Sequence record: PZ239915.1
Length of the DNA stretch: 36,820 nucleotides
DNA from: a phage
Reading direction: 5' to 3' (one strand)
Shown here: positions 1 to 36,820 of the stretch, piece after piece
Position numbering within the stretch: the first letter of the stretch is position 1
Layout: every line of letters begins with the position of its first letter
Notes under the pieces: generated by a model
The model's database searches: none
Seen by the model: the letters and a program-made list of their open reading frames with translations, nothing else
What the model was told of the DNA's origin: nothing
Made by a program: the position numbers and the translations under genes

Positions 1-219
1 CCAGAGTCAGACCATCGCGTTTGCTCTGTAAAATGGAAAGCATTTTGCTCGGCTCACATAGAGAACAGGACTGAGGCTTTTAGAATTGGCAGGTTGCGTA
101 ATGCTAAGATGATTATGACTAATGCTCACCTTTTCCGTGCGCCATTAAGGATTACACACCGTAAGAACCAGAAGTCTCAAGATATTATCGCAAACAAATC
201 TTTTACTATGGAGGATTGA
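1..219 (+). CDS. 3' end of an upstream gene (partial, function unknown)
   Basis: Frame 1 is open from the window edge to TGA at 217-219, one nt before the ATG at 221 (operon-style junction). No recognisable motif. Confidence 0.3.
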   Translation, partial: PESDHRVCSVKWKAFCSAHIENRTEAFRIGRLRNAKMIMTNAHLFRAPLRITHRKNQKSQDIIANKSFTMED

Positions 220-220
220 T

Positions 221-640
221 ATGAATATTACAGATAAGGTCGATTACATTGAATTTTACCCTGGCCCGGTTAAGTCATGCCCTAAGGAGGATGACGAACA
301 AATCTTTTGCTCTGATTGGGTTAAGTATAACTACCCAGATATGGTATTTTTCCATTGCGTGAATGAGGGAAAGAAAACCATTGGTCAAGCAAGAAAAGAC
401 CAGGCTAAGGGGCTTCTAAAAGGCGTATCAGACTGTATGTTTCTTATTCCTGAATCACTTCGAGGTAAGTATCCTTTCGGGGCTATAGAGCTAAAGAGGG
501 CTGGCAAAACTCAAGCAAGTCCAGTCAGCGAAGAACAGAAAGCATTTCTGAAAAGTGTAGTGGAATCAGGCGGTTTCTCGGCAGTCGCCTACGGACGTGA
601 GGGTTTTCTTGCAGCATTCAAAGAAATGATTTCAAAATAG
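221..640 (+). CDS. VRR-NUC-like (PD-(D/E)xK) nuclease
   Basis: 139-aa ORF; GVSDCMFLIPE...GAIELKRAGKTQ...SEEQK pattern resembles the VRR-NUC D/E-K nuclease core; GGA RBS before the ATG. Confidence 0.6.
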   Translation: MNITDKVDYIEFYPGPVKSCPKEDDEQIFCSDWVKYNYPDMVFFHCVNEGKKTIGQARKDQAKGLLKGVSDCMFLIPESLRGKYPFGAIELKRAGKTQASPVSEEQKAFLKSVVESGGFSAVAYGREGFLAAFKEMISK

Positions 641-680
641 CACGAATTGCTAAAGACGATTTTAAAATATGGGGTATAGT
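636..680 (+). promoter_or_regulatory. conserved palindromic box + -10-like hexamer (promoter-like element)
   Basis: AATAGCACGAATTGCTAAAG, 22-bp spacer, TATAGT. Confidence 0.5.
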
Positions 681-716
681 TACTACATCGAAACGAAACA
701 CAAAGAGAGAAATAAA

Positions 717-911
717 ATGGCTACTATCTACACTGGAAAATTCTACGAATCACGCAAAACTGGTTATAAATACCAACTTGTTATCACTGAAGATGGTTAT
801 GTACTTGATGATGAAGAGGGTTACGCATTAGAGGTTAGCCCAACATACAAAGATGATTTAGAGACAGTTAAAAATATATTTGGCGAAAAATTTGATGAGG
901 TATCAGAATGA
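717..911 (+). CDS. hypothetical protein (64 aa)
   Basis: Track ORF 669..911 trimmed to the ATG at 717, preceded by AGAGAGA; the conserved promoter box and CATCGAAACGA leader lie upstream. Confidence 0.5.
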   Translation: MATIYTGKFYESRKTGYKYQLVITEDGYVLDDEEGYALEVSPTYKDDLETVKNIFGEKFDEVSE

Positions 912-1066
912 GAGAGGCAATCGTAAACTGGAAAACCGGAGAGGATTCAAAATTCTTCTTCAATACATTCTCACAATACATTGACAAGTTTGTTTTCGTA
1001 ATTGATGGTGGATGCGAGGTTGTTGTTCCTATTAAGCTAATTGATGGGTTGGGAGTATCAGAATAA
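908..1066 (+). CDS. hypothetical protein (52 aa)
   Basis: ATGA start/stop overlap with the previous gene and TAATG overlap with the next; below the track size cutoff, found by manual translation. Confidence 0.4.
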   Translation: MREAIVNWKTGEDSKFFFNTFSQYIDKFVFVIDGGCEVVVPIKLIDGLGVSE

Positions 1067-1287
1067 TGGCAACCTTTACATTTGAGCACCAATGGGAAGT
1101 ATTTAAGTTAATGACGTTGCAGGAATTGCTTAAGGCTTGTTATAAAAAGCATGCTCCATCACTAGCTGAATGCCTGGATATGAGCTTTGAAGAAGACTAT
1201 CTGAACACCGATATCGAAACATGGCGAGACCGAATGGTTGCTGATATCGAAGAAATGAAAAAAGATTGCCCGGAGGATTTCTTATGA
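1066..1287 (+). CDS. hypothetical protein (73 aa)
   Basis: Track ORF in a translationally coupled series. Confidence 0.5.
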   Translation: MATFTFEHQWEVFKLMTLQELLKACYKKHAPSLAECLDMSFEEDYLNTDIETWRDRMVADIEEMKKDCPEDFL

Positions 1288-1481
1288 TTAACGAAAGGCC
1301 TTTTGTTGTTACATTTAAGCCAAGAAACAAACCCAGAATGGAGATTGACGAATACTTACTAAAATACGGAAATAGCTATTTTGTTCTTGAGATCTCAGCC
1401 GACTCGGATAGGTATATTGTTCGCAACGATGCTGGTATGGTTGTTAGTGTTTCAAAATTGGATGTTGAGATTGTGAGATGA
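1284..1481 (+). CDS. hypothetical protein (65 aa)
   Basis: Track ORF 1266..1481 trimmed to the ATG at 1284 after a GGAGGA RBS. Confidence 0.5.
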   Translation: MINERPFVVTFKPRNKPRMEIDEYLLKYGNSYFVLEISADSDRYIVRNDAGMVVSVSKLDVEIVR

Positions 1482-1669
1482 TTACTGCGACTTGCGTGCG
1501 TGCAAACGGCTCGTTTACTTTATTTGAGGATTACGAATTCAACTTTCATTCAGATGAGGTAACAGTATTGAGCGATGATGGGTGCTATTGGTTCGTTAGT
1601 TATCAAGGTGATGGTTATTACGGTTGCAGAGACGCGGAAGGAAAAGAAGTTAGTTTCTTAGTCGAGTAG
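1478..1669 (+). CDS. hypothetical protein (63 aa)
   Basis: ATGA overlap with the upstream gene; stop TAG sits inside the conserved palindromic box. Confidence 0.5.
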   Translation: MITATCVRANGSFTLFEDYEFNFHSDEVTVLSDDGCYWFVSYQGDGYYGCRDAEGKEVSFLVE

Positions 1670-1709
1670 CACTTTTTGTTAAAGCTCAAATCCAGGGATG
1701 GATTATATT
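1665..1709 (+). promoter_or_regulatory. conserved box variant + -10-like hexamer
   Basis: AGTAGCACTTTTTGTTAAAG, 22 bp, TATATT. Confidence 0.45.
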
Positions 1710-1739
1710 AAACACATCAACAACACAGAGGGTTAAGAG

Positions 1740-1865
1740 ATGAAAATTGCAGACAAAGAGATGTTCGAAATTGCACAAACTTATGCAAATGACGCAGTTA
1801 AAAACGGTTCAGAATGGTCATGGATGTGCGCCAAAGAATACCTAAAAATGGCTTACGGATTATGA
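1740..1865 (+). CDS. hypothetical protein (41 aa)
   Basis: Manual ORF downstream of a promoter box (1665-1709); ATGA overlap with the next gene. Confidence 0.35.
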   Translation: MKIADKEMFEIAQTYANDAVKNGSEWSWMCAKEYLKMAYGL

Positions 1866-2110
1866 TAGTAGAAACAGGACGAGCAGCCGTATGGGCGCAT
1901 TGTGGTGAAGCTGGATTGCAAGATGACATTAAGCAGATATCTAGATTCTTTGATATAAAAGATATCAGCGTCGTGTTCAATGGCAAATTCTCTTACATGG
2001 ATGAGCGCCCAAGAAAATACGTAAGAGTTAAGCCAGGCGTCAGGATTGATGTTAACGAGTTCCTTAAATCTGAGGGATTCAAGTTTAAGATAACGAAGCC
2101 TAAGGATTGA
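1862..2110 (+). CDS. hypothetical protein (82 aa)
   Basis: Track ORF 1814..2110 trimmed to the ATG at 1862 that overlaps the upstream TGA. Confidence 0.5.
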   Translation: MIVETGRAAVWAHCGEAGLQDDIKQISRFFDIKDISVVFNGKFSYMDERPRKYVRVKPGVRIDVNEFLKSEGFKFKITKPKD

Positions 2111-2364
2111 GTATGTTTGGTTTAGATTTTCAGCCAGAGCATTACGATTTAGTATATGGTCAAAGTGGTGCAAAGTTTAGAGCGATACCTATTGCTGATT
2201 GGTTCCCTCCTGATTATGTGGATGTGAACGCAAAAACTAAAGACGGGAAGTGGGTTCAGATTTACTACTCCCCAGCATGCGGAAACCTTTGTATGACTGA
2301 CCTTGATCAGAAATTAGCAATTAGTGCGGAAGTTATCGACTACTGGTTGAAAGAAGTTGAATGA
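2107..2364 (+). CDS. hypothetical protein (85 aa)
   Basis: Track ORF; ATGA-type junction with the upstream gene. Confidence 0.5.
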   Translation: MSMFGLDFQPEHYDLVYGQSGAKFRAIPIADWFPPDYVDVNAKTKDGKWVQIYYSPACGNLCMTDLDQKLAISAEVIDYWLKEVE

Positions 2365-2447
2365 AGAGCCTGATACTAGTAGCATTAGTCCAACTATTTA
2401 GCTTTACTATCTTATATTTTATCGTAATGAATTAAGGAACTTATATA

Positions 2448-3578
2448 ATGGCAACTGCAAAAATCACTAACGAACAATTGCGCGAAGAACTGGCTAATGG
2501 CATGACCAACAAGGCAATCGCAGAGAAGTATGGAATGAACATTCGCAACGTTGAATTGCGTCGCAGTAAGCTGGCAAAATCAGGCGAGCTTCATGGAAAC
2601 CCTGGTATCAAGAAGTTAGTCCCTGACGGTTATATGGTCAAAGGAACTTCAACGATGATTGACGCGGCGGGTAATGAAAAGCTTCGCTGGGTTAAAACCT
2701 CTGTAGATAATGAGCGCCTTGAGGTTTTAATGGAGCAAGCTAGAGAGGCATTTTGTTCTGAGTTGCCAAAAGCAGATGCGGTCAGCCACTCAGGCAACGA
2801 AGTTAACTCTGAATTAATGACTCTTTACCCTATTTTCGATATCCATATCGGCATGATGGCGCATCGCCATGAATCTGGTGAGAATTATGACACTAACACG
2901 GCAGAGAAATTAATGGAATCATATTTCGACCATGCAATTTCTGTATCACCTGCGTCAGAGAAAGCCGTTGTTTTAGTTGGCGGCGACTTCCTTCACTCTG
3001 ACGGATTGGAAGCTGTAACCCCAGCGAGCGGACACTGCCTTGATCAGGATAGCCGGTATGCTAAGTTAGTTTATGTTGCGATTCGATCGATTCGTGCCGC
3101 GGTAGAGAAGATGCTTAAGAAGCATAAGAATGTCGAGATTCAGATTATAGAGGGAAATCATGACCAAAGCGGCATGATCTGGCTTCGCGCTGCAATGGCT
3201 GCATTTTATGAAAACGAGAATCGCGTGTTTGTTGATACCAGTCCAGCAATCATGCACAAGACGCGATTTGGCTCAACATTACTTGGTTACACGCATGGTC
3301 ACACAATGAAGAAAGCCGAGGGTCGACTCGCAGCAATGGCGACCGACTACCGCAAAGACTTTGGTGAGTGTGAGTTTGTTTACTGCCACTCCGGGCATTT
3401 TCACCATGCAACTGTTACAGAGTGCACACTTGGTATTGACGAGGTTCACCCAGCACTGGCCAGTAAGGACGCATATGCCGCACGTGGAGGTTGGCGCTCA
3501 TACCGTCAAGCGGCTGCGATAGTTTACCACAAGAATTTTGGCGAGGTTGGTCGCCATATTTACCGCCCAGGCATGTAA
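2448..3578 (+). CDS. calcineurin-like metallophosphoesterase with N-terminal HTH domain
   Basis: Phosphoesterase motifs seen directly: DIHIG, GGDFLHSD, EGNHD, GYTHGH, HSGHFHH. N-terminal TNKAIAEKYGMNIRNVELRR resembles a helix-turn-helix. Stop TAA lies in a promoter box. Confidence 0.75.
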   Translation: MATAKITNEQLREELANGMTNKAIAEKYGMNIRNVELRRSKLAKSGELHGNPGIKKLVPDGYMVKGTSTMIDAAGNEKLRWVKTSVDNERLEVLMEQAREAFCSELPKADAVSHSGNEVNSELMTLYPIFDIHIGMMAHRHESGENYDTNTAEKLMESYFDHAISVSPASEKAVVLVGGDFLHSDGLEAVTPASGHCLDQDSRYAKLVYVAIRSIRAAVEKMLKKHKNVEIQIIEGNHDQSGMIWLRAAMAAFYENENRVFVDTSPAIMHKTRFGSTLLGYTHGHTMKKAEGRLAAMATDYRKDFGECEFVYCHSGHFHHATVTECTLGIDEVHPALASKDAYAARGGWRSYRQAAAIVYHKNFGEVGRHIYRPGM

Positions 3579-3622
3579 ATAGCACATTTTGTTAATAAAG
3601 CCTCAAAGGATTGAGGCAAAAT
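3578..3622 (+). promoter_or_regulatory. conserved box variant (weak -10)
   Basis: AATAGCACATTTTGTTAA, 22 bp, CAAAAT; spacer contains a hairpin. Confidence 0.3.
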
Positions 3623-3652
3623 GAATAAACGATAACGAGATGAGGAGTTATA

Positions 3653-4126
3653 ATGATTTACGTATTTGATATTGACGGAACTATAGCTAATAATGAGCAT
3701 AGAAATCACCTTTTACCATCCAGTGACCTTCACTTGACTTCAAGTTGGAAGTATTACAATAAAGCCTGTTCTGGAGACTCACCAATAATCCCAATGATAA
3801 ACATGATGAACAAACTTGCGGAATTATGTCCTGTTTACATAATGACATCCAGAAGTGATGAAGTTGAATGGAGAACCCTTGAGTGGCTTCAGGATAATGA
3901 GGTTGAGTATGATTCTATATACATGAGAAGTCGATATGACAACCGAAAAGATTACAAAATAAAAGAGGAATGGCTTAATGAAATCAGTGGTGGCGATAAA
4001 GGAAGTGTGGTTATTTTTGAAGATAACCCACAAGTAATTAAGCACCTAAGAAGTTGCGGATACACCGTTATGGCTGTATGTGAATATGAAGAACTACCTA
4101 AAGATTGCGAATCTCACGGAGAATGA
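3653..4126 (+). CDS. HAD-superfamily phosphatase/nucleotidase-like protein
   Basis: N-terminal FDIDGTI (DxDGT, HAD motif I); GAGGAG RBS. Confidence 0.55.
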   Translation: MIYVFDIDGTIANNEHRNHLLPSSDLHLTSSWKYYNKACSGDSPIIPMINMMNKLAELCPVYIMTSRSDEVEWRTLEWLQDNEVEYDSIYMRSRYDNRKDYKIKEEWLNEISGGDKGSVVIFEDNPQVIKHLRSCGYTVMAVCEYEELPKDCESHGE

Positions 4127-4128
4127 AA

Positions 4129-4683
4129 ATGACTAAATTATTTATCCTTAATGGCCCCGCTGGAGTTGGAAAGGACACTATAGCGGATATCATGGTTGAG
4201 ACTGGTGTAGCCAAAGAAAAGGTATCATTCAAGTCACCAATGTTTAACGTTGCAAAAGGAATGCTATCAAGCGATGAATTTGATGGATTCATCAAGAATT
4301 ACGACAATAGAGACTATAAGGAATCGCCTCATGGATTTCTTGGCGGTATGACAGTTCGTGAATTTATGATTTGGATTAGCGAGTCTGTAATGAAGCCAGT
4401 CTTTGGTGATGATATTTTCGGTAAAAGGCTAGCCAAGTCACTTGGTGATGGTTGCTACATTTGCGCTGATGGTGGATTTGCTAGCGAGATTAAGCCACTG
4501 ATCGACGCTGGTGTTGAGGTCACGTTAATCAGATTGCATAGGGCAGGGTACACATTTGATGGCGATAGTCGCTCATACATTCACGGGGTGTGCGCAAGAG
4601 AAATTGATGTTCGTGTTGTTGATTGTGATATTGATGGAACATCAGCATTGGTAAGGCACGTAATAAATAGCACGAATTGCTAA
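4129..4683 (+). CDS. P-loop kinase, deoxynucleoside-monophosphate-kinase-like
   Basis: Walker A GPAGVGKDT near the N-terminus, as in phage dNMP kinases. Start set at the ATG 6 nt after GGAGAA (track gave 4105). C-terminus NSTNC is encoded by the palindromic box. Confidence 0.55.
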   Translation: MTKLFILNGPAGVGKDTIADIMVETGVAKEKVSFKSPMFNVAKGMLSSDEFDGFIKNYDNRDYKESPHGFLGGMTVREFMIWISESVMKPVFGDDIFGKRLAKSLGDGCYICADGGFASEIKPLIDAGVEVTLIRLHRAGYTFDGDSRSYIHGVCAREIDVRVVDCDIDGTSALVRHVINSTNC

Positions 4684-4710
4684 AGATAATAATAAAAACT
4701 GAGTTATCAT
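4666..4710 (+). promoter_or_regulatory. conserved palindromic box + -10-like hexamer
   Basis: AATAGCACGAATTGCTAAAG, 22 bp, TATCAT. Confidence 0.45.
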
Positions 4711-4751
4711 TAACACATCGAAACGAGATGAAACAAAATAGGAAGCACAAA

Positions 4752-4928
4752 ATGACTAAAATGATTTATTGCACCAAAAACAACTCCAAGACGCTGCCAT
4801 TTACAGTTAACAAGCCGTACAATGCAGAGTATCAAGGTGACGGATACTACAAGATTTATGGCGACGATATGACGTGGATTTTAGCGCCGATTGATGGTTC
4901 GCTGGTTGAATTTATTATCGCAGACTAG
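4752..4928 (+). CDS. hypothetical protein (58 aa)
   Basis: Track ORF 4677..4928 trimmed to the ATG at 4752 after AGGAAG; promoter box and CATCGAAACGAGA leader upstream. Confidence 0.45.
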   Translation: MTKMIYCTKNNSKTLPFTVNKPYNAEYQGDGYYKIYGDDMTWILAPIDGSLVEFIIAD

Positions 4929-4954
4929 CGCATCTAAAACATAGCTTTACAAGT

Positions 4955-4983
4955 GGGGGGCCTTTTGGCTCCCCTTTTTTTTG
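4955..4983 (+). terminator. rho-independent terminator
   Basis: 8-bp GC-rich stem (GGGGGGCC/GGCTCCCC), 4-nt loop, then a 9-T run. Confidence 0.6.
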
Positions 4984-5047
4984 CTTCTTTTCCGAACAGG
5001 GCTACTGTATCATGTTTACACTAACTTAAACATTGACAAATAGACAA

Positions 5048-5275
5048 ATGGAGGATCACATGAGGGAAGTAATCAACGCCGCTACGGCGTCAACTGGAGG
5101 GGCAGCGGTAACTGGAGCGGCAACTGGTCAGATGACTATAGCAATAATCAGCCTTATCGCTTTAATCATTTTTGGTGCGTGGGGTGCTTACTGGAAGTTT
5201 AAGGATAGCCAGGCGATTCGGCGCGCTCTTGAATCAGGAGACTTAAAAACAGCAATCAAGATAAGGAGTAAGTAA
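5048..5275 (+). CDS. holin (possible dual-start holin/antiholin)
   Basis: Small protein with a hydrophobic stretch TIAIISLIALIIFGAWGAYW and a charged C-terminus, directly upstream of the endolysin. Two in-frame ATGs (MEDHM) four codons apart. Track start 5033 is a TTG. Confidence 0.6.
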   Translation: MEDHMREVINAATASTGGAAVTGAATGQMTIAIISLIALIIFGAWGAYWKFKDSQAIRRALESGDLKTAIKIRSK

Positions 5276-5761
5276 ATGAAGCAGAGGCTGCTAATTAGCG
5301 CGGCTACGGCTGCGGCAATATACATCGCAGCACAGCTTATTGAGCTCGTAGAGGGTGTGGAAAACAAGCCTTACATGGACATTGCTGGAATCCCTACTGT
5401 TTGCTCTGGCGTTACTGGCCCTGACGTTGTTTGGGGTAAGACCTACAGCAACAGGGAATGCCGGAACTTACTGGAGAAGCACATTCAGATTCATGCCAGG
5501 CATGTTCAGAATGCAGTTACCTACCCAATCGCACCTCAGACAAGAGCGGCTTTAATCAGCTTTAGCTACAACGTTGGTGGAAATGCGATGAGGAATTCAA
5601 CGGCAGTTCGACTTATTAATCAGGGTAAAGTTGAGCAGGGTTGCAATGCTCTCGGGATGTGGAATAAGGCTCGGGTTAACGGAAAGCTAAAGGTAGTTAA
5701 AGGCCTAGTTAACAGGAGAAACGAGGAGATTAAGTTATGCTTAAGTGGATTGCAGCGTTAG
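5276..5761 (+). CDS. SAR endolysin (GH24 lysozyme family)
   Basis: Gly/Ala-rich N-terminal signal-anchor-release segment LLISAATAAAIYIAAQLI followed by an E-x-D-x-T catalytic pattern (ENKPYMDIAGIPT); starts one nt after the holin stop. Confidence 0.8.
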   Translation: MKQRLLISAATAAAIYIAAQLIELVEGVENKPYMDIAGIPTVCSGVTGPDVVWGKTYSNRECRNLLEKHIQIHARHVQNAVTYPIAPQTRAALISFSYNVGGNAMRNSTAVRLINQGKVEQGCNALGMWNKARVNGKLKVVKGLVNRRNEEIKLCLSGLQR

Positions 5762-6126
5762 TAGTGTGCGTAGCTTTATCTGGATGCTCAGCAACAGATG
5801 CGCTGACTGGTTTGATTGGAAGTAAGCCGGAAATTAGCGCTCAGGCCGGAGCGGAAAACAATAAGGTTGGTGTTGGGTTAACGAACAAGGTTGACTCCAG
5901 CAGCTCCAGTGAAGCAACTGTTAAAGATTCTAAGGTTGGGTCACTGGATAGCTCGAGCGGGAAAAAGACTGCTGACAACTCGATTAAGGCATCTACAATC
6001 ACCGCAGAAAAGATTGAGATTACCAACAACGACTCATCCGCACTTCCATGGATTGGAACAGGAGCTATGGGGTTACTTGTTTTTATCCTCCTGACTGTAA
6101 TCTTAAGACGTAAAAAAGCCTCCTGA
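5737..6126 (+). CDS. unimolecular spanin (lipoprotein with C-terminal TMD)
   Basis: Lipobox LSGC at the N-terminus plus C-terminal transmembrane segment GLLVFILLTVIL and basic tail; overlaps the endolysin 3' end by 25 nt; AGGAGA RBS. Confidence 0.65.
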   Translation: MLKWIAALVVCVALSGCSATDALTGLIGSKPEISAQAGAENNKVGVGLTNKVDSSSSSEATVKDSKVGSLDSSSGKKTADNSIKASTITAEKIEITNNDSSALPWIGTGAMGLLVFILLTVILRRKKAS

Positions 6127-6142
6127 TGGAGGCTATATTTTT
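6112..6142. terminator. bidirectional terminator between convergent genes
   Basis: AAAAAA, GCCTCC/GGAGGC stem with TGAT loop, then TATATTTTT; sits between the spanin (+) and a minus-strand ORF. Confidence 0.55.
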
Positions 6143-6476
6143 AGCTAAATAACTCGTCGTCAGCCATTGTTCCTATATTCATCATCTCTTTTATGTACTT
6201 GCTTTCATAACCGTTAAGTGCCTCGAAGTTAAACCCAAATGGCCTATTCAAACTCCCCTTGCTAACAAACTCCCCGCACTTACCATCAATGTAACCCATA
6301 CTAAGCATCTTCGCGCAGAACTCTTTTGAAGCCGCGCTGCAAAACTCTCGATGTGATAAACCCGCTGCCTTGCTGAACCTCTCAGAGTCCTTATGCTGGT
6401 ATATGAATCTCGCCAAATGCTGGCGCGTGAAGTATGAATATGACTCGCAGAACTTAAATATATCGAGAAGAAACAA
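6141..6476 (-). CDS. hypothetical protein (TTG start)
   Basis: Track ORF. TTG start lies 5 nt after a GGGAGG inside the HNH gene 3' end. Alternative internal ATG at 6311. Confidence 0.35.
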   Translation of the reverse strand: MFLLDIFKFCESYSYFTRQHLARFIYQHKDSERFSKAAGLSHREFCSAASKEFCAKMLSMGYIDGKCGEFVSKGSLNRPFGFNFEALNGYESKYIKEMMNIGTMADDELFS

Positions 6477-6478
6477 AG

Positions 6479-7009
6479 CTACCTCCCGTGATTATCATGG
6501 TAAGAAAGCGAGATCTCAGCAGATTTTCTTGCGCATGCTGCATCAAAAATATTATCGTAATAACCAAGACTGGTAGTTTTCCCATTGACCCCTATCTGCG
6601 AAAAGTATTTTCCACGCTTATTTATTGTTACGCCAGATATTCCAGTCTTATTCCTCTTATTCATTGATAGGTTCTTCTGGTTGCATTGCCTTGACACCAG
6701 CCTTAGATTTTCAACTCTGTTGTCATTTCTTATGTGATTAATGTGATCAACTTGCATTCCTTCCGGTATACTTCCATTAATCATCTCCCATATAACCCTA
6801 TGAGCCATATATCTTTCCCCATATATACCAAGAAGTATATAACCACAACCTTTATCATCAAGGCATCCAGCTACCTTGCCAGCGTATTGGGTGTTGCACT
6901 TATTCATTGTTCTAACCTGAGAGAAGTGACTTAAAGGCCTTATTTTCCATATCAGTTTTCCATTTTTGTAATAAAAATATTCATGCCAGTTCATTTCCGC
7001 TAACTCCAT
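6479..7009 (-). CDS. HNH homing endonuclease with AP2-like DNA-binding domain
   Basis: VDHINHIRNDNRVENLR HNH motif; downstream GISGV...YFSQIGVNGK...LGYYD resembles an AP2 domain. Confidence 0.75.
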   Translation of the reverse strand: MELAEMNWHEYFYYKNGKLIWKIRPLSHFSQVRTMNKCNTQYAGKVAGCLDDKGCGYILLGIYGERYMAHRVIWEMINGSIPEGMQVDHINHIRNDNRVENLRLVSRQCNQKNLSMNKRNKTGISGVTINKRGKYFSQIGVNGKTTSLGYYDNIFDAACARKSAEISLSYHDNHGR

Positions 7010-7026
7010 CGTGTTTGCCTATGCAA

Positions 7027-7075
7027 ACAATAACAAAAGCCCACTAGGGGCTTTTAACAAAAAATGCTATTTATC
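7027..7075 (-). promoter_or_regulatory. conserved box variant + -10-like hexamer (minus strand)
   Basis: Minus strand reads TAAATAGCATTTTTTGTTAA, 22 bp containing a terminator hairpin, TATTGT. Confidence 0.4.
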
Positions 7076-7076
7076 A

Positions 7077-8660
7077 TCACCCAAGCAATCTCGGATTAAT
7101 GTAAACTTTATCACCAATCAGGCACGTGTAGTTTTTCTCGTCAAGCATTGGCAGCAAGTGATCTTTAATCTTCGTCATTACCCCCGCCTGGGCTTCGAAA
7201 GGTTTAACCTTGCGCGCCGCCTCGTATAGGGAGCGAATACCTACTACGCCCTTCCCATTTTTGCCTTGCTTGATCAGTATGTCAATCAGCTTGTTCATCT
7301 CTGCACTGTCACCAGCGTGACCAGCGGCGTTAGCAGATGAAAGGTAAGTTTTGCTCAGTTCATTAAATATAATTACAGCCTCCTGCATGGTATCAAGCTC
7401 AATCTCCCTGGACTTCCGCGGACTCCCGCCGTTAGGGTTGAACCAGTTACGAACAGTATGAAGAACAGCCGCAATCCTGATGGCCTGTTTATCAAACTTA
7501 CCCAGCGCGCCTCGCAACATTGTATGTGAATACTTCCCGCCATCAGCAAGGTGAGGTTCCATCTCCTGACGTGCTCGGTTGAGATACTTCATCGCTGAGT
7601 TGCTTACTGTCAGCTTAACATCTTGCTCATTCATTATTTCGTGAACCAGGCGGAAGTAGTCAGCCTTTAGCCCACCATCAATAGGTTCGTAAGTTGAGTC
7701 TCCATTTTCATCAACGAATACACGCTCGCCCAGGAATGACTTTTCACGCACCAGCAGAAAACGTTCCGATACACCGATACCTCGCGCACCAGCATTCATG
7801 ATTGCGTTTATTGTCTCATCTTGCGCAATTACAGAGATGCATCCCATAGCGACGAAACTCATGTTGTTTTCTGCGTTCGCACGCGCAATGGACACGTTAC
7901 CAGCATCCCATGCTTTCAGCACAAGCTCGCTGTTCGTTTTCTTCGAGCCATCACCATAGGTCATACCTAGCAGAGAGTTCACGCTCGTTGCTTCATCAGA
8001 GATAACTGCGAAGTTGCCCTGGCGGTTGTTTATTCGCGCAAGACCTTCAGGCGTCGTATCTGATACTGGAAATACGATATCGCAAAGTTTCTCGAGTTTT
8101 TCCTCTAGTTCCTCTTTCTCTTCGAAGAGAGAAGCCATTTCTGAAGGTGATTTCTCCTGCTTCATCTCTTTGGATAATGCAGATAGTTTAGCCATGATCT
8201 TTTTGCGCTCACGCTTCCGCAACTCATTCAGTCGCTCAGTCTCAGCAATCATTGGAGCAATTGAAAGTGAGTTGATTGCTGATTTACCTGTCGATGGCGG
8301 CTGACTGGTTACGACGTATAGAGAGGTCGGTTGCTGGGTTCCGTGATACTCAACAGTAAATCGCCCCAGCATGGAGGCAGAAATACACCCCAGAAAGTGC
8401 ATATAAGCTGAAGACTCTGGAAATTGAACCGAACGAGCAATATTGGCTGACAGTTTACCAACAACGTCAATATCATTGCCGAGTGAGATTACCGGGTATT
8501 TGTCATTTGCTGCATCAATCTCGACCGGAGCCTTCCAGAATGATTGGGACTGGCGATAGCCATTGGCATTAATGGCGACTCGCAGTGGCGGGAGGTTGTC
8601 TGCGGCAGCAATTGCCATAACCTGTTCAACAGATAGTTTATCTTCGTTGAAATCAAACAT
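7077..8660 (-). CDS. hypothetical 527-aa protein with P-loop-like core
   Basis: Long ORF; deviant Walker A TSQPPSTGKS and Walker-B-like FAVISDEAT in the central region. N- and C-terminal ~45 and ~75 aa are paralogous to the 174-aa protein at 11389..11913. Confidence 0.7.
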   Translation of the reverse strand: MFDFNEDKLSVEQVMAIAAADNLPPLRVAINANGYRQSQSFWKAPVEIDAANDKYPVISLGNDIDVVGKLSANIARSVQFPESSAYMHFLGCISASMLGRFTVEYHGTQQPTSLYVVTSQPPSTGKSAINSLSIAPMIAETERLNELRKRERKKIMAKLSALSKEMKQEKSPSEMASLFEEKEELEEKLEKLCDIVFPVSDTTPEGLARINNRQGNFAVISDEATSVNSLLGMTYGDGSKKTNSELVLKAWDAGNVSIARANAENNMSFVAMGCISVIAQDETINAIMNAGARGIGVSERFLLVREKSFLGERVFVDENGDSTYEPIDGGLKADYFRLVHEIMNEQDVKLTVSNSAMKYLNRARQEMEPHLADGGKYSHTMLRGALGKFDKQAIRIAAVLHTVRNWFNPNGGSPRKSREIELDTMQEAVIIFNELSKTYLSSANAAGHAGDSAEMNKLIDILIKQGKNGKGVVGIRSLYEAARKVKPFEAQAGVMTKIKDHLLPMLDEKNYTCLIGDKVYINPRLLG

Positions 8661-8690
8661 TACTTCTCTCCGTGTTGTTTCTGAGCGGCC

Positions 8691-8741
8691 ATTATATCAA
8701 CGACCGCTTATAATGCGTTATCAATTTGTGCTATTTACAGG
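8691..8741 (-). promoter_or_regulatory. conserved box variant + -10 (minus strand)
   Basis: Minus strand reads TAAATAGCACAAATTGATAACG, 22 bp, TATAAT, upstream of the 527-aa gene. Confidence 0.5.
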
Positions 8742-9121
8742 TATTGCGCCTCGAAGTGATATGTCTCACAAAGAGTGTAAAATCCAACATCCTCGCTACG
8801 GTAAAGCTGCCATGGCTGACCATCCTCATCGTAAATGTATCCGGCAGACTGACCAAGCCCGGCATGAAGATTTACCTGGTAACGCTTGTTTTCTTTAAAG
8901 TCTTTTTTTACTCCCGACTTGTGGTTAACCTTTGTGCAGTAAAGGGTTTTAGTCTTAATGTATTTGCCGCGCTCATTTAAGTAAATCCATTTCCCATCTT
9001 TCTTGATTTGCTCAAATTCCACCTCCTCAACTACACCATTAATCCATTGGGGGGCCTTTTTAACGCGAGCTTTGTAGAGTACGTTTTCGTTGCTAATGAA
9101 GTTTTTAGTTGTTGTTGTCAT
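8735..9121 (-). CDS. hypothetical protein (128 aa)
   Basis: Track ORF; promoter box, -10-like hexamer and CATCGAAACGAAAC leader on the minus strand upstream. Confidence 0.55.
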   Translation of the reverse strand: MTTTTKNFISNENVLYKARVKKAPQWINGVVEEVEFEQIKKDGKWIYLNERGKYIKTKTLYCTKVNHKSGVKKDFKENKRYQVNLHAGLGQSAGYIYDEDGQPWQLYRSEDVGFYTLCETYHFEAQYL

Positions 9122-9156
9122 TTTGTTTGCCCTTGCGTGTTTCGTTTCGATGAGAT

Positions 9157-9204
9157 GAATATACAGGAAAAGCCCCGAAGGGCTTTAGCAATTCGTGCTA
9201 TTTC
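9157..9204 (-). promoter_or_regulatory. conserved palindromic box + -10-like hexamer (minus strand)
   Basis: Minus strand reads AAATAGCACGAATTGCTAAAG, 23 bp containing a hairpin, TATATT, then CATCTCATCGAAACGAAAC leader. Confidence 0.45.
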
Positions 9205-9346
9205 GTGCCTTTTCTATCGCCTTAAGCATAATCTCGTGACTTTCCAGCAAGTCCTCTCGGAACCAGTCTCCGCACGGCCATCCCTTCCCGCTATATGCAC
9301 TTATTACCTCAAGGTCGAAATAATTTATCTCAGATGGTAGTAGCAT
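9185..9346 (-). CDS. hypothetical protein (53 aa)
   Basis: Manual ORF; start overlaps the upstream stop (TGATG); C-terminus NSTNC is encoded by the palindromic box, as in the kinase gene. Confidence 0.35.
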   Translation of the reverse strand: MLLPSEINYFDLEVISAYSGKGWPCGDWFREDLLESHEIMLKAIEKARNSTNC

Positions 9347-9549
9347 CAGTAGTCATCCTCATCCTCATCTTCTTGTTCAAAGTCCCACACAATGTATTCG
9401 CCCAATCTTTGAATCTCAGCACCAGAAAGAAAGACACCCAAAGCGAACGATCTGTCGTCATCAGTCTTGAAATAATCTAAAGGATAACGCTCGTAAAACT
9501 TATTAGTTAAGTGTGCAATGTCAAACTTATCTGATTGATTAACCATCAT
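9346..9549 (-). CDS. small acidic protein (67 aa)
   Basis: Track ORF trimmed to the ATG that overlaps the upstream TGA; C-terminal EQEDEDEDDY tail; GAGGTGA RBS. Confidence 0.45.
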   Translation of the reverse strand: MMVNQSDKFDIAHLTNKFYERYPLDYFKTDDDRSFALGVFLSGAEIQRLGEYIVWDFEQEDEDEDDY

Positions 9550-9785
9550 TTCACCTCGTAAAAAGTTGCGATTCCAGGAATAAACATTCCAACCTTCCAG
9601 CCAGCGATAGCAATCCATCCAGAATCGTGCTTGTGCGGTCGCTCAGCGCCATTAATCACCCATTCGTTCGGGATTGTCTTCCCGTTAATGATTAGCGGCT
9701 CAGCGTCGTATACAGAGCCTTTTACGAATGGTGTTAAAATCTTCTTGTCGGTACTGGTAATAACGTTAGTGCAGCGAATTTTCAT
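9546..9785 (-). CDS. hypothetical protein (79 aa)
   Basis: Track ORF; GGTGGTAG RBS; ATGA overlap with the upstream ORF. Confidence 0.5.
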   Translation of the reverse strand: MKIRCTNVITSTDKKILTPFVKGSVYDAEPLIINGKTIPNEWVINGAERPHKHDSGWIAIAGWKVGMFIPGIATFYEVK

Positions 9786-9955
9786 TCTACCACCTCAAAC
9801 TCACCAGGGTGAATAACAAGTGGCTTAGATGTGCCATCCATTATTACAACCTTTCCATCTCCGCAATCCATGAGCACATCGTGAACTTCGCCAACCTCAA
9901 TGCCGTAATAATCTGGCGTGTAAATCGTGTCAAACTTAACAATCTTAATTTTCAT
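9782..9955 (-). CDS. hypothetical protein (57 aa)
   Basis: Manual translation (MKIKIVKFDTIYTPDYYGIEVGEVHD...); stop overlaps the next start. Confidence 0.35.
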   Translation of the reverse strand: MKIKIVKFDTIYTPDYYGIEVGEVHDVLMDCGDGKVVIMDGTSKPLVIHPGEFEVVE

Positions 9956-9965
9956 ATCTCAAGCC

Positions 9966-10145
9966 TCAAATAAATGGTAAGCATTCTTCGCAGCCAAGCC
10001 CATCGCAGCACATGAATTCATCCTCTGACTGGAATTGCTTAGCCAAATCTATGTCCAACTTTCCGAGCACCACAAGGTCGGTGTAATCTTCGTTAAGTCC
10101 AATCAGTGCGCACTCGTGGCGTAACTCATCTTTATCAATCTTCAT
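9966..10145 (-). CDS. hypothetical Cys-rich protein (59 aa)
   Basis: Manual translation; GAGGGGAT RBS; C-terminal CCDGLGCEEC cluster suggests metal binding. First gene of the leftward unit next to the control region. Confidence 0.35.
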   Translation of the reverse strand: MKIDKDELRHECALIGLNEDYTDLVVLGKLDIDLAKQFQSEDEFMCCDGLGCEECLPFI

Positions 10146-10846
10146 ATCTATCCCCTCGTTGTTGATGAGTTAACTATAGCCACACCATACCATAATGTCT
10201 TTAGCAAAAAGTGCCATTCGTTAGATTTATGTATTGTTGCAGATATTGCAATGATTCACATGATTATTGCACATACAGCAATATTGCTTCAGATGCAATG
10301 ATGTTTTTGATTGTTGCGAGATTTGTAATGATTGATGCGTGAGGTGAATGAAAGATGGATGGACTACCATACAAGTTGATTTTACCAATCGATGAGCCAT
10401 TCTTGTGATATACGAGTAACCCACGTATACCAAGTGTCGTCACAAAAGTTAGTGGGCACTAACCTACGTTTTTACGCGAGATATACACACGATATACATT
10501 AAAATATCTATATATATCAACCTTTTACTTTATTATTATTATTATTATTATATATATGTATACTGCGTATACCGATCATTGGTGAGATAATTGATATGTT
10601 CCGCGCAGATATTCTGTCACCTGTAGGAAAAGGATGACACTGTAGGAATAGATAGGCATGCATGCGGCCTGGTGGGTAAAAAAGTGTATACACGGCGTAC
10701 GCGCAATATACATATAGAGATGATGCGGTGCTAGAGGCGGTTTTGCGTATTAGGTTAAAAATATACAAAGAAATACTTTGACTAACGCGTAAATCTGATG
10801 CAATATACCAATCACTGAAACGAAGTACACAACAACGAGGTTATAC
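10146..10846. promoter_or_regulatory. divergent intergenic control region (candidate operators/origin)
   Basis: About 700 bp with no credible ORF between divergent gene sets. Contains two ~24-bp repeats ATTGTTGC(A/G)AGAT(A/T)TTG(C/T)AATGATT at 10232 and 10309, palindromes GCAATATTGC and GTGTATACAC, a (TTA)7 tract at ~10530, and CTGTAGGAA x2 at 10621 and 10640. Confidence 0.5.
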
Positions 10847-11389
10847 ATGAATGAAGTAACGCTTGGTGAAGTAATCAGGAATATGGTAAGTAAAGCCATG
10901 GAGTCCAGCAGTGGTGAGTTTAAGGTTCCTGTAAGGGAAATATTCAAGGTGCTTAGAGGTCGGGATTATCCTGAGCTAAAGTATGATGTTGAAACTGATG
11001 AGATCATCAACCTTAAGGAGCGGTCAATTCCAGAATTGAAGAACTCATACATTTACAATACGGTATCAAGGATGCCTCAGCTAAGAGTTGCAGGAAAGCA
11101 TGCTAAGCACAAGATAATCTGGATTGATGATGATGGTGAGCAGACGAGTGCAAAGCAATTCGACGGTGACGGTGCAGATAAGTATCTTGTAATCCAGATC
11201 TGCGATGGTGAACATAAGAAGAGCGAGAGCGCCAGGCGAAAGAGAGATAGCGACGCTGCTGTTATTGAATCATTCAAGTCAAGACTAATGAAGGTAGTAC
11301 CTAGCGTTATGGACTTAGATGGTGAGCAGAAGGTTGGCGCAGAGATTGCTATCGGTAGATTTTATGATTTGATTAAGGATGCTAAATAA
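10847..11389 (+). CDS. hypothetical protein (180 aa)
   Basis: First ORF of the rightward unit after the control region; GAGG RBS; stop overlaps the next start. Confidence 0.55.
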   Translation: MNEVTLGEVIRNMVSKAMESSSGEFKVPVREIFKVLRGRDYPELKYDVETDEIINLKERSIPELKNSYIYNTVSRMPQLRVAGKHAKHKIIWIDDDGEQTSAKQFDGDGADKYLVIQICDGEHKKSESARRKRDSDAAVIESFKSRLMKVVPSVMDLDGEQKVGAEIAIGRFYDLIKDAK

Positions 11390-11913
11390 TGTTTGATTTC
11401 AACGAAGACAAATTGACGGATGAACAGATTATGAGTATTGCAAAGCAGGATGGAATTCCACCGCTACGGATTGCAATCAATGCAAATGGGTATCGGCATG
11501 TTCAGCACCTCTGGGGCCAGCCTGATGCATCGGGAGTCTACATAGATGAAGAGCTGGGAGTTCTGATTAAGTTGATTAGGAAAATGGCAAGGAACGGGAG
11601 GGGAGTGGTGGGTGTCAAGTCTGTACACGAGGGCGCTCGCAAGATTAAGCCGTTCGTAGGACGCTTTGATGTCATGCGCATAATCAAGGATGAACTAATC
11701 CCAGCACTTGATAAGATGAATCTCACATGCCTCATTGGCGATAAGATTTATGTTCATCCGGCAATCATTGATGAGTACTGGCAGCCTAACTTCAAAACTT
11801 ACGAAGGTGAACATGCTAGTAGACTACCATACCACTTGCGGTACAGCGAGGAAGAGGTTGAGGTGGCCATTGAGTTCTATAGGAAAGCTAAATCACTACT
11901 GAATGGTAAATAG
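11389..11913 (+). CDS. short paralogue of the 527-aa protein (N- and C-terminal modules only)
   Basis: MFDFNEDKL...PPLRIAINANGYR and GRGVVGVKS...KPF...TCLIGDKIY match both ends of the 7077..8660 product; first 20 nt are identical to that gene's start. Confidence 0.6.
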   Translation: MFDFNEDKLTDEQIMSIAKQDGIPPLRIAINANGYRHVQHLWGQPDASGVYIDEELGVLIKLIRKMARNGRGVVGVKSVHEGARKIKPFVGRFDVMRIIKDELIPALDKMNLTCLIGDKIYVHPAIIDEYWQPNFKTYEGEHASRLPYHLRYSEEEVEVAIEFYRKAKSLLNGK

Positions 11914-11953
11914 CACTTTTTGCCTAACGCGGTAATGCCATGGATGGCATAAT
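11908..11953 (+). promoter_or_regulatory. conserved box variant + -10-like hexamer
   Basis: AAATAGCACTTTTTGCCTAA, 22 bp, CATAAT. Confidence 0.45.
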
Positions 11954-11992
11954 AGCCTCATCGAAACGAGATACGTAAATTAGGGATTTAAA

Positions 11993-12211
11993 ATGAGCAA
12001 GACAATCACGCTGCAATGCCTTAAGACAAATAATCCAGAGTTCTTAAAAGGTCACAAATATGTAGCAACTCTGGTAGACGGTAAAACATGGGCAGTTAAG
12101 GGGGGATTCCAGGATTACAAATTCCCACTCGAGCACATTCCTGGTGGAAATCTTGGTTTTGTTAGTAGCTGCCGCTCGGTTAAGTTCGTGTTTGAAGTGG
12201 TAATGAAATAG
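11993..12211 (+). CDS. hypothetical protein (72 aa)
   Basis: Track ORF preceded by promoter box, CATAAT and CATCGAAACGAGA leader. Confidence 0.5.
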   Translation: MSKTITLQCLKTNNPEFLKGHKYVATLVDGKTWAVKGGFQDYKFPLEHIPGGNLGFVSSCRSVKFVFEVVMK

Positions 12212-12251
12212 CACGAATTGCTAAACAATGGATCGGGTAGTCGGCTACGAT
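12206..12251 (+). promoter_or_regulatory. conserved palindromic box + -10-like hexamer
   Basis: AAATAGCACGAATTGCTAAAC, 22 bp, TACGAT. Confidence 0.4.
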
Positions 12252-12275
12252 TACCCCATCGACAACAACGATGAA

Positions 12276-12515
12276 ATGAAGATGGAAAACAATTACGAAA
12301 TGAAAACAGATCGCAAGCTCTTTAAAGACATGGAAGGCGACGACTGCTGGATTGACACGATGACAAATTTCGGAGATGTCACTGTCGAGATTGTAATTGA
12401 CGATGACTCTGGAACCTTTCCCGTGCAAGATGCGGATACCGTACGCGCAATGGGTGAGCACTTAATCAAGATGGCTGACTACATGGAGAGCCAGGGGAAA
12501 TTATCTGTAAATTAA
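12276..12515 (+). CDS. hypothetical protein (start uncertain, 12228 or 12276)
   Basis: Track start 12228 lies inside the promoter spacer. The ATG at 12276 (MKMENNYEMK) parallels the next gene's start MKMENIRIED. Confidence 0.4.
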   Translation: MKMENNYEMKTDRKLFKDMEGDDCWIDTMTNFGDVTVEIVIDDDSGTFPVQDADTVRAMGEHLIKMADYMESQGKLSVN

Positions 12516-12547
12516 TCAAGATTCGCATTATCAATAACAACGAGGAA

Positions 12548-12757
12548 ATGAAGATGGAAAATATTCGTATTGAAGATGTTCACTTTGACCAAGCTGAGGT
12601 CGGAATCACAAAAAGCGTTCAAGGATACGTTGTTTATCTAGACTTCAATCCGGATGACTACGGGGACGGGCAGATGCTGATGCACTACAGTCCTGATCAG
12701 GCGCGCAATCTGGCGGCGGCATTAATCCTGGCGGCGGACGAGATGGAGAAGCAATGA
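12548..12757 (+). CDS. hypothetical protein (69 aa)
   Basis: Track ORF; GAGGAA RBS. Confidence 0.5.
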   Translation: MKMENIRIEDVHFDQAEVGITKSVQGYVVYLDFNPDDYGDGQMLMHYSPDQARNLAAALILAADEMEKQ

Positions 12758-13017
12758 AACGTTTAATGACATGCATGACCATTATTGCGGCAATGATTGT
12801 TCTTACTGGTTGCGAGAAGGCACCGGAGGTTCAGATTCAGTCAGGTGAATTCAATGTGGAGCGTCTATTCACAGTGGATGGATGTACCGCCTACAGATTC
12901 CGAGATAGCGATAGAGCCATCTACTACACAAATTGCCATGGCAGTACGCAGAGTGAGTACAGGTCCGGCAAGGTCATGAAGAAAGAAACAGTTCAGACAG
13001 ATCGCACGAATTGGTAA
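12754..13017 (+). CDS. putative lipoprotein (87 aa)
   Basis: Signal peptide with lipobox LTGC; three further Cys residues; C-terminus DRTNW overlaps a variant palindromic box. Confidence 0.5.
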   Translation: MKRLMTCMTIIAAMIVLTGCEKAPEVQIQSGEFNVERLFTVDGCTAYRFRDSDRAIYYTNCHGSTQSEYRSGKVMKKETVQTDRTNW

Positions 13018-13044
13018 AAGGGGATTCATCATGACTGGTATAAT
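13001..13044 (+). promoter_or_regulatory. conserved box variant + extended -10
   Basis: ATCGCACGAATTGGTAAAAG, 22 bp, TATAAT preceded by TGG. Confidence 0.5.
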
Positions 13045-13197
13045 CCCCAGCATCAACCACATGAATGGAAGTTAAGTGACGATATACGAACATAAATTCA
13101 GTAGCAGGGGTATTGATATGCTACTGCACTATATAGACGAAAAATACGCAAAGCTCATGCTTAAGACGCATGGCGGCACAATAACGAGGGTTGAGAT

Positions 13198-13383
13198 ATG
13201 AGTAAGTACGATCGTGAAATTATTGGAATTGATGGCACGGTAACAACAGTGGATGTTTATCGCGTACTTGATGCATTTGGTGTATCTGACCCAGCCACGC
13301 AGCATGCGATAAAGAAGATGCTCTGCACAGGCTTGCGTGGCCACAAGGATTACCTTACCGACCTCAATGACTCGATTGATTAG
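13198..13383 (+). CDS. hypothetical protein (61 aa)
   Basis: Track ORF downstream of an extended -10 (TGGTATAAT at 13036-13044). Confidence 0.45.
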   Translation: MSKYDREIIGIDGTVTTVDVYRVLDAFGVSDPATQHAIKKMLCTGLRGHKDYLTDLNDSID

Positions 13384-13452
13384 TTACAGAAAGCTAAGGA
13401 GCTTTACGGGCAGAAGATGATTCATGAATCGTCTAAATCAATTCGGGTTGTT

Positions 13453-13498
13453 AAATAGCACTAATTGCTAAGCCCGCTACGGCTGGTTTTGTTATAGT
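13453..13498 (+). promoter_or_regulatory. conserved palindromic box + -10-like hexamer
   Basis: AAATAGCACTAATTGCTA, 22 bp, TATAGT. Confidence 0.5.
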
Positions 13499-13532
13499 TA
13501 GTCAACACCAAGCGAGAGGAAAGGAAGTAAAG

Positions 13533-13718
13533 ATGATTTATCTAACAAAAGAAGAGCTTAAGGCGATAATTATGATTCGTGAGCTGCTTAGCAAGGAGAT
13601 GAAAACACCAAAGTCAAAGATTTACGTATGGGAGTTGTTTGATGACTATGTAAACCTTGATGATTTCACATCTGCCGTTCAGAAAATTAAAGAAGGTATT
13701 TTCGATGATTACAATTAA
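13533..13718 (+). CDS. hypothetical protein (61 aa)
   Basis: Track ORF; promoter box and GAGAGGAAAGGAAG leader upstream. Confidence 0.5.
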   Translation: MIYLTKEELKAIIMIRELLSKEMKTPKSKIYVWELFDDYVNLDDFTSAVQKIKEGIFDDYN

Positions 13719-13923
13719 CCTGTCAGACAAGCAAGCAGCAGAGCTGAAGTACATGCTATCAATCTTTGAGAAGCCAAATGAAAGAGTAATTTCCAAAGAG
13801 GTTATTACTCAAATCAACAACCAGCAGTTCGACGTCAGCGACTTCGAGAGTTCAAGGCAATACGAGACAATGAGCGTCAATGCTGCATACCTGGCTAATT
13901 TGGATAGGGCGACTAATAAATGA
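13705..13923 (+). CDS. hypothetical protein (72 aa)
   Basis: Track ORF 13657..13923 trimmed to the ATG at 13705, which overlaps the end of the previous gene. Confidence 0.45.
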   Translation: MITINLSDKQAAELKYMLSIFEKPNERVISKEVITQINNQQFDVSDFESSRQYETMSVNAAYLANLDRATNK

Positions 13924-14063
13924 TTTACATCCATACGTACTACACTGGCAAGTTCAACAGCGTTAAGCATGTTCGAGTTCACGATAGCTACGAGAGCGCA
14001 AAGGCCCAATGGTTGGTTCTTGGTGGTGATATTAATTCATATAGAGTAGCCGAGCGGCACTAA
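13920..14063 (+). CDS. hypothetical protein (47 aa)
   Basis: Manual ORF; ATGA overlap with the upstream gene; stop TAA inside the palindromic box. Confidence 0.35.
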   Translation: MIYIHTYYTGKFNSVKHVRVHDSYESAKAQWLVLGGDINSYRVAERH

Positions 14064-14097
14064 TTGCTAAAACAGTACCGGGGTAATTTGTTATAGT
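14054..14097 (+). promoter_or_regulatory. conserved palindromic box + -10-like hexamer
   Basis: GCGGCACTAATTGCTAAAA, 22 bp, TATAGT. Confidence 0.45.
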
Positions 14098-14128
14098 TAC
14101 CCAATCTAAAAGAGATGAGGGATTACAG

Positions 14129-14311
14129 ATGGCACGATTTGCCCAATCAGAACCAAAGCTGCAAGCCAACCACTTCGACGGTTATGCGACATTCATCATC
14201 GCCCAGGCATGCGGGATGCGTGAGGAGCCTCAGGTTCACACCATCCATTTAACAGAAGAGCAAGCTCGAGAGTTGGCTTACGAAATTCTAGAGCAATTGA
14301 ACCGAATTTAA
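14129..14311 (+). CDS. hypothetical protein (60 aa)
   Basis: Track ORF preceded by promoter box, TATAGT and a GAGATGAGGGA leader. Confidence 0.5.
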   Translation: MARFAQSEPKLQANHFDGYATFIIAQACGMREEPQVHTIHLTEEQARELAYEILEQLNRI

Positions 14312-14362
14312 CGAGCCTAAAACGCATTCTAACGAGCTATAATTTAAGTAAGGTGATTCATC

Positions 14363-14494
14363 ATGGAAGTACAAGAAAGCCCCGTAGAGTGGTGTAAGCG
14401 AATGCAGGACGAAGCTAAAACTGGTGAAGAGGCGATGGCTTACTACGAACTGGCGCAAATTTGGATGGAACGGGAGAAAAAGAGCAATGACTAA
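14363..14494 (+). CDS. hypothetical protein (43 aa)
   Basis: Manual ORF; AAGGTGA RBS; stop overlaps the next start. Confidence 0.35.
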   Translation: MEVQESPVEWCKRMQDEAKTGEEAMAYYELAQIWMEREKKSND

Positions 14495-14639
14495 CACCTG
14501 TATATTTTTCTATGGACATGAATTTATTGATGACTTGATGTATTTTAATGAAAAGTATGGTGACACATTCGAATGCGACGGTGACAATCTCGAGGTTCTG
14601 TCAACTTTCAATAGAGGTGGAAAAAATGAGCTTCACTGA
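14487..14639 (+). CDS. hypothetical protein (50 aa)
   Basis: Track ORF 14424..14639 trimmed to the ATG at 14487. Confidence 0.4.
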   Translation: MTNTCIFFYGHEFIDDLMYFNEKYGDTFECDGDNLEVLSTFNRGGKNELH

Positions 14640-14778
14640 ATATGTTATCGCATGCGAACGACTGGTCTTTGATATGAAGACTTTTCACTGGTTCATCATT
14701 AAGGATTTAATTAAGCCTTATAAGCAGGGTGTGACACCTGAGGCATTTATCAAGAACTTCTATAGCACTAAAAGCTAA
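14626..14778 (+). CDS. hypothetical protein (50 aa)
   Basis: Track ORF 14548..14778 trimmed to the ATG at 14626 after GGTGGA. Confidence 0.4.
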   Translation: MSFTEYVIACERLVFDMKTFHWFIIKDLIKPYKQGVTPEAFIKNFYSTKS

Positions 14779-14835
14779 GCGCGGTCGCCAAGGGTTGCGT
14801 ATGATTACCACATCAACACAACGAGAGATTGAGAT

Positions 14836-14943
14836 ATGACAAGTTACGGTTCTTACACACTTGGTGAGCTATATGACGCTTACTCATGGGGCTCTGCATC
14901 ACAATGCGACGCAGACACAAAGACAGTTATTATTGAGGGCTGA
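14836..14943 (+). CDS. hypothetical protein (35 aa)
   Basis: Manual ORF; CAACACAACGAGAGATTGAGAT leader/RBS. Confidence 0.3.
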   Translation: MTSYGSYTLGELYDAYSWGSASQCDADTKTVIIEG

Positions 14944-14946
14944 ATA

Positions 14947-15183
14947 ATGTTTGGTCTAGAAGATTCATACTTTAACGCAGTAAAGCGCCAGGCAGATAAG
15001 CTGAACGATGAGTACAGCAAGCTGGGCGCAAAGAAGAAAGATGATAAGGTTGTGGCCGCACTAATCACGCAGGTTTGGTGTCCGGTATCAACCTTAATCG
15101 CTCGCGATAAATTTGTGTGGATTGCTGGTTATCGAAAAGGTCGCGTTGGTCATGACGAGAATGGGAATAGCCTTTATGAGTGA
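14947..15183 (+). CDS. hypothetical protein (78 aa)
   Basis: Track ORF. Confidence 0.5.
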   Translation: MFGLEDSYFNAVKRQADKLNDEYSKLGAKKKDDKVVAALITQVWCPVSTLIARDKFVWIAGYRKGRVGHDENGNSLYE

Positions 15184-15240
15184 GTTAACAATCTGGTTTG
15201 TCGCAGGGCTTATTACTTGGGCTTACTTTATGGTGATGGC

Positions 15241-15468
15241 ATGAGAACATTGAGACAGATTTTACACGGTTGCAAGAAGCATCACTACGTTTACTTTCGT
15301 GACATTCAGTGGTTTGAGGATGCTCATTGCATATATGGTTACAAAACTAAGCTAATATGCAAGAAATGCAGGCACGTCGAGAACAGCCAGGTGGATATGA
15401 TGATTTGCCGCAGCACACTTGACGACATTGCGTATGGAAAGCTCAAACATCCACCAGTTAAACCGTAA
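15241..15468 (+). CDS. hypothetical Cys/His-rich protein (75 aa)
   Basis: Track ORF 15217..15468 trimmed to the ATG at 15241 after GGTGATGG; C-x15-HC...CKKC...C pattern suggests a zinc ribbon. Confidence 0.4.
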   Translation: MRTLRQILHGCKKHHYVYFRDIQWFEDAHCIYGYKTKLICKKCRHVENSQVDMMICRSTLDDIAYGKLKHPPVKP

Positions 15469-15730
15469 TTGTTAAAAAGAGCTTGCATCACTGACCGGAA
15501 TTATCTAACATTAATCACGTAGGCAAACGAGCCATCCAAGATGGAACGGCGCACGGAGCGCAACTACTAAGTCCGTTGCTCATTAAGTAGCGCATGCGGC
15601 ATTAAGACCTAGCGCAAATAGGCAAAGTAAGACGACTGTAGGTCATTGTCACCTCATCGCTTGAACGCGGAGTCCCAGATTAACCGGCTGTATCAGGCAG
15701 CCCCGGAGCCGTAACCGGGATTCATTCAAA

Positions 15731-15808
15731 GCTCTGCTAGCTCAATTGGATAGCAGCAACGACCTTCTAAGTCGTAGGTTACTGGTTCGAATCCAGTGCG
15801 GAGCGCCA
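15731..15808 (+). tRNA. tRNA-Arg (anticodon UCU), with atypical D-arm
   Basis: Hand-folded cloverleaf: 7-bp acceptor stem (one G-U), U8, D-loop with GG, anticodon stem ACGAC/GTCGT with loop CTTCTAA (U33, anticodon TCT, A37), T-stem ACTGG/CCAGT with loop TTCGAAT, discriminator G and encoded CCA. D-stem has only 3 good pairs. Confidence 0.75.
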
Positions 15809-15823
15809 ATAAAGGAGTTCATT

Positions 15824-16006
15824 ATGTGGGATGTGAAGTTGTCCATTCGCTTAATGGGCCGCTCGTGCAAGAATTGCGCTCAAGACTACATCGCGTCAGT
15901 TGCCGCAATCAGCGCTGAGGATGCGGTAGCGAAAGTAAAAGAGATGTCAGGTGCTGACCCTGATACTAACAAATTCCTGGTAGCTTACGTTCGTGAGCGA
16001 AAGTAA
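15824..16006 (+). CDS. hypothetical protein (60 aa)
   Basis: Track ORF 15746..16006 overlaps the tRNA; trimmed to the ATG at 15824 after AAAGGAG. Confidence 0.45.
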   Translation: MWDVKLSIRLMGRSCKNCAQDYIASVAAISAEDAVAKVKEMSGADPDTNKFLVAYVRERK

Positions 16007-16050
16007 AAAGTGTTATACCCTCGTTTAAGTTTCATCTCTCTCGTTGTTTT

Positions 16051-16076
16051 AGCCCTCGCTTGAGGGCTTTTTTTCG
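16051..16076 (+). terminator. rho-independent terminator
   Basis: AGCCCTC/GAGGGCT stem, GCTT loop, 7-T run. Confidence 0.65.
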
Positions 16077-16079
16077 TCT

Positions 16080-16094
16080 GCAATATGCTATAAT
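16080..16094 (+). promoter_or_regulatory. extended -10 promoter candidate upstream of terminase small subunit
   Basis: TGCTATAAT directly after a terminator. Confidence 0.35.
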
Positions 16095-16117
16095 CTGGAA
16101 TCAACAAAGGAGGACTT

Positions 16118-16624
16118 ATGAGTAAAGCAGCATTAAAGATGGGTGAGGGAAATTTCAAGGCGCTCTACAACAAAAAATATGGTGATATTGCTATGGTGGC
16201 AATTAACCGCAAGTACACGCCTGAGGAAGTGTTCGATTTCTCTGTTCGATACTTCTCTTGGGCAGAAAGTGAGGCAATCAAGGCAATTGAGACGGCAGCA
16301 TTCCAGGGTGTGGTTAGTGAAAGCCTGGTGCACAAACCTCGAGTGTTCACATTAACTGGGTTGGCACTATTCATGGGTGTCAATATCAATAGGTTCGCTC
16401 GCTGGCGTACTGAGGCTGGATACTCTGATGTGATGGAATTCATTGACAACGTAATCTACGAGCAGAAATATCAGCTTGGCGTCGCGGGCATAATCAACTC
16501 AACTATCGTTGGTAAAGAGCTTGGCATTGATAAGCCGCAGGAGATTAATATTAGCAACAACTCAACAGCTAACGATGTTGACAGTATGAAGGAAGCTCTG
16601 GAATCTGTAATTAGCAAGCTATAA
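16118..16624 (+). CDS. terminase small subunit (putative)
   Basis: 168-aa ORF immediately upstream of the large terminase; HTH-like TLTGLALFMGVNINRFARW; preceded by a terminator and an extended -10. Confidence 0.6.
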   Translation: MSKAALKMGEGNFKALYNKKYGDIAMVAINRKYTPEEVFDFSVRYFSWAESEAIKAIETAAFQGVVSESLVHKPRVFTLTGLALFMGVNINRFARWRTEAGYSDVMEFIDNVIYEQKYQLGVAGIINSTIVGKELGIDKPQEINISNNSTANDVDSMKEALESVISKL

Positions 16625-16641
16625 CAATAAGAGGGTATAAC

Positions 16642-18207
16642 ATGTCTTTAGTATGGGAAGAAATGACCATTCAGGAAAAGATGGCCGTTAAGGCGATATC
16701 AGAACACAGCTTCGAGGGCTTTCTTCGTTGCTGGTTCCAGATCACGCAAGGCGAGCGATACATCCCTAACTGGCATCACAAGTACTTGTGCAGAATAATT
16801 GACGAGATTATCGCAGGAGAGCGCAAGGACACCATCATTAACATAGCACCAGGAAGCGGAAAGACGGAAATTGCCTCAATCCACTTCCCGGCCTATTCGA
16901 TGGTTAAGCTTAGGAAGGTGCGCAACCTTAACATCTCTTTTGCTGACTCCCTGGTTAAGCGTAACTCGAAGCGAGTACGTGACCTTATCAAGTCTCAAGA
17001 ATTTCAGTCACTCTGGCCATGCAAGTTTGGCACTTGCAAAGACGATGAGCTTCAGGTTCTTGATGAGAGTGGCAAGGTTAGATTTGAGTCAATATCAAAG
17101 GCGGCTGGAGGCCAGATTACTGGCGCTCGCGGTGGGTACATAACCGAAACATACAGCGGAGCCGTTCTTTTGGATGACTTTGACAAACCCGCAGATATGT
17201 TATCAGCAGTGTACCGCTCGAATAATCACGTAATGCTTAAAAATACGATTCGCTCACGTCGAGCCAGTTCTGTAAAAGGAAAAGCGACACCAATCATTTC
17301 GATACAGCAGCGGCTTCACGTCAATGACTCAACCTATTTCATGATGGAAGGCGGCATGGGTATAGAATTCGATTTGATTAAGATACCAGCATTAGTTACT
17401 GAGGATTACATTGATTCACTTCCTGACTGGATTAAAGATCAGTTTGCTGAGGACGTACTAAGCAGCGAATACATTGAGCGAGATGGCGTAAAGTACTACA
17501 GCTACTTTCCTAAAAAGGAATCCGTAAACGACCTGGTGGCAATGTGGGATAGCGACCCGTACACATTCCTTAGTCAATATCAGCAGGAGCCAGTAGCGCT
17601 GGGTGGCAACCTAATTAACGTGGACTGGTTCCAGAGAATCAGTGATACGTTCAGACCTCCAGCTAAGTACGACTATCGATTCATAACTTGCGATACCGCA
17701 ATGACCACTAAAAGTTACAGCGACTTCTCTGTTCTTCAGTTGTGGGGCTATAAAGATGCTAAGATTTACCTTATTGATCAGCGCAGGGGTAAATGGGAGG
17801 CCCCAGAGTTGGAGGCTGAACTGCTGGACTTCGAGAAGAAATCAAGGGCAACCAGTCAGTCAGATGGTATCCTCAGAAAGATTATTATCGAGAAGAAAGC
17901 GTCTGGTATAGGCCTGATTCAATCAGCTGGCAGGGTTATGCGAACACCGATAGAGCCATACGTACCGGATAATGACAAGCTAACCAGGGTGATGAGTGCA
18001 CTACCACAGATTAAGGCTGGTAACGTAGTTCTTCCAGAGTCATCGCCGTGGCTAAACGGATTGCTCACTGAGGTTGCGGCTTTTACGGCAGATGACTCGC
18101 ATAAGCACGACGACCAAATTGACTGTCTAACAATGGCGGCAAACCTTGTACTTAACATCGCGGATGATCCTAAGTCGAGACTGATGCGCATAGCTGGAAT
18201 GAAATAG
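16642..18207 (+). CDS. terminase large subunit
   Basis: 521 aa; Walker A APGSGKT in the N-terminal ATPase region, acidic nuclease-type C-terminal half; position before the portal. Confidence 0.85.
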   Translation: MSLVWEEMTIQEKMAVKAISEHSFEGFLRCWFQITQGERYIPNWHHKYLCRIIDEIIAGERKDTIINIAPGSGKTEIASIHFPAYSMVKLRKVRNLNISFADSLVKRNSKRVRDLIKSQEFQSLWPCKFGTCKDDELQVLDESGKVRFESISKAAGGQITGARGGYITETYSGAVLLDDFDKPADMLSAVYRSNNHVMLKNTIRSRRASSVKGKATPIISIQQRLHVNDSTYFMMEGGMGIEFDLIKIPALVTEDYIDSLPDWIKDQFAEDVLSSEYIERDGVKYYSYFPKKESVNDLVAMWDSDPYTFLSQYQQEPVALGGNLINVDWFQRISDTFRPPAKYDYRFITCDTAMTTKSYSDFSVLQLWGYKDAKIYLIDQRRGKWEAPELEAELLDFEKKSRATSQSDGILRKIIIEKKASGIGLIQSAGRVMRTPIEPYVPDNDKLTRVMSALPQIKAGNVVLPESSPWLNGLLTEVAAFTADDSHKHDDQIDCLTMAANLVLNIADDPKSRLMRIAGMK

Positions 18208-18247
18208 CACAAATTGCTAAACACTAAAGCCACGGATGGCGTATAGT
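18202..18247 (+). promoter_or_regulatory. conserved palindromic box + -10-like hexamer
   Basis: AAATAGCACAAATTGCTAAA, 22 bp, TATAGT; 29-bp block GTATAGTTACTTCACACAAACGAGAGGAG identical to 30239-30267. Confidence 0.5.
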
Positions 18248-18276
18248 TACTTCACACAAACGAGAGGAGAAGAAAG

Positions 18277-18609
18277 ATGAAGGCAGTATTTAAAGGTTAT
18301 AAAAAAGCTGGTCGTTTGGAATTTACTATTGGTAAGATTTATGAGTTATCAGAAACACGCGGAGTGGGTGGATATATGGGGGTGACTGATGACAGTGGCT
18401 TTCGGGCAATATTTATCCCAGACAACATCTATGATTTCGAGGTGTTGATCACAGATGAATTTATCGGTAAAGAAAAGCAATTCAAATACTACATCAATGG
18501 TGAAGCTGTTTCTAAAGTCAAGTTCGATGATACGCTGTTATGCGTCAAGGAATTTAAATCTGATGGCATTGATACATCATCAATCAAGTTCGAAGTAAAA
18601 TTCGAGTAA
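18277..18609 (+). CDS. hypothetical moron protein (110 aa), paralogue of 30274..30627
   Basis: Inserted between terminase and portal, with its own promoter box and terminator. Shares FKGYKK...NG..V.K..FDD.LL...KS.G...FEV.FE with the ORF at 30274. Confidence 0.55.
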   Translation: MKAVFKGYKKAGRLEFTIGKIYELSETRGVGGYMGVTDDSGFRAIFIPDNIYDFEVLITDEFIGKEKQFKYYINGEAVSKVKFDDTLLCVKEFKSDGIDTSSIKFEVKFE

Positions 18610-18630
18610 CCACAAAAGCTATGATAAACT

Positions 18631-18653
18631 AGCCCCTACATGGGGCTTTTTTA
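18631..18653 (+). terminator. rho-independent terminator
   Basis: AGCCCC/GGGGCT stem followed by TTTTTT. Confidence 0.6.
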
Positions 18654-18665
18654 TTGGAGAAAAAC

Positions 18666-19928
18666 ATGGTCAAGACAGACAGCTACGCCAATATCTTTCT
18701 AGGCGGCAGTGATGGTAGTGAGATTTACGGAAGTTTACAGAATCAGGATCCTACAATTCTGGCTTCGCTTTATGCGAATAATGCCCTGGTTCGTAGAATT
18801 ATCGACACAATCCCGGAGACGGCATTGGCGGCAGGATTCCACATTGATGGCATTGATGATGAACCTGAATTCTGGTCTCGCTGGGACTACCTAGAGCTAA
18901 CAAAACACATCAATGAAGCCTGGTCTTGGGCTAGATTGTTCGGAGGTTCTGCAATTGTTGCTATCGTTAAGGACAATAGGGCATTAACAAGTCCGGTCAG
19001 GGAAGGTGCAGAACTTGAAACTGTACGCGTTTACGACCGCACACAAGTAAAAGTACAAACTCGAGAGGAGAATCCACGCAACGCACGTTTCGGTAAGCCG
19101 CTAACCTATCGCATCACCACTAATGAGAGCGATATGTTCTACGATGTGCATTACAGCCGCATTCACATTATTGATGGCGAGAGAGTTCCTAATGCAATGC
19201 GTCGGCAAAATGATGGCTGGGGCCGCAGCGTTCTATCAAGTGACATTCTTGACTCAATCAAGGATTACACCAACTGCGAGCGGCTGGCTACTCAGTTACT
19301 TAAGCGTAAGCAGCAGGTGGTCTGGAAGGTAAAAGACCTGGCATTGCTATGTGATGACAGCGAAGGGGTTGGTGCAGCCAGATTGCGGCTTGCCCAGGTT
19401 GACAACAATAGTGGAGTTGGTCAGGCAATTGGGATTGACGCGGAATCAGAAGAATACAGCGTTCTTAACTCTGACATTGGCGGGATTGATGCGTTCCTGG
19501 ATAAGAAGTTTGACAGAATCGTTGCTCTGAGCGGCATCCATGAAATAATCCTGAAGAACAAGAACGTCGGCGGCTTATCATCAAGCCAGAATACAGCGCT
19601 TGAGACATTCCATAAGCTAGTCGATCGCAAGCGTAACGCTGAACTGCTGCCGATTCTCGGGTTCCTGATTCCGTTTATTTCAGACGAGCAAGAATGGTCG
19701 GTGGAGTTTAACCCTCTAGCCCAGGAGTCAAGCAAGGACAAGGCGGAGACTCTGGAGAAGAATGTAAACAGCATTGCGACACTAATTGCAGCTGGCGCTA
19801 TGGATACTAGCGAGGCACGTGATACCCTACGCACTATCGCACCAGAAATTAAGATTGGTGATGGCGATATTGAACCTAAAGAACCAGTCCAGGAAGCAAT
19901 GGCGCCGACAGAGGAACCTAATGAATGA
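18666..19928 (+). CDS. portal protein (putative)
   Basis: 420-aa ORF directly after the terminase; track TTG start 18654 replaced by the ATG at 18666 after GGAGA. Assignment rests mainly on synteny. Confidence 0.65.
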   Translation: MVKTDSYANIFLGGSDGSEIYGSLQNQDPTILASLYANNALVRRIIDTIPETALAAGFHIDGIDDEPEFWSRWDYLELTKHINEAWSWARLFGGSAIVAIVKDNRALTSPVREGAELETVRVYDRTQVKVQTREENPRNARFGKPLTYRITTNESDMFYDVHYSRIHIIDGERVPNAMRRQNDGWGRSVLSSDILDSIKDYTNCERLATQLLKRKQQVVWKVKDLALLCDDSEGVGAARLRLAQVDNNSGVGQAIGIDAESEEYSVLNSDIGGIDAFLDKKFDRIVALSGIHEIILKNKNVGGLSSSQNTALETFHKLVDRKRNAELLPILGFLIPFISDEQEWSVEFNPLAQESSKDKAETLEKNVNSIATLIAAGAMDTSEARDTLRTIAPEIKIGDGDIEPKEPVQEAMAPTEEPNE

Positions 19929-19961
19929 TGAATTTGATGGCTTTTAGTGAGGAGAATTGGG

Positions 19962-21047
19962 ATGTGTAAAATCCGCTATGACAGCGCAAAGTTTAAGGCA
20001 ACAATCGACGAGAATGGATTCTTAGTCGACACGCCAGTGGTGGCGCGTCTAGGCGTGCAAGTCTACTACATGGAGGACGGTCGAACGGTTCGGGAGTTTC
20101 GCCCAGCGGAGGAGGTTTTCAAGGATGAATCTCTAGCCAGCTACCAGGGCAAGCCAATGACTCTTGACCATGTTTTCGTTAACTCAGAGAACGCTAAAGA
20201 GGTAGTAGTTGGCTCAGTTGCTGGAAAGGCAGAGCCATTAGGCAGCTCCGTGGTTGCTCCAATTGTTATTTACGATAACACAGCAATTAAGGAAGCCATG
20301 GCAGGTAACGCAAAGGAGTTATCCGTTGGATACTCATCAGTTATTGATTACACCCCCGGCTGGGGCGACCCTGTTACTGGCGAGTACTTCCTTAAGTCTG
20401 AAAGTGAGCTATTCGACGTACCAGAAGGATGGCAGGAGTTCGACGCAATTCAGCGTGACATTAAAGTGAACCATCTGGCAATGGTGTATCGCGGTCGCGC
20501 AGGTATTGCCAAATTGAATATGGACGGTGAGCAGGAAAACCCGTATACTACTGACGTTGATATCAATAAAGAGGATAAACAGGAAATGATTAAGATTAAA
20601 CTCGACGGCGCGAAGGAATTTGAAGTCGCCCCGGAAGTCGCTTCTCACATCGAAGCGCTGAACGCAAAGGCTGACACCGCAATCGCAGAGCGCGATTCTC
20701 TGAAAGCTAAAGTAGATGCAATGCCAGCTGAAATCGAAGCTGCCGTTGCTAAAGCGAAAGCTGATGCTGATGCCCTAGCCGCTCTGGTTGCTGTTGCTGC
20801 TGAGGCTGGTGTTAAGGCTGACGGTCTGGATGCTAAAGGCATTAAAGTTGCTTACGTTAAAGAAGTCTCCGGTCTTGATGTTAGTGAGAAGTCTGACGCA
20901 TACATCGACGCGGCATTCGACATTGCCAAAGAATCTGATAAAATGGCTGAAGTACGTAAAGCAACTACTGCTTCCGACAAATCTGACAGCGCCGATGAGC
21001 CTAAGAAATTAGACCCACGTGCTCGTTTAGCTAAAATTAAGAAATAA
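19962..21047 (+). CDS. prohead scaffold/protease-like protein
   Basis: ATG at 19962 after GGAGAA (track GTG at 19947). C-terminal third is an Ala/Lys/Asp/Glu-rich predicted coiled coil typical of scaffolds. Sits between portal and capsid. Confidence 0.5.
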   Translation: MCKIRYDSAKFKATIDENGFLVDTPVVARLGVQVYYMEDGRTVREFRPAEEVFKDESLASYQGKPMTLDHVFVNSENAKEVVVGSVAGKAEPLGSSVVAPIVIYDNTAIKEAMAGNAKELSVGYSSVIDYTPGWGDPVTGEYFLKSESELFDVPEGWQEFDAIQRDIKVNHLAMVYRGRAGIAKLNMDGEQENPYTTDVDINKEDKQEMIKIKLDGAKEFEVAPEVASHIEALNAKADTAIAERDSLKAKVDAMPAEIEAAVAKAKADADALAALVAVAAEAGVKADGLDAKGIKVAYVKEVSGLDVSEKSDAYIDAAFDIAKESDKMAEVRKATTASDKSDSADEPKKLDPRARLAKIKK

Positions 21048-21059
21048 GGAGTTATAAAC

Positions 21060-21581
21060 ATGGCAATTCGTTCCGTAGCACTGGCTGGTATGGTTTCTGA
21101 TACTTCTCTGTACAACATCGACGGCGCTTGCGTAGTTGGCGGCGCAGCAGCCATTCCGGTTGGCACTTTTGTTGGCGTTACATCCGCTCAGCCTGTAGAT
21201 GGTCACAAGGTTGTTGGCCTCCCTGCTGTAACTGGTACACCAGTTAAACCTTATGGTGTTGTTGTTAAATCTCATTACGAGACTCCAGATGGCACAGCTC
21301 GCGTAAATGAAGCGGTTAACGTAATGACTCATGGTCGAATCTGGGTTCGTACAACTCTAGCGGCTGCGCCAGTTTTTGGTAGTAAGGTTTACGTAAACGC
21401 GAGTGGCGTTGTTGCTGCTGAGGCTGCTACCACTACCTGGGAAACTGGTTTTACATTTGCTGGTGGCTATGTGTCGGCTTACGCTGGCGGCGCTGACCCA
21501 ATTAAGCAAGGTGAAAGCGTTGATGGTGCAATGGTTGAGGTTCAGTTGATTCAATCAGCAGACTCAACTGTCGCTGCTTAA
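21060..21581 (+). CDS. putative capsid decoration/structural protein
   Basis: 173-aa Gly/Ala/Val-rich ORF between scaffold and major capsid genes; followed by a strong terminator. Function from position only. Confidence 0.4.
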   Translation: MAIRSVALAGMVSDTSLYNIDGACVVGGAAAIPVGTFVGVTSAQPVDGHKVVGLPAVTGTPVKPYGVVVKSHYETPDGTARVNEAVNVMTHGRIWVRTTLAAAPVFGSKVYVNASGVVAAEAATTTWETGFTFAGGYVSAYAGGADPIKQGESVDGAMVEVQLIQSADSTVAA

Positions 21582-21596
21582 TAATTAAGATATATA

Positions 21597-21621
21597 AAGC
21601 CTCCTTCGGGAGGTTTTTTAT
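21597..21621 (+). terminator. rho-independent terminator
   Basis: GCCTCC/GGAGGT stem, TTCG loop, T run. Confidence 0.65.
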
Positions 21622-21638
21622 TGCCCGTCATCCCACCA

Positions 21639-21666
21639 TTGCGTGGGCTAAAAACTCGTGTATAAT
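21639..21666 (+). promoter_or_regulatory. sigma70-like promoter upstream of the major capsid gene
   Basis: TTGCGT, 16-bp spacer, TATAAT. Confidence 0.45.
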
Positions 21667-21704
21667 GAACCCGTAGACACCTAACTGAAAAGGAACAATA
21701 AAGA

Positions 21705-22652
21705 ATGGCTATTAAATTTGATGCAGAACAAGCAAAAATCACCGCTCACCTCGAGCAAATGGGCGTAGATAAGGCAGATGCCGCTGGCATCTGGACCGTT
21801 AAGCAGTTGACTGCTACTCTGAATCGCGCTTACGAGAAAGAATACCCGGATAACTCCGTTGTTAATATCTTCCCTGTAAGTAACGAAATTCCAAGTCACG
21901 CAAAATACTTTGAGTACCCGGAGTTCGATGGTGTAGGTATTGCTCAGATTATCGCTGATTACTCTGATGACCTGCCGCTGGTTGATGCTTTCATGACTGA
22001 GAAACAGGGTAAAGTTTTCCGCTTCGGTAACGCGTTCCTCGTTTCTGTTGACGAAATCAAAGCTGGTGCAGCAACAGGTCAGCCACTATCAACTCGCAAG
22101 CAAGCCCTGGCTTTTGAAGCGCACGACAACCTGCTGGATAAACTGGTTTGGTCAGGTTCAGTTCCGCACGGTATTACTAGTGTATTTAACGCTCCTAACG
22201 TTAACCAGGTAACAGCATCTGCTGGTGGTTGGCAGTCAGCAGCAGTAGCGGTGGCAGATATCACAAACATGATTGACGCTATCGAGACGACAACTCAGGG
22301 TGTTCACAGTGCAACCGATATTATTCTGCCAGCATCCGCTCGTCGACTGATGCAGCAGTTGGTTCAGAATACTACTATCAGCTACGGCGAGTTGTTTACT
22401 CGTAACAACCCAGGCGTAACACTGCGTTACCTTCAGTTCCTGGATAACTATGATGGCGCAGGTGGTAAAGCGGCTCTTGCATTTGAGAAAGACCCTCTGA
22501 ACCTCAGCATTGAGATTCCGGAAGCAACTAACGTACTTCCTGGTCAGCCAAAGGATTTGCACTTCAAGTACCCTGTTACCTCGAAGTCTACCGGGTTGAT
22601 TATCTACCGTCCGCTGACTGTTTCGGTACTGAAAGGAATTACCTACCCTTAA
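21705..22652 (+). CDS. major capsid protein
   Basis: 315-aa ORF with its own sigma70-like promoter (TTGCGT-16-TATAAT) and a strong terminator; size and position match a phage major capsid. Confidence 0.7.
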   Translation: MAIKFDAEQAKITAHLEQMGVDKADAAGIWTVKQLTATLNRAYEKEYPDNSVVNIFPVSNEIPSHAKYFEYPEFDGVGIAQIIADYSDDLPLVDAFMTEKQGKVFRFGNAFLVSVDEIKAGAATGQPLSTRKQALAFEAHDNLLDKLVWSGSVPHGITSVFNAPNVNQVTASAGGWQSAAVAVADITNMIDAIETTTQGVHSATDIILPASARRLMQQLVQNTTISYGELFTRNNPGVTLRYLQFLDNYDGAGGKAALAFEKDPLNLSIEIPEATNVLPGQPKDLHFKYPVTSKSTGLIIYRPLTVSVLKGITYP

Positions 22653-22658
22653 TAAATC

Positions 22659-22682
22659 GCCCTCTTAGGAGGGCTTTTTTTC
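22659..22682 (+). terminator. rho-independent terminator
   Basis: GCCCTC/GAGGGC stem, TTAG loop, 7-T run after the capsid gene. Confidence 0.7.
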
Positions 22683-22744
22683 GCCTGTACCAAATCGTTT
22701 TGTTGAGTTATAATCACTGAATCAGATAAACAAAGGAGATTAAA

Positions 22745-22990
22745 ATGATTCGTTTAGAACACACTGGCGCTTGCTTTATCATGATTGATGGTAAGGGTTA
22801 TGTTCCAGGTGATTTGATTGAAACCGAAGTGCTTAGCGCTGGCATTAAGCAGCTAATTGCAGAAGGTCGCCTAACTCTGGCTGATGACCCTAAAGAGTCA
22901 AAAAAGATTGCTGAAGAGATTTCGAGCAAGCGTAAGCGCAAAGAACCGAAAACCATCTCTGAAGCTGAGACTGGTAACGAGTACAAATAA
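22745..22990 (+). CDS. hypothetical structural-module protein (81 aa)
   Basis: Track ORF with AAGGAGA RBS between capsid and connector genes. Confidence 0.5.
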   Translation: MIRLEHTGACFIMIDGKGYVPGDLIETEVLSAGIKQLIAEGRLTLADDPKESKKIAEEISSKRKRKEPKTISEAETGNEYK

Positions 22991-23031
22991 CAAACAGGGC
23001 GCTTCGGCGTCCTTTATTGTATGGAGCTAAT

Positions 23032-23433
23032 ATGAATGATGCAATTTTGGCATTTATGCGATCGCTTGTTCCTGCGCTCAAAGCGGTGGATGACGAATCA
23101 ATTAATGTATGGATTGATTTGGCACGTCTATACGTATGCGAAAGCAAGTTTGGCGCAGACAAAGACAAGGCTACCGCGCTTTATGCACTACACCTGATGC
23201 TTGCTGATGGCGCATTTAAGGGTGAGAATGAGGGTCTGGAAACATACAGTCGTAGAATGGCAAGTTACGCACTGAGTGGTGAGTTCTCTATCACTTATGA
23301 TAACCAATCAGCAATCCAGGGTGACTTATCATCTTCCTCATGGGGCCGCATGTACAAAGCACTCCTCCGCAAGAAAGGTGGCGGCTTTGGATTGATTACT
23401 TCCGCTGCTGGCGGTGGGTGCGGTTGCCGATGA
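23032..23433 (+). CDS. putative head-tail adaptor
   Basis: Track TTG start 23017 replaced by the ATG at 23032 after GGAG; position after the capsid gene. Confidence 0.45.
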   Translation: MNDAILAFMRSLVPALKAVDDESINVWIDLARLYVCESKFGADKDKATALYALHLMLADGAFKGENEGLETYSRRMASYALSGEFSITYDNQSAIQGDLSSSSWGRMYKALLRKKGGGFGLITSAAGGGCGCR

Positions 23434-23801
23434 ACTACAGCGAAATAGAATCAATCACTCGCGCTGGTATTAACTTCTTCAGCGATTCAAATGGCGTTTA
23501 CGAGATGAGTACAGGCGCTGGATATGTTGAAATCGTTAACGGCGTTGAGGTAGAAGTGCCAGCAAAAACATTTCAGTTAAAGGGCTTGGTGCGAGAAATC
23601 AAGACGCGCGATATAGATGGTGAGTTTATCCAGTTTGGCGATAAGCGCGGAATCTTCACGGCCCAGGCAGAAATCAAGCAGGGTTATCAGATTAAGGTTG
23701 ATGGTGAGACTTTTATTGTTGTTGACTCGAGACCTGTTAAACCGACAGGGACAGTTGTTGGGTATCGACCTATTCTTCGTAGGGTGGCTACTTATGGCTA
23801 G
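23430..23801 (+). CDS. putative head closure / head-tail joining protein
   Basis: Track ORF trimmed to the ATG at 23430 that overlaps the upstream TGA; ~120 aa, size and position typical of head-closure proteins. Confidence 0.45.
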   Translation: MNYSEIESITRAGINFFSDSNGVYEMSTGAGYVEIVNGVEVEVPAKTFQLKGLVREIKTRDIDGEFIQFGDKRGIFTAQAEIKQGYQIKVDGETFIVVDSRPVKPTGTVVGYRPILRRVATYG

Positions 23802-24231
23802 AAATATTGGGAGCGTTGCTACGTTTGAGAAATCTATTGCTGACTGGATTGACAGGGCCGATAAGGGATTTGAGATTGTGGTGGCTAATACGGTCACTAA
23901 AACAGCTAACGCAATTGTTGACCTTTCGCCCGTCGACACTGGTAGGTTCAAGGCTAACTGGCAAATCACCGCAAACTCACCAGCCCAACAGTCTCTTAAT
24001 GAGTACGACCAGACTGGTGGCCAGACAAAAACATATCTCGCCAGACAGGCCAGGGCAGTTGCCAATTCAAAGGCCACTAGTGTTATTTATATCACTAACC
24101 GACTTGATTACGCTGCTGGGCTTGAGTATGGCGCATCAAATCAGGCTCCAGCCGGTGTTTTAGGCGTGGTGCAAGCAAGGTTGGGTAGGTATTTCCAGGA
24201 AGCAGTAGAGGAGGCGCGTCGTGCAATATGA
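23794..24231 (+). CDS. putative neck / tail completion protein
   Basis: Track ORF trimmed to the ATG at 23794 overlapping the upstream gene end. Confidence 0.45.
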   Translation: MARNIGSVATFEKSIADWIDRADKGFEIVVANTVTKTANAIVDLSPVDTGRFKANWQITANSPAQQSLNEYDQTGGQTKTYLARQARAVANSKATSVIYITNRLDYAAGLEYGASNQAPAGVLGVVQARLGRYFQEAVEEARRAI

Positions 24232-24622
24232 ATTATCATTAGCGGCAAGGAAATTCGTCGACGATTTGTTGGTAAATGAATTTCCCGTCAGGTATCCAGT
24301 TGCGTGGGAGAATACTGCATTCACTCCTCCAGCAGATGGGTCAATCTGGCTTAAGTACGACTACACAGAAGTTGATACTGTAACCTACGGATTAAGCAGG
24401 AAGTGCAAATACTACGTAGGCATGGTGCAGGTTTCTGTTTTCTTCAGCCCTGGCATTGGAATTGATAAGCCGAGACGGATTGCTAATCAATTGGCAGAAT
24501 CTATCGTTGATGGTACAATGCTTGACAGCGGGACCATTTATGAGTCTGGAGTTGTTAACCCGGTTATCAAATCCAAGTCTGGGTGGTTTATCCCGGTTCG
24601 TTTTTATGTTCGTCTAGACTAA
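24221..24622 (+). CDS. putative tail terminator (gpU-like)
   Basis: GTG start 8 nt after GAGGAGG; 133 aa immediately upstream of the major tail protein. Confidence 0.45.
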   Translation: MQYELSLAARKFVDDLLVNEFPVRYPVAWENTAFTPPADGSIWLKYDYTEVDTVTYGLSRKCKYYVGMVQVSVFFSPGIGIDKPRRIANQLAESIVDGTMLDSGTIYESGVVNPVIKSKSGWFIPVRFYVRLD

Positions 24623-24637
24623 CAAAAGGAAAAATAC

Positions 24638-25294
24638 ATGGCTCATCTCAGCAATGGCACGCAGGTCTTCGTAGAAGGCTCTCGCGGTGACGCAATTGAC
24701 GTAACTGCAATTTCTAACGCAGTTACCCCTGTTTTAACTGTATCTGACGCATCTGGTTTGGTTGTTGGTGATTACCTGCTTTTCACCTCATCGGCCTCTA
24801 CACTTCTGGCCGACAAGCAAGTACGAATTACTGCAATTTCTGGCACTTCGGTAACAGTTGAAGGTATTGATACCTCCAGCACTACCAAGTTCCCAGCTGG
24901 TTTAACTGGTGAAGTTGTTAAGATCACTTCATGGTTCGAAGTTCCTTGTGTTCAGGATGTATCTACTGATGGTGGCGAACAGCAATTCGTTAACTTCCAG
25001 TGTCTTTCTGATGGCCGTGAACAGCAGATTCCTACTTATAAGTCTGCGGTAACGAACACCTTCACCTTCGCTCACGAGTACACCAACCCGGTCTATCCGG
25101 TTCTGCGTAACTATGATGAGTCAGGACAGGTTGTTGCGATTCGTCTGTTTGTTCCTCGCGCCAGTGAAATGCGCTTGCAGTCCGGCACTATCGCTTTCAA
25201 CGACACGCCAACTATCGGCGTAAACGAAATCGAAACGGTATCCATCGCTGTATCCATTCGTGGTCGGCTGTCCTCAGTGGCAGCGGAAGTTTAA
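24638..25294 (+). CDS. major tail (tube) protein
   Basis: 218-aa ORF followed by a strong terminator and directly upstream of the G/GT chaperone pair. Confidence 0.6.
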   Translation: MAHLSNGTQVFVEGSRGDAIDVTAISNAVTPVLTVSDASGLVVGDYLLFTSSASTLLADKQVRITAISGTSVTVEGIDTSSTTKFPAGLTGEVVKITSWFEVPCVQDVSTDGGEQQFVNFQCLSDGREQQIPTYKSAVTNTFTFAHEYTNPVYPVLRNYDESGQVVAIRLFVPRASEMRLQSGTIAFNDTPTIGVNEIETVSIAVSIRGRLSSVAAEV

Positions 25295-25300
25295 AACACA

Positions 25301-25323
25301 AACCCTCTTCGGAGGGTTTTTTA
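25301..25323 (+). terminator. rho-independent terminator
   Basis: CCCTC/GAGGG stem, TTCG loop, 6-T run after the major tail gene. Confidence 0.65.
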
Positions 25324-25376
25324 TTGCTACCAACCTGCTATAATGCAATCTCACAAACAATAAGAGGATTAAAAAA

Positions 25377-25691
25377 ATGGCAAAGTTCAAACTTTCACTG
25401 GCGGCACTTCCTGACTTTAAGTTGCCTGTAAAATTCAAGTTGGCTAATGACCAGGATGTAGAGGTTATCTTTACAGTCAAGCACAAGAAAACATCTGAGT
25501 TGCAGGAATTACTTAGCAAGGAAGATTTAAGCACCAAAGAACTTATTATGGCAATTGCCTCTGATTGGGATTTGGAAGAGGAATACAACGAAGATAACGT
25601 TAATGAGTTCGCCGACCTGTTCCCAGCCTCAACAGTTGCATTAACTACCGCTTATATGCAAGCACTTGCTGGTCAGCGAGTAAAAAACTAA
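25377..25691 (+). CDS. tail assembly chaperone (gpG-like)
   Basis: 104-aa acidic protein before the tape measure; ends at the slippery heptamer A_AAA_AAC followed by TAA. Confidence 0.7.
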   Translation: MAKFKLSLAALPDFKLPVKFKLANDQDVEVIFTVKHKKTSELQELLSKEDLSTKELIMAIASDWDLEEEYNEDNVNEFADLFPASTVALTTAYMQALAGQRVKN

Positions 25692-26011
25692 AACGAGCGG
25701 TGTATCTACAGTACCAGTCAGAGCCAACTGATGCAGAACTGGAAGCTATTGGGATGCGCCGCTCTGATTACGAAGATGAAGAGCCTGAGGCTTTGCACTT
25801 CGACGATAACATGATGAAGGCGTGGGACATTTACTGTTCAATGGCGACGCAGTGGAGAGTTGGAGCTAATGGGGCTACAGGACTTGATTACAACGTGCTA
25901 AATTTCCTCTTTAGAGTGTATAATGTCTCAGAAGAAGAATTGGTGCTCAGCGATTTACGCATCCTTGAAGCTAAGGCTCTAGAGATGATGGATAACCTGA
26001 GAAAAAAATAA
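25377..26011 (+). CDS. tail assembly chaperone fusion (gpGT-like) via programmed -1 frameshift
   Basis: Slippery site AAAAAAC at 25682-25688 in the zero frame of the G-like ORF; the -1 frame is open from there to the stop at 26009-26011 (track ORF 25700..26011). Confidence 0.55.
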
Positions 26012-26030
26012 CCCGCTTCGGCGGGTTTTC
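26011..26030 (+). terminator. rho-independent terminator
   Basis: CCCGC/GCGGG stem, TTCG loop, TTTT. Confidence 0.55.
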
Positions 26031-26046
26031 TATTATGGAGGCTTAG

Positions 26047-29025
26047 ATGGCAACAAATGAATTAGCCGGAATCACACTAGCCGTAGACGTATCGCAAGTA
26101 GACAGGGGAACGCAATCCCTGCAAAAGTTCAGACAGGCAAACCAGCAAGCCGCTTCCGGCATTAGTGAGTTCGTCAATGCAGAGCAGGTCGCAAAGACCC
26201 AGGCAAAAGACACGGCTCGCGCACTGGCTGAACAGCAAGCATCTTTAGCTAAATTGCAAACGGCCATTGACCCAACAGCGGCAAAGTTCCGTAAGCTGCA
26301 AGAGGCTGCTGTAGGTCTGGATAAGGCATTCGCGGCTGGCGTAGTTCCTGATGAGGAGTTTTTCCGCTTAGGTGAGGCCCTTGAAACGCAGAACGCAAAG
26401 CTCGCTCGTTCACGTGCGGCGCTAACTGAAGAAGGTAGAGCAGCTGCTCAGGCTGCAAAAGATAAAGCAAAGGCAAAGGCTGAAGCTGACAGGTTCATTG
26501 CTTCACTTGAGCGCCAGGCTCAAGCGGCAACATTGACGCGCGAGGAGTACTTAAAGTTACAGGCTGCTCAGCTTGGCGTAAGTTCCCAGGCAGCACCAAT
26601 CATTGACAGAATCGCCGACGCATCACAGAAGGCAAACACCCAATTAATTGCTCAGAGCAAGGCTTTTCAACGCTCTGGCTTAAGCGCAGGTCAATACAAG
26701 GCTGCAATCTCTCAATTGCCAGCGCAGATTACAGATATTGGAACATCACTTGCTGGCGGCATTCCGATTTGGCTTATTGCAATTCAGCAAGGTGGGCAGA
26801 TCAAGGATGCATTTGGCGGTATTGGCAACACCTTTAGATTCGCGCTTGCAGCCTTAAATCCATTCAATGTTGCTGTTGGGGTTTTGGGTGGCGCGCTTGT
26901 TGCTCTTGGTGTTGGTGCAGCTCAGGCTGAAAGTGAATTCAGAGCGCTAAACTCTGCTATCGCATTCTCCAACAACTCAACAATTACATCAATATCGCAA
27001 ATTAGAGAGTTGGTTAGTTCTGTATCTGATGCTACTGGAGCAACGAGAGGACTTGTAACTAGTATTGCAACAAGCCTTATTGAGCAAGGGAACCTTACGC
27101 TGACGCAGATTGACAAGATTACCAAATCAACCGCCAGATGGGCGCAGCTTACCGGAAAAGATGCAAAGGAAATTACTGGTTACTACAACCAGATTGCAAG
27201 CGACCCAATACAGGGATTGGTTGATTTGGATAAGCGCTTTAACTTCCTCACGCAGGGGCAGTTGACGACAATCGAAAACCTGAGAAAGACGAAGGGAGAG
27301 GTCGAGGCCGTTACCGCCGCAATTGACATTTTCAGCAAGTCTCAGGAAGCCAACCTTAACGACATAGCAGAGCAGTTAACTCCACTTGAGTTAGCCTGGA
27401 ATGATTTTAGAAAGTACATCTCTGATATCTGGGATGCAATTAGTCGTAGAACGGTCGGGGCGCTGAACCTATTTGTTGACGTAATCGCCGGAACGATTGA
27501 ACAGATCAGGGTATTAATTAACCAGGGTGATGTTCTGATTGGTGAATTCGTAATTAGCGCAACTCAGGCATTGCAGAACATTCCTGGTCTTGATGGCGTT
27601 GGTGATGATGTTATCAAGGGGCAGCAGAAGATTATCGATGCCGCCAAGAAGCAAAACCTTGAGCTAGAGAAGTCTATCAAGGAGCGCGATGCCAGAATCA
27701 GAGAGGGAGAGCTTGGTTACGTTACTCGCAGAGAAAATCAGAATACCAATGAGCAGTCAGGTACTGATGAGGAATTTGCAAAAAGGAAGAAGGCGCTTCA
27801 GGATGAGCTTGATGCGATCAAGAAGAACAGGAAAGAAGAAAATAGTAGGGTTAAGGAGCAAAGAGATTTAACAATTGGTTATGAATCTGGCGTTCTGGCG
27901 CTTCAGGCTCAACTCAAGGTGCTTCAGGAAAACAGGGATATTGGCGCAGTAATAAGCAATGAGCGCAAGCAGTATCTTCAGGAGGAGGCCAAATTCAGGA
28001 TTCTTGAGCAGAGACAACTTGATGGCTCAATTACCAAAGAGCAAGCAAGACTTCTCATTGAAAAGGATAAAGTTCTTGAGTTAGCCAGACAGAAGGCTGA
28101 GCTAGGTGATCAGATTGTTTTGCAGGAGCGAGCTAATAAGTTAGCTGAAGATAACCGCAAGAAGATTCTTCAGATTAACAATGAGGCAAGTAACATTGAT
28201 TTGGGTGCTGGTTTATCATCTCGCGAGCAGCAGAGAGCCAAAGAGATTCAGGCTCTTCAATCCAATCAGGTTAATGCTGGTGGTTCTGTTGATGATGTTG
28301 ATTTTCAGCAATTACTGGAAGCAAGAAAGGAATACTACAAGCAGGAGGATAATCTTAGGTCAGACTGGCAATCCGGTGTAACATCCACTCTCGCCGACTT
28401 GACAGAGAAGTACACTGACTACAACCAGATTGCTAAGGACTTAACTGTTGCGGCATTCGACGGGATCACAGATCAAATCACTAACCTTGTAACCACTGGT
28501 GAGACCAATTTTAGGGAGTTCACATCAAACATCCTCAAAATGATTGCGAAGATTGCAACTCAGTTACTTTTGGTTAAGGCTATTGAATCTACAATCAAGA
28601 GCTTTGGTGGTGGGGGAGGTGATGCGTTTGGCTCTTTTGCGTCTGCTATAGGTTTCGCTGGTGGCGGATACACTGGTGACGGCGGGAAGTATCAGCCAGC
28701 AGGAACGGTACACCGCGGTGAGTTTGTATTCACAAAAGAAGCAACAAGCCGAATTGGTGTTAAGAACCTATACGCACTAATGAAGGGTTACGCAAACGGC
28801 GGCGCTGTAGGCGGTCCATCTGGTTATGCTAATGGCGGATTGGTTTCTGGTGGAACTGATGTTAATGTTAGCGGCATCACTGTTAACGTGAACTCTGGTG
28901 TTGGAAGTGATCCAGAACAAGCTAAGGCACTGCAAAATGGAGTTAAGGCAATCGTAGCTGAAGAGATTGCTCAGTCCTTCCAGCAGGGTGGCAGGGCGTA
29001 TGCTTACCTTCGCGGATTCAACTAA
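26047..29025 (+). CDS. tail tape measure protein
   Basis: 992 aa, long predicted coiled-coil regions, Gly-rich C-terminal segment; located between the chaperone and minor tail genes. Confidence 0.85.
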   Translation: MATNELAGITLAVDVSQVDRGTQSLQKFRQANQQAASGISEFVNAEQVAKTQAKDTARALAEQQASLAKLQTAIDPTAAKFRKLQEAAVGLDKAFAAGVVPDEEFFRLGEALETQNAKLARSRAALTEEGRAAAQAAKDKAKAKAEADRFIASLERQAQAATLTREEYLKLQAAQLGVSSQAAPIIDRIADASQKANTQLIAQSKAFQRSGLSAGQYKAAISQLPAQITDIGTSLAGGIPIWLIAIQQGGQIKDAFGGIGNTFRFALAALNPFNVAVGVLGGALVALGVGAAQAESEFRALNSAIAFSNNSTITSISQIRELVSSVSDATGATRGLVTSIATSLIEQGNLTLTQIDKITKSTARWAQLTGKDAKEITGYYNQIASDPIQGLVDLDKRFNFLTQGQLTTIENLRKTKGEVEAVTAAIDIFSKSQEANLNDIAEQLTPLELAWNDFRKYISDIWDAISRRTVGALNLFVDVIAGTIEQIRVLINQGDVLIGEFVISATQALQNIPGLDGVGDDVIKGQQKIIDAAKKQNLELEKSIKERDARIREGELGYVTRRENQNTNEQSGTDEEFAKRKKALQDELDAIKKNRKEENSRVKEQRDLTIGYESGVLALQAQLKVLQENRDIGAVISNERKQYLQEEAKFRILEQRQLDGSITKEQARLLIEKDKVLELARQKAELGDQIVLQERANKLAEDNRKKILQINNEASNIDLGAGLSSREQQRAKEIQALQSNQVNAGGSVDDVDFQQLLEARKEYYKQEDNLRSDWQSGVTSTLADLTEKYTDYNQIAKDLTVAAFDGITDQITNLVTTGETNFREFTSNILKMIAKIATQLLLVKAIESTIKSFGGGGGDAFGSFASAIGFAGGGYTGDGGKYQPAGTVHRGEFVFTKEATSRIGVKNLYALMKGYANGGAVGGPSGYANGGLVSGGTDVNVSGITVNVNSGVGSDPEQAKALQNGVKAIVAEEIAQSFQQGGRAYAYLRGFN

Positions 29026-29055
29026 TTAACGGGGCTTAGGCCCCTAAGGATTTTT

Positions 29056-29406
29056 ATGGCTATTGATACATTTAATTACTGCACTCAAGTCCAAAATGGA
29101 GGCGGCTCATTCTCTAACACAAACAATGTGAGAATTGTTAGTTTTGGCAATGGTTACGAGCAGCGCGGTACGGGTGGCTATCGCAGCAACAAACGCAGTT
29201 ACCATATGACCTACACCAATAAGGACTGGCGTGAGGTGATGGATTTTTGCTTCAACCACATCATCACTCCATTCTTCTGGACAACTCCACAGGGTGATAC
29301 ATCAATGTTTGTTATCCAGCAGGACAGCATTAGTGTCACACCACTCAGTAAGGAAGTTCAGACTGTAAACATGCAATTCGTAGAAGTATTTAGCTCAATG
29401 AGTTAA
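29056..29406 (+). CDS. minor tail protein (lambda gpM-like)
   Basis: 116 aa, first gene after the tape measure, as in lambda M-L-K-I-J order; followed by a terminator. Confidence 0.6.
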   Translation: MAIDTFNYCTQVQNGGGSFSNTNNVRIVSFGNGYEQRGTGGYRSNKRSYHMTYTNKDWREVMDFCFNHIITPFFWTTPQGDTSMFVIQQDSISVTPLSKEVQTVNMQFVEVFSSMS

Positions 29407-29408
29407 AC

Positions 29409-29433
29409 TAAGCCCCATTAGGGGCTTTTTTTA
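29409..29433 (+). terminator. rho-independent terminator
   Basis: AGCCCC/GGGGCT stem, ATTA loop, 7-T run. Confidence 0.65.
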
Positions 29434-29445
29434 CTGGAGAAAATC

Positions 29446-30201
29446 ATGTTAAGTCCAAAGTTTGAAAATCAGTTGCAAAGCCTTTTCCCCGGAGAGATTG
29501 TTACTCTAATCCAGGTTGATGGAACCTCCTTTGGAAGTCTCGTTTACAACTTCCACAATGAGAACATTTCATACACGCCAGAAGAAATCATGCTAGCCCA
29601 AATGAATGGCGAGCCACTACCTGAGAAGACGATTACATTTCGCGGTGAAGAGTACGGGCCTCGACCATTTGGTATCTCGGGTATCAACATGACGTCTGAC
29701 GGCAAGGCCAACAAAGTTACGCTAACAGTATCAAACGTAGACCAGCGCATTAGCGCATTGATCCGTACCTATAATGGATTGGTTAAGGCAAAGGTCACCA
29801 TCTGGATTACTACGCGAGATAACATCAATGAAGACGGAAGCATTGCTGACGGGGACTATCGCAGATTCGTTTACTTCATTGAGCGACCAAAGCAGGTTGA
29901 CTACAAAACGGCATCATTTGAGCTAAGCAGCCCTATGGATATGGATGGCATTTACATTCCAGCGAGACTTGTTCAGTCTGTTTGCTATTGGGCTTCCAGG
30001 GGGTGGTATCGTAGCGGGAATGGTTGCGACTATGCTGGCAATCGTTATTTTAACAAGGATGACAATCCAGTTGATGACCCCTCTTTAGACTTCTGCGCTG
30101 GAACAGTAAACAGCTGTAAGATTAGGTTTGGTGAGAATAATCAGCTTTCATTTGGCGGATGCGCGGCAGCAAGCCTTCAGGCCAAAGCGAATCAGAGCTA
30201 A
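29446..30201 (+). CDS. minor tail protein (lambda gpL-like)
   Basis: 251 aa with a C-terminal Cys cluster (C-x...C-x...C-x4-C), consistent with the metal-binding C-terminus of L-type proteins. Confidence 0.65.
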   Translation: MLSPKFENQLQSLFPGEIVTLIQVDGTSFGSLVYNFHNENISYTPEEIMLAQMNGEPLPEKTITFRGEEYGPRPFGISGINMTSDGKANKVTLTVSNVDQRISALIRTYNGLVKAKVTIWITTRDNINEDGSIADGDYRRFVYFIERPKQVDYKTASFELSSPMDMDGIYIPARLVQSVCYWASRGWYRSGNGCDYAGNRYFNKDDNPVDDPSLDFCAGTVNSCKIRFGENNQLSFGGCAAASLQAKANQS

Positions 30202-30245
30202 ACAGCACGAATTGCTAAAGGAGATTTAAAAAGATGGGGTATAGT
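30201..30245 (+). promoter_or_regulatory. conserved palindromic box + -10-like hexamer
   Basis: AACAGCACGAATTGCTAAAG, 22 bp, TATAGT. Confidence 0.5.
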
Positions 30246-30273
30246 TACTTCACACAAACGAGAGGAGGTAAAA

Positions 30274-30627
30274 ATGTTCTACATTAAATTCAAAGGATAC
30301 AAAAAAGAAAAAGAAAAGTGCACTGGTTTGTTTTTTGTTGGCCGCATTTACACCTGCGGTGTTGTTGACTCAAACATGTACTATCAGACGCAGGATGAGA
30401 ATGGCAATATTGTAAAGTTTCAAAGTATTTTTCATGATGATTGTTACGACTTTTCAAGAATTGATACTCAGAGCAAGGTATTAGATGAGCATGATAACAA
30501 GATGAAATATCGAATGAATGGTGTTGATGTCACTAAGTCATTCTTTGATGATAAGCTACTGGAAGTTGAGCTGCTTAAATCAAGAGGTGTTTCAGTATTT
30601 ATAGATTTTGAGGTTTATTTTGAATAA
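30274..30627 (+). CDS. hypothetical moron protein (117 aa), paralogue of 18277..18609
   Basis: Inserted between L-like and K-like genes with its own promoter box upstream and terminator downstream. Confidence 0.55.
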   Translation: MFYIKFKGYKKEKEKCTGLFFVGRIYTCGVVDSNMYYQTQDENGNIVKFQSIFHDDCYDFSRIDTQSKVLDEHDNKMKYRMNGVDVTKSFFDDKLLEVELLKSRGVSVFIDFEVYFE

Positions 30628-30647
30628 ACAAAATTAGTGTTAAACTA

Positions 30648-30673
30648 GGTCAATCGAAAGATTGGCCTTTTTT
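30648..30673 (+). terminator. rho-independent terminator
   Basis: GGTCAAT/ATTGGCC stem followed by TTTTTT after the second moron gene. Confidence 0.5.
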
Positions 30674-30685
30674 ATTGGAGATAAA

Positions 30686-31444
30686 ATGTTAACACCAAAA
30701 GTTAAACTGGAAATCTTCCAGCACGCAAAGGAAGTTTATCCTCACGAATGCTGCGGAGTTGTTACGCAGAAGGGCAGGTCGCAGAAGTATCACAGAATCA
30801 CAAACGCAAGCAAAGACCCTGAAAATGAATTTATTCTTGATTCAAATGAGTATGCAGATGTTCTCTTTGAGTTGGCTCACAATGAATCTATTGTTTACGT
30901 TGTTCACTCTCATACTGGCGACGGTGCAACAACAAGACCAAGTCCTGCGGATATTTGTAGCTGCAATGAGTGCGAGATTCCTTATGTTATTGTAAGCATC
31001 CCAGAGGGAGACATGCGGATTCTTGAGCCATCAAATATGCCACTGATTGGTCGACCGTGGGGTCTTGGTAGCTTCGATTGTTGGGAGTTGGTTATGGCAT
31101 TTCACAAGAAATACGGCGTAAAGCTGAACGACTATCGCGTTAATTACCCATGGTGGGAGAAGAAGTACAGCGAAAATATCTATGACGACAATTGGGCTAA
31201 AGAAGGTTTTGAGCTAGTAAAAAACTCAGATATTCCCATTGGATCAATGATTATGATGCAGGTGCAAAGTGAGGTGACAAACCACGCCGGAATCTATATT
31301 GGCAACAACAGATTCATCCACCATCTCTATGGTAAAATGAGTTCTGTAGATATCTACTCCGATTACTGGCGCGAGCGCACGGTGCGAATCGTTCGCCATA
31401 AGGATTTACCAGAGGATGTAATTTATGACCCAGAAACTGATTGA
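30686..31444 (+). CDS. tail assembly protein (lambda gpK-like; JAB/MPN plus NlpC/P60 domains)
   Basis: Track TTG start 30662 replaced by the ATG at 30686 after GGAGA. JAMM-type motif HSHTGDGATTRPSPAD; C-terminal Cys...His pattern (SFDCWELV, HAGIYIG). Confidence 0.75.
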   Translation: MLTPKVKLEIFQHAKEVYPHECCGVVTQKGRSQKYHRITNASKDPENEFILDSNEYADVLFELAHNESIVYVVHSHTGDGATTRPSPADICSCNECEIPYVIVSIPEGDMRILEPSNMPLIGRPWGLGSFDCWELVMAFHKKYGVKLNDYRVNYPWWEKKYSENIYDDNWAKEGFELVKNSDIPIGSMIMMQVQSEVTNHAGIYIGNNRFIHHLYGKMSSVDIYSDYWRERTVRIVRHKDLPEDVIYDPETD

Positions 31445-31997
31445 TATTAAGTTAGGCCTGTCGCTAGGCCGTAAGTTTGGCAAGATTCACCAAATGGCAG
31501 TGAGTAGCGTTCCCGAGGCAATGCGAGCGCTTTGCTCTCAGATTCCCGCCCTCAAGGAGTTCATGAACAGTCATGTTGGTCAAAACACAAGGTACGCCGT
31601 GTTCGTTGATGGCAAAAATGTGAACGAGCATCGAATCTCTGATTTTAGCGCCGTTCAGGAGATACGCATCTTACCAATCCCTCAAGGCCGCAAGTCAGGT
31701 GGGTTATTTCAGACAATCCTAGGTGCCGCGCTTATCACGGTTGGTATCTTTACTGGTCAGATTTATATTGTTGGTGCTGGTGTGTCTTTGGCGGCGGGTG
31801 GTATTGCTCAGCTACTTTCACCACAAGCAACTGGATTAAAGACCCAGAACAACCAAACGAGCAACCGTGCATCATATGCATTTGGCTCAGCAGTAAACAC
31901 GGTAGCAGCTGGTTATCCGGTTTGTCTTCCATATGGCTACAGAACGGTTGGCGGCTCGGTATTTAGTGCCGGCAGCTACGCCGAAGACAATGCTTAA
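31425..31997 (+). CDS. tail assembly protein (lambda gpI-like)
   Basis: 190 aa overlapping the K-like gene 3' end; hydrophobic Gly-rich C-terminal half; GAGGATG RBS. Confidence 0.65.
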   Translation: MTQKLIDIKLGLSLGRKFGKIHQMAVSSVPEAMRALCSQIPALKEFMNSHVGQNTRYAVFVDGKNVNEHRISDFSAVQEIRILPIPQGRKSGGLFQTILGAALITVGIFTGQIYIVGAGVSLAAGGIAQLLSPQATGLKTQNNQTSNRASYAFGSAVNTVAAGYPVCLPYGYRTVGGSVFSAGSYAEDNA

Positions 31998-32004
31998 ATA
32001 TCAT

Positions 32005-32027
32005 ACCCGCCTAGTGCGGGTTTTTTA
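32005..32027 (+). terminator. rho-independent terminator
   Basis: CCCGC/GCGGG stem, CTAGT loop, 6-T run before the J-like gene. Confidence 0.6.
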
Positions 32028-32038
32028 TTTAGTGTAGA

Positions 32039-35000
32039 ATGGCACAAATGATCAAAACAAACATGAGGCTTTGTGATATGGCTGAAGAGATTAAGATTTA
32101 TGGTGCTAAGGGTGGTAGCCAGAAGCAGCACCAACCAGTGGAACAAGAAGACAACCTGATTTCATTAAACAAGGTTAAGGTATTACTTGCGGTTGCTGAC
32201 GGCGAGGTGGATCCAAACTTCTCAATGAAGGATTTATACCTTGCTGACGTTCCGGTACAAAACCAGGACGGCAGCTACAACTACGATGGTGTTCGAGCTG
32301 AGTTTCGCGCTGGCACGCAGTATCAGGACTATATCGCTGGCCTTGATGGTGCAAACTCAGAGATTCAGGCCTCCAGAGAAATCACAAACGACACCCCGTA
32401 CATCATTGCGGTTAACAATACTCAGCTATCAGCAATTAGAGTTAAGCTGTTTTGGCCTAGACTGGTTAAGCAAGAGAGTAATGGCGACCTGAACGGAACT
32501 ACATGCGAGTATGCAATTGATCTTTCTGTTAATGGTGGCGCTTATCAGGAATATACTCGCGGAGTTGCTAACGGCAAGACCACTACAGGTTACGACCGCA
32601 GCATTCGCGTGAACCTTCCGGCAGAGTTCGATAGCGCCCTGGTTCGAATTCGTAAAATTACGCCAGATTCGACAAGTAGCACGCTGGTGAATGGTATGCA
32701 GATTACCACCTATCAGGAAGTAATCGATGCTAAGTTCCGCTATCCGCTTACAGCACTTGTTTACGTTGAGTTTAGCTCTGACTTGTTCCCTAACGGAATC
32801 CCGACAATCTCAATCAAGAAGCGATGGAAATTGATTCAGGTTCCTACAAACTACGACCCGGAGACAAGAACTTACAGTGGGACATGGAATGGCCTTTTCA
32901 AAATGGCGTGGTCAAATAACCCGGCATGGGTTTTATATGACTTAGTAACAAACCGACGTTACGGACTTGACCAAAGAGAATTGGGTGTAGAGATTGATAA
33001 GTGGGGTCTTTACGAAGCTGCGCAATTTTGTGACCAGATGGTGCCGGATGGTAAGGGGGGCTTAGAGCCTCGTTATCTTTGCGATATGGTTGTGCAGAAC
33101 AAGGTTGAGGCATACACGCTAATTCGTGATATCTGTTCAATCTTTCGTGGCCTGACTTTCTATGACGGCGAAAAGATTGGCATCGTGGTTGATAAGCCTC
33201 GTAACCCATCTTACATCTTCACCAATGATAACGTTGTAAACGGATTGTTCAGTCGCACCTTTGCCAGTGATAAAAGCCTTTACACCACGGCAAACGTTCA
33301 GTTTGATGATGTAGAGAACAACTATCAGCAGGATGTTGAGCCTGTTTTTGAGTTGGAGGCTACTCGCAGATTCGGGTTTAATCCAGTCGACATTACGGCA
33401 ATTGGATGCACGCGGAGAAGTGAAGCAAACAGACGTGGCAGATGGCTCCTGAAAACCAACCTGAGAAGCGAAACCATTAGCTTTACTACCGGGCTGGAAG
33501 GCATGATTCCGATGATTGGCGAGGTGATTGCGGTTAATGACGCGGCATGGTCTAGCAACTATCAGTTAAACCTTTCCGGCCGTATTGAATCAGCTCAGGG
33601 GTTGCAGGTTTTCACCCCGTTTAAAGTTGACGCAGCGCCTGGTGACAGAATTCTTCTGAACAAGCCTGACGGAAGCCCAGAGGCAAGAACTATTGCCAGC
33701 GTTTCGGAAGATGGTAGAACAATCAACCTTAATACTGCCTTTAGTTTTGTAGCTCAGACAGACACGGTATTTGCAATCGACAAGGATAATCTTGCTCTTC
33801 AGCAATACGTTGTGACCGGGATTCAAAAAGCAGATTCTGACGGTTCGGATTCATTCCAGTACACAATTACTGCTGTAGAGTATGACCCGAACAAGTATGA
33901 CGAGATTGACTACGGCGTAAACATTGTTGACCGTCCAACTTCAATTGTTGAGCCTGACAGATTGTCGCCGCCTGAGAACTTAACAGTGTCAAGCTACAGT
34001 AAGGTTGTTCAGGGATTGTCAGTTGAGACAATGGTTATCGGATGGGATAAAGCGCCATACGCCAAAACCTACAATGTTCAGTGGAGGAAAGAAAATGGTA
34101 ACTGGATTAACGTACCCAGAACAGCTAGCACAGAGGTTGATATCGAAGGTATTTACGCAGGAATCTATGACGTTAGGGTTCGTAGCGTATCAGATACTGA
34201 AAACGTGTCTGCCTGGTCTGACATTGTAACGGTATCGCTAACTGGCAAGATTGGTAGGCCATCTGCACCTACGGTTGTCACGGCTTCAACTGATGAGGTA
34301 TTTGGCATCCGTGTTAAGTGGGGTTTCCCTGATGGATCCGGTGACACTGCTTACACTGAACTTCAGCAGGTTCCTGATAATGGTGACGGTACTTACAATC
34401 CTGATAACGCAAGTCTGTTGACCTTACTTCCGTACCCAGCTTATGAATACTGGCACACGCCGATTCAGCCAGGCAAGGTTATCTGGTATCGCGCAAGATT
34501 GATTGACAGAATCGGCAACACTTCTGACTGGTCTGATTTTGCTAGAGGCATGAGTACTGACGATGCCAATATTATCAACGAATACATCAAGGTTGATATT
34601 GAGGGTTCGGAAGGATTTAAATACCTTGAGCAGAATGCGATTCAAAAGAATCAGGACATTCAGAATCAGGCAGAGTCAATTCTTGAGAACGCACTGGCGA
34701 ATGACACTGATGTTCGTCGCATGACCAAGGAGAACGGTAAGCGTAAGGCTGAATATGTTCAGGCTGTTAATCTCATAGCTGATGAAACTCAGGCGCGTGT
34801 AGAGGCTCTTACGCAGCTTAAAGCGCAGATTGATGATGAGGTTGTGTCATCGATTACAGAAGTTCAGACTGCATTAGCAACAGAGACAGAAGCAAGAACT
34901 ACTGCCGACACTCAGCTATCAGCAAGACTTGGTGAAAACGAGGCTGCACTAAACCAGAAGCTGGACGCTTTTTCTAACGCCACATCGACTGGTGTACAGT

Positions 35001-35464
35001 ATGGGATTAGTCTTGGCCTGAAATACAACGGACAGACTTATTCATCCGGCATGAGTATGGAGCTTGTTGGCACTGGTGGAAATGTTCGCAGTCAGTTCAT
35101 ATTTGACGCAAACAGGTTCGCAATCAGTAACGGAATTGGTTCTGGTTCCGGTCAGTGGCAACTCCCCTTTGTTGTCGAGAACGGAAACGTAATCATCCAA
35201 AGCGCAGTAATCGGCGACGGATCAATTACTAACGCGAAGATTGGTAATATAATTTCATCAAATGATTATGTGGCGGGCTCTCAGGGATGGGCGATACTGA
35301 AAAGTGGTGCGTCAGAGTTCAATAACACAACTGTAAGGGGCAATCTTTACGCTAACAATGGTAACTTTGCTTTTAACGGAACCAATAACACGGTTCAGAT
35401 TAACAATAACGGAATAACTGTAAACTTACCGAACGGAGGGAGAGTTGTAGTTGGAGTGTGGTAA
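32039..35464 (+). CDS. central tail fibre / host specificity protein (lambda gpJ-like)
   Basis: 1141 aa; blocks recalled from lambda J are visible (IRKITPDSTSS, QVPTNYDPETRTYSGTWNG...WVLYDLVTNRRYG). Start may be a downstream in-frame ATG (32078). Confidence 0.85.
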   Translation: MAQMIKTNMRLCDMAEEIKIYGAKGGSQKQHQPVEQEDNLISLNKVKVLLAVADGEVDPNFSMKDLYLADVPVQNQDGSYNYDGVRAEFRAGTQYQDYIAGLDGANSEIQASREITNDTPYIIAVNNTQLSAIRVKLFWPRLVKQESNGDLNGTTCEYAIDLSVNGGAYQEYTRGVANGKTTTGYDRSIRVNLPAEFDSALVRIRKITPDSTSSTLVNGMQITTYQEVIDAKFRYPLTALVYVEFSSDLFPNGIPTISIKKRWKLIQVPTNYDPETRTYSGTWNGLFKMAWSNNPAWVLYDLVTNRRYGLDQRELGVEIDKWGLYEAAQFCDQMVPDGKGGLEPRYLCDMVVQNKVEAYTLIRDICSIFRGLTFYDGEKIGIVVDKPRNPSYIFTNDNVVNGLFSRTFASDKSLYTTANVQFDDVENNYQQDVEPVFELEATRRFGFNPVDITAIGCTRRSEANRRGRWLLKTNLRSETISFTTGLEGMIPMIGEVIAVNDAAWSSNYQLNLSGRIESAQGLQVFTPFKVDAAPGDRILLNKPDGSPEARTIASVSEDGRTINLNTAFSFVAQTDTVFAIDKDNLALQQYVVTGIQKADSDGSDSFQYTITAVEYDPNKYDEIDYGVNIVDRPTSIVEPDRLSPPENLTVSSYSKVVQGLSVETMVIGWDKAPYAKTYNVQWRKENGNWINVPRTASTEVDIEGIYAGIYDVRVRSVSDTENVSAWSDIVTVSLTGKIGRPSAPTVVTASTDEVFGIRVKWGFPDGSGDTAYTELQQVPDNGDGTYNPDNASLLTLLPYPAYEYWHTPIQPGKVIWYRARLIDRIGNTSDWSDFARGMSTDDANIINEYIKVDIEGSEGFKYLEQNAIQKNQDIQNQAESILENALANDTDVRRMTKENGKRKAEYVQAVNLIADETQARVEALTQLKAQIDDEVVSSITEVQTALATETEARTTADTQLSARLGENEAALNQKLDAFSNATSTGVQYGISLGLKYNGQTYSSGMSMELVGTGGNVRSQFIFDANRFAISNGIGSGSGQWQLPFVVENGNVIIQSAVIGDGSITNAKIGNIISSNDYVAGSQGWAILKSGASEFNNTTVRGNLYANNGNFAFNGTNNTVQINNNGITVNLPNGGRVVVGVW

Positions 35465-35465
35465 T

Positions 35466-35498
35466 AAATAAAGCCCCTTAATTGGGGCTTTTCTTTTA
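35466..35498. terminator. bidirectional terminator between convergent J-like and RBP-like genes
   Basis: A-rich run, AGCCCC/GGGGCT stem, T-rich run. Confidence 0.6.
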
Positions 35499-36467
35499 GT
35501 AGAAGTTTGGGATAAATGGAAGTGCCATTGATATGTTCGTGTCGAAAGGAAACTGAGCGCCTGATTGCGTCGAGTAGTTACCAATTACAGAGCCAGGAAC
35601 AGCCCTAACAGAGCCTCCAGACATGCAGACCCCCTTGTACCTTAAGTTGTTGTAACCTCCAGTAACTCTAGTCGTAGCTCCGCATCTAAGCAGCGGGAAG
35701 AATCCACCATTTATTGACTGGTATCCATTATTGATCTGAATGAATCCACCAAGAACAAATGGTCGCCTAACGCTCGAAAAAACAATCTGACCAGAGCTGT
35801 TTGACATTGTAAGTCCGGGTCCAGCTAGTGGTGGTTCATTCCTGAATATCACCAACTGAACGTAAGTACTTGCCGCAACATCATCTGTACCTCCGTAGGT
35901 TATATCCCTACACCATATTGTTGATCCATCTGATTCAAGTGATACGTTTGGATTATCCCACTTGCCGAATGGTATTCCGCTAACTGGTAGCGATGCTTCA
36001 CCGTTAACCTGTATGCCCCCAACCCAGGCCGCAGACATTAGCCGCGAGTTGCTTGATATAGCAAGGAAATCAGTTGAGTTCTCAACAAGTATTCCAGGAC
36101 TTGATGAGGATGAAGCCGGTAGTATCTCAAAGCAATTCCCTGCAAAGTCAATTATTCGACCATTAGCACCATTGAAGTTACTGAGCGTTATCCTACCAGT
36201 GCCGTCATTTACCTTTTGAAACCCGTTCATGTAATAAACTTCGGGTATAACATCGTAAGCGTCAACGTGGACTGCTTTCGTTGGTAGGCAGAAAGCCGTA
36301 GAGCCAGGAGACATTGTCAATCCAAAATCCCACGAACTTGCTGGGGTTGAAAGTCCATTGGTATTTATTGATCCAGTCACAGCGGGGGCCCTTAATCCTG
36401 CCGTGATTTCCATCGCTGGCCTTCCGTCATTCAGGTCTATTAGAATACCCTGCGGCATTATTTCCAC
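35496..36467 (-). CDS. putative receptor-binding protein
   Basis: 323-aa Gly/Ser/Asn-rich ORF convergent with the J-like gene and co-oriented with (overlapping) a small lipoprotein gene; arrangement resembles T5 oad/llp. Confidence 0.5.
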
Positions 36468-36703
36468 TCCTTACTTCCGTGATCAGCTACTGACCCACCG
36501 TAACCGCCACCGACCTTGCTTTCAATTCCAGCGTAGCGAATATCAACCTCACCCGCCGGAACAACTACACCGCCTTTCCACTTAGACACGCACACGCCGT
36601 TTGCTTGCGTTGCACACCAACCATCCGGGCGAGGACCTGAAGAACAGCCCACAATCATGATTGCTGCTGCTGCGATGATTGCTGATTTGATTAATTTATT
36701 CAT
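36458..36703 (-). CDS. small lipoprotein, putative superinfection-exclusion factor (Llp/Cor-like)
   Basis: 81 aa; signal peptide with lipobox IVGCSS plus two further Cys ([10 protein letters not shown]); directly upstream of the RBP-like gene; promoter box upstream on the minus strand. Confidence 0.5.
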
Positions 36704-36743
36704 TTTGTATTCCTTAGTAATTTCGTTTCGTTTCGATGGAGTA

Positions 36744-36790
36744 ATAATACAACCGTCAGTGAGGAATGTCTTTAGCTATTCGTGCTATTG
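36744..36790 (-). promoter_or_regulatory. conserved box variant + -10-like hexamer (minus strand)
   Basis: Minus strand reads AATAGCACGAATAGCTAAAG, 23 bp, TATTAT, then CCATCGAAACGAAACGAAA leader before the lipoprotein gene. Confidence 0.45.
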
Positions 36791-36820
36791 TATACACGTA
36801 ACCGATGTAACTCGATGTAT

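Follow-up and report, generated by a model that had tools for sequence, protein, structure and literature searches.

A short asymmetric box that is repeated along the genome of a T1-like coliphage of the Drexlerviridae very probably marks about 17 phage promoters; a first-pass annotation of the same DNA had listed 15 copies and suggested promoters. Each copy is likely to be a sigma70-dependent class II promoter of the MarA/SoxS/Rob type, read by a host activator. The window analysed here is the whole stretch of 36,820 nucleotides (PZ239915.1), and the nearest relative of the source phage is vB_EcoD_SU57.

Inventory of the repeated element

The window contains 17 composites, each made of the box, a fixed spacer, a -10-like hexamer and an A/C-rich leader, all co-oriented, which were counted by allowing three mismatches and reading the context. 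The pattern AATAGCAC-N3-TTGYTA, with at most one mismatch, gives 13 matches in the window against 0.03 expected from shuffles. All 15 box positions listed in the first-pass annotation are present and two copies had been missed, 10217 (-) and 14762 (+). The plus-strand coordinates given there were exact or off by 1, while those on the minus strand were off by 1-6 and are corrected to 7071, 8735, 9202 and 36789. In the list below, promoters, marboxes, starts and targets are predictions.

637-687, + strand: composite promoter; marbox 637-656 (ATAGCACGAATTGCTAAAGA), 18 bp, TATAGT 675-680, start A687; upstream of its target, the ORF from 717; box contains the stop TAG of ORF 221-640.
1666-1716, + strand: composite promoter; marbox 1666-1685, 18 bp, TATATT 1704-1709, start 1716; target ORF from 1740; stop of ORF 1478-1669 within the box.
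3579-3629, + strand: weak copy, as first described; marbox 3579-3598, then hairpin 3600-3617, with CAAAAT alone at the -10 position; precedes the polynucleotide kinase/phosphatase gene (3653).
4667-4717, + strand: composite promoter; marbox 4667-4686, 18 bp, TATCAT 4705-4710, start 4717; targets ORF from 4752, then lysis genes; box contains the stop TAA of ORF 4105-4683.
7020-7070, - strand: composite promoter; marbox 7070-7051, TATTGT 7032-7027, start 7020; terminator-like hairpin 7056-7034 in the spacer; target HNH gene.
8684-8734, - strand: composite promoter; marbox 8734-8715, 18 bp, TATAAT 8696-8691, start 8684; an 11-bp stem brackets TATAAT; target helicase gene 8660-7077.
9151-9201, - strand: composite promoter; marbox 9201-9182, TATATT 9163-9158, start 9151; spacer holds the intrinsic-terminator hairpin AAAGCCCTTCGGGGCTTT; target ORF 9121-8735.
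10166-10217, - strand: composite promoter, first of the leftward early genes; marbox 10217-10198 (ATGGCACTTTTTGCTAAAGA), 19 bp, TATAGT 10178-10173, start 10166.
11910-11960, + strand: composite promoter; marbox 11910-11929, 18 bp, CATAAT 11948-11953, start 11960; target ORF 11993-12211.
12208-12258, + strand: composite promoter; marbox 12208-12227, a perfect match to the 20-mer consensus, 18 bp, TACGAT 12246-12251 within a strong hairpin, start 12258.
13001-13051, + strand: composite promoter; degenerate marbox 13001-13020 (ATCGCACGAATTGGTAAAAG), 18 bp, TATAAT 13039-13044, start about 13051.
13455-13505, + strand: composite promoter; marbox 13455-13474, 18 bp, TATAGT 13493-13498; target ORF 13533-13718.
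14054-14104, + strand: composite promoter; marbox 14054-14073 (GCGGCACTAATTGCTAAAAC), 18 bp, TATAGT 14092-14097 bracketed by the stem GGGTAA/TTACCC; target ORF 14129-14311.
14762-14812, + strand: composite promoter; marbox 14762-14781 (ATAGCACTAAAAGCTAAGCG), 18 bp, TATGAT 14800-14805, start 14812.
18204-18254, + strand: composite promoter in the late region; marbox 18204-18223, a perfect consensus match containing the TAG stop of the large terminase gene, 18 bp, TATAGT 18242-18247, leader CACACAAACGAGAGGAG; target ORF 18277-18609.
30202-30252, + strand: composite promoter in the tail region; marbox 30202-30221, 18 bp, TATAGT 30240-30245, leader identical to that of the 18204 copy; target ORF 30274-30627, a paralogue of ORF 18277-18609.
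36737-36788, - strand: composite promoter; marbox 36788-36769 (ATAGCACGAATAGCTAAAGA), 19 bp, TATTAT 36749-36744, start 36737; target ORF 36703-36458.

A hexamer with A2 and T6 begins 22 bp past TTGCTA in 15 of the 17 copies, in agreement with the first description, and 23 bp past it in two, 10217- and 36788-. Two minus-strand copies with the longer gap had been announced, but of these two only 36788- was on the earlier list. Counted from the end of the 20-bp box, the distance to the hexamer is 18 bp, or 19 bp in these two copies. The gap of 22 bp is not that of a sigma70 -35/-10 pair, for which it had rightly been judged too long. The window holds 31 canonical -35/-10 pairs, no enrichment over the 42 +/- 6 of shuffles, in line with the 'only three sigma70 promoters' that were reported for phage TLS.

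The claim of a shared leader is borne out by CATC(G/A)A(A/C)AAC in 9/17 copies and CACACAAACGAGAGGAG in 2/17. C(-1)A(+1) is located seven nt past the hexamer, and a G at -14, ahead of the hexamer, is conserved. The boxes had been placed after stop codons and the relation is tighter than claimed, the upstream gene usually stopping within the box itself, with TAG at box positions 2-4 or TAA at positions 15-17 (ORF ends inside boxes: 640, 1669, 11913, 12211, 18207, 4683, 13017 and 14778). The element is tightly packed, with this stop codon in the box and often a hairpin in the 18-bp spacer.

Marbox match, geometry and asymmetry

We read the box as a marbox, the asymmetric sequence bound by MarA, SoxS and Rob, which are AraC-family activators that act as monomers. 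Two E. coli marbox consensus sequences have been published independently (PMC2064960, PMC6900184). The first-named form, AYNGCACNNWNNRYYAAAYN, is found with at most one mismatch at 13 sites in the window versus 0.85 in shuffles, and GCAHWWWWTGYYAAA at 14 sites versus 1.18. The phage consensus is ATAGCAC-nnW-TTGYTAAA-nn (20 bp), and the box is in forward orientation in every copy. Position 10, which was left free in the site search, is A or T in 51/51 sites and matches the consensus W10; position 19 (Y) departs from the consensus, being mostly A or G in the phage boxes, and micF also has A there. The upstream half of the composites is a near-perfect predicted site for these host stress activators. 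While the first-pass annotation did not recognise a described promoter class, the sequence, orientation and spacing match those of class II MarA/SoxS/Rob promoters.

Class II sites are forward and overlap the -35 (PMC6900184), and the micF soxbox, centred at -41.5, belongs to this class (PMC9638938). With the predicted starts, the phage GCAC occupies -47 to -44, the same register as in the cryo-EM structure of Rob-RNAP-micF, which has G-47 and A-45 (PMC9178005). Read directly from E. coli, micF consists of ACAGCACTGAATGTCAAAAC, 18 bp and TAGAAT, inaA of a marbox, 18 bp and TATAGT, and nfo of a marbox, 18 bp and TATCAT; in fumC, the fourth class II promoter, the hexamer position is ambiguous, at 17 or 19 bp. 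The pattern derived from the phage sites also matches the micF promoter. The '18-19 bp' rule for the marbox-to-hexamer distance, reportedly from Martin et al. 1999, was compared with these four promoters only. If the start lies 7 nt past the hexamer, the phage box is centred at about -41, in keeping with the class II activator position first suggested.

The predicted phage promoters and the class II promoters of E. coli (micF, inaA, nfo, fumC) are alike in having an asymmetric 20-bp marbox, with the recognition elements GCAC and YAAA, which lies forward, overlaps a poor -35, is centred at about -41 and stands 18-19 bp from the -10. However, the phage boxes are far nearer consensus while host sites are degenerate. 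They number 9-21 per roughly 50 kb genome, as what would be the predominant class of promoter in a virulent phage, and they hold the upstream gene's stop codon and often a spacer hairpin. The element is conserved family-wide: the marbox consensus has 145 sites in the window plus nine genomes of Drexlerviridae, with the hexamer at 18 bp in 99, 17 bp in 16, 21 bp in 15 and 19 bp in 6. The distances thus show a sharp peak at 18 bp.

The same annotation took the box for the palindrome of a dimeric factor, an idea that the asymmetry analysis of 51 sites in three genomes does not support. Each departure in the 5-bp arms is one-sided, with 0 compensatory changes. G4 is invariant while C (33 sites) or T (16 sites) stands at its partner, position 14, and A1, C7, T11, A17 and A18 are strongly conserved yet non-complementary. 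One-sided arm changes together with such flanks point to an asymmetric monomer site, and the palindromic look of the box comes from the partial symmetry that marboxes have. Class II promoters of the CRP/FNR type also have their activator site at about -41.5, overlapping the -35, but those sites are symmetric and dimer-bound.

Proposed mechanism and alternative readings

One monomer of a two-HTH AraC-family activator would occupy the box, with one recognition helix on GCAC (about -47 to -44) and the other on YTAAA (about -37 to -33). Bound forward and overlapping a non-functional -35 position, it would touch both sigma70 region 4 and the alpha C-terminal domain, drawing host RNA polymerase to the -10 hexamer, which lies 18-19 bp further downstream. 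Transcription would begin at the conserved A of 'CAT', 7 nt past the hexamer, and an A/C-rich, unstructured leader of 21-42 nt would lead to the start codon. In many copies the spacer also folds into a hairpin, which takes the form of an intrinsic terminator whose U-tract doubles as the T-rich -10 region or of a stem on both sides of the -10. We infer activator binding, start sites and host-factor dependence from the sequence.

A tblastn search with MarA and SoxS found no phage homologue, and Pfam and PHROGs scans of 14 candidate proteins found no AraC-family domain. Since no phage activator of this family is detectable, host Rob, which is constitutively present, is the most likely reader of the box, and MarA and SoxS would join once induced. 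Rob is largely inactive without stress, and MarA and SoxS are scarce in unstressed cells. A Keio screen across the genome reported eight host genes as required by the T1-like phage LL5, and the text of that study does not mention rob, marA or soxS (PMC7229145). Losing only rob therefore probably does not hinder the phage much, which could be explained by redundancy of the three paralogues or by basal activity from the near-consensus -10 and the conserved G at -14.

It is unlikely that a phage dimeric HTH protein binds TAGCA-N5-TGCTA near -42 and gives class II activation, as lambda cI does at PRM. The arms are one helical turn apart, as fits an HTH dimer, and factors of their own are common among phages, which usually supply their promoter-specificity factor themselves. 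The obvious candidate is a conserved Cro-like 'transcriptional regulator' (SU57_00052, T1 gp23, PHROG 2856), which is encoded in all Drexlerviridae genomes examined, its gene adjoining the primase gene outside this window. The silence of the LL5 screen on rob would fit as well (PMC7229145). However, this sole phage HTH regulator is about 50% identical across subfamilies and its recognition helix varies between them (QTVEEWFNRG, QTVQGWKERN, KTVWGWKERG, RLTNAYRLRG) while the box is invariant; most small early proteins show no conservation at all. Asymmetric conservation with no compensatory change in 51 sites also speaks against a dimer, which would leave unexplained the 12/13 marbox consensus match and the micF/inaA/nfo spacing. 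The product of 2448-3578, initially put forward as an HTH candidate, has no Pfam hit and no detectable HTH, and is annotated in relatives as a DNA-repair exonuclease.

More doubtful is the view that the hexamers work without an activator, as weak sigma70 promoters of the extended -10-like kind, and that the box has a separate job: as a repressor site or 'stoperator', as a roadblock or an insulator separating transcription units, or as a UP-like contact for the alpha-CTD. The authors of the TLS study proposed stoperators, enhancer sites or UP elements (PMC11447400), the G at -14 could give basal activity, and some T1 boxes are antisense or lack a properly spaced hexamer. Yet these virulent phages have no lysogenic repressor to serve, and the sharp 18-bp spacing (99 sites) is needed by an activator contacting RNA polymerase, not by a roadblock. 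UP elements are A/T-rich without an invariant GCAC, and the box, at -50 to -31, is away from the UP position.

We give little credence to an RNA-level function, in which box and spacer hairpins would be processing, stabilising or attenuation signals in read-through transcripts and the 'starts' processed 5' ends. The stretch from box end to +3 does fold better than shuffles (mean z -2.3, 51 sites; individual window sites down to -4.25 and -3.68), some hairpins are bona fide terminators, and the bracketing stems stop just short of the predicted start. But the box hairpin, for which an RNA role had been suggested earlier, is weak (mean -2.7 kcal/mol), without covariation and upstream of the predicted start, and while every site has the box, the spacing and the hexamer, a strong spacer hairpin is limited to about half of those in the window. 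Hexamer A/T at positions 2 and 6 and the CA start are promoter features, and no Rfam family matches the elements. A secondary role of the hairpins, added to that of the promoter, is the better interpretation. Recognition of the box by a different holoenzyme such as sigma54 can be dismissed: the likeness of GCAC-N-TTGC to TGGCAC-N5-TTGCW is superficial, even if copy 10217- reads TGGCAC, the GCAC-to-TTGC gap of N3 instead of N5 refutes it, the essential GG is AG in 15/17 copies, and the start would land in the spacer, leaving the conserved hexamer unexplained.

Relation to known phage elements and significance

The box had been seen in phage TLS as a 21-nt direct repeat, aaATAGCACnnnTTGnTAAAA, also present in T1, Rtp and Rogue1, whose function was left open (PMC11447400). 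It is the same element, with the same consensus and the same A/T/G central-triplet sub-classes (German et al. 2024, PMC11447400), likewise co-oriented with transcription about 76 nt ahead of start codons. The options given there are a stoperator, an enhancer site or a UP element, and the paper describes neither a fixed spacing to a -10 hexamer nor a marbox match (PMC11447400). The box as a repeat is thus already published; the fixed -10 spacing and the marbox match are added here.

T4 middle promoters (MotA box plus -10; AsiA/MotA sigma appropriation) also have an activator box in place of the -35, set at a constant distance from an ordinary -10. The centre of the MotA box (TGCTT) lies at -30, and 11-13 bp separate the box from the -10. 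The box of the T1-like phage differs in being centred near -41, in its sequence, and in that no phage-encoded activator was found. The PeSL/PmSL cassettes of T4-type phages are composite terminator/promoter motifs (PMC2839356, PMC4122927, the latter also citing the Mot box). These are similarly short conserved promoter-plus-stem-loop cassettes, repeated between small variable early ORFs and coinciding with mosaic breakpoints between close relatives. PeSLs, however, carry ordinary -35/-10 or Mot-box promoters, whereas here the stem-loop lies within the spacer of a putative marbox class II promoter. If the class II marbox reading is true, a virulent T1-like family probably relies on a borrowed host regulator for turning on the majority of its genes.

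The repeated composite and its genomic setting

The motif AATAGCAC-N3-TTGYTA was found 13 times in the window with at most one mismatch, against 0.03 expected, and a looser search combined with reading of the sequence context brought the number of genuine composites to 17. Each comprises a 20-bp box, a spacer, a -10-like hexamer and a leader, and copies are named here by the start and strand of the box. All 15 sites listed in the first-pass annotation exist and the repeat is real; the plus-strand coordinates held exactly or to within one nucleotide, those on the minus strand were 1-6 off, and two copies, 10217(-) and 14762(+), were absent from the list. Every copy (17/17) is co-directed with its downstream gene. 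The hexamer, which carries A at its second position and T at its sixth, starts 22 bp past TTGCTA in 15 of the copies and 23 bp past it in the other two, copy 3579 having CAAAAT alone at the -10 position. Seven nucleotides past the hexamer lies a conserved C(-1)A(+1), the predicted start position, which is followed by an A/C-rich leader (CATCGAAACGAGA in nine copies, CACACAAACGAGAGGAG in two) with 21-42 nt to the start codon. No start-site maps of Drexlerviridae were found in the literature searched.

The stop codon of the upstream gene is usually located within the box itself, as TAG at positions 2-4 or as TAA at positions 15-17, so that the activator site overlaps coding sequence and, in many cases, a terminator as well.

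Stop codons of upstream genes embedded in the box (window coordinates)
638-640, TAG in ATAGCAC
1667-1669, TAG in ATAGCAC
11911-11913, TAG in ATAGCAC
12209-12211, TAG in ATAGCAC
18205-18207, TAG in ATAGCAC
4681-4683, TAA in GCTAAA
13015-13017, TAA in GCTAAA
14776-14778, TAA in GCTAAA

The window (36.8 kb) represents most of the genome of a T1-like E. coli siphophage (Drexlerviridae) and is circularly permuted relative to the record of Escherichia phage vB_EcoD_SU57, in which position 35378 corresponds to window position 1. Bases 1-6000 are 99.7% identical to SU57, and the packaging/head region (16000-22000) shows about 93% identity to SU57 and to phage vB_Ec-G8. The small early genes form two divergent arrays, and replication genes, lysis genes and a structural module are also present. 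The rightward early array ends with a tRNA gene (15731-15805), annotated as tRNA-Arg in its SU57 counterpart, which was the only match in an RNA family search of the whole window. The divergent arrays are separated by a 630-bp AT-rich non-coding region (10219-10846) that contains three copies of ATTGTTGCAGATATTGCAATGATT, three of TACGCG.GATATACA, an (ATT)n run and several inverted repeats; possible roles are those of an origin, of a packaging region or of operators for the phage regulator. At about 10778-10806, TTGACT-N17-CAATAT followed by a similar leader may form a box-independent promoter of gene 10847. In the late region, the sole two cassettes precede ORFs 18277-18609 and 30274-30627, which are paralogues (39% identity, E 2e-11). 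These cassettes share an identical -10 and leader TATAGTTACTTCACACAAACGAGAGGAG; promoter and gene were thus duplicated as one.

Likeness to the class II marbox promoters of E. coli

MarA, SoxS and Rob are monomeric activators with two helix-turn-helix (HTH) motifs each. The marbox, also called soxbox or robbox, is their 20-bp asymmetric binding site, for which the forms AYNGCACNNWNNRYYAAAYN (quoted in PMC2064960) and GCAHWWWWTGYYAAA (PMC6900184) have been published. Read from its second A, the phage box is ATAGCAC-nnW-TTGYTAAA-nn, and this consensus satisfies 12 of the 13 specified marbox positions. Position 10, which was left free when the sites were defined, is A or T in all 51 copies drawn from three genomes, as the W of the consensus requires. 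Blind searches of the window with at most one mismatch gave 13 matches to AYNGCACNNWNNRYYAAAYN and 14 to GCAHWWWWTGYYAAA, against 0.85 and 1.18 in shuffled sequences; two extra one-mismatch matches (14129, 32039) sit on start codons, and their number is that expected by chance. At the level of sequence, the box can be identified as a marbox with high confidence.

The spacing rule of Martin et al. (1999) reportedly sets 18-19 bp between the end of the marbox and the -10, and it was checked directly on the E. coli K-12 sequence of micF, inaA, nfo and fumC.

Marbox promoters of E. coli K-12 (marbox; spacer to the -10; hexamer)
micF: ACAGCACTGAATGTCAAAAC; 18 bp; TAGAAT
inaA: ACGACACGTTTCATTAAGAT; 18 bp; TATAGT
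nfo: ATCGCATAAACCACTACATC; 18 bp; TATCAT
fumC: perfect match; 17 or 19 bp, ambiguous; AATAAT or TAATAA

In the window, 15 copies show the same distance of 18 bp and the other two have 19 bp, which places GCAC at -47 to -44. In the Rob-RNA polymerase-micF structure, Rob touches G-47 and A-45 of GCAC and sigma region 4 is kept off the -35 (PMC9178005). Counted from the predicted start, the centre of the phage box lies at about -41, the position of class II activators, as the first-pass annotation had inferred; that of the micF soxbox is at -41.5 (PMC9638938). Class II marbox promoters carry a forward-oriented box that overlaps the -35 (PMC6900184), and all 17 phage copies are arranged like micF, with GCAC distal and AAA proximal to the -10 and the box overlapping the -35. 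The composite pattern built from phage sites also matches the micF promoter. The -35 element itself is poor or absent, as only 2/17 copies reach 9/12 in a sigma70 scan, by means of hexamers that overlap the 3' end of the box. Canonical -35/-10 pairs in window 1-19000 are not enriched (31 against 42 +/- 6 in shuffles) and no strong intergenic sigma70 match was noted there, which leaves the marbox composite as the main recognisable promoter type. The element, which had initially not been recognised as a described promoter class, matches by consensus, orientation and spacing the class II promoters of MarA, SoxS and Rob. Orphan boxes that lack a properly spaced hexamer or lie antisense were observed at 2327(-) in the window and at 120(-), 15086(-), 18850(-) and 34902(+) in phage T1; they may represent decoys, sites of the class I type or cassettes that have decayed.

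The box is widespread in the family. Nine genomes hold 5-16 boxes each, where a back-of-envelope estimate predicts about 0.1: SU57, T1, TLS, two Klebsiella weberviruses, two Tempevirinae, one phage of Cronobacter and one reported on Vibrio. When the E. coli consensus alone was searched with at most one mismatch, 145 sites were obtained in the window and these nine genomes, and the distance from box to any -10-like hexamer showed one sharp peak: 99 sites share a value of 18 bp, as against 16, 15 and 6 sites for 17, 21 and 19 bp, respectively. The more distant Vibrio phage Vc1 and Cronobacter phage SG01 have 7 and 5 boxes, respectively, with three full composites each, both counts being lower than in the phages of E. 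coli and Klebsiella. When IMG/VR was scanned for the exact pattern, at least 120 stretches were obtained; among the matches listed, the contigs all measure 41-52 kb and most hold several copies.

The repeat itself has been reported before. When phage TLS was re-annotated in 2024, the direct repeat aaATAGCACnnnTTGnTAAAA, 21 nt long, was described in 21 copies, co-oriented with transcription and about 76 nt before start codons, with sub-classes having A, T or G in the central triplet (PMC11447400). Similar repeats were stated for T1, Rtp and Rogue1, only three sigma70-like promoters were described in TLS, and the repeats were suggested to be stoperators, enhancer-binding sites or UP elements (PMC11447400). 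At the same places, the authors of the SU57 record annotated BPROM sigma70 promoters. Neither a fixed spacing from box to -10, nor a name for the binding factor, nor a link of marbox, Rob, MarA or SoxS to T1-like phages was found in the literature searched.

Candidate readers of the box

Rob is constitutively present in the host. It would read the box, with a further contribution from MarA and SoxS under stress. A phage-encoded reader was also considered. Searches by tblastn, with MarA and SoxS as queries, gave nothing below E ~4 in either the window or the complete genome of SU57, and no AraC-family or HTH_18 domain was detected in Pfam and PHROGs scans of 14 candidate phage proteins. The protein at 2448-3578, put forward in the first-pass annotation as an HTH-bearing candidate binder, could not be retained, no HTH being found in it. 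The sole transcription-factor-like protein of the phage is a Cro-like single-HTH regulator encoded next to the primase gene, outside the window, for which no solved homologue was found. Its identity from one subfamily to another is about 50%, and its recognition helix varies whereas the box is constant, which argues against it as the reader. Among the small early proteins, most show no conservation at all across subfamilies. Taken together, these observations fit best with a host factor conserved among Enterobacterales. The best explanation is that the composites are class II promoters of the MarA/SoxS/Rob type that would be served by a host activator; their dependence on this factor in vivo is proposed with moderate confidence. 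What speaks most against it is a Keio screen of the T1-like phage LL5, in which eight genes were required and the text of which does not include rob, marA or soxS (PMC7229145). The absence of rob could be due to redundancy among paralogues or to basal activity of the good -10 with its conserved G at -14.

The TAGCA/TGCTA symmetry of the box had led to the proposal of a dimeric factor, as at class II sites bound by CRP, FNR or cI. Two-fold symmetric conservation of half-sites was not observed: no compensatory change occurs between the box arms in 51 sites, G4 is invariant in all of them while its partner position 14 is C in 33 and T in 16, and neither of the conserved pairs 1/17 (A/A) and 7/11 (C/T) is complementary. 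The symmetry is the partial one inherent to the marbox (GCA...TGY). In the same way, the alternative that the box acts as an RNA hairpin is disfavoured by its low mean stability (-2.7 kcal/mol) and by the lack of covariation. A sigma70 promoter with TTGCTA as -35 would have a 22-bp spacer, and no hexamer is found at 17 bp. In T4 middle promoters, the Mot box has its centre at -30, with 11-13 bp between it and the -10, and the phage encodes a MotA/AsiA pair; here the sequence differs, the centre is at about -41, and neither MotA nor AsiA was found among the scanned candidate proteins. Finally, sigma54 promoters have GG at -24 and GC at -12 (TGGCAC-N5-TTGCW), a pattern from which the composite departs by its N3 gap and by the presence of GG in two copies only (10217-, 14054+).

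Spacer hairpins, possible cassette shuffling and meaning for the family

A strong hairpin is frequent in the 18-bp spacer that separates box and hexamer. Outside the box, the segment from the box end to +3 folds better than shuffled sequences (mean z -2.3, 51 sites), the z values in the window reaching -4.25 (8734-), -3.68 (12208) and -2.77 (9201-).

Strong spacer hairpins
window 8681-8714, minus strand
window 12228-12261, plus strand
window 14074-14107, plus strand
window 9148-9186, minus strand
window 7017-7056, minus strand
phage T1, positions 1450, 2269, 3535, 4344, 4864, 6531, 47117 and 47633

Two types were distinguished. The first is a GC hairpin ending at the hexamer, in which the A-tract of the marbox and the T-rich -10 form the flanks of an intrinsic terminator; the second is a stem of varying sequence that brackets the hexamer and ends at about -1.

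Terminator hairpins of the first type
window, copy 9201-
window, copy 7070-
phage T1, annotated terminators 38973, 39998 and 41980

The whole phage cassette resembles the PeSL cassettes of T4-type phages, terminator/promoter units that mediate gene shuffling. At three of the eight block junctions between the window and SU57 (8735, 9144-9151, 14828), blocks that share 99.6-99.7% identity break off at a cassette or next to one. Adjoining genes are replaced or missing there, SU57 carrying about 350 and 240 extra bp; few as these junctions are, the pattern is reminiscent of shuffling by PeSLs.

T1-like phages are ubiquitous, notorious as laboratory and fermentation contaminants, and used in therapy cocktails. 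To our knowledge, their transcription programme is essentially undescribed. Papers on T1-like genomes repeatedly note a shortage of recognisable promoters and a repeat that lacks an explanation, for which the class II marbox offers a concrete mechanism; a published repeat of unexplained role would thereby receive a function, as a known kind of promoter in an unexpected place. It is possible, if on balance somewhat doubtful, that Drexlerviridae handed most of their promoter recognition to host MarA, SoxS and Rob, with infection speed tied to chemical stress, marboxes that could titrate the activators and cassettes doubling as terminators and recombination joints. If so, bile salts, fatty acids, salicylate, oxidants and antibiotics would be the stress inputs to infection speed, amplifying genomes with about 15-20 near-consensus marboxes each could draw activators off the host resistance regulon, and recombination at cassettes would shuffle the small early genes. 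If the class II marbox reading is correct, these would be rare examples of virulent phages whose promoters mostly rely on a non-essential stress regulator of the host, antibiotic-resistance regulons (mar/sox/rob/ram) would be linked to phage susceptibility, and a set of very strong natural marboxes would be available for the study of the MarA/SoxS/Rob activator family.

Follow-up and report, generated by a model that had tools for sequence, protein, structure and literature searches.

Positions 5060-6126 of the analysed window (the 36,820-nt phage sequence PZ239915.1) very probably make up the late lysis module of a siphophage of the Rtp/T1 type (Drexlerviridae, Braunvirinae), encoding a holin, a SAR endolysin and a unimolecular spanin (u-spanin). 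Gene structure, homology, motifs, fold and conservation carry this assignment. The three open reading frames were confirmed where the first-pass annotation had placed them, and they are not chance frames, because their products match PHROG and Pfam profiles (E-values of 4e-37 for the holin, 1.3e-35 for the Phage_lysozyme domain and 5e-49 for the spanin), tblastn recovered homologues in other phages (the holin in 727 records, the spanin in 1164), and synonymous differences greatly exceed non-synonymous ones. Indeed, all three genes are under purifying selection, with pairwise synonymous/non-synonymous differences of 0.22/0.02, 0.24/0.10 and 0.24/0.09 for holin, endolysin and spanin, respectively. 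An NCBIfam search with four proteins returned none above cut-off.

The cassette is an ordinary T1-type module and was already known. The genome of Escherichia phage vB_EcoD_SU57 (MT511058, Drexlerviridae), 99.2-99.7% identical to the window and 99.2% identical in DNA over 4900-6200, encodes identical holin and u-spanin proteins within SU57_00067-00069, in the same gene order and with the same ribosome-binding sites, 25-nt overlap and terminator; its record labels the genes holin, endolysin and unimolecular spanin. Ten bases differ between the two sequences, nine of them in the intergenic leader (4981-5039), while the tenth is the sole coding difference within the cassette and changes endolysin residue 20 from Pro to Gln (P20Q). 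The paper on SU57 itself does not mention the lysis genes, and our literature search found no experiment on the present phage or on Rtp-like lysis proteins. T1 genes 13-12-11 have the same order and belong to the same families (58, 46 and 42% identity); T1 also shares the LSGC lipobox, the C-terminal transmembrane domain (TMD), the E-D-T triad and the upstream gp14/DUF7244 gene (PMC6139136), but the overlap of its endolysin and spanin genes is 1 nt instead of 25 nt and its SAR segment contains Gly, which the segment in the window lacks. The TLS cassette holN-LysN-rzlA is likewise homologous (51, 47 and 56% identity), with an LSGC lipobox at the same position and an endolysin/spanin overlap of 4 nt. 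Cassettes with a T1 gp11-family spanin have been described as combining a pinholin, a SAR endolysin and a u-spanin (PMC6139136; PMC13164509; PMC11447400). For the cassette overall the stakes are thus low, as befits a textbook T1-type lysis module.

Table 1. Features of the lysis module and its flanks (window positions).
Feature	Position	Strand	Basis or remark
DUF7244 (SH3-clan) ORF, 58 aa, T1 gp14 homologue	4752-4928	+	Pfam PF23896, E=1.4e-29
Intrinsic terminator between SH3-like gene and lysis genes	4955-4982	+	8-bp GC-rich stem followed by T run
TGTATCAT block with probable -10 element (TATCAT, 5008-5013)	5006-5013	+	Alignment; invariant in 13 Rtp-like relatives
Upstream in-frame ATG (M1 of MEDHM), most likely no functional start	5048-5050	+	Overlaps Shine-Dalgarno sequence
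Holin Shine-Dalgarno sequence GGAGG, 5 nt 5' of ATG5060	5050-5054	+	Duplex energy; SU57 RBS annotated at window 5050-5055
Holin, 71 aa, T1 gp13 family	5060-5275	+	PHROG 2877, E=4e-37; 57.7% identity to T1 gp13
SAR-type GH24 endolysin, 161 aa	5276-5761	+	PF00959, E=1.3e-35; RrrD/R21 relatives
Putative signal-anchor-release segment, codons 5-22	5288-5341	+	Hydropathy; AF2 helix 9-26
Endolysin codon 20, CAG (Gln)	5333-5335	+	Pro in all relatives
Catalytic triad codons E26 (5351-5353), D35 (5378-5380), T41 (5396-5398)	5351-5398	+	E-8aa-D-5aa-T spacing
Spanin Shine-Dalgarno sequence GAGGAG, inside 3' end of endolysin gene	5723-5728	+	Duplex energy -8.9 kcal/mol
Unimolecular spanin, 129 aa, T1 gp11 family	5737-6126	+	PHROG 1804, E=5e-49
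Lipobox L14-S15-G16-C17	5776-5787	+	Same LSGC as wild-type T1 gp11 (PMC6139136)
Spanin C-terminal transmembrane segment W105-L123, then RRKKAS	6049-6105	+	Hessa sum -1.9; AF2 helix 105-127
Bidirectional intrinsic terminator hairpin, overlaps spanin stop codon	6117-6134	.	SU57 annotates terminator here

The first gene encodes a holin of the T1 gp13 type, as indicated by a full-length profile match and by its position directly 5' of the endolysin gene; it ends with a TAA at 5273-5275, and the exact protein sequence was found on 207 contigs. The protein's N-terminal segment (V4-G23) is rich in Gly, Ala and Thr and weakly hydrophobic; one strong TMD (M25-W45) comes next, and the C-terminal tail is basic. 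The holins S21 and EssD of phage 21/DLP12 share this pattern of weak segment, strong TMD and basic tail, but are not related to the present holin in sequence. In the TLS paper, a class II pinholin with two TMDs is proposed (PMC11447400). We see an appreciable, if less than even, chance that the protein instead spans the membrane once (N-out, C-in), and that the pinholin label in T1-like phages reflects annotation by association only. M25-W45 is the only strongly hydrophobic segment (Hessa sum -2.4) and the N-terminal segment abuts it without a loop, with just T22-G23-Q24 in between; TMHMM-based GenBank notes give a single TMD for T1 and KP36; moreover, the protein matches no Pfam holin family and shows no similarity to EssD/S21 (best local BLOSUM62 score 28, confined to the TMD). 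However, the Hessa sum of the N-terminal segment (+6.1) is close to that of EssD/S21 TMD1 (+6.5), a genuine releasable TMD, and the family is called pinholins in Young-lab annotations (Stevie) as well as in the TLS paper. Pairing with a SAR endolysin also speaks against a single-pass protein. The general statement that SAR endolysins pair with pinholins, made in the first-pass annotation, holds as a tendency but not as a rule, since the 46 u-spanin phage genomes with an identifiable endolysin comprise 29 with SAR and 17 with canonical enzymes (PMC6139136). As a T1 gp13-type holin, the product of ATG5060 would build up in the inner membrane and depolarise or permeabilise this membrane at a set time.

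The endolysin ATG directly abuts the holin TAA and is preceded by a Shine-Dalgarno sequence, AAGGAG, at 5263-5268. Among solved structures, RrrD (4zpu) and full-length phage 21 R (3hde) match the endolysin best in sequence, at E-values of about 1e-28, and the phage 21/DLP12 systems (S21-R21, EssD-RrrD) share about 42% identity with it in this gene. An AF2 model (pLDDT 90.5) with a continuous helix 9-26 superimposes on 3hde/4zpu with a TM score of 0.83 over 160-162 columns, N-terminal helix included, and fits truncated R21 (3hdf; TM 0.63) and P1 Lyz (1xjt; TM 0.75) less well. E26, D35 and T41 align with the LEGV...YKDI...WTVC region of R21/RrrD, and each is present in 119/119 homologues having a residue at that position.

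The putative signal-anchor-release segment, LLISAATAAAIYIAAQLI, follows an initial MKQR. It had been noted as weakly hydrophobic and Gly/Ala-rich; the first property stands, while the second needs correction to Ala-rich, as the 18 residues include seven Ala, one Ser, one Thr and no Gly, and no Gly occurs before G27. Its best 17-residue Hessa sum, a crude sum, is +1.7, compared to +0.15 for the RrrD SAR domain, +2.7 for T1 gp12, -1.7 to -2.4 for the TMDs of the cassette and more than +9 for soluble segments. The endolysin has no Cys before C43; with a Cys-free SAR segment, it is of the R21 type rather than disulfide-caged like P1 Lyz. RrrD/R21-type homology, a fold that includes the N-terminal helix and a weakly hydrophobic, Ala-rich segment thus bear out the SAR assignment, in line with the annotation of several relatives' enzymes as SAR endolysins, and release is predicted by analogy. 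From the roughly 42%-identical R21/RrrD, we infer that the protein would not be cleaved and would be released upon depolarisation: Sec would export it, and the weakly hydrophobic N-terminal segment would hold it in the inner membrane in an inactive state until the membrane potential is lost; this segment would then exit the bilayer and, by refolding against the catalytic domain, activate the E26/D35/T41 muramidase.

The P20Q exchange bears on the predicted lack of cleavage. All 119 homologue clusters (119/119) have Pro20, as do T1, TLS, KP36, Stevie and RrrD/R21, and the exact Q20 endolysin is absent from a collection of 15 billion sequences. Residue 20 is the +1 position of the only signal-peptidase-compatible site, following I17-A18-A19. 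The present endolysin might therefore be secreted by way of a cleavable signal peptide instead of being a SAR protein, P20Q having removed a +1 Pro that blocks signal peptidase I. We consider this unlikely, although Q20 is unique among the homologues and I-A-A fits the -3/-1 rule. LepB accepts aliphatic residues at -3, a +1 Pro blocks cleavage, and such a Pro once produced an artefactual 'SAR' result for T4 RI (PMC8385771); RrrD (ITG/P) and TLS (LAS/P) likewise display a compatible site followed by Pro. On the other hand, the site should be a poor LepB substrate, because the hydrophobic helix (AF2 helix 9-26) runs continuously through it and there is no polar or extended c-region. T1 (TLT/P) and KP36 (AFL/P) keep the Pro even without a good -1 residue; the Pro may therefore serve as a structural hinge and not to prevent cleavage. 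In addition, the model matches full-length R21 better than the truncated form, and loss of the segment may leave the enzyme inactive and would then be lethal for lysis. Finally, as a single-base difference, P20Q could stem from a sequencing error. We thus favour an uncleaved SAR endolysin, while noting that, judged from the sequence, predicted non-cleavage is less secure for the Q20 protein (I-A-A/Q) than for any relative (I-A-A/P). P20Q could change either processing or the hinge. Provided that the Pro does prevent cleavage, there is a slim chance that this one residue switches a SAR endolysin to one with a cleavable signal, or to an altered-hinge form; if so, P20Q would alter lysis gating. 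It is the only point in the cassette with some potential, as a possible cheap natural test of how SAR proteins escape cleavage, a live question given that T4 RI was recently reclassified from a SAR protein to one with a cleavable signal peptide.

A hydrophobic alternative-frame ORF of 66 aa is embedded in the endolysin gene (5355-5555); as it contains stops in five close relatives and synonymous variation across it is normal, we take it as a chance frame.

The last gene of the cassette, followed by the terminator, encodes the u-spanin. The protein shares 42.3% identity with T1 gp11 over 123 aligned positions and 55.6% with TLS RzlA/Stevie, which places it in the same family at the threshold of Kongari et al. 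(at least 40% identity over at least 40% of the length). A lipobox and a C-terminal TMD in one polypeptide, together with a 25-nt overlap with the endolysin gene (5737-5761), had been noted for this gene, and all are present. The N-terminus reads MLKWIAALVVCVA-LSGC17-SA; the residue at +2 is Ser, so that an Asp signal for inner-membrane retention is absent. The periplasmic part, which lies between C17 and the TMD, is free of Cys. A single-sequence AF2 model is poor (pLDDT 57), with the middle of the protein unstructured, and is uninformative on the periplasmic domain, which in the gp11 family has a short helix and, after it, four or more beta elements. Identity to gp11, the LSGC motif, the C-terminal TMD and the SU57 annotation of an identical protein together identify a T1-type unimolecular spanin, where phage 21 has a two-component spanin (rzpD after rrrD). 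The 25-nt overlap recurs in 11 Rtp-like relatives with a completed analysis and a located spanin start (in a twelfth, CEB_EC3a, the same script did not find the start), and synonymous change is reduced within it. T1 gp11 complements lambda RzRz1 (PMC6139136). By analogy with T1, phage 21 and lambda, from which the topology in the membrane, the absence of cleavage, the release and the membrane fusion proposed for this module are drawn, the C-terminal TMD would stay in the inner membrane and the spanin would fuse or disrupt the two membranes after removal of the murein.

The first-pass annotation also described the holin gene as having a dual start. Two in-frame ATGs four codons apart (M-E-D-H-M) are indeed present, at 5048 and 5060, but the holin/antiholin interpretation is not supported: ATG5048 lacks a Shine-Dalgarno sequence of its own, is poorly conserved and would add an acidic extension. 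It is very unlikely that both ATGs are used and that the ratio of a 75-aa antiholin to a 71-aa holin sets lysis timing, as for lambda S107/S105 or phage 21 S71/S68. The sole Shine-Dalgarno sequence overlaps and follows ATG5048, whose G is the first G of GGAGG; duplex energies are +0.5 kcal/mol at ATG5048, in the 90th percentile among all ATGs, as against -9.3 kcal/mol at ATG5060 (top 2% of plus-strand ATGs in the window). By comparison, in the essD control (MKSM), one Shine-Dalgarno sequence lies 5' of both ATGs (-7.9 and -7.8 kcal/mol) and the extension adds Lys. Known antiholin extensions, such as those of lambda S107 and S21-71, add Lys and act via the added positive charge; MEDH is net acidic and adds no positive residue. 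The resemblance to lambda S107/S105 is confined to two nearby in-frame ATGs, the position of the Shine-Dalgarno sequence, extension charge, conservation and regulatory RNA structure all being different. An sdi-like RNA structure was sought in 5015-5110 and none was supported (MFE -14.7 kcal/mol, z = -0.03); the sole inverted repeat near the holin start is a 7-nt one, ATGTTTA/TAAACAT (5012-5033).

Eight of 13 sampled close relatives retain the upstream ATG, with MEDH or MEDR, while the other five carry an AAA-GGTGG allele with a 1-nt indel that shifts the frame, and T1, TLS, KP36 and Stevie have no in-frame upstream ATG. The PHROG 2877 profile begins at M5, its positions 1-71 matching residues 5-75 of the MEDHM form. 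Among the 15 listed members of a 174-member holin cluster at 90% identity, all are 71 or 89 aa long and none is 75 aa, although one record, vB_Ec-G8, annotates the 75-aa form. The A-rich, unstructured leader can permit some initiation independent of a Shine-Dalgarno sequence, and the TLS homologue has been suggested to have a dual start elsewhere (M1/M7, 3' of the common start; PMC11447400); the present holin has Ala at the M7 equivalent. The comparison of starts included six loci from an IMG/VR pattern scan, mostly the same isolates as in GenBank. We thus take ATG5060 as the holin start and ATG5048 as most likely a start-like triplet inside the ribosome-binding site, arising incidentally from its AAAUGGAGG variant; an in-frame ATG overlapping a Shine-Dalgarno sequence in this way mimics a dual-start motif and calls for caution. 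TTG5033, with which the listed ORF opens, was rejected as a holin start (no Shine-Dalgarno sequence, +1.5 kcal/mol). Gene callers disagree on holin length, giving 71-, 75- and 89-aa versions.

Anti-Shine-Dalgarno duplex energies at the three starts are uniformly strong (-9.3, -8.8 and -8.9 kcal/mol for holin, endolysin and spanin), and the tightly packed genes would be translated from these three sites. Transcription of the module is probably driven by a promoter just 3' of the terminator at 4955-4982. Judged from sequence conservation, the TGTATCAT block probably holds its -10 element, and the BPROM promoter annotation of SU57 falls on window positions 4985-5013. Between the terminator and the holin gene, a consensus sigma-70 scan gave no convincing promoter, missing the putative TGTATCAT promoter because its -35 is weak; the promoter assignment therefore has the invariant TGTATCAT block as its sole basis. 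At the other end, the hairpin at 6117-6134 terminates both the cassette and the convergent minus-strand genes.

Just 5' of the cassette lies the DUF7244 gene, which the first-pass annotation had left out. For the DUF7244/SH3 gene, a 2026 proposal assigns an accessory 'shell' role in the lysis modules of Drexlerviridae, and the synteny exonuclease-SH3-holin-endolysin-spanin has been described (PMC13164509). We raise a role of the present DUF7244 gene in lysis as a hypothesis only.

Three closely packed plus-strand ORFs occupy window positions 5033-6126, and all the cassette features listed in the first-pass annotation are found in the sequence. The three genes are real: their PHROG and Pfam matches are strong, pairwise synonymous versus non-synonymous differences among 13 Rtp-like sequences are 0.22 versus 0.02 (holin), 0.24 versus 0.10 (endolysin) and 0.24 versus 0.09 (spanin), and their starts, with anti-SD duplex energies of -9.3, -8.8 and -8.9 kcal/mol, respectively, rank in the best 2-3% of the window's plus-strand ATGs. 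In the Rtp-like sequences, synonymous change is lowered in the endolysin/spanin overlap and the terminal hairpin. A 66-aa alternative-frame ORF with a hydrophobic stretch inside the endolysin gene (5355-5555, plus strand) was rejected as a chance occurrence; it contains stops in five close relatives.

Features of the lysis cassette and its surroundings (window numbering)
Feature	Position	Strand	Remarks
DUF7244 (SH3-clan) ORF, 58 aa	4752-4928	+	Pfam E=1.4e-29; just upstream of the lysis genes
GC-rich hairpin and T run (terminator)	4955-4982		upstream of the cassette, between DUF7244 gene and holin
TGTATCAT block	5006-5013		probable -10 region
CATTGACA	5032-5039		
ORF 1 (holin)	ATGs 5048, 5060 (in frame); stop 5273-5275	+	
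SD GGAGG	5050-5054		first G is the G of ATG5048; 5 nt upstream of ATG5060
ORF 2 (endolysin)	5276-5761	+	ATG immediately after ORF 1 TAA
ORF 3 (spanin)	5737-6126	+	25-nt overlap with ORF 2 (5737-5761)
Bidirectional hairpin	6117-6134		overlaps ORF 3 stop codon
HNH_3 endonuclease ORF, 176 aa	6479-7009	-	Pfam E=6.4e-21; between gp10-like gene and DUF3987 helicase-like gene (7077-8660)

The cassette is already known. Its 1.3-kb region matches 95 phage records in all, with 99.2% identity to Escherichia phage vB_EcoD_SU57 (SU57; Drexlerviridae, Braunvirinae) and 86-92% to relatives that include ACG-M12 and Rtp; in a comparison spanning 6.8 kb, window and SU57 differ at 21 positions. The SU57 record carries an RBS at 5050-5055, a holin from 5060, an endolysin at 5276-5761 and a "unimolecular spanin" at 5737-6126, and the Rtp record labels three genes as similar to T1 gp13, gp12 and gp11, to which the present holin, endolysin and spanin are 57.7, 46.2 and 42.3% identical. 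T1 gp11 serves as prototype of unimolecular spanins (u-spanins), with lipobox LSGC, and nearly all members of its family lie in cassettes that also encode a pinholin plus an endolysin of the signal-anchor-release (SAR) type (Kongari et al., PMC6139136); two later papers apply these terms to the T1 and TLS cassettes. Given these records and papers, the architecture is both published and annotated. The first-pass reading is supported in part, for the SAR endolysin and the u-spanin, and fails for the dual-start antiholin.

The endolysin has a Phage_lysozyme (GH24) domain, and its nearest solved relatives are the SAR endolysins RrrD of DLP12 (4zpu) and R of phage 21 (R21; 3hde/3hdf), with E about 1e-28. 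Each of E26, D35 and T41 (spaced E-8-D-5-T) is found in 119/119 homologue clusters. The N-terminus consists of MKQR and an 18-residue Ala/Ile/Leu segment whose hydrophobicity is intermediate (+1.7, versus +0.15 in RrrD and +2.7 in T1 gp12); it had been described as Gly/Ala-rich, of which the alanine holds and the glycine does not, the first being G27. As the segment lacks Cys, regulation would be by R21-type refolding, unlike that of P1 Lyz, which is caged by a disulfide. The AF2 model (pLDDT 90.5) superimposes on full-length R21 and RrrD with TM 0.83 over 160-162 columns, N-terminal helix included, and fits truncated R21 less well (TM 0.63). Every feature accessible in silico therefore supports the SAR type, with non-cleavage and depolarisation-triggered release putative.

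Within the cassette, the coding sequence departs from SU57 only once, in this segment: codon 20 (5333-5335) is CAG (Gln) rather than CCG (Pro). In 119/119 homologue clusters the residue here is Pro, 6 residues ahead of the catalytic Glu, and T1, TLS, KP36, Stevie and RrrD also have Pro 6-7 residues ahead of that Glu; the exact window endolysin is absent from a 15-billion-sequence collection. Position 20 is +1 of I17-A18-A19; where the hydrophobic stretch ends, no other site conforms to the -3/-1 rule. LepB tolerates aliphatic -3 residues and a +1 Pro stops cleavage; owing to such a Pro, the cleavable signal peptide of T4 RI once looked like a SAR domain (PMC8385771). Because Gln replaces this Pro, a cleavable signal has to be considered for this endolysin, alone in its family. 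Yet a polar c-region is missing, AF2 predicts an uninterrupted helix across the putative site, and T1 and KP36 keep the Pro despite a poor -1 residue, which suggests that the family Pro is a structural hinge. We consider cleavage after A19 unlikely, and P20Q is possibly a sequencing error. This variant is the only item worth a cheap follow-up.

The proposal that two in-frame ATGs yield a holin/antiholin pair is contradicted by SD position, conservation, extension charge and RNA structure. The start region reads AAAUGGAGGAUCACAUG; nothing SD-like precedes ATG5048, whose duplex energy (+0.5 kcal/mol) is poorer than that of 90% of ATGs. Our control was prophage DLP12's essD, whose S21-type holin has the canonical dual start (MKSM); there, both ATGs are preceded by one and the same GAGGUGGGG (-7.9 and -7.8). 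At the holin RBS, 8/13 close relatives have AAATGGAGG and 5/13 have AAA-GGTGG instead, with a 1-nt indel that also disrupts the upstream frame; an upstream ATG in frame is lacking in T1, TLS, KP36 and Stevie. Judged from this comparison, ATG5048 is an RBS allele, not a conserved codon. In addition, alignment to the 71-position PHROG holin profile begins at M5, the Met of ATG5060, and RNA around the start is unstructured (z = -0.03). The antiholin character of lambda S107 and S21-71 stems from an added Lys, which slows movement of TMD1; the MEDH extension is acidic. Low-level SD-independent initiation at ATG5048 is conceivable, but a functional dual start appears very improbable.

The resulting 71-aa holin, identical on 207 public contigs, contains a single strong TMD (M25-W45; Hessa sum -2.4), a Gly/Ala/Thr/Ser-rich N-terminal segment (V4-G23, +6.1), with no separating loop, and a basic C-terminal tail. 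The weak segment has nearly the same score as TMD1 of EssD (+6.5), a genuine releasable TMD, which agrees with the label "pinholin" given to Stevie by the Young laboratory and also used in the TLS paper. Against the label speak the missing loop, the lack of sequence similarity to S21 and EssD, and GenBank notes that give the T1 and KP36 holins one TMD. As we found no hole-size experiment for this family, the protein is a putative pinholin, so named by association.

The spanin, an exact SU57 protein, comprises a signal peptide (MLKWIAALVVCVA), the lipobox LSGC17 with Ser at +2, a Ser/Thr/Lys-rich periplasmic region of 87 residues devoid of Cys, and a TMD (W105-L123) followed by RRKKAS. Lipobox and C-terminal TMD in one polypeptide, a PHROG 1804 match (5e-49) and identity to T1 gp11 above the 40% family threshold support the T1-type u-spanin. 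Single-sequence AF2 modelled the terminal helix (105-127); overall pLDDT (57) was too low for the predicted beta-rich periplasmic domain. The 25-nt overlap with the endolysin, as originally noted, is common to the 11 Rtp-like relatives whose spanin start was located by script, compared with 1 nt in T1 and 4 nt in TLS and KP36.

The intergenic leader (4981-5039, 59 nt) holds 9/10 differences from SU57 in 4900-6200 and matches ACG-M12 and one metagenome contig instead, suggesting that a short stretch of the promoter/leader region was exchanged by recombination. TGTATCAT, invariant in 13/13 Rtp-like relatives, probably holds the -10 of the cassette promoter, in agreement with the SU57 BPROM annotation. 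CATTGACA is conserved in the 13 relatives save its last base, which 2725-N35 has as G. The holin starts of TLS and Stevie are likewise preceded by a TTGACA motif; TTGACA was rejected as a -35 for the holin, the start codon being too near. A 2026 paper (PMC13164509) proposes that a "standalone SH3 domain" is an accessory component in the lysis modules of Drexlerviridae; the DUF7244 product matches this component and might have a role in lysis.

Gene calls for the cassette differ among records. Rtp (rtp65) and vB_Ec-G8 start the spanin 3' of the endolysin stop, losing the lipobox; the holin is called with 75 aa in vB_Ec-G8 and 89 aa in metagenome calls, and is unannotated in UALMA_PCEc3. The HNH_3 ORF, hypothetical in SU57, is probably a homing endonuclease. 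"Pseudomonas phage PsgS01F" (PP134917) and "Campylobacter phage A110b" (MG065688) contain the coliphage cassette at 87-90% DNA identity, and for PsgS01F and E. coli phage UALMA_PCEc3 the records are equally long (44,679 nt) and the hits agree in query coverage, bit score and identity (90.0%); both host labels look doubtful.

Follow-up and report, generated by a model that had tools for sequence, protein, structure and literature searches.

The UL8.5 protein of HSV-1 (OBPC) is a C-terminal DNA-binding fragment of the origin-binding helicase UL9, and is thought to compete at the origin. The papillomavirus proteins E8^E2 and E2-TR and the polyomavirus small t antigen share one module of a replication protein, i.e. 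the DNA-binding domain or the N-terminal J domain, to which they add unique sequence; these short proteins have a modulating effect on replication or on host factors. T1-like phages often contaminate laboratories and industrial facilities, and they also find use in phage therapy. To our knowledge these phages encode no polymerase, and neither a defined origin nor a helicase loader is known for them.

DUF3987 proteins have been placed among the SF6 replicative helicases with a C-terminal winged helix (wHTH) (PMC4889955), and one member, AgaPH, is a proven 5'-3' helicase (PMC11724360). The window analysed here is the whole stretch of 36,820 nucleotides of sequence record PZ239915.1, which derives from a T1-like coliphage of the Drexlerviridae/Braunvirinae. 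It contains two related genes on opposite strands, the products of which are both 100% identical to their counterparts in vB_EcoD_SU57. Both open reading frames are present as originally predicted:

7077-8660, minus strand: long gene, encoding a DUF3987/MCM-like (SF6) replicative helicase of 527 residues (open reading frame, Pfam, PHROG, AF2, Foldseek)
11389-11913, plus strand: short gene, encoding a motor-less paralogue of 174 residues, phrog_7327 (open reading frame, PHROG, AF2, homologues, dN/dS)

The long protein is an MCM-like helicase

The long protein is the DUF3987 (MCM-like, SF6) replicative helicase of the phage. Residues 81-432 match Pfam PF13148 (DUF3987) with 142.1 bits (E 3e-41), compared with a gathering score of 27 bits as the threshold for membership, and the protein matches phrog_2373 ('DNA helicase') with an E-value of 4e-258. 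In a Foldseek search with the AF2 model (pLDDT 89.6), all top 50 matches in the PDB are MCM2-7 or archaeal MCM subunits (best E 1.4e-5); since the TM-scores of the MCM matches are just 0.3-0.38, the relationship is a distant one. A search of PDB chains with the helicase sequence gave chance-level matches only (E ≥ 0.1). The proposal that the central region is an NTPase is borne out both by the family match and by the MCM-like NTPase fold that the fold search revealed for this domain. The helicase comprises the following elements:

8520-8660, minus strand: N module, residues 1-47, common to the short protein; three short helices (residues 11-21, 25-33 and 36-41 in the AF2 model), acidic (pI 4.75) (BLASTP E 2e-20)
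8280-8309, minus strand: Walker A/P-loop TSQPPSTGKS, residues 118-127 (conservation in 33 homologues)
7986-8012, minus strand: Walker B FAVISDEAT, residues 217-225 (S221 and E223 invariant, D222 present in most homologues)
7080-7316, minus strand: C-terminal winged-helix domain, residues 449-527, common to the short protein; basic (pI 9.3) (BLASTP E 1e-24; AF2)

Both Walker motifs are present, as had been noted, with the GK[ST] signature of Walker A in PPSTGKS and the (D)E signature of Walker B in ISDEA. The Walker A motif had been described as deviant; it is instead the invariant P-loop of the family, as residues Q120, P121, P122, S123, G125 and K126, together with S221 and E223, are the same across 33 helicases with identities down to 34%. 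The C-terminal domain shows the winged helix that is characteristic of DUF3987/SF6 helicases, consisting in the AF2 model of helix 451-468, strand 472-474, helices 475-482 and 494-508, and strands 512-515 and 518-521. ATP-dependent unwinding has been shown for one family member only, AgaPH; for the long protein it is predicted.

The short protein combines both end modules with an additional tail

The short protein matches phrog_7327, a family that carries no functional annotation, over its full length (E 1e-77), and 317 homologues were found. Its AF2 model (pLDDT 86.5, pTM 0.76) consists of N-terminal helices, a winged helix and a tail:

11389-11529, plus strand: N module, residues 1-47, the most constrained part (omega 0-0.16 among Braunvirinae) (BLASTP, AF2, selection data)
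11536-11769, plus strand: winged-helix domain, residues 50-127, basic (pI 9.7), the fastest-evolving part (omega 0.15-0.35 among Braunvirinae)
11770-11910, plus strand: short-specific tail, residues 128-174 (47 residues), with conserved W131, LPYHLRYSEEEVE and the terminal helix FYRKAKSLLNGK (alignments; AF2 helices 148-151 and 154-171)

The two end modules are indeed common to both proteins. BLASTP aligns residues 1-77 of the long protein with residues 1-69 of the short protein (48% identity, E 2e-20) and residues 454-526 with residues 55-127 (51% identity, E 1e-24). This similarity is far beyond chance, and each protein also matches the PHROG family of the other. Residues kept in both families include LRVAINANGYR, W42, the RK.KPF loop and the GDK wing tip; the winged helices of both proteins are basic (pI 9.3-9.7) and both N modules are acidic. 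The core of the helicase, residues ~48-450, is missing from the short protein as had been claimed, being unmatched in the alignment and without a Pfam match. The description of the short protein as an N module plus a C module is correct with regard to the modules themselves, but leaves out the tail, which is missing from the helicase and shows many invariant positions in alignments of the short family.

Residues 50-127 of the short protein adopt a winged-helix fold, which is closest to the winged helices of ORC/Cdc6. The basic character of this domain and its conserved residues R84, K87 and K119 provide indirect support for DNA binding, for which it is a candidate; the predicted recognition helix is rather acidic. 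In scans against Pfam, NCBIfam and PADLOC, neither the full short protein nor its isolated N module had a match, and a Foldseek search of BFVD returned only family members and helicase fragments. A derivation of the tail from the 111-residue gene downstream of the helicase gene is unsupported by hhalign (probability 0.1%) and by shuffling (p = 0.25, 0.014 and 0.37). The tblastn alignment is collinear through the helicase stop codon. For the g290-type tail only, such a derivation remains a weak lead.

Gene order and control region

The short gene is the second gene of a rightward early operon, which adjoins a control region between the divergent genes:

10146-10846, no strand: divergent control region (alignment of nine phages; sequence)
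10847-11389, plus strand: DUF7174 gene (rtp1-like), first gene of the rightward operon (Pfam PF23796, E 1e-44)
8691-8736, minus strand: promoter-like element upstream of the helicase gene, consisting of a AAATAGCACAAATTGATAA box and, after 22 nt, TGATATAAT (motif family, aligned sites)

The TAA stop codon of the DUF7174 gene and the ATG with which the short gene starts overlap (TAATG), suggesting translational coupling of the two, and in relatives the DUF7174 gene is always located directly upstream of the short gene. As seen in the alignment of nine phages, the control region contains an almost invariant ~130-bp block rich in TTGC/GCAA (about 10200-10345). An AT-rich (TTA)n tract (about 10510-10560) is flanked by GTATAC/GATATAC repeats. 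With this conserved, iteron/AT-rich and origin/pac-like organization, the region is a candidate origin and/or pac region. The terminal repeat of T1 begins at the equivalent spot, and pac has been placed here in the SU57 paper (PMC7718038). Because the short gene is the second gene of an operon that starts at this origin/pac-like region, its product is probably made immediately after infection.

The promoter-like element belongs to a motif family with 15 copies, compared with 1.4 expected. The AAATAGCAC-N3-TTGC motif, together with a TATAGT box 22 nt downstream, looks like a phage-specific promoter family of the sigma-70 type; a sigma-54 reading was rejected, as the spacing of the two halves is 2 nt too short and AG is present instead of GG. 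A consensus promoter scan of the control region gave fewer matches than were obtained in shuffles, and the rightward early promoter was not called; a single feature, the conserved TTGAC element, hints at its presence.

Distribution, origin and selection

The short gene is present in about 95-113 of about 760 records, all from E. coli Braunvirinae and Rogunavirinae; a tblastn search with the tail only gave 95 phage records, nearly all of E. coli phages. It is missing from T1, and the ~650 other Drexlerviridae records with a match owe this match to the helicase alone. In the module phylogeny the short copies fall inside or next to the Braun/Rogunavirinae helicase clade, and are therefore derived from that helicase. 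No mention of such a derivation of phrog_7327 was found in the literature, and nothing on this gene pair in publications on DUF3987, Drexlerviridae helicase/primase, escape mutants, SU57, TLS, KanT1, Retron-Eco11 and Druantia/Zorya. In the module trees, short and long copies mostly form separate groups, with the exception of the short winged helix of Sf12/g8963, which adjoins the helicase clade and could owe its placement to gene conversion, slower divergence or a second origin. Outside a 58-nt repeat at the gene starts, the shared parts of the two genes have only ~60% DNA identity, and 41% at third codon positions, so that the duplication must be old.

The short gene is under purifying selection, which is far weaker than that on the helicase gene (dN/dS of 0.13-0.3 and 0.01-0.04, respectively). 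Nonsense codons or a frameshift disrupt it in five lineages (CEB_EC3a, DTL, the 12210I group, IME542 and OzMSK), and it is deleted in three phages (2725-N35, T145P1 and AN_ECEAS). As the gene has been lost repeatedly among relatives, it is evident that the phage can replicate without it.

Proposed role of the short protein

The explanation put forward here, tentatively and with somewhat less than even confidence, is that the short gene derives from the MCM-like helicase gene of the phage itself, minus the motor, and that its product acts via the ligands shared with the helicase. The short gene is a functional but dispensable derivative, probably encoding an accessory mimic and not a core replication protein; being lineage-restricted, fast-evolving and repeatedly lost, it is an accessory gene of the conflict type. 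The most likely role of the short protein would be that of a competitor or adaptor for the ligands of the helicase end modules. A copy of the helicase gene would have lost the codons for about residues 48-450, i.e. the AAA+ core, so that the acidic N module with its three helices became fused directly to the basic winged helix of the C-terminus, and would additionally have gained the helical tail of 47 residues. The short protein would be produced early, together with the DUF7174 protein, and its two retained modules would represent docking surfaces of the helicase. At the origin, the winged helix may bind to DNA or to a partner in initiation. The partner of the N module may be a conserved protein, e.g. 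primase, a further subunit of the helicase or a factor of the host replisome. By occupying the ligands of the helicase without unwinding DNA, the short protein could affect the time and site of helicase loading, or whether loading takes place at all, and the tail may supply a separate function of its own. Homology, fold, gene order, distribution, selection and losses are observations, and the sharing of ligands, the competition and the time of expression are inferred.

It is less likely that both proteins read the same DNA sites, because the winged helix of the short protein is strongly diverged (dN up to 0.43), whereas hardly any change is seen in the winged helix of the helicase or in the conserved DNA block. 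The C-terminal winged helix of MCM-type helicases often binds proteins and not DNA.

Alternative explanations

That the product of the short gene serves as an immediate-early decoy or weapon, and not as a regulator of the phage's own replication, seems rather unlikely. By mimicking the exposed end modules of the helicase, it might soak up a defence or inhibitor of the host directed against the helicase; or it might titrate a host replication factor, or poison the helicase of a superinfecting relative. Such a function is consistent with the location of the gene at the genome end, where the early genes are small and evolve fast, with its limitation to E. coli phages of two subfamilies, and with an omega about 10-fold above that of the helicase (amino acid identities among relatives are 39-100% for the short protein and 91-98% for the helicase). 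The variation is concentrated in the winged helix, where loop alleles recombine (RK.KPF vs RRAKRIKGGNARL), and repeated disruption and deletion are expected of a gene that is a potential liability. However, the N module and tail are conserved and not diversifying, the PADLOC and NCBIfam models gave no match, and a link to conflict was not found in the literature. Moreover, the helicases of related phages are nearly identical, so that discrimination between self and competitor is hard to picture.

We consider it unlikely, too, that the short protein is an immediate-early 'helicase mimic' in an arms race, which decoys a host factor or defence attacking the helicase, or sabotages replisome assembly of the host or of a competing T1-like phage. 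To this end it would display the N module of the helicase together with a winged helix that diversifies rapidly and has recombining loop alleles. If a host sensor recognises the short protein, its repeated truncation at module boundaries would be the result of selection for escape from this sensor.

A functionless remnant, i.e. a decaying fragment of a duplicated helicase gene, is improbable. The disruptions in five lineages, the deletions in three phages and the many fragment-sized open reading frames among metagenomic clusters agree with decay, but of 20 distinct genomes that were sampled, 12 have an intact gene, and metagenomes contain hundreds of intact homologues of about 174 residues. 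In addition, dN/dS is well below 1 in every unsaturated pair, the N modules of the window and BEK6 are identical at the protein level despite a dS of 0.25, the novel tail has its many invariant positions, and synteny and the start/stop overlap with the upstream gene are conserved. For the window genome the selection data largely refute this reading. Of the original suggestion of a decayed duplicate, the dispensability of the gene remains, as its losses and its absence from T1 indicate; the gene in the window is intact and selected.

As had been noted, the two genes begin with the same 20 nt, which belong to an inverted repeat of 58 nt with 81% identity (arms 8608-8665 and 11384-11441, 2718 nt apart). 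Although RecE/Erf-type recombination proteins are encoded by the phage family, inversion of, or recombination across, the 2.7-kb segment between the gene starts is very improbable: 20 bp is short for homologous exchange, no invertase gene is located nearby, and the same divergent arrangement is shared by all nine loci in which a single stretch contains both genes, with no inversion isomer among them. The 20-nt identity is a by-product of the shared peptide MFDFNED, as it spans six codons and two bases of the seventh, with only five two-fold synonymous sites; conservation beyond this coding constraint is not observed, and in six of nine other phages with both genes the starts match at 14-19 of 20 positions, i.e. 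differ at 1-6.

Significance and comparison with known systems

As a natural construct of the two end modules, the short protein would mark the parts of an MCM-like helicase that act by docking and not as motor, and could serve as a ready-made dominant-negative or as a probe for end-module ligands (origin DNA, primase, host replisome). If it is a decoy or interference factor, a phage can turn its own gutted replication motor into a conflict gene; if the arms-race reading is true, it represents a new class of phage counter-defence or competition factor. A short gene without phenotype would be a well-documented case of birth and decay of an accessory early gene.

Among the DUF3987 phage helicases (e.g. 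T1 ST9, N4 dns and AgaPH), the long protein is a full member with regard to Pfam match, P-loop, Walker B motif, MCM-like fold and C-terminal winged helix. However, its N-terminus is a 40-residue three-helix module, whereas other members have PriCT or primase domains. The short protein lacks any ATPase core and is not a member. Its likeness to the winged helices of Cdt1, archaeal WhiP and ORC-Cdc6, which are involved in MCM loading, is limited to the generic fold, with 7-16% identity, and no homology is claimed; the short gene is dispensable in related phages. Unlike the short gene, E8^E2/E2-TR and small t antigen belong to eukaryotic viruses, which make them from a single gene through splicing or the use of alternative starts, and a sequence or fold relationship to the short protein is not expected. 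Like OBPC, the short protein is a second viral protein with a terminal binding domain and without a motor, encoded beside an initiator helicase, the binding modules of which it retains. OBPC is unrelated in fold family and virus type and is an in-frame product of the same gene, whereas the short protein has a diverged gene of its own on the opposite strand, has kept both termini and carries a novel tail.

Genomic context of the two genes

The DNA comes from a T1-like coliphage in the subfamily Braunvirinae of the Drexlerviridae. A megablast search with positions 7000-12000 matches 179 phage records, the best being BEK6, 2725-N35 and JeanPiccard (Bas02), and the window encodes long, short and DUF7174 proteins with 100% identity to their counterparts in Escherichia phage vB_EcoD_SU57 (MT511058). 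The originally predicted open reading frames of 527 and 174 amino acids were both confirmed, and lie in two gene blocks on either side of a non-coding control region.

Main features of the locus
10145 down to 6141, (-): leftward block of small genes, the 527-aa gene, an HNH endonuclease gene and a 111-aa gene
6479-7009, (-): HNH endonuclease gene
10146-10846: non-coding control region, 700 bp
~10200-10345: block of TTGC/GCAA half-sites and palindromes, ~130 bp, almost invariant in an alignment of nine phages
~10510-10560: AT-rich (TTA)n tract (n=6-7) with TATATA, conserved in the nine-phage alignment and flanked by GTATAC/GATATAC repeats
10470-10720: the conserved (TTA)6-7/TATATA tract together with its flanking GTATAC/GATATAC repeats
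10847-11389, (+): DUF7174 gene, opening the rightward block
11389-11913, (+): 174-aa short gene, second in the rightward block
15731-15808, (+): tRNA-Arg gene (anticodon TCT)

Beyond the short gene, the rightward block continues with many small genes, followed by the terminase and structural genes. The tRNA-Arg gene, which is likewise annotated in SU57 and AHS24, lies within the group of small early genes that precedes the terminase. The HNH endonuclease (Pfam HNH_3, E 6e-21, with a weak sub-threshold AP2 match) is probably a mobile homing endonuclease. Its gene is located between the helicase gene and the conserved downstream 111-aa gene; at the equivalent position JeanPiccard contains no HNH gene and BEK6 only small hypothetical ORFs, while in T1 an HNH gene is found on the opposite side of the helicase gene. 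The first rightward gene of T1, ST77 (L005:539-1111), matches DUF7174 only below threshold (E 2e-4), and thus this family, found ahead of the short gene, is kept in position but is very divergent; ST77 also shows a weak AcrF2-like match (E 0.005).

The TTGC/GCAA block and the AT-rich tract are conserved across Braunvirinae and Rogunavirinae despite divergent flanking genes. The terminal repeat of T1 starts at the place equivalent to the control region, and the unidentified pac site of SU57 has been placed in the equivalent region (PMC7718038). The control region is a reasonable candidate for an origin, with iterons and an unwinding element, and/or for a pac site. A promoter-like motif family is represented by 15 copies, against 1.4 expected, all co-oriented with the genes (635, 3577, 4665, 7057-7072(-), 8721-8736(-), 9188-9203(-), 10204-10219(-), 11908, 12206, 13453, 14127, 18202, 24073-24088(-), 30200 and 36775-36790(-)). 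The motif consists of AAATAGCAC-N3-TTGC(TAAA), a spacer of ~22 nt, TATAGT/TATAAT and a conserved CATCGAAACGA leader. The spacer often contains a GC-rich hairpin with a T-run, amounting to a terminator inside the promoter, and the upstream box frequently overlaps with the preceding gene's stop codon. A sigma-54 reading of the motif was rejected, as its spacing is 2 nt too short.

The long protein is a DUF3987 helicase

Pfam assigns the long protein to DUF3987 (E 3e-41), and its PHROG match is phrog_2373, 'DNA helicase' (E 4e-258). The helicase itself is already known, and ST9 of T1 is the same gene (57% identity). In 33 homologues, with identities down to 34%, the P-loop residues Q120, P121, P122, S123, G125 and K126 are invariant, as are Walker B residues S221 and E223. 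The predicted Walker A motif is therefore present, but its seemingly deviant sequence is the signature of the family. The AF2 model is confident (pLDDT 89.6, pTM 0.87) and comprises three short N-terminal helices (residues 11-41), an alpha/beta core and a C-terminal helix-strand-helix-helix-hairpin arrangement (451-521). In a Foldseek search against the PDB, the best 50 matches of this model are all MCM2-7 or archaeal MCM subunits, with a best E of 1.4e-5 and TM-scores of 0.3-0.38 that indicate a distant relationship. Together with the DUF3987 match, these MCM similarities bear out the assignment of the central region as an NTPase. Kazlauskas et al. (PMC4889955) assigned DUF3987 proteins to SF6 as divergent, MCM-related helicases carrying a winged helix at the C terminus, and suggested that they serve as replicative helicases in phages; a PriCT-DUF3987 protein was shown to be a Walker-dependent 5'-3' helicase (PMC11724360). 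The long protein agrees with both the classification and the characterized helicase.

Architecture and origin of the short protein

BLASTP reproduces the two modules that had been noticed in both proteins, the N-terminal one relating residues 1-77 of the long to 1-69 of the short protein (48% identity, E 2e-20) and the C-terminal one residues 454-526 to 55-127 (51% identity, E 1e-24). In a joint alignment, residues 1-47 of the short protein pair with the N terminus of the helicase and residues ~49-127 with its C terminus, leaving ~400 helicase residues unmatched, in line with the predicted absence of the P-loop core. The first 20 nt of the two genes are indeed identical, and the inverted repeat that they form reaches 58 nt at 81% identity. 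Beyond the repeat the shared parts are ~60% identical in DNA and 41% at third codon positions, and the duplication must therefore be old. In module trees the short copies are placed beside the helicases of Braunvirinae and Rogunavirinae, far from T1-type helicases, which shows that they derive from the former lineage; the Sf12/g8963 short winged helices have diverged least from the helicase.

The short protein matches phrog_7327, a family without assigned function, along its entire length (E 1e-77); no family was found in Pfam, NCBIfam or PADLOC scans. Its AF2 model (pLDDT 86.5, pTM 0.76) shows the same N-terminal helices as the helicase, followed by a winged helix (H55-69, E73-75, H76-83, H95-109, hairpin 113-122) and a tail with a long terminal helix (154-171). 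The winged helices are basic (pI 9.7 in the short protein, 9.3 in the helicase) and the N modules acidic (pI 4.9 and 4.75, respectively). The tail (residues 128-174) has no helicase counterpart; W131, F135, K136, Y138, G140, LPYHL, YSE and EVE are invariant among 27 family members. An origin of the tail (11770-11910) by read-through fusion with the 111-aa gene, 6141-6476 (-), was hinted at by tblastn alignments that continue collinearly beyond the helicase stop codon and cover the first ~30 residues of that gene, but was supported neither by profile comparison nor by shuffle tests (p 0.25, 0.014, 0.37). The N-module motif, LT.EE...A..EGLP.LR.A..SSGY+HV, also occurs in two unrelated proteins rich in alanine, P0264 (633 aa) and P0273 (246 aa), where it is repeated 3-5 times in tandem. 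One of the two carries a DnaJ domain at its C terminus, and the repeated unit belongs to no Pfam family.

Distribution and sequence evolution

In tblastn searches the short protein matches 760 phage records, 113 of them over at least 80% of its length; the remainder match via their helicase only. The tail alone retrieves 95 records, comprising 88 named Escherichia phages, 4 Veterinaerplatzvirus and three with Pseudomonas, Campylobacter or plain 'Phage' names, and all those for which taxonomy was looked up are Braunvirinae or Rogunavirinae. T1 lacks the short gene. Only 35 clusters were found among 1.84 billion cluster representatives, many being fragment-sized ORFs with only the N module, the winged helix or the tail. 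The Rogunavirus AHS24 has the layout of the window, with the helicase gene on one strand, the control region between, and an rtp1-like DUF7174 gene followed by the short gene on the other strand.

Across loci, the helicase is 91-98% identical to that of the window, compared with 39 to 100% for the short protein. When the same pairs of genomes are compared, Nei-Gojobori omega values are 0.13-0.30 for the short gene versus 0.01-0.04 for the helicase; one pair, AHS24 and g6748, comes to 0.48. Among Braunvirinae, the N module of the short gene is most constrained (omega 0-0.16) and the winged helix evolves fastest (0.15-0.35, dN up to 0.43), the tail being intermediate; between the window and BEK6 the N module is identical in protein at a dS of 0.25. 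The H2-H3 loop of the winged helix exists in at least two alleles, RK.KPF.G and RRAKRIKGGNARL, which recombine between otherwise near-identical short genes. The window (11536-11769) has RKIKPFVGRFD and BEK6 (L002:7258-7786) has RRGKRINGGNAV, despite their identical N modules and 98.9% identical DUF7174 proteins, which indicates recombination inside the short gene.

Loss and truncation

The short gene is intact in 12 of 20 distinct genomes inspected. Stop-carrying homologues are located at L012:893-1420, L013:6501-7030, L014:6501-7030, L017:6501-7035 and L008:1066-1620 (loci of related phages).

In-frame stops in short-gene homologues (window positions)
CEB_EC3a: TAA at 38
DTL: TAG at 141
12210I group: TGA at 140
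IME542: TGA at 34, plus a frameshift
OzMSK: TAA at 37 and TAG at 131

All six stops are in linkers, either after the N module (34, 37, 38) or after the winged helix (131, 140, 141), and none is inside the winged helix. UniProt/BFVD entries of 140 aa (DTL) and 103 and 35 aa (IME542) confirm the truncated annotations. Such shortened products may be tolerated, or selection may even favour them. In 2725-N35, T145P1 and AN_ECEAS a deletion has left only the final 32 codons, right behind the DUF7174 gene (L006:1440-1620, L007:1440-1620, L009:1440-1620); the deletion junction in these phages is at a TAGTAG sequence, which also provides the DUF7174 stop codon. The intact genes and repeated losses imply that the short gene is functional where intact, yet dispensable.

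Possible role of the short protein

The observed homology, folds, gene order, distribution, selection and losses are perhaps best explained, as a tentative reading, by a short protein that keeps the docking modules of the helicase. Early in infection it would compete for, or bridge to, the ligands of these modules, and could thereby modulate helicase loading. Simple competition for the origin is disfavoured because the short winged helix diverges, in contrast to the constant winged helix of the helicase and the constant DNA block.

The main rival invokes the same molecular mimicry in the service of conflict, the short protein acting as a decoy, titrating a host factor or interfering with competing phages. 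This alternative is in keeping with the rapid evolution of the gene, the shuffling of its alleles and its recurrent loss, and is considered a serious if less probable one. Pure decay is unlikely: the suggested decayed duplicate is contradicted for this genome by an intact gene and the selection data, though truncated or deleted copies occur in related phages. Inversion through the inverted repeat, also proposed originally, is unsupported and highly improbable. The helicase and short genes are oriented divergently in every one of the nine loci that hold the pair, and the DUF7174 gene always precedes the short gene. The identical 20 nt code for MFDFNED, a stretch where synonymous choice is limited to five two-fold sites, and 14-20 of the 20 positions agree when the two starts are compared in nine further phages that possess both genes. 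The repeat is accordingly ascribed to conservation of the protein, not to a role in recombination.

The short family is already catalogued, without a function, and no description of its derivation from the helicase was found in the literature searched. Eukaryotic viruses have motor-less or truncated companions of their initiator proteins.

Follow-up and report, generated by a model that had tools for sequence, protein, structure and literature searches.

The non-coding gap at positions 10146–10846 of the phage DNA analysed here (36,820 nucleotides, hereafter the window) contains the zone in which the series-initiating headful packaging cut is made, located by the published termini of three relatives to a near-invariant block at 10343–10383. 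The gap as a whole is the left-end control region common to T1-like phages, a region of a known kind, and it is probably a composite, in which divergent promoters, a packaging (pac) site, an origin-like core and a candidate operator lie side by side.

The window is 99.5% identical to coliphage vB_EcoD_SU57, a T1-like member of the Drexlerviridae. T1 itself belongs to the seven classical T phages and is notorious for contaminating laboratories and fermenters. The gap spans about 700 nt between a leftward and a rightward unit, with flanking open reading frames that start at 10145 and 10847, respectively, and its GC content is 36%, against 44% for the whole window. The division between these two units and the AT-richness described in the first-pass annotation are hence borne out, and all the features that it listed are present, several with coordinates off by one. 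Nearly all of the T1-like phages examined keep the size of the gap within 669–713 nt (exactly 700 in T1), the exception being Rtp at 1015 nt. Among six relatives, pairwise identity ranges block by block from 49% to 98%, a spread beyond chance that we read as the footprint of selection. The first-pass annotation had called for a comparison with related phages and had named poor conservation as the outcome that would speak against it; the gap proved to be strongly conserved. A search for copies in E. coli genomes or plasmids, such as satellites that might borrow the pac site, found none. From left to right, the gap comprises the following features.

10146–10172, minus strand: 5' leader that precedes the first leftward gene, with its ribosome-binding site (GAGGGG), read from the sequence; 71% identity in six relatives.
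10173–10217, minus strand: P_L, predicted promoter with −10 TATAGT (ACTATA on the plus strand, 10173–10178) and the upstream element ATGGCACTTTTTGCTAAA (10200–10217, minus strand), a family element.
10218–10333, no strand: AGATTTATG, then four inverted-repeat units TTGC-N7-GCAA, candidate packaging recognition site (enrichment, 94% identity).
10343–10383, plus strand: near-invariant block GTGAATGAAAGATGGATGGACTACCATACAAGTTGATTTT, first-cut zone of packaging (pac end; 94% identity, aligned termini).
10385–10404, no strand: hypervariable segment starting exactly at the SU57 end (49% pairwise identity).
10405–10432, plus strand: GATATACGAGTAACCCACGTATACC, the first TATAC pair, corresponding to the family-wide palindrome TAyACGCGTA (alignment of relatives).
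10446–10475, plus strand: small hairpin GTTAGT-loop-ACTAAC followed by a T run, in the closest clade only (stem invariant).
10463–10498, plus strand: three to four direct units (T/A)TAC(A/G)C with a 10–11 bp period (register kept in relatives).
10497–10556, no strand: AT-rich core, 90% A+T, candidate DNA-unwinding element (least stable duplex).
10558–10573, minus strand: a pair of GTATAC units spaced by 9 bp, which repeat the left units in inverted orientation (orientation scoring).
10612–10648, no strand: TTCTGTCAC-CTGTAGGAA and GATGACA-CTGTAGGAA, forming a degenerate palindrome accompanied by another copy of TGTAGGAA; putative operator (co-varying arms).
10661–10769, no strand: variable spacer (65% identity) with further TATAC motifs at 10687, 10707 and 10762, a fourth (10804) lying in P_R.
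10778–10812, plus strand: P_R, predicted promoter with −35 TTGACT (10778–10783), a 17-nt spacer and −10 CAATAT (10801–10806), read from the sequence.
10813–10846, plus strand: 5' leader (CACTGAAACGAAG... GAGG) preceding DUF7174 (10847–11389), with which the rightward unit starts; 84% identity.

The 40-bp block at 10343–10383, whose 94% pairwise identity holds across six relatives, is where the physical evidence converges. By alignment, the SU57 record starts at window position 10385 and ends at 10384, the UDF157lw record, which was re-organised by PhageTerm (PMC10838988), starts at 10360, and the PhageTerm peak of phage MSK, at 36,862 in the forward direction (PMC8421802), falls on 10367. These three termini lie within 26 bp of one another, in or at the edge of the block, and represent read-start statistics from three papers rather than direct end sequencing. 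For SU57, position 1 was set at a PhageTerm end that coincided with an abrupt change in read coverage; its authors considered several ends possible, were aided in their choice by comparison with T1, observed restriction patterns of a permuted genome and did not identify the pac sequence (PMC7718038). As all three termini sit in or at the edge of one invariant block, 10343–10383 is the first-cut zone of packaging, and the first chromosome of a series has its physical end in the gap, as placed by these aligned relatives. In the proposed mechanism, the terminase would cut first inside or at the edge of this block, and heads would then be filled rightward. Packaging initiation was absent from the list of functions originally suggested for the gap, although it is the only one with physical evidence, in the termini at 10360–10385.

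A 2,800-bp terminal repeat that starts in the homologous gap stands at the head of the T1 record, whose position 1 falls inside T1's own GATTGTTGCA-N5-TGCAAC unit, and the TLS record breaks beside a GATTTGATT repeat cluster at the equivalent relative place. Since the records of Rtp, Rogue1, T1 and TLS break 50–110 bp further left, within or beside the repeat array, the cut may be spread out or clade-specific. To the right of the block, identity falls to the 49% of the hypervariable segment between blocks of 94% and 77%, and this segment is probably a mosaic junction, judging from the alignment.

The array to the left of the cut consists of TTGC-N7-GCAA units at 10237–10251, 10267–10281 and 10284–10298, with a degenerate fourth at 10314–10328. 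The three exact units fall within 62 bp, and the whole window holds six against 1.17 expected, a number reached by none of 100 shuffles. Copies of a 24-nt repeat overlie them at 10233–10256 and 10310–10333 (75% identical), with a third at 10263–10286 (71%). The first-pass annotation had recognised two of these as direct repeats of about 24 bp built from TTGCA/TGCAA half-sites; the repeats exist, with true starts at 10233 and 10310, but their units are inverted repeats and not direct-repeat iterons. Nor do they adjoin an unwinding element; between the array and the AT-rich tract to its right are 165–265 bp, and the array's immediate neighbour is the packaging cut. The two palindromes that it reported were recovered one position from their earlier coordinates, GCAATATTGC at 10278–10287 and GTGTATACAC at 10684–10693. 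Pairwise identity across 10218–10318 is 94%, compared with 71% in the adjacent leader, and the array is present in Braunvirinae, Rogunavirinae and Nouzillyvirus, its T1 counterpart being a set of GATTGTTGC-N5/6-TGCAA units.

The small terminase belongs to the Pfam family GP3_package (E = 3e-12) and the large terminase to Terminase_6C. Wherever the array is near-identical the small terminase is 93–98% identical, and that of Sd1, only 65% identical, is nevertheless accompanied by the same array. From the sequence comparison, we infer that the TTGC-N7-GCAA array is the putative recognition site of the small terminase, a protein of the P22 gp3 family that would assemble on the four units (10233–10333) beside the cut. 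High conservation of array, small terminase and helicase alike leaves too little variation for a covariation test. Other readings of the array region were considered and set aside. On reading the sequence, the TTGCA units lack consistent partner hexamers for a sigma-54 or a −35/−10 interpretation. A P22-type pac sequence, GAAGATTTATCTGAAGTCGTTA, is matched only by its 8-nt core AGATTTAT at 10223–10230, which is not above background, and the best P22 pac matches in the window (15 of 22 positions, at 8866, 12014 and 28512) are all outside the gap.

To the right of the cut, the AT-rich core at 10497–10556 is the least stable 60-mer of the whole window (z = 5.5; next 3.6) and is 98% identical in six relatives. 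It carries a match to the IHF core consensus TATCAACCTTTTA at 10515–10527, one of only two in the window, and the (TTA)7 tract at 10530–10551, exactly where first reported. A trinucleotide run of four to nine copies recurs in 12 relatives from several genera; in T1, no run reaches three copies. The left units, which in the window read CCTACGT, TTTACGC, ATATACA and ATATACA, abut the AT-rich tract and occupy the same register relative to it in 15 of 18 T1-like phages, with spacings of exactly 10 bp in 25 of 54 cases and of 9–11 bp in 37 of 54. In the right flank of 14 phages, the summed best matches to the left units are 89 in inverted and 73 in direct orientation, the inverted match being 8/8 in AugustePiccard and DTL. 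The repeated ATATAC/CGTATAC units of the first-pass annotation are a genuine enrichment: of the 25 plus-strand copies of TATAC in the 36.8-kb window, 11 lie in the gap (a 39-fold higher density), and its two strands together carry 15 against 4.8 expected, which none of 2000 shuffles reached. Outside the window, the TATAC copies of the spacer at 10661–10769 recur only in BEK6 and, in part, in Sd1 and JeanPiccard. In the hairpin at 10446–10475, listed as terminator-like, the stem is invariant among five relatives and two central loop bases vary; its fold is weak (−6 kcal/mol, z = −1.1).

At least three direct repeats thus stand beside an AT-rich candidate unwinding element, their units being far shorter than classical iterons. 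The short repeats also flank the central AT-rich region in opposite orientation on its two sides, which is the arrangement of SaPI Rep-type origins (PMC9371898), and the gene for a DUF3987 replicative helicase lies 1.5 kb from the core (PMC11724360). It is from the layout alone that we infer an origin in the gap. Lying about 100–190 bp inside the packaged end, the core is the DNA of the window that melts most readily and a putative site of nucleoprotein assembly, most likely a replication origin served by the DUF3987 helicase. A more specific version of this proposal, with the chances leaning against it, would make 10463–10573 a SaPI-like origin of the T1 family on which the DUF3987 helicase loads itself, such that origin, pac site and both early promoters form one 700-bp module and the pac end is a recombination hot spot. 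If the double-strand end at pac were such a hot spot, mosaicism that starts exactly at the cut would be explained.

The origin of T1-like relatives has been reported in the literature as "not found", and the authors of the TLS genome described no iterons in it (PMC11447400). Exact DnaA boxes are absent from the gap, where near-matches show no enrichment. The GC-skew analysis suggested in the first-pass annotation was uninformative as an origin test, since the sign changes, at 6,000–6,130 and about 10,150, coincide with strand switches of transcription; plus-strand genes left of the gap keep their positive skew. Among candidate binders of the variable units, the helicase was set aside, being 91–98% identical whatever the repeat-unit variant and showing no covariation with unit type, and the small terminase likewise shows none. 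A 174-aa helicase paralog, which carries the C-terminal domain and whose predicted model is unreliable (pLDDT 47), was also discarded, as its sequence does not track unit type. The helicase gave no sequence match to solved structures in the PDB, SaPI Rep included, even with a profile, and a scan of 17 open reading frames, the neighbouring and the larger ones, turned up no Rep-type initiator gene.

P_L and P_R are predicted to be divergent sigma-70 promoters on the strength of their sequence elements. P_L combines TATAGT with the family element, a pattern repeated at 17 other sites. The window holds 18 copies of this element, ATRGCACNNNTTGNTAAA, where 0.8 would be expected; with two exceptions, they are co-oriented with the downstream genes and lie 20–21 nt upstream of a TATAGT-like hexamer. 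The 21-nt repeat described in phage TLS is identical with this element (PMC11447400). P_R has no ATAGCAC element and was missed by a simple promoter scan. Its TTGAC is invariant in the six closest relatives, with TTGAC or TTGAT in most of the more distant relatives read, and A2 and T6 of its −10 hexamer are conserved in the same six; the rightward leader is of the CATCGAAACGA type seen at other promoters of the window. Host RNA polymerase would be expected to start the leftward unit, with the helicase, from P_L through the family ATAGCAC...TTGCTAAA element, and the rightward unit, with the early genes followed by the terminase and structural genes, from P_R as a plain sigma-70 promoter. Between the core and P_R, CTGTAGGAA occurs twice, at 10621 and 10640, the only copies in the window and 19 bp apart as first noted. 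They lie in a block (10591–10660) that is 90% identical, and the palindrome arms change together, to TTCTGACA..TGTCAGAA in 12210III, Sd1 and JeanPiccard and to TTCCTACA..TGTAGGAA in RobRod40, GaoY1-9D and AHP42. The TGTAGGAA palindrome at 10612–10648 may therefore be an operator for some early protein. Of the original proposal of an operator array, an iteron origin or both, what stands is a divergent non-coding control region rich in repeats of a protein-binding type, with an origin-like core made of an AT tract and short flanking repeats; the packaging start had been overlooked, and no repressor or activator emerged from the analysis.

Could the gap serve one function throughout? The whole of it might be an iteron-type origin, with the array and the TACRC units as initiator sites and the published ends as artefacts or conventions. 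The least stable duplex of the window, the phased and inverted short repeats with an IHF-like site around it, an adjacent helicase gene as invariant as the array, a layout equal to that of SaPI Rep-type origins (PMC9371898) and the still unmapped origin of T1-like phages would all suit this account. We nevertheless consider it quite unlikely, in that three independent termini cluster within 26 bp, the annotated terminal repeat of T1 starts in the homologous gap, the array is separated by 165–265 bp from the AT tract and lies beyond the cut, DnaA boxes are not enriched and the GC skew follows transcription alone. Conversely, the phased units, the IHF site and the inverted units might be the terminase-binding side of an extended packaging site, comparable to R3-I1-R2-R1 of lambda cosB or to SPP1 pacR, the left array then being a second binding site or a termination element. 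The order of cut, repeats, IHF-like site and repeats on the first-packaged side does match lambda cosN-cosB. This reading is improbable, though, given that small terminases remain 96–98% identical despite differing units (TATAC in the window, CATACGC in IME253, GTTACGC in DTL), whereas Sd1, with a small terminase only 65% identical, has the same units as the window.

A transcriptional switch, in which the repeats are mainly operators for an early regulator such as the DUF7174 product and control P_R, P_L and possibly promoters in the AT tract, would account for the joint change of both arms of the TGTAGGAA palindrome and for the promoter-like hexamers on both strands of the AT tract. Alone among the genes compared, DUF7174 also tracks the unit variant, its N-terminal two-thirds showing 58% identity or more within the TATAC clade and at most 51% elsewhere, but this grouping is explained by co-inheritance, given the physical linkage of gene and repeats. 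Moreover, the DUF7174 model (pLDDT 77) gave no significant match to a DNA-binding fold, and the promoter scan yields no more sites than shuffled sequence. A promoter at the −10-like hexamer TAAAAT (10500–10505) was rejected, its final T being lost in several relatives. Taken together, we regard the switch as doubtful. Conservation by way of hidden small genes or a structured non-coding RNA is highly improbable. Short coding sequences are annotated here in BEK6, BEK1-1 and RobRod40, and Sd1, JeanPiccard and BEK1-1 have a 93–96-aa reading frame starting in the invariant block, yet this frame is interrupted in BEK6, in 12210III and in the window itself, no frame is common to all relatives, and indels are not multiples of three. 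The early judgement that the gap has no credible reading frame is upheld to the extent that frames of at least 30 aa exist, none with a stable position or length across ten relatives, and GenBank annotations disagree on them. For RNA, an Rfam scan returned three weak matches (E = 0.14–0.68), sub-threshold noise below the gathering score, and single-strand folding against shuffles gave nothing significant (z from −1.7 to +0.5).

With the composite reading preferred, three scattered published termini come to lie on one invariant 40-bp block, and the pac question is reduced to the array, the cut block and the AT-rich core. Our literature search found no sequence definition of pac in T1-like phages. 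A defined fragment would be of use for packaging or transduction vectors and for phage engineering. If the AT-rich core is an origin, it would be the first described for the Drexlerviridae. Records of this family open at no fewer than four different places inside the homologous gap, and the region offers consistent start coordinates for their genomes.

The closest comparison is with the pac regions of other T1-like phages (T1, TLS, Rtp, SU57 and MSK), which share the location of the gap, from which the helicase unit runs leftward and the early unit rightward, the gap length (700 nt in T1), an ATAGCAC-type element, an AT-rich ATATCTATATA core, the GATTGTTGC...GCAA / GATT repeat family and published termini that map there; T1 and TLS differ in having no 40-bp block of the kind that holds the three termini. 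The TLS pac was assigned by resemblance to P22 (PMC11447400). Salmonella phage P22, with a 22-bp pac recognised by gp3, resembles the window in its small terminase family, but its pac lies inside the small terminase gene, whereas the candidate site here is 5.7 kb upstream of that gene, and the remainder of the 22-mer beyond the core is unmatched in the gap.

SPP1 pac is organised as pacL-pacC-pacR and lambda cos as cosQ-cosN-cosB with an IHF site. Like the window, both have a cut flanked by short-repeat arrays and a bend or IHF site; packaging runs one way from the cut, and the whole site covers a few hundred base pairs. They differ in that the window's small terminase is of the P22 gp3 family and not of the SPP1 G1P or lambda Nu1 families, and in that its repeats left and right of the cut are mutually unrelated. 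The iteron origins of lambda and of plasmids P1, R6K and pSC101 likewise place repeats by an AT-rich unwinding element with an IHF-like site, but their units are 17–22 bp long, compared with 5–7 bp at a 10-bp period here, and the window has neither DnaA boxes in the gap nor a Rep-type initiator gene among the 17 frames scanned. The SaPI Rep and phage P4 alpha origins share with the window repeats of 5–6 nt, at least two per side of an AT-rich centre and opposed in orientation, and a nearby helicase gene with a small C-terminal domain (PMC9371898). The DUF3987 helicase, in contrast, has no sequence relation to SaPI Rep and does not co-vary with the repeats, and the candidate origin stands 1.5 kb from its gene rather than directly after it.

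The control region at 10146-10846 fills the entire intergenic gap between two genes and is a real functional hub rather than an oddity. The stretch around it most closely matches Escherichia phage vB_EcoD_SU57 (MT511058; Drexlerviridae, Braunvirinae) at 99.5%. A further 81 records match the same stretch at 79-93%, nearly all labelled coliphage or Shigella phage; those examined among them are T1-like. The coliphage control region is also present, at 79-86% identity, in MG065688 (Campylobacter phage A110b) and PP134917 (Pseudomonas phage PsgS01F), and each of three database searches returned one match to a record labelled Enterococcus phage. The host labels of such records look doubtful, or the preparations contaminated.

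Genes and promoters in and around the control region
6479-7009, - strand: HNH endonuclease ORF (Pfam HNH_3, E = 6e-21), last in the leftward unit, immediately after the helicase gene
7077-8660, - strand: DUF3987 helicase, 527 aa, within the leftward unit, 1.5 kb from the AT-rich core
9966-10145, leftward: 59-aa ORF, first gene of the short leftward unit
10173-10178 (TATAGT) and 10200-10217 (element), - strand: leftward promoter, with one ATRGCACNNNTTGNTAAA copy
10778-10806, + strand: rightward promoter, TTGACT-17-CAATAT, a plain sigma-70 site without the ATRGCACNNNTTGNTAAA element
10847-11389, rightward: DUF7174 protein, 180 aa, first gene of the long rightward unit
11389-11913, + strand: 174-aa product, second rightward gene
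16118-16624, rightward unit: small terminase, P22 gp3 family (Pfam GP3_package)
16642-18207, rightward unit: large terminase

The structural genes, like both terminase genes, lie further along the rightward unit, and the HNH ORF is possibly a mobile homing-type gene. The 174-aa protein is a ‘mini’ paralog of the helicase: its residues 1-50 share 48% identity with helicase residues 1-50, and its residues 55-127 share 51% with residues 454-526. Because the matches are restricted to these two segments, it corresponds to the N- and C-terminal helicase domains without the ATPase core. The paralog, whose family has 317 database members, could be a competitor or regulator of the helicase.

All features listed in the first-pass annotation are present, several with coordinates shifted by one. 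The palindromes lie at 10278-10287 and 10684-10693, (TTA)7 at 10530-10551, and the CTGTAGGAA pair, which has no other copy in the window, at 10621 and 10640. The + strand of the gap holds 11 of the 25 TATAC repeats in the 36.8-kb window, and the two-strand count in the gap was reached in 0 of 2000 shuffles. The 24-nt direct repeats were recovered at 10233, 10263 and 10310 (71-75% identical), but are really units of an inverted repeat, TTGC-N7-GCAA. The gap was said to hold no credible ORF; indeed, no ORF is constant in place and length over the ten relatives compared, and where some GenBank records annotate short CDSs in the gap, these are mutually inconsistent. An Rfam search of the gap returned noise only, and no sub-region of it folded better than shuffled sequence.

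Poor conservation in relatives, which that annotation had named as evidence against its reading, was clearly not what we found. The order of elements is the same in Rogunavirinae, in Nouzillyvirus and in phages such as TLS and T1, even at diverged sequence. Gap length is 669-713 nt among the relatives extracted (1015 in Rtp), and the T1 gap, joined from 162 nt at the right end of its record and 538 nt at the left, is exactly 700 nt. In an alignment of six relatives, conservation is sharply block-wise. Pairwise identity is 71% and 84% in the two gene leaders, 94% in the TTGC-N7-GCAA array, 94% in a 40-bp block (10343-10383), 49% in a hypervariable segment (10385-10404), 98% in the AT-rich tract, 90% in the TGTAGGAA region and 65% in the right-hand spacer. 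The fall from 94% to 49% lies exactly at 10385, the SU57 genome end. The gap right of this point behaves as a module exchanged between phages and takes with it the N-terminal two-thirds of DUF7174; the remaining C-terminal third makes up a mosaic piece of its own. Such exchange would be accounted for by a recombinogenic double-strand end at pac. Separately, the leftward promoter and leader (10156-10223) match the T4-like phages Enterobacter EBPL and Citrobacter Margaery by blastn (79% over 68 nt, E = 9e-6), in regions annotated as ‘hypothetical protein’.

The packaging start, the sole function with physical data, was overlooked at first reading. For SU57, several PhageTerm candidate ends were reported and the one chosen marked an abrupt change in read frequency; its pac site “was not identified”, but was placed in the same untranslated region, as in T1 (PMC7718038). 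Position 1 of SU57 corresponds to 10385 of the window and its last base to 10384. The forward headful packaging start of MSK, given by PhageTerm as 36,862 (PMC8421802), maps to 10367 in a gap-free alignment, and the first base of the Rogue-like phage UDF157lw, whose record was re-organised by PhageTerm (PMC10838988), maps to 10360. These three phages, from two subfamilies, have ends no more than 26 bp apart, all within the near-invariant block GTGAATGAAAGATGGATGGACTACCATACAAGTTGATTTT or at its border. Because three published termini fall within 26 bp, the series-initiation cut in this clade is placed at ~10360-10385, with rightward packaging, within the limits of read-start statistics.

The T1 record begins with an annotated 2,800-bp terminal repeat; T1 has its own form of the array, and position 1 of the record falls within one of its units, GATTGTTGCA-N5-TGCAAC. 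In TLS, pac was located by restriction mapping (PMC11447400), and the record break adjoins clustered GATTTGATT repeats in the corresponding part of the gap. Rtp, Rogue1 and several later records open inside the array, at ~10277-10282, and 43 Veterinaerplatzvirus records open at arbitrary points. Drexlerviridae GenBank records open at no fewer than four different places in this single gap: ~10237 (ESCO41), ~10277 (Rtp, OzMSK, IMM-001), 10360 (UDF157lw) and 10385 (SU57).

The array comprises three exact TTGC-N7-GCAA units within 62 bp, followed by a fourth, degenerate one. Across the window the motif is found six times, where 1.17 would be expected; none of 100 shuffled sequences has as many. 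Lone exact units lie at 16188-16202, in the small terminase gene, and at 11471-11485, in the gene of the helicase paralog. The array ends ~30 bp left of the cut zone and is the most conserved element adjoining it; its unit motif, the promoter element and the AT core are the sole gap sequences recognisable in T1. Given this conservation beside the cut, its recognisability in T1, the gp3-family terminase, and 93-98% identity of the small terminase in all phages with a near-identical array, we infer that the array is a candidate assembly site for that protein. Covariation does not decide the binder, since the array is retained in Sd1, whose small terminase has only 65% identity, and is matched in invariance by the helicase. 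The P22 pac core is identical to AGATTTAT at 10223, the same argument as was used for TLS; this match carries no weight, as better P22-like matches occur elsewhere in the window. The best (8866-8887, + strand, GAAGATTTACCTGG...; 15/22, with 11/12 of the core) lies within a leftward 128-aa gene and, given where the ends map, is probably due to chance.

With 18 copies in the window (0.8 expected), ATRGCACNNNTTGNTAAA is oriented with the downstream genes in all but two. Most copies are followed 20-21 nt on by a TATAGT-like hexamer and, in many, then by a CATCGAAACGA-type leader. The ATRGCACNNNTTGNTAAA pattern was described in TLS as a 21-nt repeat and has also been noted in T1, Rtp and Rogue1 (PMC11447400). 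At the 18 sites (e.g. 637, 4667, 9184, 12208, 18204 and 30202), the promoter-associated element ATAGCACnnnTTGCTAAA precedes a TATAGT-like hexamer by 20-21 nt. Its TTGCTA and the -10 are 22 nt apart, more than a normal -35 allows, and its centre falls near -41, similar to a class II activator site. The spacer of these promoters is often a GC-rich hairpin plus T run, i.e. a terminator within the promoter. In the -35 of the rightward promoter, TTGAC is unchanged throughout the six closest relatives, and most of the more distant relatives compared have a TTGAC/TTGAT hexamer at this position.

The TGTAGGAA pair forms part of a palindrome in which both arms differ in concert from clade to clade (TTCTGACA..TGTCAGAA versus TTCCTACA..TGTAGGAA), with hybrids of both arm types in the window and in BEK6. 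Such co-changing arms suggest a dimeric DNA-binding protein. DUF7174 groups with the variant of the gap's right half, to which its gene is physically linked; the DUF7174 model gave no informative fold match.

The segment 10497-10556 is the least stable duplex of the window by a wide margin (z = 5.5; next 3.6), and contains (TTA)7 and an exact IHF core match, of which the window has just one other. In 12 relatives from several genera (Braunvirinae, Rogunavirinae, Nouzillyvirus) there is a trinucleotide run of 4-9 copies; T1 has none of three or more copies. The ATATAC/CGTATAC motifs are this clade's version of more general (T/A)TAC(A/G)C units, three or four of which lie directly left of the AT tract with a 10-bp period, their register being common to 15 of 18 phages and their spacing exactly 10 bp in 25 of 54 cases. 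The two units right of the tract match the left ones better inverted than direct (89 versus 73, summed over 14 phages), perfectly so in two of the 14.

This layout would make the core and its flanking repeats origin-like, and it is that of SaPI Rep origins, which serve self-loading helicases and in which oppositely oriented 5-6-nt repeats, at least two on either side, flank a central AT-rich region (PMC9371898). The nearby DUF3987 gene adds to the case for a replication origin: one family member is a 5'-3' helicase of a mobile element, with a small C-terminal domain predicted (PMC11724360). However, the helicase is 91-98% identical regardless of unit variant and has no detectable link to Rep or any solved structure, DnaA boxes are absent, and GC skew, proposed at first reading as an origin check, merely tracks transcription. 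The SU57 and TLS papers found no origin (PMC7718038, PMC11447400). The main rival to an origin-like element is a cosB- or pacR-like packaging role for the units, which lie right of the cut; this is weakened in turn, as small-terminase variation also fails to follow the units.

The anatomy of the control region had not been worked out in the literature searched. The main value of the region is that defined fragments now allow direct tests of both pac and the origin in the T1 family. Each of its parts is of a kind already known (pac site, divergent promoters, origin-like element).

Follow-up and report, generated by a model that had tools for sequence, protein, structure and literature searches.

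The non-coding DNA in front of the tRNA-Arg(UCU) gene of a Braunvirinae (Rtp/DTL-like) coliphage encodes, to judge from comparison with related phages, what is apparently a member of an undescribed RNA family common to the sampled genera of the Drexlerviridae. There is little doubt that this is a real, transcribed and structured RNA family. The initial annotation of the window, i.e. of the whole stretch of phage DNA analysed here (36,820 nt, sequence record PZ239915.1), had described the region as free of ORFs and had suggested that it may be a decayed tRNA array or a small RNA. Indeed, no ORF of more than 27 aa is present in 15495-15730 on either strand, and the small RNA was borne out, but understated, as it is no local oddity but a Drexlerviridae-wide structured RNA with its own promoter. 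A megablast search with positions 15200-16100 matched 87 phage records, almost all from Escherichia phages, and the matches that were fetched and classified belong to the Drexlerviridae, chiefly to the Braunvirinae (DTL, Rtp, JeanPiccard, RobRod40). The terminase genes start ~400 bp downstream of the locus (small subunit at 16118, large subunit at 16642), and a 60-aa ORF (ORF60) with homologues in 787 phage records by tblastn lies in between; ORF60 has no match in Pfam, and phrog_2919 is its sole assignment. The features of the locus are, in order:

15483..15511, + strand: promoter with the -35 element TTGCAT (15483-88), a 17-nt spacer and the -10 element TAACAT (15506-11), read from the sequence
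15519..15730, + strand: structured non-coding leader RNA of ~212 nt, from alignments and covariation, with inferred ends
15519..15531, + strand: conserved single-stranded 5' segment GUAGGCAAACGAG (family consensus GUnnACAnAAGAG), from the alignment to covariance model R1
15532..15544, + strand: P1 hairpin CCAUC-CAA-GAUGG, with compensatory changes in 4/4 modelled pairs among 48 distinct sequences
15549..15561, + strand: P2 hairpin GCGC-ACGGA-GCGC, with changes on both sides in 4/5 pairs family-wide
15573..15599, + strand: P4 with the enclosed P5, a Braunvirinae-specific middle module, from RNAalifold and pair counts
15608..15622, + strand: possible, weak P6 hairpin CCUA-GCGCAAA-UAGG, with no covariation and only breaks
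15624..15677 (approximate), + strand: window-specific stretch holding ACGACTGTAGGTC, a gap in 14/14 aligned relatives
15687..15701, + strand: P7 hairpin GCUGU-AUCAG-GCAGC, with compensatory changes in 3/5 pairs; the GGCTG...CAGCC hairpin of the initial annotation
15702..15719, + strand: P8 hairpin CCCGG-AGCCGUAA-CCGGG, with a ..CGUAA loop family-wide and compensatory changes in 2/5 pairs within the Braunvirinae
15731..15808, + strand: tRNA-Arg(UCU), with the anticodon at 15766-68, the D-arm at 15740-57 and the extra base C15754, from ARAGORN and Rfam
15824..16006, + strand: ORF60, 60 aa (phrog_2919), with the Shine-Dalgarno sequence AAGGAG at 15812-17; locus marker across the Drexlerviridae
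16051..16075, + strand: intrinsic terminator closing the leader-tRNA-ORF60 unit, from a terminator scan

The promoter TTGCAT-17-TAACAT is almost invariant among the Braunvirinae, whereas the upstream ORFs differ. It agrees with the consensus at 7 of 12 positions and was therefore missed by the scan tool. At the homologous position the other genera have TTGACG-17-TAGATT with a TG, or TTGACA-17-TAGCAT; 7 nt separate the -10 element from the start of the RNA. Two of these promoters were also called by the scan tool, one with 9/12 matches and the TG, the other with 10/12. The window RNA, too, starts ~7 nt past the sigma-70 -10 element and lies on the same strand as ORF60 and the small terminase gene (TerS). 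An A-rich stretch, TTGTTAAAAAG, is found upstream of the promoter, and the octamer CTGACCGG (15491-98) inside its spacer; the octamer of the promoter spacer, CTGAYYGG, is over-represented genome-wide. The ORF upstream of the promoter (15217-15468) resembles a TR2 protein annotated as “transcriptional repressor” and is not kept beside the leader RNA in other phages. At the distal end of the locus, an extended -10 element, TGCTATAAT (16086-94), follows the 16051-16075 terminator and precedes the small terminase gene; a terminator upstream of TerS is also present in MM01 (as annotated) and in a further locus (L072).

The evidence for an RNA fold comes from comparison and not from the window on its own: the single-sequence folding energy of the leader is no better than that of shuffled sequences (z = +0.13 and -0.11). 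The 5' end of the leader was placed by promoter spacing (+/-2 nt), the 3' end by the RNase P cleavage expected at the tRNA. In an alignment of Braunvirinae leaders, conserved blocks follow the promoter, with differing hairpin modules inserted between the blocks, and the hairpins vary in sequence while the pairing stays. RNAalifold predicts 29 pairs for the Braunvirinae leader, ten of them with compensatory changes. When the whole Braunvirinae leader is aligned to a 33-pair structure (alignment A1), 97.7% of the cells are paired and ten pairs are compensatory; the covariation of 0.268 exceeds that of shuffled alignments (0.112; reached in 0/500) and is lost when the pairing partners are slid against each other. 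P1, P4, P7 and P8 are supported by this alignment, P6 is unsupported. For the 5' domain across the family (alignment A5, on the R1 model, 48 distinct sequences), 96% of the cells are paired and 8/9 pairs are changed on both sides, with a covariation of 0.711 against 0.188 after shuffling (reached in 0/500) and at most 0.087 in the slid controls. G.U pairs are frequent in the leader helices, so that selection acts on the + strand RNA and not on the DNA. Minimum free energy (MFE) folds of six diverse members contain P1 and P2 in all cases, and P7 and P8 in most.

Within the single-stranded 5' segment, G1, U2, A5, C6, A9 and A12 are invariant, and A10, G11 and G13 nearly so (alignment A4). P1 already takes three forms within the Braunvirinae (CCAUC/GAUGG, GCCAC/GUGGC and CUAGC/GCUAG), while P2 is invariant there and has a conserved loop family-wide (RCGnnn, most commonly GCGAUA). 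P4 is formed by CCGU (15573-76) and GCGG (15596-99); its G-C pair is replaced by A-U in two sequences, and the position of its U.G pair is also occupied by C-G (four sequences) and U-A (three). The enclosed P5 (GCU 15578-80 and AGC 15589-91, loop CAUUAAGU) is invariant within the Braunvirinae, and P6 is absent in TR2 and ES. P7 had been picked out in the initial annotation as the stem-loop GGCTG-TATCAGG-CAGCC (15686-15702); it exists, and undergoes a compensatory change from CUG/CAG to UCG/CGA in 7 of 15 sequences. Both P7 and P8 covary in the Braunvirinae alignment, and a P7 element precedes P8 in other genera as well. No clean covariation is visible by eye for tertiary contacts of the J1/2 ACG or the P2 loop with the CGU of the P8 loop. 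A long-range pairing of the 5' UGAA with a 3' UUCA was dropped, since no consistent covariation was apparent by eye, and sites complementary to the 5' segment are not enriched in the window (10 found, 8.1 expected).

The family extends well beyond the close relatives of the window phage. With the leader as a query, blastn matches 89 phage records, and in all 15 loci fetched the leader lies directly upstream of a tRNA-Arg gene (UCU or CCU). A search started from phage ES, the most divergent Braunvirinae member, reached Nouzillyvirus and Eclunavirus; ESCO41 carries the RNA together with a tRNA-Arg, and CJ19 and Enterobacter phage Phc carry the RNA and no tRNA. Further loci were collected with ORF60 as an anchor, namely six that represent five further genera and a Klebsiella phage record, and 47 loci from IMG/VR. 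Divergent copies with the promoter, the 5' motif, P1, P2 and P8 are thereby found in Nouzillyvirus, Eclunavirus, Vilniusvirus, Tlsvirus, Sertoctavirus, Warwickvirus, Tunavirus and the one Klebsiella phage record, and homologues occupy the same position, upstream of ORF60 and the small terminase gene, in every Drexlerviridae genus sampled. Nearly all ORF60-anchored loci share a common layout, which reads TTGACg-N9-CTGATTGG-TAnnnT, 7 nt, GU(A/G/U)(A/U)ACAnAAGAG, P1, AACGC, P2, an A-rich linker and the 3' domain.

The covariance model R1, which describes the 5' domain only, was built from 23 sequences, none of them from Braunvirinae. All non-Braunvirinae loci of the Drexlerviridae type that were searched match the model with 39-71 bits, and 12 Braunvirinae leaders match with E-values of 4e-7 to 1e-3. 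The 5' domain of the window (GUnnACAnAAGAG, P1, AACG, P2) conforms to R1: in a search with filters off, the best match in the 36.8 kb is 15519-15566, at a modest 16.8 bits (E 0.0015), and close relatives score 19-31 bits. A second match in the window, at 11208, lies inside an ORF and was discarded as a chance match. The weakest Braunvirinae scores are 12.3 and 8.8 bits, and two loci (L008, L037) have no match at E<=1, so that for some Braunvirinae the homology also rests on synteny, on intermediates and on the shared architecture. On the complete TLS genome R1 gives a single strong match, at 7824 in the unannotated gap between gp24 and gp25, and no match on 77 other viral loci that contain a loose promoter/5'-motif pattern. 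A degenerate scan of IMG/VR for the promoter and 5' motif was swamped by chance matches, of which R1 retained only three Drexlerviridae contigs, and an exact 16-mer scan of IMG/VR returned isolates already known, plus chance matches. A blastn search with the leader against 5,426 complete E. coli genomes gave no match, so that no host or prophage origin is visible.

Curated RNA families do not include the leader. The initial annotation had made a covariance-model match in Rfam the touchstone for the upstream region; there is nothing in 15469-15730 at the gathering score, because the family is uncurated, and not because structure is absent. At E<=10, Rfam 15 finds only the tRNA in 15300-16150, plus chance matches outside the leader, and 14 diverse homologous loci have no match on the RNA at E<=1. 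None of the ribozyme (hammerhead, HDV and others), T-box, C4 or Y-RNA-like families that Rfam contains gives a match, and all were rejected on this ground. The literature searched yielded no description of the RNA, which may be an unnamed entry in the large survey of phage structured RNAs (PMC10690425). The authors of the MSK paper report “no sRNA” (PMC8421802), and the re-annotation of TLS lists neither the RNA nor its promoter (PMC11447400).

The 3' domain is centred on P8, in which ~12 different stems surround a CGUA(A/C) loop motif in 16 distinct sequences; loops with ..CGUAA include AACCGUAA, AGCCGUAA and AGACCCGUAA. Two types can be told apart. In type A (Tlsvirus, Tunavirus, Sertoctavirus and the window) P8 has 4-6 bp, and a short tail separates it from a downstream Shine-Dalgarno sequence or tRNA. 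Type B, represented by Warwickvirus atuna and many IMG/VR contigs, has the CGUAA motif in the internal loop of a hairpin of 9 bp; U5-8 comes next, with some of the U tracts interrupted. P8 and the U-run of type B constitute an intrinsic terminator, as judged by eye and from MFE folds, which the scan tool does not call because the loops exceed its limit. In the window, AUUCAUUCAAAG separates P8 from the tRNA, with no U-run and no terminator call.

The RNA is independent of the tRNA, as 38 of the 47 IMG/VR loci have no tRNA, while nine carry one between the RNA and ORF60 (eight Arg-UCU, one Ser-GCU). The same insertion spot is elsewhere occupied by an Arg-CCU, a different 75-nt Arg-UCU or a second tRNA-like gene. 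The inserts always follow P8, with a gap of 8 nt in NBD2 and 11 nt in the window, and never lie within the RNA. The tRNAs at this locus are lineage-specific passengers, and the gene directly downstream of the RNA varies between a tRNA, a 53-aa ORF, a 69-77-aa ORF and ORF60.

The tRNA-Arg itself is known and ordinary, and is already annotated in some relatives. ARAGORN confirms it at exactly 15731-15808, with the anticodon TCT that had been assigned to it, as the sole tRNA in the whole window; the Rfam tRNA model (RF00005) scores it at 57.4 bits (gathering score 29), and its CCA is gene-encoded (15806-15808). The D-stem, which had been described as weakened, lacks the canonical four pairs, as C13 stands opposite a C or a one-base bulge is required: GCUC (15740-43) and G-C-AGC (15753-57) form three Watson-Crick pairs and a C.C in the Rfam alignment, but an equally valid reading has four pairs with C15754 bulged. 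A canonical D-stem is not a defining requirement for tRNA function. Most relatives have a C as the extra base and DTL has an A, while Rtp lacks it and shows the canonical GAGC; the extra base lowers the tRNA-model score by ~8 bits (Rtp 65.2, window 57.4, DTL 55.5). Since the base varies among relatives at a modest loss of score, it represents a tolerated one-base insertion in a conserved gene, with no demonstrated consequence, rather than decay.

Arginyl-tRNA synthetase recognizes A20, C35 and U36 as identity elements, all of which can be read in the window tRNA (A20 in the D-loop ..GGAUA, the others in the anticodon UCU). AGA and AGG are the rarest arginine codons of E. coli, so that codon supply is a sufficient rationale for the tRNA: the 32 ORFs of the window use AGA at 11.4 and AGG at 8.5 per 1000 codons, together 41% of the arginine codons. 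These codons are concentrated in the tail genes, and several ORFs have none. The proposal that the phage supplies a tRNA for rare codons thus agrees with its normal score, its identity positions and the codon usage. The anticodon is that of E. coli argU and of the phage tRNA-Arg(UCU) genes of T4, Shiga-toxin phages and many T1-like phages, whose codon-compensation rationale applies to the window phage as well, given its share of AGA and AGG; the anticodon stem-loop, ACGACCUUCUAAGUCGU, is presumably that of argU, the CCA is encoded here, and the extra base on the 3' side of the D-arm sets the window tRNA apart from argU-type tRNAs. A tRNA-Arg has been discussed for SU57 and MSK (PMC7718038; PMC8421802), and a role in codon supply was likewise suggested for that of SU57 (PMC7718038). 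Contrary to the MSK paper (PMC8421802), Rtp and DTL also carry it, though unannotated.

How the RNA might work can be outlined as follows. The segment 15483-16075 would form one sigma-70 transcription unit, transcribed by the host RNA polymerase and consisting of the promoter, the ~212-nt RNA, the tRNA-Arg(UCU), ORF60 and the terminator. The core of the RNA is predicted to comprise a 13-nt single-stranded 5' end, P1, P2, a variable middle, P7 and the terminal P8 with its ..CGUAA loop. The tRNA-Arg, ~11 nt past P8, would be driven by the promoter of the leader RNA and decode AGA and probably AGG for a phage heavy in these codons. Cleavage by RNase P between 15730 and 15731 would make the 5' end of the tRNA and simultaneously free the leader with an end just past P8; in other genera an equivalent 3' end may be provided by the intrinsic terminator built from P8. 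We somewhat favour the reading that the locus specifies a conserved discrete non-coding RNA that is released in the window phage by RNase P. The released RNA would presumably be stable and might act in trans, with the single-stranded 5' end and the loops of P2 and P8 as possible contact surfaces for protein or RNA; the conservation of loops and junctions in the alignments suggests binding of a protein or another RNA. That different lineages appear to make the 3' end after P8 in different ways, and that the downstream gene is variable, favours a discrete, self-acting RNA, although action of the RNA on its own is put forward tentatively, at slightly less than even chances. No target, partner or ligand of the RNA was found.

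The main rival, which we regard as possible but rather unlikely, is a cis-acting leader that remains in the nascent transcript and decides whether the polymerase moves on to the downstream ORFs and to the genes for packaging and morphogenesis, either in the manner of an attenuator or riboswitch with P8 as the terminator, or as a processive antiterminator similar to put or to lambda PR'-6S RNA-tR'. The RNA is always promoter-proximal and heads the ORF60 ... TerS-TerL block, as such a leader would, the octamer in the promoter spacer is conserved, and the re-annotation of TLS proposes only three sigma-70-like promoters genome-wide (PMC11447400). In type B the hairpin and U-run stand directly before the Shine-Dalgarno sequence of the next gene, which leaves no room for another promoter after the terminator, so that downstream expression needs read-through, and a further terminator lies before TerS. 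In type A loci lacking a tRNA, P8 is followed by a Shine-Dalgarno sequence and no terminator, so that the RNA is formally a 5' UTR and a cis role fits equally well. In the window and in all Braunvirinae, however, a tRNA stands between the RNA and the ORF, and cleavage by RNase P would detach the RNA from both the elongating complex and the mRNA, which excludes translational control and disfavours tethered antitermination. Furthermore, the window P8 has no U-run, the gene directly downstream differs between lineages, and the P8 loop belongs to the conserved core of both types and is not a free-varying expression platform. No conserved alternative pairing that could act as an antiterminator is seen in the RNA, and of the features of a riboswitch it has conserved junctions and loops, but no match to an Rfam class and no conserved alternative helix.

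Two further explanations are highly improbable. Precursor leaders are normal for tRNA genes, and the RNA, which is co-transcribed with the tRNA, could be a mere 5' leader or spacer that aids transcription and maturation of the tRNA and has no function of its own; yet the same RNA, with compensatory changes, is found in most Drexlerviridae lacking a tRNA at the locus, and 212 nt with ~7 hairpins are far beyond a normal tRNA leader. It is equally hard to credit that the conserved element acts as DNA, as an operator, a pac site or a replication origin, in which the inverted repeats would be incidental to RNA. Its location ~400 bp before the small terminase gene would suit such an element, given that packaging in T1-like phages starts from a pac site (PMC11447400), as would the genome-wide abundance of the spacer octamer. 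The stems, however, vary freely in sequence while the pairing is kept, and the many G.U pairs would turn into C-A mismatches if the opposite strand folded or the DNA formed cruciforms; the two strands do not show equal conservation of structure, and conservation begins at the promoter, with the conserved RNA beginning 7 nt past the -10 element.

The decayed tRNA array, which is already contradicted and to which we give next to no credence, could draw on the attraction of tRNAs to the locus (e.g. a second tRNA-like match in PCEc3, 39.4 bits, L001 1812-1910), but ARAGORN finds one tRNA, the Rfam tRNA model has no match at E<=10 in 15469-15730, the leader helices do not make cloverleaves, and homologues in phages lacking a tRNA retain this non-tRNA architecture. 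The “anticodon-arm remnant” on which it had been based, ACGACTGTAGGTC (15633-45), is at chance level and falls within the stretch that is missing from all 14 aligned relatives; Rtp and AugustePiccard have a different sequence at this position, and blastn with 15615-15690 finds no match in 50,697 phage records. What had been observed in the initial annotation is thus confirmed in part, and its interpretation is likewise partly supported.

Few phages of E. coli and Klebsiella are as common as the T1-like phages (Drexlerviridae), which are also used in therapy collections, and how they shut off host syntheses is among the open questions named in the TLS re-annotation (PMC11447400). A covarying RNA with its own promoter ahead of the packaging genes offers a concrete handle on how these phages program the host RNA polymerase. 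It also corrects the annotation, as public records leave the gap empty or fill it with spurious ORFs, and the repeated insertion of tRNAs at one spot after the RNA bears on how phages acquire and express tRNAs. An unlikely but consequential possibility is that T1-like phages use this RNA as the regulator still missing for their early-to-late switch, or else as an abundant RNA that captures a host protein. In the first case it would represent a new class of promoter-proximal sensors of a host or phage factor, with P8, a terminator in some genera, gating the polymerase into the packaging and morphogenesis genes, in the second a new class of abundant phage RNA, with a polymerase, a ribonuclease or a defence factor as the captured host protein.

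Among known systems, the PR'-6S RNA-tR' region of lambda likewise has a constitutive promoter ahead of the late/packaging genes from which a short non-coding RNA is made, and the RNAs of type B resemble 6S/tR' in that an intrinsic terminator ends them shortly before the next gene. In contrast to lambda 6S, with which there is no sequence similarity, the Drexlerviridae RNA has a body folded into several conserved hairpins; neither a Q-like protein nor a qut site has been identified for it, and P8 of the window precedes a tRNA and not a terminator. Such a late leader can give rise to a small RNA, as StxS derives from a PR'-6S RNA-tR' leader of the lambda type (PMC7547250). The two promoter-proximal hairpins P1 and P2, a few nucleotides apart and ahead of terminators, call to mind HK022 put, a factor-independent antiterminator. 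In put RNA, two specific stem-loops bind RNA polymerase, on which they act in cis to suppress termination. Such a tethered mechanism is disfavoured in the window phage, where RNase P would cut the RNA loose at the tRNA. A non-coding RNA end made by RNase P is also found in C4 of P1/P7, CI of P4 and the stable RNAs of the T4 tRNA cluster, which share with the leader an adjoining tRNA or tRNA-like fold and co-transcription with a tRNA. The leader differs from the C4/CI-type RNAs in that it shares no sequence with them and has no tRNA-like fold and no match in Rfam (including C4, if present there), and most members of the Drexlerviridae family have no adjacent tRNA. For the RNase P-made RNA end as such, MALAT1-mascRNA provides an analogy in processing.

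The octamer CTGAYYGG occurs far more often than chance would allow in both phages in which it was counted. The excess is seen on both strands, with 22 sites in the window against 3.35 expected, and 29 in phage TLS (a Tlsvirus) against 3.39 expected, such that the enrichment is 6- to 9-fold and none of 100 shuffles reached the observed count in either case. Its commonest forms are CTGATTGG or CTGACTGG, and in TLS the next base is usually T. Example sites in the window are as follows.

312, 2195, 15491, 27535 and 34524: copies of CTGAYYGG

One copy lies within the spacer of the leader promoter in the window, while in most other genera the octamer is located immediately 5' of the -10 element and contributes the TGn of an extended -10. 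Eight of the 29 TLS copies are intergenic, although intergenic sequence makes up only 8.7% of that genome. The TLS genome also carries an unexplained 21-nt intergenic repeat, aaATAGCACnnnTTGnTAAAA (PMC11447400), several copies of which adjoin CTGATTGG and a -10-like hexamer. Just 5' of the leader promoter, the window has TTGTTAAAAAG (15470-15480), which is similar to the 3' half of this repeat.

Two further elements precede the small terminase gene.

16051-16075: strong intrinsic terminator
16086-94: extended -10, TGCTATAAT, right after the terminator and 24 nt 5' of the small terminase start

Since the extended -10 sits between the terminator and the small terminase gene, the terminase operon may, judging from this arrangement in the sequence, have a promoter of its own.

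The slot 3' of the leader RNA is occupied by varied tRNA genes, each of them decoding AGN codons: one for Arg(CCU), another, 75 nt long, for a different Arg(UCU), and one for Ser(GCU). The loci with differing genes are L012/L013/L014 (phages TR2, Rao1 and ES), L010/L015 (MM01 and IME542) and L048 694-781 (NBD2). The tRNA-Arg gene is unannotated in the public records of Rtp, DTL, L005, L007, L008, L013, L014 and L015. Rtp and DTL were stated to be without the tRNA (PMC8421802), which is contradicted by ARAGORN and Rfam.

L009 993-1069 (Rtp): unannotated tRNA-Arg, ARAGORN and Rfam
L004 1982-2059 (DTL): unannotated tRNA-Arg, ARAGORN and Rfam
L001 1812-1910 (phage UALMA_PCEc3): second tRNA-like gene, 99 nt, directly 3' of tRNA-Arg

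The 99-nt gene is annotated as tRNA-Ile and scores 39.4 bits with Rfam, but was not called by ARAGORN; it may contain an intron or a long arm. In phage A110b (L007, about 1000-1026 and upstream) the alignment shows a tandem duplication of the leader 3' module P7-P8.

The Braunvirinae E. coli locus is also present in records named Pseudomonas phage PsgS01F and Campylobacter phage A110b. The former equals coliphage UALMA_PCEc3 in length (44,679 bp) and match statistics, and the latter is flagged UNVERIFIED; both records likely reflect mislabelling or contamination.

The early region of TLS includes two annotated genes of note.

L221 1865-1945: stp, annotated as activator of the PrrC anticodon nuclease
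L221 3132-3695: polynucleotide kinase

These genes belong to tRNA-damage and repair biology and share the early block with the RNA/tRNA locus.

Follow-up and report, generated by a model that had tools for sequence, protein, structure and literature searches.

Results

The window, by which we mean the whole 36,820-nucleotide stretch of phage DNA that was analysed, belongs to an Rtp-like coliphage of the Drexlerviridae (T1-like), with vB_EcoD_SU57 at 96% identity. A virulent lifestyle has been described for the closest relative, and no integrase or repressor was noticed among the annotated genes of relatives. Two small open reading frames, which like all features described here lie on the plus strand, were found within the structural module. 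ORF A (18277..18609, 110 aa, C-terminus IKFEVKFE) occupies the TerL-portal junction and ORF B (30274..30627, 117 aa, C-terminus IDFEVYFE) the junction of the L-like and K-like genes; the true starts of the downstream genes are the portal ATG at 18666 and the K-like ATG at 30686. A sequence-only reading had placed a pair of divergent paralogues in these two slots, and both the positions and the relationship were borne out. A and B are 39% identical over their full length in BLASTP (E 2e-11), and both match the profile of PHROG 14592 (E 2.2e-34 for A and 4.7e-38 for B) from position 1 or 2 to 116 of 116. ORFs A and B are true paralogues, and represent an A-type and a B-type member of that family.

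Each ORF is preceded by what had been described as its own palindromic box. A box is present at both sites, but it proved to be the published 21-nt direct repeat (DR) of T1-like phages and is not specific to the window. DR box A (18202..18222, aaATAGCACAAATTGCTAAAc, 'A' group) fits the published consensus aaATAGCACnnnTTGnTAAAA and has the TerL stop codon TAG (18205-18207) within it; DR box B (30200..30220, aaACAGCACGAATTGCTAAAg, 'G' group) is directly preceded by the TAA (30199-30201) that ends the L-like gene. Counted from ATAGCAC at 18204 in A and ACAGCAC at 30202 in B, the -10-like hexamer TATAGT (18242..18247 and 30240..30245) follows exactly 38 nt on in both, and the ATG 73 and 72 nt on, respectively. 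For cassette A the transcription start is predicted at about 18254. The 29-bp block GTATAGTTACTTCACACAAACGAGAGGAG, comprising the -10, the leader CACACAAACGA and the Shine-Dalgarno sequence GAGAGGAG, occurs exactly twice, at 18241..18269 and 30239..30267, which confirms the earlier claim of identical blocks before the two ribosome binding sites; no occurrence was expected in 100 shuffles, even with 3 mismatches allowed. The same leader consensus is shown by cassettes in other phages. The 3' flanks of the cassettes are homologous to each other too (TGWTAAACTAG, a hairpin and CTTTTTTATTGGAGA), and TAAACTAG was found in the window only at these two flanks.

Ten DR boxes were found in the window, all of which point the same way as the downstream genes, with a -10-like hexamer at +38 in nine and at +39 in one; wherever a start codon was located, its ATG lay at +72 to +85. 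In the putative cassette promoters a DR box centred near -42 is combined with the TATAGT -10, and behind it come a conserved leader and a Shine-Dalgarno sequence, which is strong; no conserved -35 was present at 16-18 bp, and TTGCTA sits 22 bp from TATAGT. Promoter B is closest to the DR promoter at 637 (84%). A sigma-54 promoter was considered for the box, read as TAGCAC-N3-TTGC, and was rejected because the box has AG and not GG and a spacer of 3 and not 5 nt (TGGCAC-N5-TTGC being expected), and because this reading also leaves the conserved -10 hexamer 22 bp downstream unexplained. The late-operon promoters are otherwise TGCTATAAT or TATAAT right after terminators, and are box-less. In ACG-M12 the boxes lie upstream of non-structural genes, and within 16-36 kb of the window the only DR-box promoters are those of the two cassettes. 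Since this promoter class differs from the box-less TATAAT late class, the timing of A and B would not be that of the late operon, and we infer that they may be expressed independently of it.

It had further been suggested that each ORF is followed by its own hairpin and T-run terminator. Both hairpins are stable (18631-18647 after ORF A, -17.2 kcal/mol, z -3.7; 30647-30668 after ORF B, -14.3 kcal/mol, z -3.6), but the one after ORF A belongs to the backbone. Relative to phages with an empty site, insert A extends over 18208..18621 and holds promoter, ORF and 12 nt of 3'UTR, at a GC content of 37.7%. The sequence at 18622..18665 (TGATAAACTAG, with the hairpin, a T-run and GGAG) lies outside the insert. 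Relatives without the gene have this hairpin, the T-run and the RBS of portal as well, which identifies the sequence as backbone, with the putative terminator of TerL and the portal RBS. Insert B (30202..30676, GC 33.3%), delimited against an empty site in which TAA is joined to GGAGAAATAAATG, does carry a putative terminator module of its own (30638..30676, TGTTAAACTAG, with a GAAA loop and a T-run), which accompanies B-type genes into other slots, and the K-like gene regains its RBS from the insert. Each insert sits exactly between the stop codon of a conserved virion gene and the next terminator or RBS.

Terminator-then-promoter pairs occur elsewhere in the late module, and terminator-like hairpins are enriched in it (31 against 17.5 expected). 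This enrichment, and the restriction of DR-box promoters in 16-36 kb to the cassettes, would suit a situation in which the selected element is regulatory DNA, with the promoters restarting or boosting transcription of the virion genes behind them (portal to capsid; K-I-J) and the ORFs carried as passengers. Phages with empty sites have no promoter between the TerL or L-like hairpin and the next gene, so that read-through must occur there, which points the same way. However, a predicted terminator closes each cassette before the downstream gene, cassette-less phages express the same virion genes, the ORFs are intact and their domains conserved over about 80 sequence clusters, and in TR3 and a myovirus the same regulatory ends still enclose an ORF. 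We consider it unlikely that the ORFs are passengers.

Clean empty sites at both positions were found in the close relatives vB_EcoS-12210III, JeanPiccard and Rogue1. At a coverage of at least 80%, about 27 of 124 TerL-portal junctions and 10 of 237 L-K junctions were occupied, and tblastn gave 27 and 15 records. The module has a GC content of 45.9 +/- 3.2% in 350-nt windows and the flanking genes 43-48%, against 33.3-37.7% in the inserts. Empty sites, patchy occupancy and low GC support the earlier description of accessory genes that interrupt a conserved synteny, and the comparison with relatives gave no picture of promoterless homologues common to all of them. The empty TerL-portal sites could be deletions rather than the ancestral state. 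Neither a target-site duplication nor a recombinase signature was seen at the original insertions in the comparison with empty-site relatives.

The slots are not reserved for this family, as a Rha-like gene, a 160-aa ORF and HNH endonucleases were also found in them. In JulesPiccard a third slot, between M and L, is occupied by the same cassette type, and the identical B terminator/RBS module is located there and in the L-K junction of AugustePiccard and TR3; the TR3 cargo is an ORF with the N-domain only, between the same regulatory ends. Members of PHROG 14592 with T1-type DR boxes were also found in two independent Vequintavirinae-like myovirus contigs, and the myovirus copy lies among early-region ORFans, beside DNA polymerase. 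Between alleles, identity is 70-100% in promoter and leader, 30-50% in the body of the ORF, and 97-100% from the last 7 codons on. Alleles that diverge in the middle but are conserved at both their 5' and 3' ends point to exchange by homologous recombination, and lend support to the shared mobile mechanism that had been proposed. RecE, Erf-like and SSB proteins are encoded by relatives. One frameshifted allele, which would speak for a dispensable gene, is common to ACG-M12 and phiEB49, although a homopolymer sequencing error could account for the frameshift instead.

In the predicted fold of the ORF B product, residues 1-63 form an SH3-like N-domain and residues 77-116 a C-domain of beta-beta-alpha-beta type, with a disordered linker at 66-74 between them; the pLDDT is 83 overall and 96 in the C-domain. 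Pairwise identity averages 0.35 in the N-domain, 0.11 in the linker, which ranges from 9 to 35 residues across the family, and 0.52 in the C-domain, which shows 58-77% identity within each type and has invariant residues. The pI is 5.3-5.4, and no signal peptide or transmembrane segment was seen by eye in A or B. The family amounts to about 80 clusters, with 45 HMM matches among 1.84 billion representatives. Searches of Pfam, NCBIfam, PADLOC and PDB sequences with family proteins were all negative, and the structural neighbours found in a fold search were uncharacterised or generic, the best for the N-domain being FeoA-type and eukaryotic-type SH3. Having no detectable homology to anything characterised, a patchy distribution, a frameshifted allele, a very low GC content and an extreme divergence, A and B might be taken for selfish or near-neutral cargo, that is, useless ORFs that recombinogenic regulatory ends keep copying between genomes. 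This seems improbable to us, given that the fold is conserved and confidently predicted, that the C-domain is so well kept within each type, that the leader is conserved and leads to a strong Shine-Dalgarno sequence, and that both paralogues are kept together in many phages.

A third cassette of the same design was found at 4665..4982, with a DR box, TATCAT at +38, the leader CATCGAAACGAG, an ORF (4752-4928) and a terminator with a T-run (4955-4974). The ORF, which adjoins the holin, encodes a 58-aa standalone SH3 protein (DUF7244) and, used as a control, scored 100.8 bits against the Pfam model (PF23896, SH3 clan). The gathering score of 27 bits was not reached by the N-domain of A (12.9 bits, E 0.12), and B gave no match; in a profile comparison the resemblance of the N-domain to DUF7244 was weak (hhalign P 2.5e-4, 43% probability). 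For the DUF7244 SH3 protein in the lysis region of Drexlerviridae a role in lysis has been published as a hypothesis (KanT1 paper, PMC13164509). By analogy, A and B could be auxiliary lysis factors with SH3-type cell-wall-binding modules, and the SH3-like N-domain and the shared cassette design beside the holin are in keeping with this. Yet A and B are located away from the lysis genes, appear to carry no export or membrane segment, and have FeoA-type and eukaryotic-type SH3 structures rather than SH3b wall-binding domains as their nearest neighbours; the resemblance to DUF7244 is weak, and its lysis role is itself only a hypothesis. A function in lysis is, in our judgement, very improbable.

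PHROG 14592 is filed under 'head and packaging' and labelled 'virion structural protein', a label that is repeated in RefSeq, and in SU57 the gene is annotated as 'putative tail fiber protein'. SH3-like and small beta domains are known in decoration and adhesin proteins, and the A and B genes lie within the structural module; they might on these grounds encode minor virion or decoration proteins placed beside their targets (portal, tail tip) and given a promoter of their own to reach a high copy number. The label could not be traced to any experiment, and the two T1-like virion proteomes consulted (AHP24-type phages, Rogue1) come from phages without the gene. Moreover, relatives whose virion genes are 86-90% identical manage without both genes, the same gene type is found in different slots, the myovirus copy is located in an early region, the allele of two phages is frameshifted, and the promoter class is unlike that of the neighbouring virion genes. 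The database label is probably wrong, and there is only a slim chance that A and B are parts of the virion.

Discussion

The explanation that we find best, and rather probable, is that T1-like phages have a mobile accessory-gene cassette and that A and B are two copies of it, one A-type and one B-type, which makes them a fairly ordinary feature of the 'moron' kind. During co-infection such cassettes may spread and be swapped through homologous recombination in their conserved regulatory ends, as was proposed for the PeSL cassettes of T4-type phages, and a RecE/Erf-type recombinase of the phage itself might aid the exchange. Host sigma-70 RNA polymerase would transcribe A and B, using a type of promoter that elsewhere serves the non-structural (early or middle) genes. 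The product would be a soluble, mildly acidic cytoplasmic protein, in which the variable SH3-like N-domain may bind a variable partner and the conserved beta-beta-alpha-beta C-domain may pair with itself or with the paralogue. Its most likely role would be an interaction with the host or its defences (counter-defence or other non-essential manipulation of the host), and not that of a virion component.

A bolder and rather doubtful extension treats the members of PHROG 14592 as effectors that T1-like phages use in an arms race. In this view a conserved pairing domain would carry an SH3-like head and a linker, both hypervariable, which would be adapted to host immunity proteins that are themselves variable, either to inhibit them or to act as decoys that immunity sensors come to detect (cf. 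Gp54 of Bas11). The unit of DR-box promoter, gene and terminator would then be the vehicle that moves effectors between slots and phage families by recombination of its ends, and the DR box would mark a distinct temporal regulon read by a phage or host factor at -42.

Gp54 of Bas11 (PDB 9axb), which triggers the defence protein CapRel(SJ46) (Zhang et al. 2024, PMC11578894), is likewise small, non-essential and encoded by a coliphage, and shares with A and B an SH3-like beta-barrel and an own promoter. It differs in coming from another phage group and in being a single domain with a six-stranded barrel, and it has no detectable sequence relationship to A and B. DUF7244 resembles A and B in being small, SH3-like and not universal ('shell') among T1-like phages (PMC13164509), and its copy in the window has the same arrangement of DR-promoter, gene and terminator. 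A and B add to this the conserved C-domain and the hypervariable linker, and are located in virion-gene junctions, whereas DUF7244 lies at the lysis cassette; sequence homology between them is below significance.

The 21-nt repeat of T1-like phages was described in the re-annotation of TLS, citing the T1 genome paper (PMC11447400), as lying about 75-76 nt upstream of start codons in the orientation of transcription, and the cassette boxes match it in consensus and in orientation. The published middle triplets AAA and GAA are found at most boxes of the window, and the TTT group in relatives and the myovirus contig. A stoperator, an enhancer-binding site and an UP-like element have been proposed as roles of the box (PMC11447400). 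The late region of the window, with its units bounded by promoters and terminators, also resembles the T1-like 'transcriptons' of that study. The fixed 38-nt spacing from box to -10 hexamer and the split into two promoter classes were seen here and are not reported there, and the link from the repeat to a mobile cassette is likewise made here.

The morons of lambdoid phages ('The moron comes of age', PMC3594210; Hendrix/Juhala) are likewise extra genes between conserved virion genes, present in some relatives only. They have an own promoter, for which both cassettes offer a candidate, and an own terminator, for which cassette B offers one; like A and B (33-37% against 46% GC), they differ in base composition from their neighbours. 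Unlike the lambdoid morons, which use a generic host promoter, the cassettes use the phage's own DR-box class, and cassette A borrows a backbone terminator. As the host phage is virulent, the strict sense of 'moron', with prophage expression and lysogenic conversion, probably does not apply.

In the PeSL cassettes of T4-type phages a conserved promoter and stem-loop also flank variable ORFans (Arbiol et al. 2010, PMC2839356). A PeSL is a single compact motif with a full sigma-70 -35/-10 and an embedded stem-loop, whereas A and B have no -35 at 17 bp, have a DR box 22 bp upstream of the -10, and have promoter and terminator at opposite ends of the gene, with the hairpins 330-400 nt from the promoter. 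Excised mini-circles of one ORF and one chimeric cassette are a trait of PeSLs, to which A and B are likened on sequence grounds. Some PeSLs lie within virion modules beside genes of unknown function, as A and B do, and the mechanism proposed for them is homologous recombination between regulatory repeats, which carries promoter and terminator along with the gene (PMC2839356). In both systems, conserved regulatory sequences mark the limits of what has been inserted, deleted or replaced from one related phage to another.

Inserted genes and empty sites

ORF A (18277-18609, 110 aa), between the TerL and portal genes, and ORF B (30274-30627, 117 aa), between the L-like and K-like tail genes, were recovered with their upstream blocks and downstream hairpins where the sequence-only reading had placed them. 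Its proposal that the two are paralogues was borne out by a full-length identity of 39% (BLASTP, E 2e-11); both also match PHROG 14592 (hereafter the family, with A-type and B-type members) from end to end, with E 2e-34 for A and 5e-38 for B. Over positions 16000-32000 the window is 95.9% identical to Escherichia phage vB_EcoD_SU57 (SU57), reported to be virulent (SU57 paper), and many Rtp-like coliphages of the Drexlerviridae (Braunvirinae) match it at 85-90% identity. When synteny was compared at both sites, relatives with empty sites were found, in agreement with the suggestion that the genes interrupt it, and both genes appear to be insertions. In vB_EcoS-12210III, which shares 86% identity across the module, the TerL-to-portal gap is 48 bp and the L-to-K gap 10 bp, and a family HMM search of this phage found no member; in JeanPiccard and Rogue1 the sites are empty as well. 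A tRNA-Arg gene (anticodon TCT; 15731-15808, plus strand) lies upstream of the terminase genes, as it does in SU57, ACG-M12 and other relatives.

The empty TerL-portal site consists of AAATAAGCG joined to TGATAAACTAG, the hairpin and TTTTTTATTGGAGAAAAACATG. Since the hairpin, T-run and portal RBS are all present there, they belong to the backbone, and insert A (18208-18621) comprises promoter, ORF and 12 nt. At the empty L-K site TAA is joined to GGAGAAATAAATG; promoter, ORF, hairpin and T-run are all absent from it and were thus brought in by insert B (30202-30676). The claim that each gene is followed by its own hairpin and T-run terminator therefore holds for B, but not for A, whose terminator is kept at empty sites. 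The hairpins have predicted energies of -17.2 (A) and -14.3 kcal/mol (B), with z of about -3.6 to -3.7. The hairpin is present in each of the 124 records that have the portal junction in common, and 27 of these reach the A-type coding end at a coverage of at least 80%, a count that omits the more divergent A-slot alleles of Rtp (rtp22), IME253, JK06, Sd1 and the Opt-719 group. A B-type gene occupies L-K in 10 of 237 records, and by tBLASTn an A-like gene is present in 27 records and a B-like gene in 15. Some nearly identical T1-like coliphage genomes stand in GenBank under other hosts, with Campylobacter, Vibrio and Klebsiella entries among them, and Pseudomonas phage PsgS01F (44,679 bp) has the same length as Escherichia phage UALMA_PCEc3; such entries are in keeping with T1-like phages being reputed laboratory contaminants.

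The GC content is 37.7% in insert A and 33.3% in insert B, against 43-48% in the neighbouring genes and a module mean of 45.9 +/- 3.2%. Comparison of both inserts with empty sites revealed no convincing duplication of the target site and no convincing direct repeat at either end. Unrelated cargo is found in relatives at L-K, namely a reverse-strand Rha-like regulator in IME253 (locus record L008, 16570-17067) and a 160-aa ORF in JulesPiccard (L002, 15629-16111), and at TMP-M, where HNH endonucleases reside (ACG-M12, L003, 17224-17721), so that intergenic junctions of the tail module are general insertion hotspots.

Cassette ends

The 29-bp block before the two RBSs was confirmed as exact and as confined to these two sites, with none expected in shuffled sequence even when three mismatches are allowed. 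Family cassettes of other phages have this -10/leader/RBS module as their consensus too. The B promoter is 84% identical to the promoter at 637, which carries the same direct repeat (DR box, discussed below), and only 77% identical to the A promoter, so promoter modules are shuffled too. The 29-bp identity of A and B therefore reflects a common module. The GGAG-containing spacer of the B promoter was considered as a relic of the old L-K junction and was rejected, being 84% identical to the promoter at 637.

Region-against-region alignment showed that the 3' flanks of A and B are related as well, sharing TGWTAAACTAG, a hairpin and CTTTTTTATTGGAGA. In a scan of the window TAAACTAG was confined to the two cassette sites, and its A-tract is paired with the U-tract in the predicted fold. 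At the 5' end of cassette A (18202-18207), the TerL stop codon TAG falls inside the DR box AAATAGCAC. Among the A-slot loci whose TerL end was read, TerL ends in ...AAATAG or ...AAATAA whether the cassette is present or absent, and the first half of the A-slot box therefore overlaps coding sequence.

Direct-repeat promoters

Upstream of each gene the sequence-only reading had noted a palindromic box. The dyad, TAGCA-N5-TGCTA, is real, but it is not peculiar to the window: it is part of a published 21-nt direct repeat, aaATAGCACnnnTTGnTAAAA, which has been reported from 21 sites of phage TLS and likewise from T1, Rtp and Rogue1, oriented with transcription and about 76 nt upstream of start codons (PMC11447400). 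A repeat scan of the window found ten copies and two variants, the copies lying at 637, 3579, 4667, 12208, 13455, 18204 and 30202 on the plus strand and at 8734, 9201 and 36788 on the minus strand. In nine of the ten, the distance from ATAGCAC to the start of a -10-like hexamer (TATAGT in four, also TATAAT, TATCAT and others) is exactly 38 nt, and in the remaining one it is 39 nt; where an ATG was located, it stands at +72 to +85. This spacing puts the dyad near -42, a geometry resembling that of a class II activator site, although any factor bound there is putative. No -35 hexamer was found 16-18 bp from the -10 of the window boxes, and canonical sigma-70 promoter matches were not enriched in the window. 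A sigma-54 promoter was rejected, as the box departs from one in its spacing and at the GG dinucleotide, and the resemblance to the MotA box of T4 (TGCTT) is superficial, the distance to the -10 being 22 bp here and about 12 in T4.

The late module uses another kind of promoter, a box-less perfect TATAAT directly after terminator hairpins. Such promoters stand on the plus strand upstream of TerS (16085-16093, extended, TGCTATAAT), MCP (21661-21666), g81 (22709-22714) and the G-like chaperone gene (25336-25344, extended, TGCTATAAT), and none of the four has a DR box beside it. These units fit the description of the T1 late region as a series of 'transcriptons' (PMC11447400). The other DR boxes precede non-structural genes, including small ORFan clusters, polynucleotide kinase, Erf and a putative phage-lipoprotein gene by rtp44, which implies that the two cassettes import a non-late promoter class into the late operon. 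We infer that cassette expression may be timed differently from the late operon; a literature search for transcriptomes of T1-like phages found none. The box at 36788 (region 36458-36788, minus strand) precedes an 81-aa ORF that was likened, by position, to ACG-M12 gp40, a 'putative phage lipoprotein' encoded beside an rtp44-like membrane protein.

The encoded proteins

Structure prediction and a fold search had been suggested for the products. An AlphaFold2 model built on 52 family sequences (pLDDT 83) predicts an SH3-like barrel of five strands (residues 1-63) joined by a disordered linker (66-74) to a beta-beta-alpha-beta C-domain, which reaches a pLDDT of 96 when modelled alone. Matches in BFVD were uncharacterised phage proteins only, many of them standalone SH3-like ORFans of 60-70 aa. 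Mean pairwise identity within the family is 0.35 in the N-domain, 0.11 in the linker, whose length ranges from 9 to 35 residues, and 0.52 in the C-domain, the C-end being of A type in 30 sequences and of B type in 21. At 90% identity the family forms about 80 clusters in a set of 5.8 billion proteins, almost all of them on contigs of about 45 kb, and an exhaustive HMM scan of 1.84 billion representatives gave 45 matches. Longer proteins retrieved by deep HMM search were weak beta-repeat matches and gave no informative fusion. A and B are mildly acidic (pI 5.3-5.4), and searches of Pfam, NCBIfam, PADLOC and PDB sequences with A, B and the family profile returned nothing meaningful.

Resemblance to DUF7244 is weak (Pfam E 0.12; hhalign P 2.5e-4, 43% probability). 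A DUF7244 protein is encoded in the window by a third cassette of the same design (4665-4982, plus strand; DR box, TATCAT at +38, leader CATCGAAACGAG, gene and a predicted strong terminator), just upstream of the holin gene. Its 58-aa product (gene 4752-4928), a DUF7244 match at E 4e-29 and the equivalent of rtp62, is the counterpart of the 'standalone SH3' protein that was found in 188 of 522 Drexlerviridae and was hypothesised to aid lysis (PMC13164509). Gp54(Bas11) was rejected as a homologue, its likeness being structural with no sequence signal. It is a non-essential protein made from a promoter of its own; it triggers CapRel(SJ46), and the authors who described it suspect an anti-defence function (PMC11578894). 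The reading to which we commit is that the family product would be a cytoplasmic adaptor, expressed outside the late programme and acting on host or defence proteins, in which a variable SH3-like head would serve for binding and a conserved domain for pairing. Assignment to this host- or defence-acting class is tentative, and we put it at somewhat short of an even chance.

Annotation as virion protein

PHROG and re-annotated RefSeq records label the family 'virion structural protein', and in SU57 gene B was named 'putative tail fiber protein' for its similarity to phiEB49 gp37, a protein with no annotation of its own. Tracing the proteomics literature, we found no experimental source for the former label. 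The published virion proteomes that were consulted come from phages with empty slots (those of Niu 2014, and Rogue1), so these proteomes are uninformative either way.

A family member was also found in two independent assemblies of a Vequintavirinae-like myovirus (contigs of 84 and 92 kb from different samples; L015, 3980-4990, and L017, 2480-3490), which shares 73% DNA identity with phita32 and Alma. Small ORFans surround the gene, in a stretch bounded by a family-A DNA polymerase gene and NT5C; a perfect TTGACA-N17-TATAAT promoter stands upstream of it and, directly 3', two T1-type DR boxes (TTT group), both with a -10-like hexamer at +38. Only the two conserved ends of the gene resemble the window at the DNA level. 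This locus speaks for a transfer of cassettes from one phage family to another and against a role in the virion. Several small ORFs adjoining it have the same G..Y.V...V.DD.G SH3-like signature. Taking together the dispensability of the gene, its changes of slot, the early-region context in the myovirus and the frameshifted allele shared by two phages (see below), we consider the label probably wrong; 'virion structural protein' and 'tail fiber protein' are spreading for an optional, mobile and probably non-structural family.

Exchange of cassettes

By family HMM, the TerL-portal slot is filled in the window, SU57, G8, IME253, JulesPiccard, ACG-M12 and phiEB49, the L-K slot in the window, SU57, ACG-M12, phiEB49 and G8, and the M-L slot in JulesPiccard; a scan of IMG/VR for further contexts gave only phiEB49 and CEB_EC3a themselves. 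B-type copies share one end module (TGTTAAACTAG, GGTCAATCGARAGRTTGGCC, TTTTTTATTGGAG) in any slot, including the M-L copy and the AugustePiccard L-K copy. In the L-K slot of TR3 (L010, 1215-1560), a 69-aa ORF that matches the N-terminal SH3-like domain alone (HMM E 7e-6) stands between a degenerate DR box with TATAGT and the family leader on one side and the B-type terminator module on the other, and the cargo is thus modular at the domain level.

Compared with the window, A-slot alleles are 70-100% identical through the TerL end, box, -10 and leader, 30-50% identical over the ORF body, and 97-100% identical from the last seven codons (IKFEVKFE*) onward. This high-low-high profile is characteristic of alleles that replace one another through homologous recombination in conserved flanking sequence; genes for RecE, Erf-like and SSB proteins are present in relatives. 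With conserved ends around divergent bodies, the idea that A and B were acquired by a shared mobile mechanism is supported. Nearly the same A-type allele is found in ACG-M12 (L003, 6036-6367) and phiEB49 (L004, 40194-40549, minus strand), which belong to different subfamilies. It lacks one nucleotide in a poly-A tract within the linker (AATAAAAAAAGC), leaving a product of the N-domain only and an intact C-domain ORF in the -1 frame. The frameshift could be that of a pseudogene, a homopolymer sequencing error or slippage; the heptamer at the tract is out of canonical phase for a programmed -1 frameshift.

A and B are a well-delineated example of accessory genes that come in cassettes with regulatory signals of their own and are exchanged by way of conserved regulatory ends. 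The observation from which the analysis started was confirmed and its interpretation as accessory cassettes supported, and we favour the cassette model as a whole, with some reserve. The fixed 38-nt spacing of the repeat to its -10, its marking of a promoter class distinct from the late one and its travel with gene cassettes, even to a myovirus, provide a compact, testable handle on the repeat, and the small, hypervariable two-domain family is nominated as a candidate host- or defence-interaction factor. Family members are present in BASEL phages Bas01-Bas03, and this phage group is widely used in defence-system screens. Accessory cassettes in structural operons and shuffling mediated by regulatory repeats are already established and not conceptually new; the closest published mechanism to the cassette exchange described here is the PeSL-mediated modular shuffling of T4-type phages (PMC2839356).

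Follow-up and report, generated by a model that had tools for sequence, protein, structure and literature searches.

One of the closest described systems is the G/GT pair of phage lambda, whose frameshift was reportedly described by Levin, Hendrix and Casjens in 1993 and by Xu, Hendrix and Duda in 2004 and 2013. According to a review, lambda makes GT and G at a ratio of about 1:30, and this ratio matters for assembly. Genome notes on the T1-like phages Stevie and Skenny describe tape measure chaperones with a conserved translational frameshift. The heptamer A_AAA_AAC, which is the site of IS1, is a proven but weak shifter in E. coli. In E. coli reporters, frameshifting on it was 0.16% when no stimulator was present, 0.19% next to the IS911 stimulators, and 0.74% next to the IS3 pseudoknot, and thus stayed below 1% even with a strong pseudoknot; A_AAA_AAG under the same conditions gave 0.29%, 4.3%, and 39% (Sharma et al. 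2014, Table S3). The related heptamers G_GGA_AAC and T_TTA_AAC are more familiar in eukaryotic RNA viruses than in bacteria, in which AAC is considered to shift poorly in the A site.

The window analyzed here is the whole stretch of phage DNA, 36,820 nt in length. The phage is a Drexlerviridae (Braunvirinae) coliphage, and its region from 24600 to 26300 is 99.8% identical to vB_EcoD_SU57 (SU57) and about 90% identical to many other phages. The gene order is tail terminator, tube, G/T, and tape measure. The tail terminator gene (24221 to 24622) lies upstream of the gene for the major tail (tube) protein (24638 to 25294, plus strand), which matches PF08813 Phage_tail_3 with an E value of 1e-66 and phrog_584. 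The tape measure gene (26047 to 29025, plus strand) encodes a 992-aa protein with matches to PF06791 TMP_2, PF09718 Tape_meas_lam_C, and phrog_24. The G/T pair sits between the tube and tape measure genes.

The first ORF of the pair (25377 to 25691, plus strand) encodes a G-type tail assembly chaperone of 104 aa. By direct reading, a Shine-Dalgarno (SD)-like AAGAGGA lies on the same strand at 25362 to 25368, 8 nt 5' of the G start codon, and SU57 has an annotated ribosome binding site at the equivalent place. The G product belongs to PF08748 Phage_TAC_4 (E value of 5.5e-33; 114.3 bits against a gathering threshold of 21.1), and its residues 1 to 104 align with profile positions 1 to 124 of 124, that is, with the full domain. 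It also matches phrog_569 and phrog_17368. The T segment (25688 to 26011, plus strand) lies in the -1 frame, has 107 codons and a stop, and forms the C-terminal half of the fusion. It matches PF08809 DUF1799 over profile positions 1 to 80 of 80 (E value of 1.7e-15; 57.5 bits against a cut-off of 26). Of the 213 positions of phrog_17368, 1 to 107 correspond to the G part and 109 to 210 to the T part. The profile covers both halves and therefore models fusion-length proteins.

Scanning Pfam at E <= 0.1 gave Phage_TAC_4, DUF1799, and sub-threshold unrelated matches only, and neither of the lambda G and T families. No PDB sequence relative of the fusion was found at E <= 1, and the chaperone pair had no NCBIfam match. 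The pair therefore resembles lambda G/T as an analogue in function, and any homology between them is distant at most.

Positions 25680 to 25691 read GTA AAA AAC TAA. The slippery heptamer A_AAA_AAC occupies 25682 to 25688 of the plus strand in the zero frame, with its first A at codon position 3, and the G stop codon TAA (25689 to 25691, plus strand, direct reading) adjoins it. Beginning at 25607, the -1 frame contains no stop before the one at 26009 to 26011, and it shares the final 82 nt of G. The heptamer is the sole in-frame X_XXY_YYZ within this 82-nt overlap of the two frames. The first codon after a -1 slip is CTA (Leu) at 25688 to 25690, which uses the C of AAC and the TA of the stop TAA. 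The resulting fusion, join(25377..25688, 25688..26011), is 211 aa long. The original prediction had given the position and zero-frame phase of the heptamer, the -1 stop, and the GTA AAA AAC TAA end of G with the slip site adjoining the stop. All of these were correct on direct reading, and the fusion of about 210 aa that it expected beside the 104-aa G product comes to 211 aa. A +1 frameshift was also considered and rejected; around the stop, that frame has just 15 open codons.

We suggest, at a probability of roughly 0.88, that a programmed -1 ribosomal frameshift on A_AAA_AAC yields the 211-aa GT fusion. In this scenario, most ribosomes translating 25377 to 25691 would stop at TAA and release the 104-aa G-type chaperone, and a small fraction would slip one base back on the heptamer. 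The tRNA-Lys would re-pair perfectly, from AAA to AAA, and the tRNA-Asn would re-pair from AAC to AAA with a wobble mismatch. The slipped ribosomes would then read CUA and stay in the -1 frame to 26011, making a GT protein in which the DUF1799 half would be the T domain. If lambda is a guide, the G part may bind the product of the next gene, the tape measure protein, and the T part may recruit the product of the preceding gene, the tail tube protein. A low GT:G ratio would be set by the recoding signal, whose parts would be the heptamer, with its intrinsic weakness in E. coli, together with a strong hairpin and possibly a slow-to-decode adjoining stop. Poor shifting on the heptamer in E. coli counts against the frameshift, yet it also agrees with the low GT:G ratio of lambda. 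The base of the hairpin would stand at the mRNA entrance of the ribosome when the slippery codons fill the P and A sites. An additional pause could arise at the stop that follows AAC, once AAC has reached the P site and UAA the A site.

The bare heptamer is not enriched. AAAAAAC occurs 7 times on the two strands of the window, against 10.5 +/- 3.1 expected from shuffles. This lack of over-representation would suit a coincidence, with the heptamer arising by chance where G ends and no fusion being made from the ORF downstream. What is above chance is the position of the heptamer, its gene context, and its conservation, not the string. Therefore, our case is built on architecture, context, and conservation. 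Across both strands, 4 of 196 XXXYYYZ strings combine a long zero-frame ORF with a long -1 extension (60 or more open codons upstream and a -1 extension of 60 or more codons that continues for 40 or more past the zero-frame stop). Among these 4, only the string at 25682 adjoins a stop codon. Elsewhere in the window, a G_GGT_TTT at 601 to 607 is in frame near the end of an ORF of 139 aa (221 to 640) and has a 74-codon -1 extension into the next ORF (669 to 911). Because the latter has its own ATG, this string is probably due to chance.

Homologous loci were collected from IMG/VR, searched first with the fusion protein and next with an aligned set of ten diverse G proteins, and from GTDB genomes and annotated phage records, for a total of 84 distinct junctions. 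In 71 of them, X_XXA_AAC (X = A, G, or T) is followed directly by a stop codon. A_AAA_AAC precedes TAA in 60 of the 84, TGA in 5, and TAG in 1; G_GGA_AAC precedes TGA in 2, and T_TTA_AAC precedes TAA or TGA in 2. The tally of 71 takes in one more junction with A_AAA_AAC and TAA beyond these classes. TAA also follows A_AAA_GTT in 6 junctions, A_AAG_GTC in 5, and A_AAG_CCC in 1, and 2 junctions are broken ORFs and unusable. Besides the junctions tabulated, a Ralstonia phage has G_GGA_AAC followed by TGA. Three IMG/VR loci (L032, L084, and L121) have a broken G-homologous ORF of 81, 122, and 57 codons, respectively, with no terminal heptamer. The breaks are probably assembly errors or indels, and these loci were left out of the counts.

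The arrangement of X_XXA_AAC and a stop is found in Drexlerviridae, Dhillonvirus, and Ralstonia phages. It is also present in prophage-like loci of Pseudomonas and Lysobacter genomes and of Neisseria, Rhodanobacter, and Pseudoxanthomonas metagenome-assembled genomes (MAGs). The distant loci with G_GGA_AAC or T_TTA_AAC directly followed by TGA or TAA (L130, L134 to L136, and L034) come from a betaproteobacterial MAG, two Pseudomonas genomes, a Pseudoxanthomonas MAG, and a Ralstonia phage. The base before the Lys codon is constantly A, though the codon to which it belongs varies (GTA, GCA, GAA, or ACA). In the Dhillonvirus KarlBarth, a TGA in the -1 frame lies just upstream, and the -1 frame opens exactly at the heptamer. 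Therefore, the shift is possible there nowhere but at the heptamer.

Within the clade of the window, GTAAAAAACTAA is invariant in 14 distinct sequences that diverge by up to about 10% over G and T, whereas the neighboring synonymous sites at 25679 and at 25693, 25694, and 25696 vary in the same sequences. The position, phase, and adjoining stop are conserved in the 71 junctions, down to relatives only 21 to 33% identical to the G protein of the window. With a single PHROG profile spanning the G and T halves as well, coincidence is, on these sequence comparisons, effectively refuted. We take the comparison as strong evidence that T is expressed by recoding at the heptamer.

Some lineages lack the heptamer. 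They are the Sf12-like phages (L013 to L016, L018, and L056 to L060), Webervirus (L004 and L097 to L102), and L126. The Sf12-like junction reads GCA AAG GTC TAA, that of Webervirus, such as KLPN1, reads GCA AAA GTT TAA, and one MAG has GCA AAG CCC TAA. In the Sf12-like phages, Webervirus, and L126, the stop is kept at the same position, and only A_AAR, positioned one codon before the last sense codon, is left for slippage of the tRNA-Lys. These lineages without a canonical heptamer keep the stop; thus, the full heptamer appears not to be indispensable, and only A_AAR is universal within the Drexlerviridae.

The run of six A at 25682 to 25687 raises the alternative of transcriptional slippage, in which RNA polymerase would add an extra A and produce an mRNA subpopulation with G and T in frame. 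Homopolymer slippage has been documented in IS elements and some phage genes, according to a review. However, members with G_GGA_AAC, with T_TTA_AAC (only three A), or with A_AAG_GTC share the architecture, which fits re-pairing of tRNAs and not a need for a homopolymer. The conserved codon phasing and a hairpin at a 6-nt spacing are likewise features of ribosomal frameshifting. Runs on which the polymerase slips efficiently are longer than six A. We consider this alternative highly improbable.

The T peptide (LKRAVYL... or LIEAA...) is conserved from the first codon after the slip site, also where a start codon is absent. In most relatives, the first ATG, GTG, or TTG in the T frame lies 50 to 221 nt downstream: at +122 in T1 and atuna, +125 in the Ralstonia phage, +149 in KLPN1, and +221 in KarlBarth. 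Most relatives have no near start in the T frame, and several annotators were therefore forced to truncated T ORFs. Only the clade of the window has a GTG at +11 (25700 to 25702, plus strand), and this codon has been annotated elsewhere as an independent T start. G and T could then be separate proteins, with T made through its own initiation or through termination-reinitiation at GTG 25700. This codon is in the T frame 9 nt past the G stop and is preceded by a weak GAG (AGAGGG in sister strains). SU57 and many other records list separate G and T CDS, and the annotators of phage OzMSK added an "independent RBS" remark. However, the GTG is confined to the clade, and even relatives whose nearest start is far away have a conserved T sequence beginning at the slip site. 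Both the GTG and its weak SD would be buried in the 13-bp basal stem of the predicted hairpin, in whose 5' arm the GTG lies, and GAG and GTG are only 2 nt apart. The lambda T domain, according to a review, acts only within the GT fusion. We judge separate expression of G and T to be very unlikely, and from the distribution of starts in the relatives, initiation at the GTG cannot be the conserved mode of T expression. Reinitiation at GTG 25700 could add some free T beside GT in this clade.

A stop codon (TAA, TGA, or TAG) is found at exactly the position of the G stop in 82 of the 84 distinct junctions, and the other two are the broken ORFs. This family-wide retention agrees with the suggestion of the original prediction that the adjoining stop may promote pausing. 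However, the stop is retained even in lineages without AAC, and by sequence reading its loss would lengthen G by about 38 codons. Ancestry and purifying selection therefore explain the conservation of the stop equally well. We put a functional role of the adjoining stop in slippage, as judged from this conservation, at about one in three.

In bacteria, AAC shifts poorly in the A site, yet its pairing with a stop is conserved. For this reason, the pairing of X_XXA_AAC with a stop could mark a termination-coupled -1 version of the "shifty stop" mechanism (Weiss et al. 1987, as described in PMC3082878), in which the P-site tRNA-Asn would slip while the stop codon awaits a release factor. If so, release-factor kinetics, and not the heptamer alone, would set the G:GT ratio. 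We regard this mechanism as rather unlikely.

For the frameshift on A_AAA_AAC, the original prediction had advised a search for a downstream stimulatory structure. This search turned up a candidate stimulator, a predicted 70-nt RNA hairpin at 25695 to 25764 on the plus strand, beginning 6 nt 3' of the heptamer. Its basal stem has 13 bp, in which GAGCGGUGUAUCU pairs with GGGAUGCGCCGCUC. The predicted minimum free energy is -32 kcal/mol (z = -2.96 against dinucleotide shuffles), and the same fold is predicted in a 201-nt context. In a scan of all 12,248 plus-strand windows of 76 nt, the one at the site had -30.9 kcal/mol, compared with a mean of -13.96 (standard deviation, 4.51), and only 0.02% of the windows were as stable. 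The 6-nt spacer is canonical and within the 5- to 9-nt criterion of a dnaX-type signal.

Substitutions within the clade fall mostly in the apical loop of the hairpin and in a bulge, and 25736 to 25776 is invariant. The main stems contain two clade changes: A-U to G-U at 25696, which is compatible with pairing, and a change at 25705 in a single sequence (L044), which disrupts a pair. The 14 clade sequences vary too little to give usable covariation support. Among the synonymous (third) positions, 3 of 16 at hairpin-paired sites were variable, compared with 37 of 90 in the rest of T, a trend only (P = 0.10).

The 70-nt hairpin itself is not shared by other clades, many of which have a different, shorter hairpin at the same position. 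In T1 and Tlsvirus, a different 30-nt hairpin of about -15.5 kcal/mol lies 7 nt past the heptamer, in the top 0.3 to 1% of their own loci. Across 31 lineage representatives, the 76 nt past the heptamer were in the top 10% of their own locus in 17. The median percentile over these 31 lineages, which are not fully independent, was 0.08 (Kolmogorov-Smirnov test against uniform, P = 5e-9). The Sf12-like phages have no such hairpin, and the fold there is at about the locus median, though the T peptide is nearly identical (LKRAVYLQYQREPTDAELEAIGMRRSDYEDEEPE versus LKRAVYLQYQSEPTDAELEAIGMRRSDYEDEEPE). L013, L017, L038, and L036 have no notable downstream structure. Taken as a structure prediction, the hairpin probably has a functional role, and we hold this view with only modest confidence.

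Other candidate stimulators gave no signal. We found no dnaX-like SD element: the best anti-SD duplex in 25655 to 25681 had -3.1 kcal/mol, at the 58th percentile of the background. A pseudoknot between the apical loop and the next 76 nt gave a duplex of -10.7 kcal/mol, no better than shuffles (mean, -11.6). A search of Rfam with 25300 to 26100 at E <= 1 returned no relevant match, only terminator-like fragments of small RNA models.

The G/T unit is bracketed by two GC-rich tetraloop hairpins with a TTCG loop. The first, terminator-like hairpin (AAACCCTCTTCGGAGGGTTT and then a T-run) follows the tube gene directly, within 25300 to 25345. It is followed by a TATAAT-like box, GCTATAATGC, at 25338 to 25347, and SU57 has an annotated BPROM promoter at the equivalent place. 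Because of this hairpin and box, transcription of G/T and the tape measure gene may be attenuated in comparison with that of the tube gene. The second terminator-like hairpin (AACCCGCTTCGGCGGGTT and then TTCTATT) lies at 26010 to 26027, where it overlaps the T stop and precedes the tape measure gene, which starts at 26047. In most sister phages (OzMSK, 2725-N35, ZL19, BEK3, and others), an extra ORF of 249 to 387 nt, annotated as a "hypothetical protein," lies between the tube gene and G. The window (25295 to 25376) and SU57 are without this ORF, and the difference shows as a two-piece alignment.

Annotation of the pair is uneven among the records. SU57, the nearest one, has separate CDS, with G as a "tail assembly chaperone" and T as a "hypothetical protein," and SU57 and many sister genomes list G and T as unrelated hypothetical or mislabeled proteins; several truncate the T ORF. 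The families phrog_569, phrog_17368, and phrog_680 label the chaperones "tail length tape measure protein." This mislabel has spread to many GenBank records, which show three consecutive CDS with that name. The annotation of the window is corrected by giving G/T as a joined CDS, join(25377..25688, 25688..26011).

In OzMSK, whose DNA is 91.5% identical and which has an identical GTAAAAAACTAA with the same heptamer and stop, XLM52745.1 is a two-piece joined CDS annotated as [quoted passage not shown] with reference to T1 gp40/gp39. KLPN1 YP_009195376.1 is a joined CDS as well. Given the joined CDS in OzMSK and the papers on T1-like phages, the frameshift is already known for this phage group. 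The claim of the original prediction, a G/GT-type -1 frameshift upstream of the tape measure gene, is thus supported by domains, gene order, conservation, and the joined CDS of a relative. It adds little biology, because a G/GT frameshift is a textbook trait of long-tailed phages and has been noted for T1-like phages. The interest for recoding lies in the family-wide pairing of X_XXA_AAC with a stop, with three first bases and all three stop codons, and in 3' RNA structures that are constant in position and variable in sequence, among them the strong predicted 70-nt hairpin here. The family would be a convenient natural series for studying the tuning of a weak bacterial heptamer to a frameshift level that is low and constant.

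Among the known systems, the frameshifted "tape measure chaperone" annotated in T1-like phages belongs to the same gene family at the same position; unlike the phage of the window, KLPN1 has A_AAA_GTT and not the full heptamer. IS1 insA-insB' uses the same A_AAA_AAC, which is proven at low efficiency in E. coli. However, IS1 has no established stimulator, whereas a hairpin is predicted here at 6 nt and a stop adjoins the heptamer, and the product here is a phage assembly factor and not a transposase. E. coli dnaX (A_AAA_AAG) likewise has an A-rich heptamer read by tRNA-Lys and a stem-loop about 6 nt downstream. Unlike dnaX, the site here ends in C and not G, which is far less shifty in E. coli (0.19% versus 4.3% with the IS911 stimulators), and it is without an upstream SD-like element. 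As at "shifty stop" sites, the stop directly follows a codon whose tRNA is able to re-pair in a different frame. However, the classic examples are mostly +1 (CCC_UGA and prfB CUU_UGA), whereas the shift here would be -1, with a role for the stop suggested by conservation only.

The lambda G/GT pair has much in common with this locus. Both have two ORFs between the tube and tape measure genes, with the second in the -1 frame, and the first ORF has an X_XXY_YYZ near its 3' end; as in lambda, a fusion of low abundance would be expected here. The heptamer is A_AAA_AAC here and G_GGA_AAG in lambda. Unlike lambda, the stop adjoins the heptamer here, a strong 3' hairpin is predicted, and the proteins belong to the Pfam families Phage_TAC_4 and DUF1799. 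Judged by gene order, frame relation, and slip site, the site belongs to the G/GT class of Xu et al. 2004, and the combination of a weak heptamer with a strong predicted hairpin fits a need for a small, fixed amount of GT.
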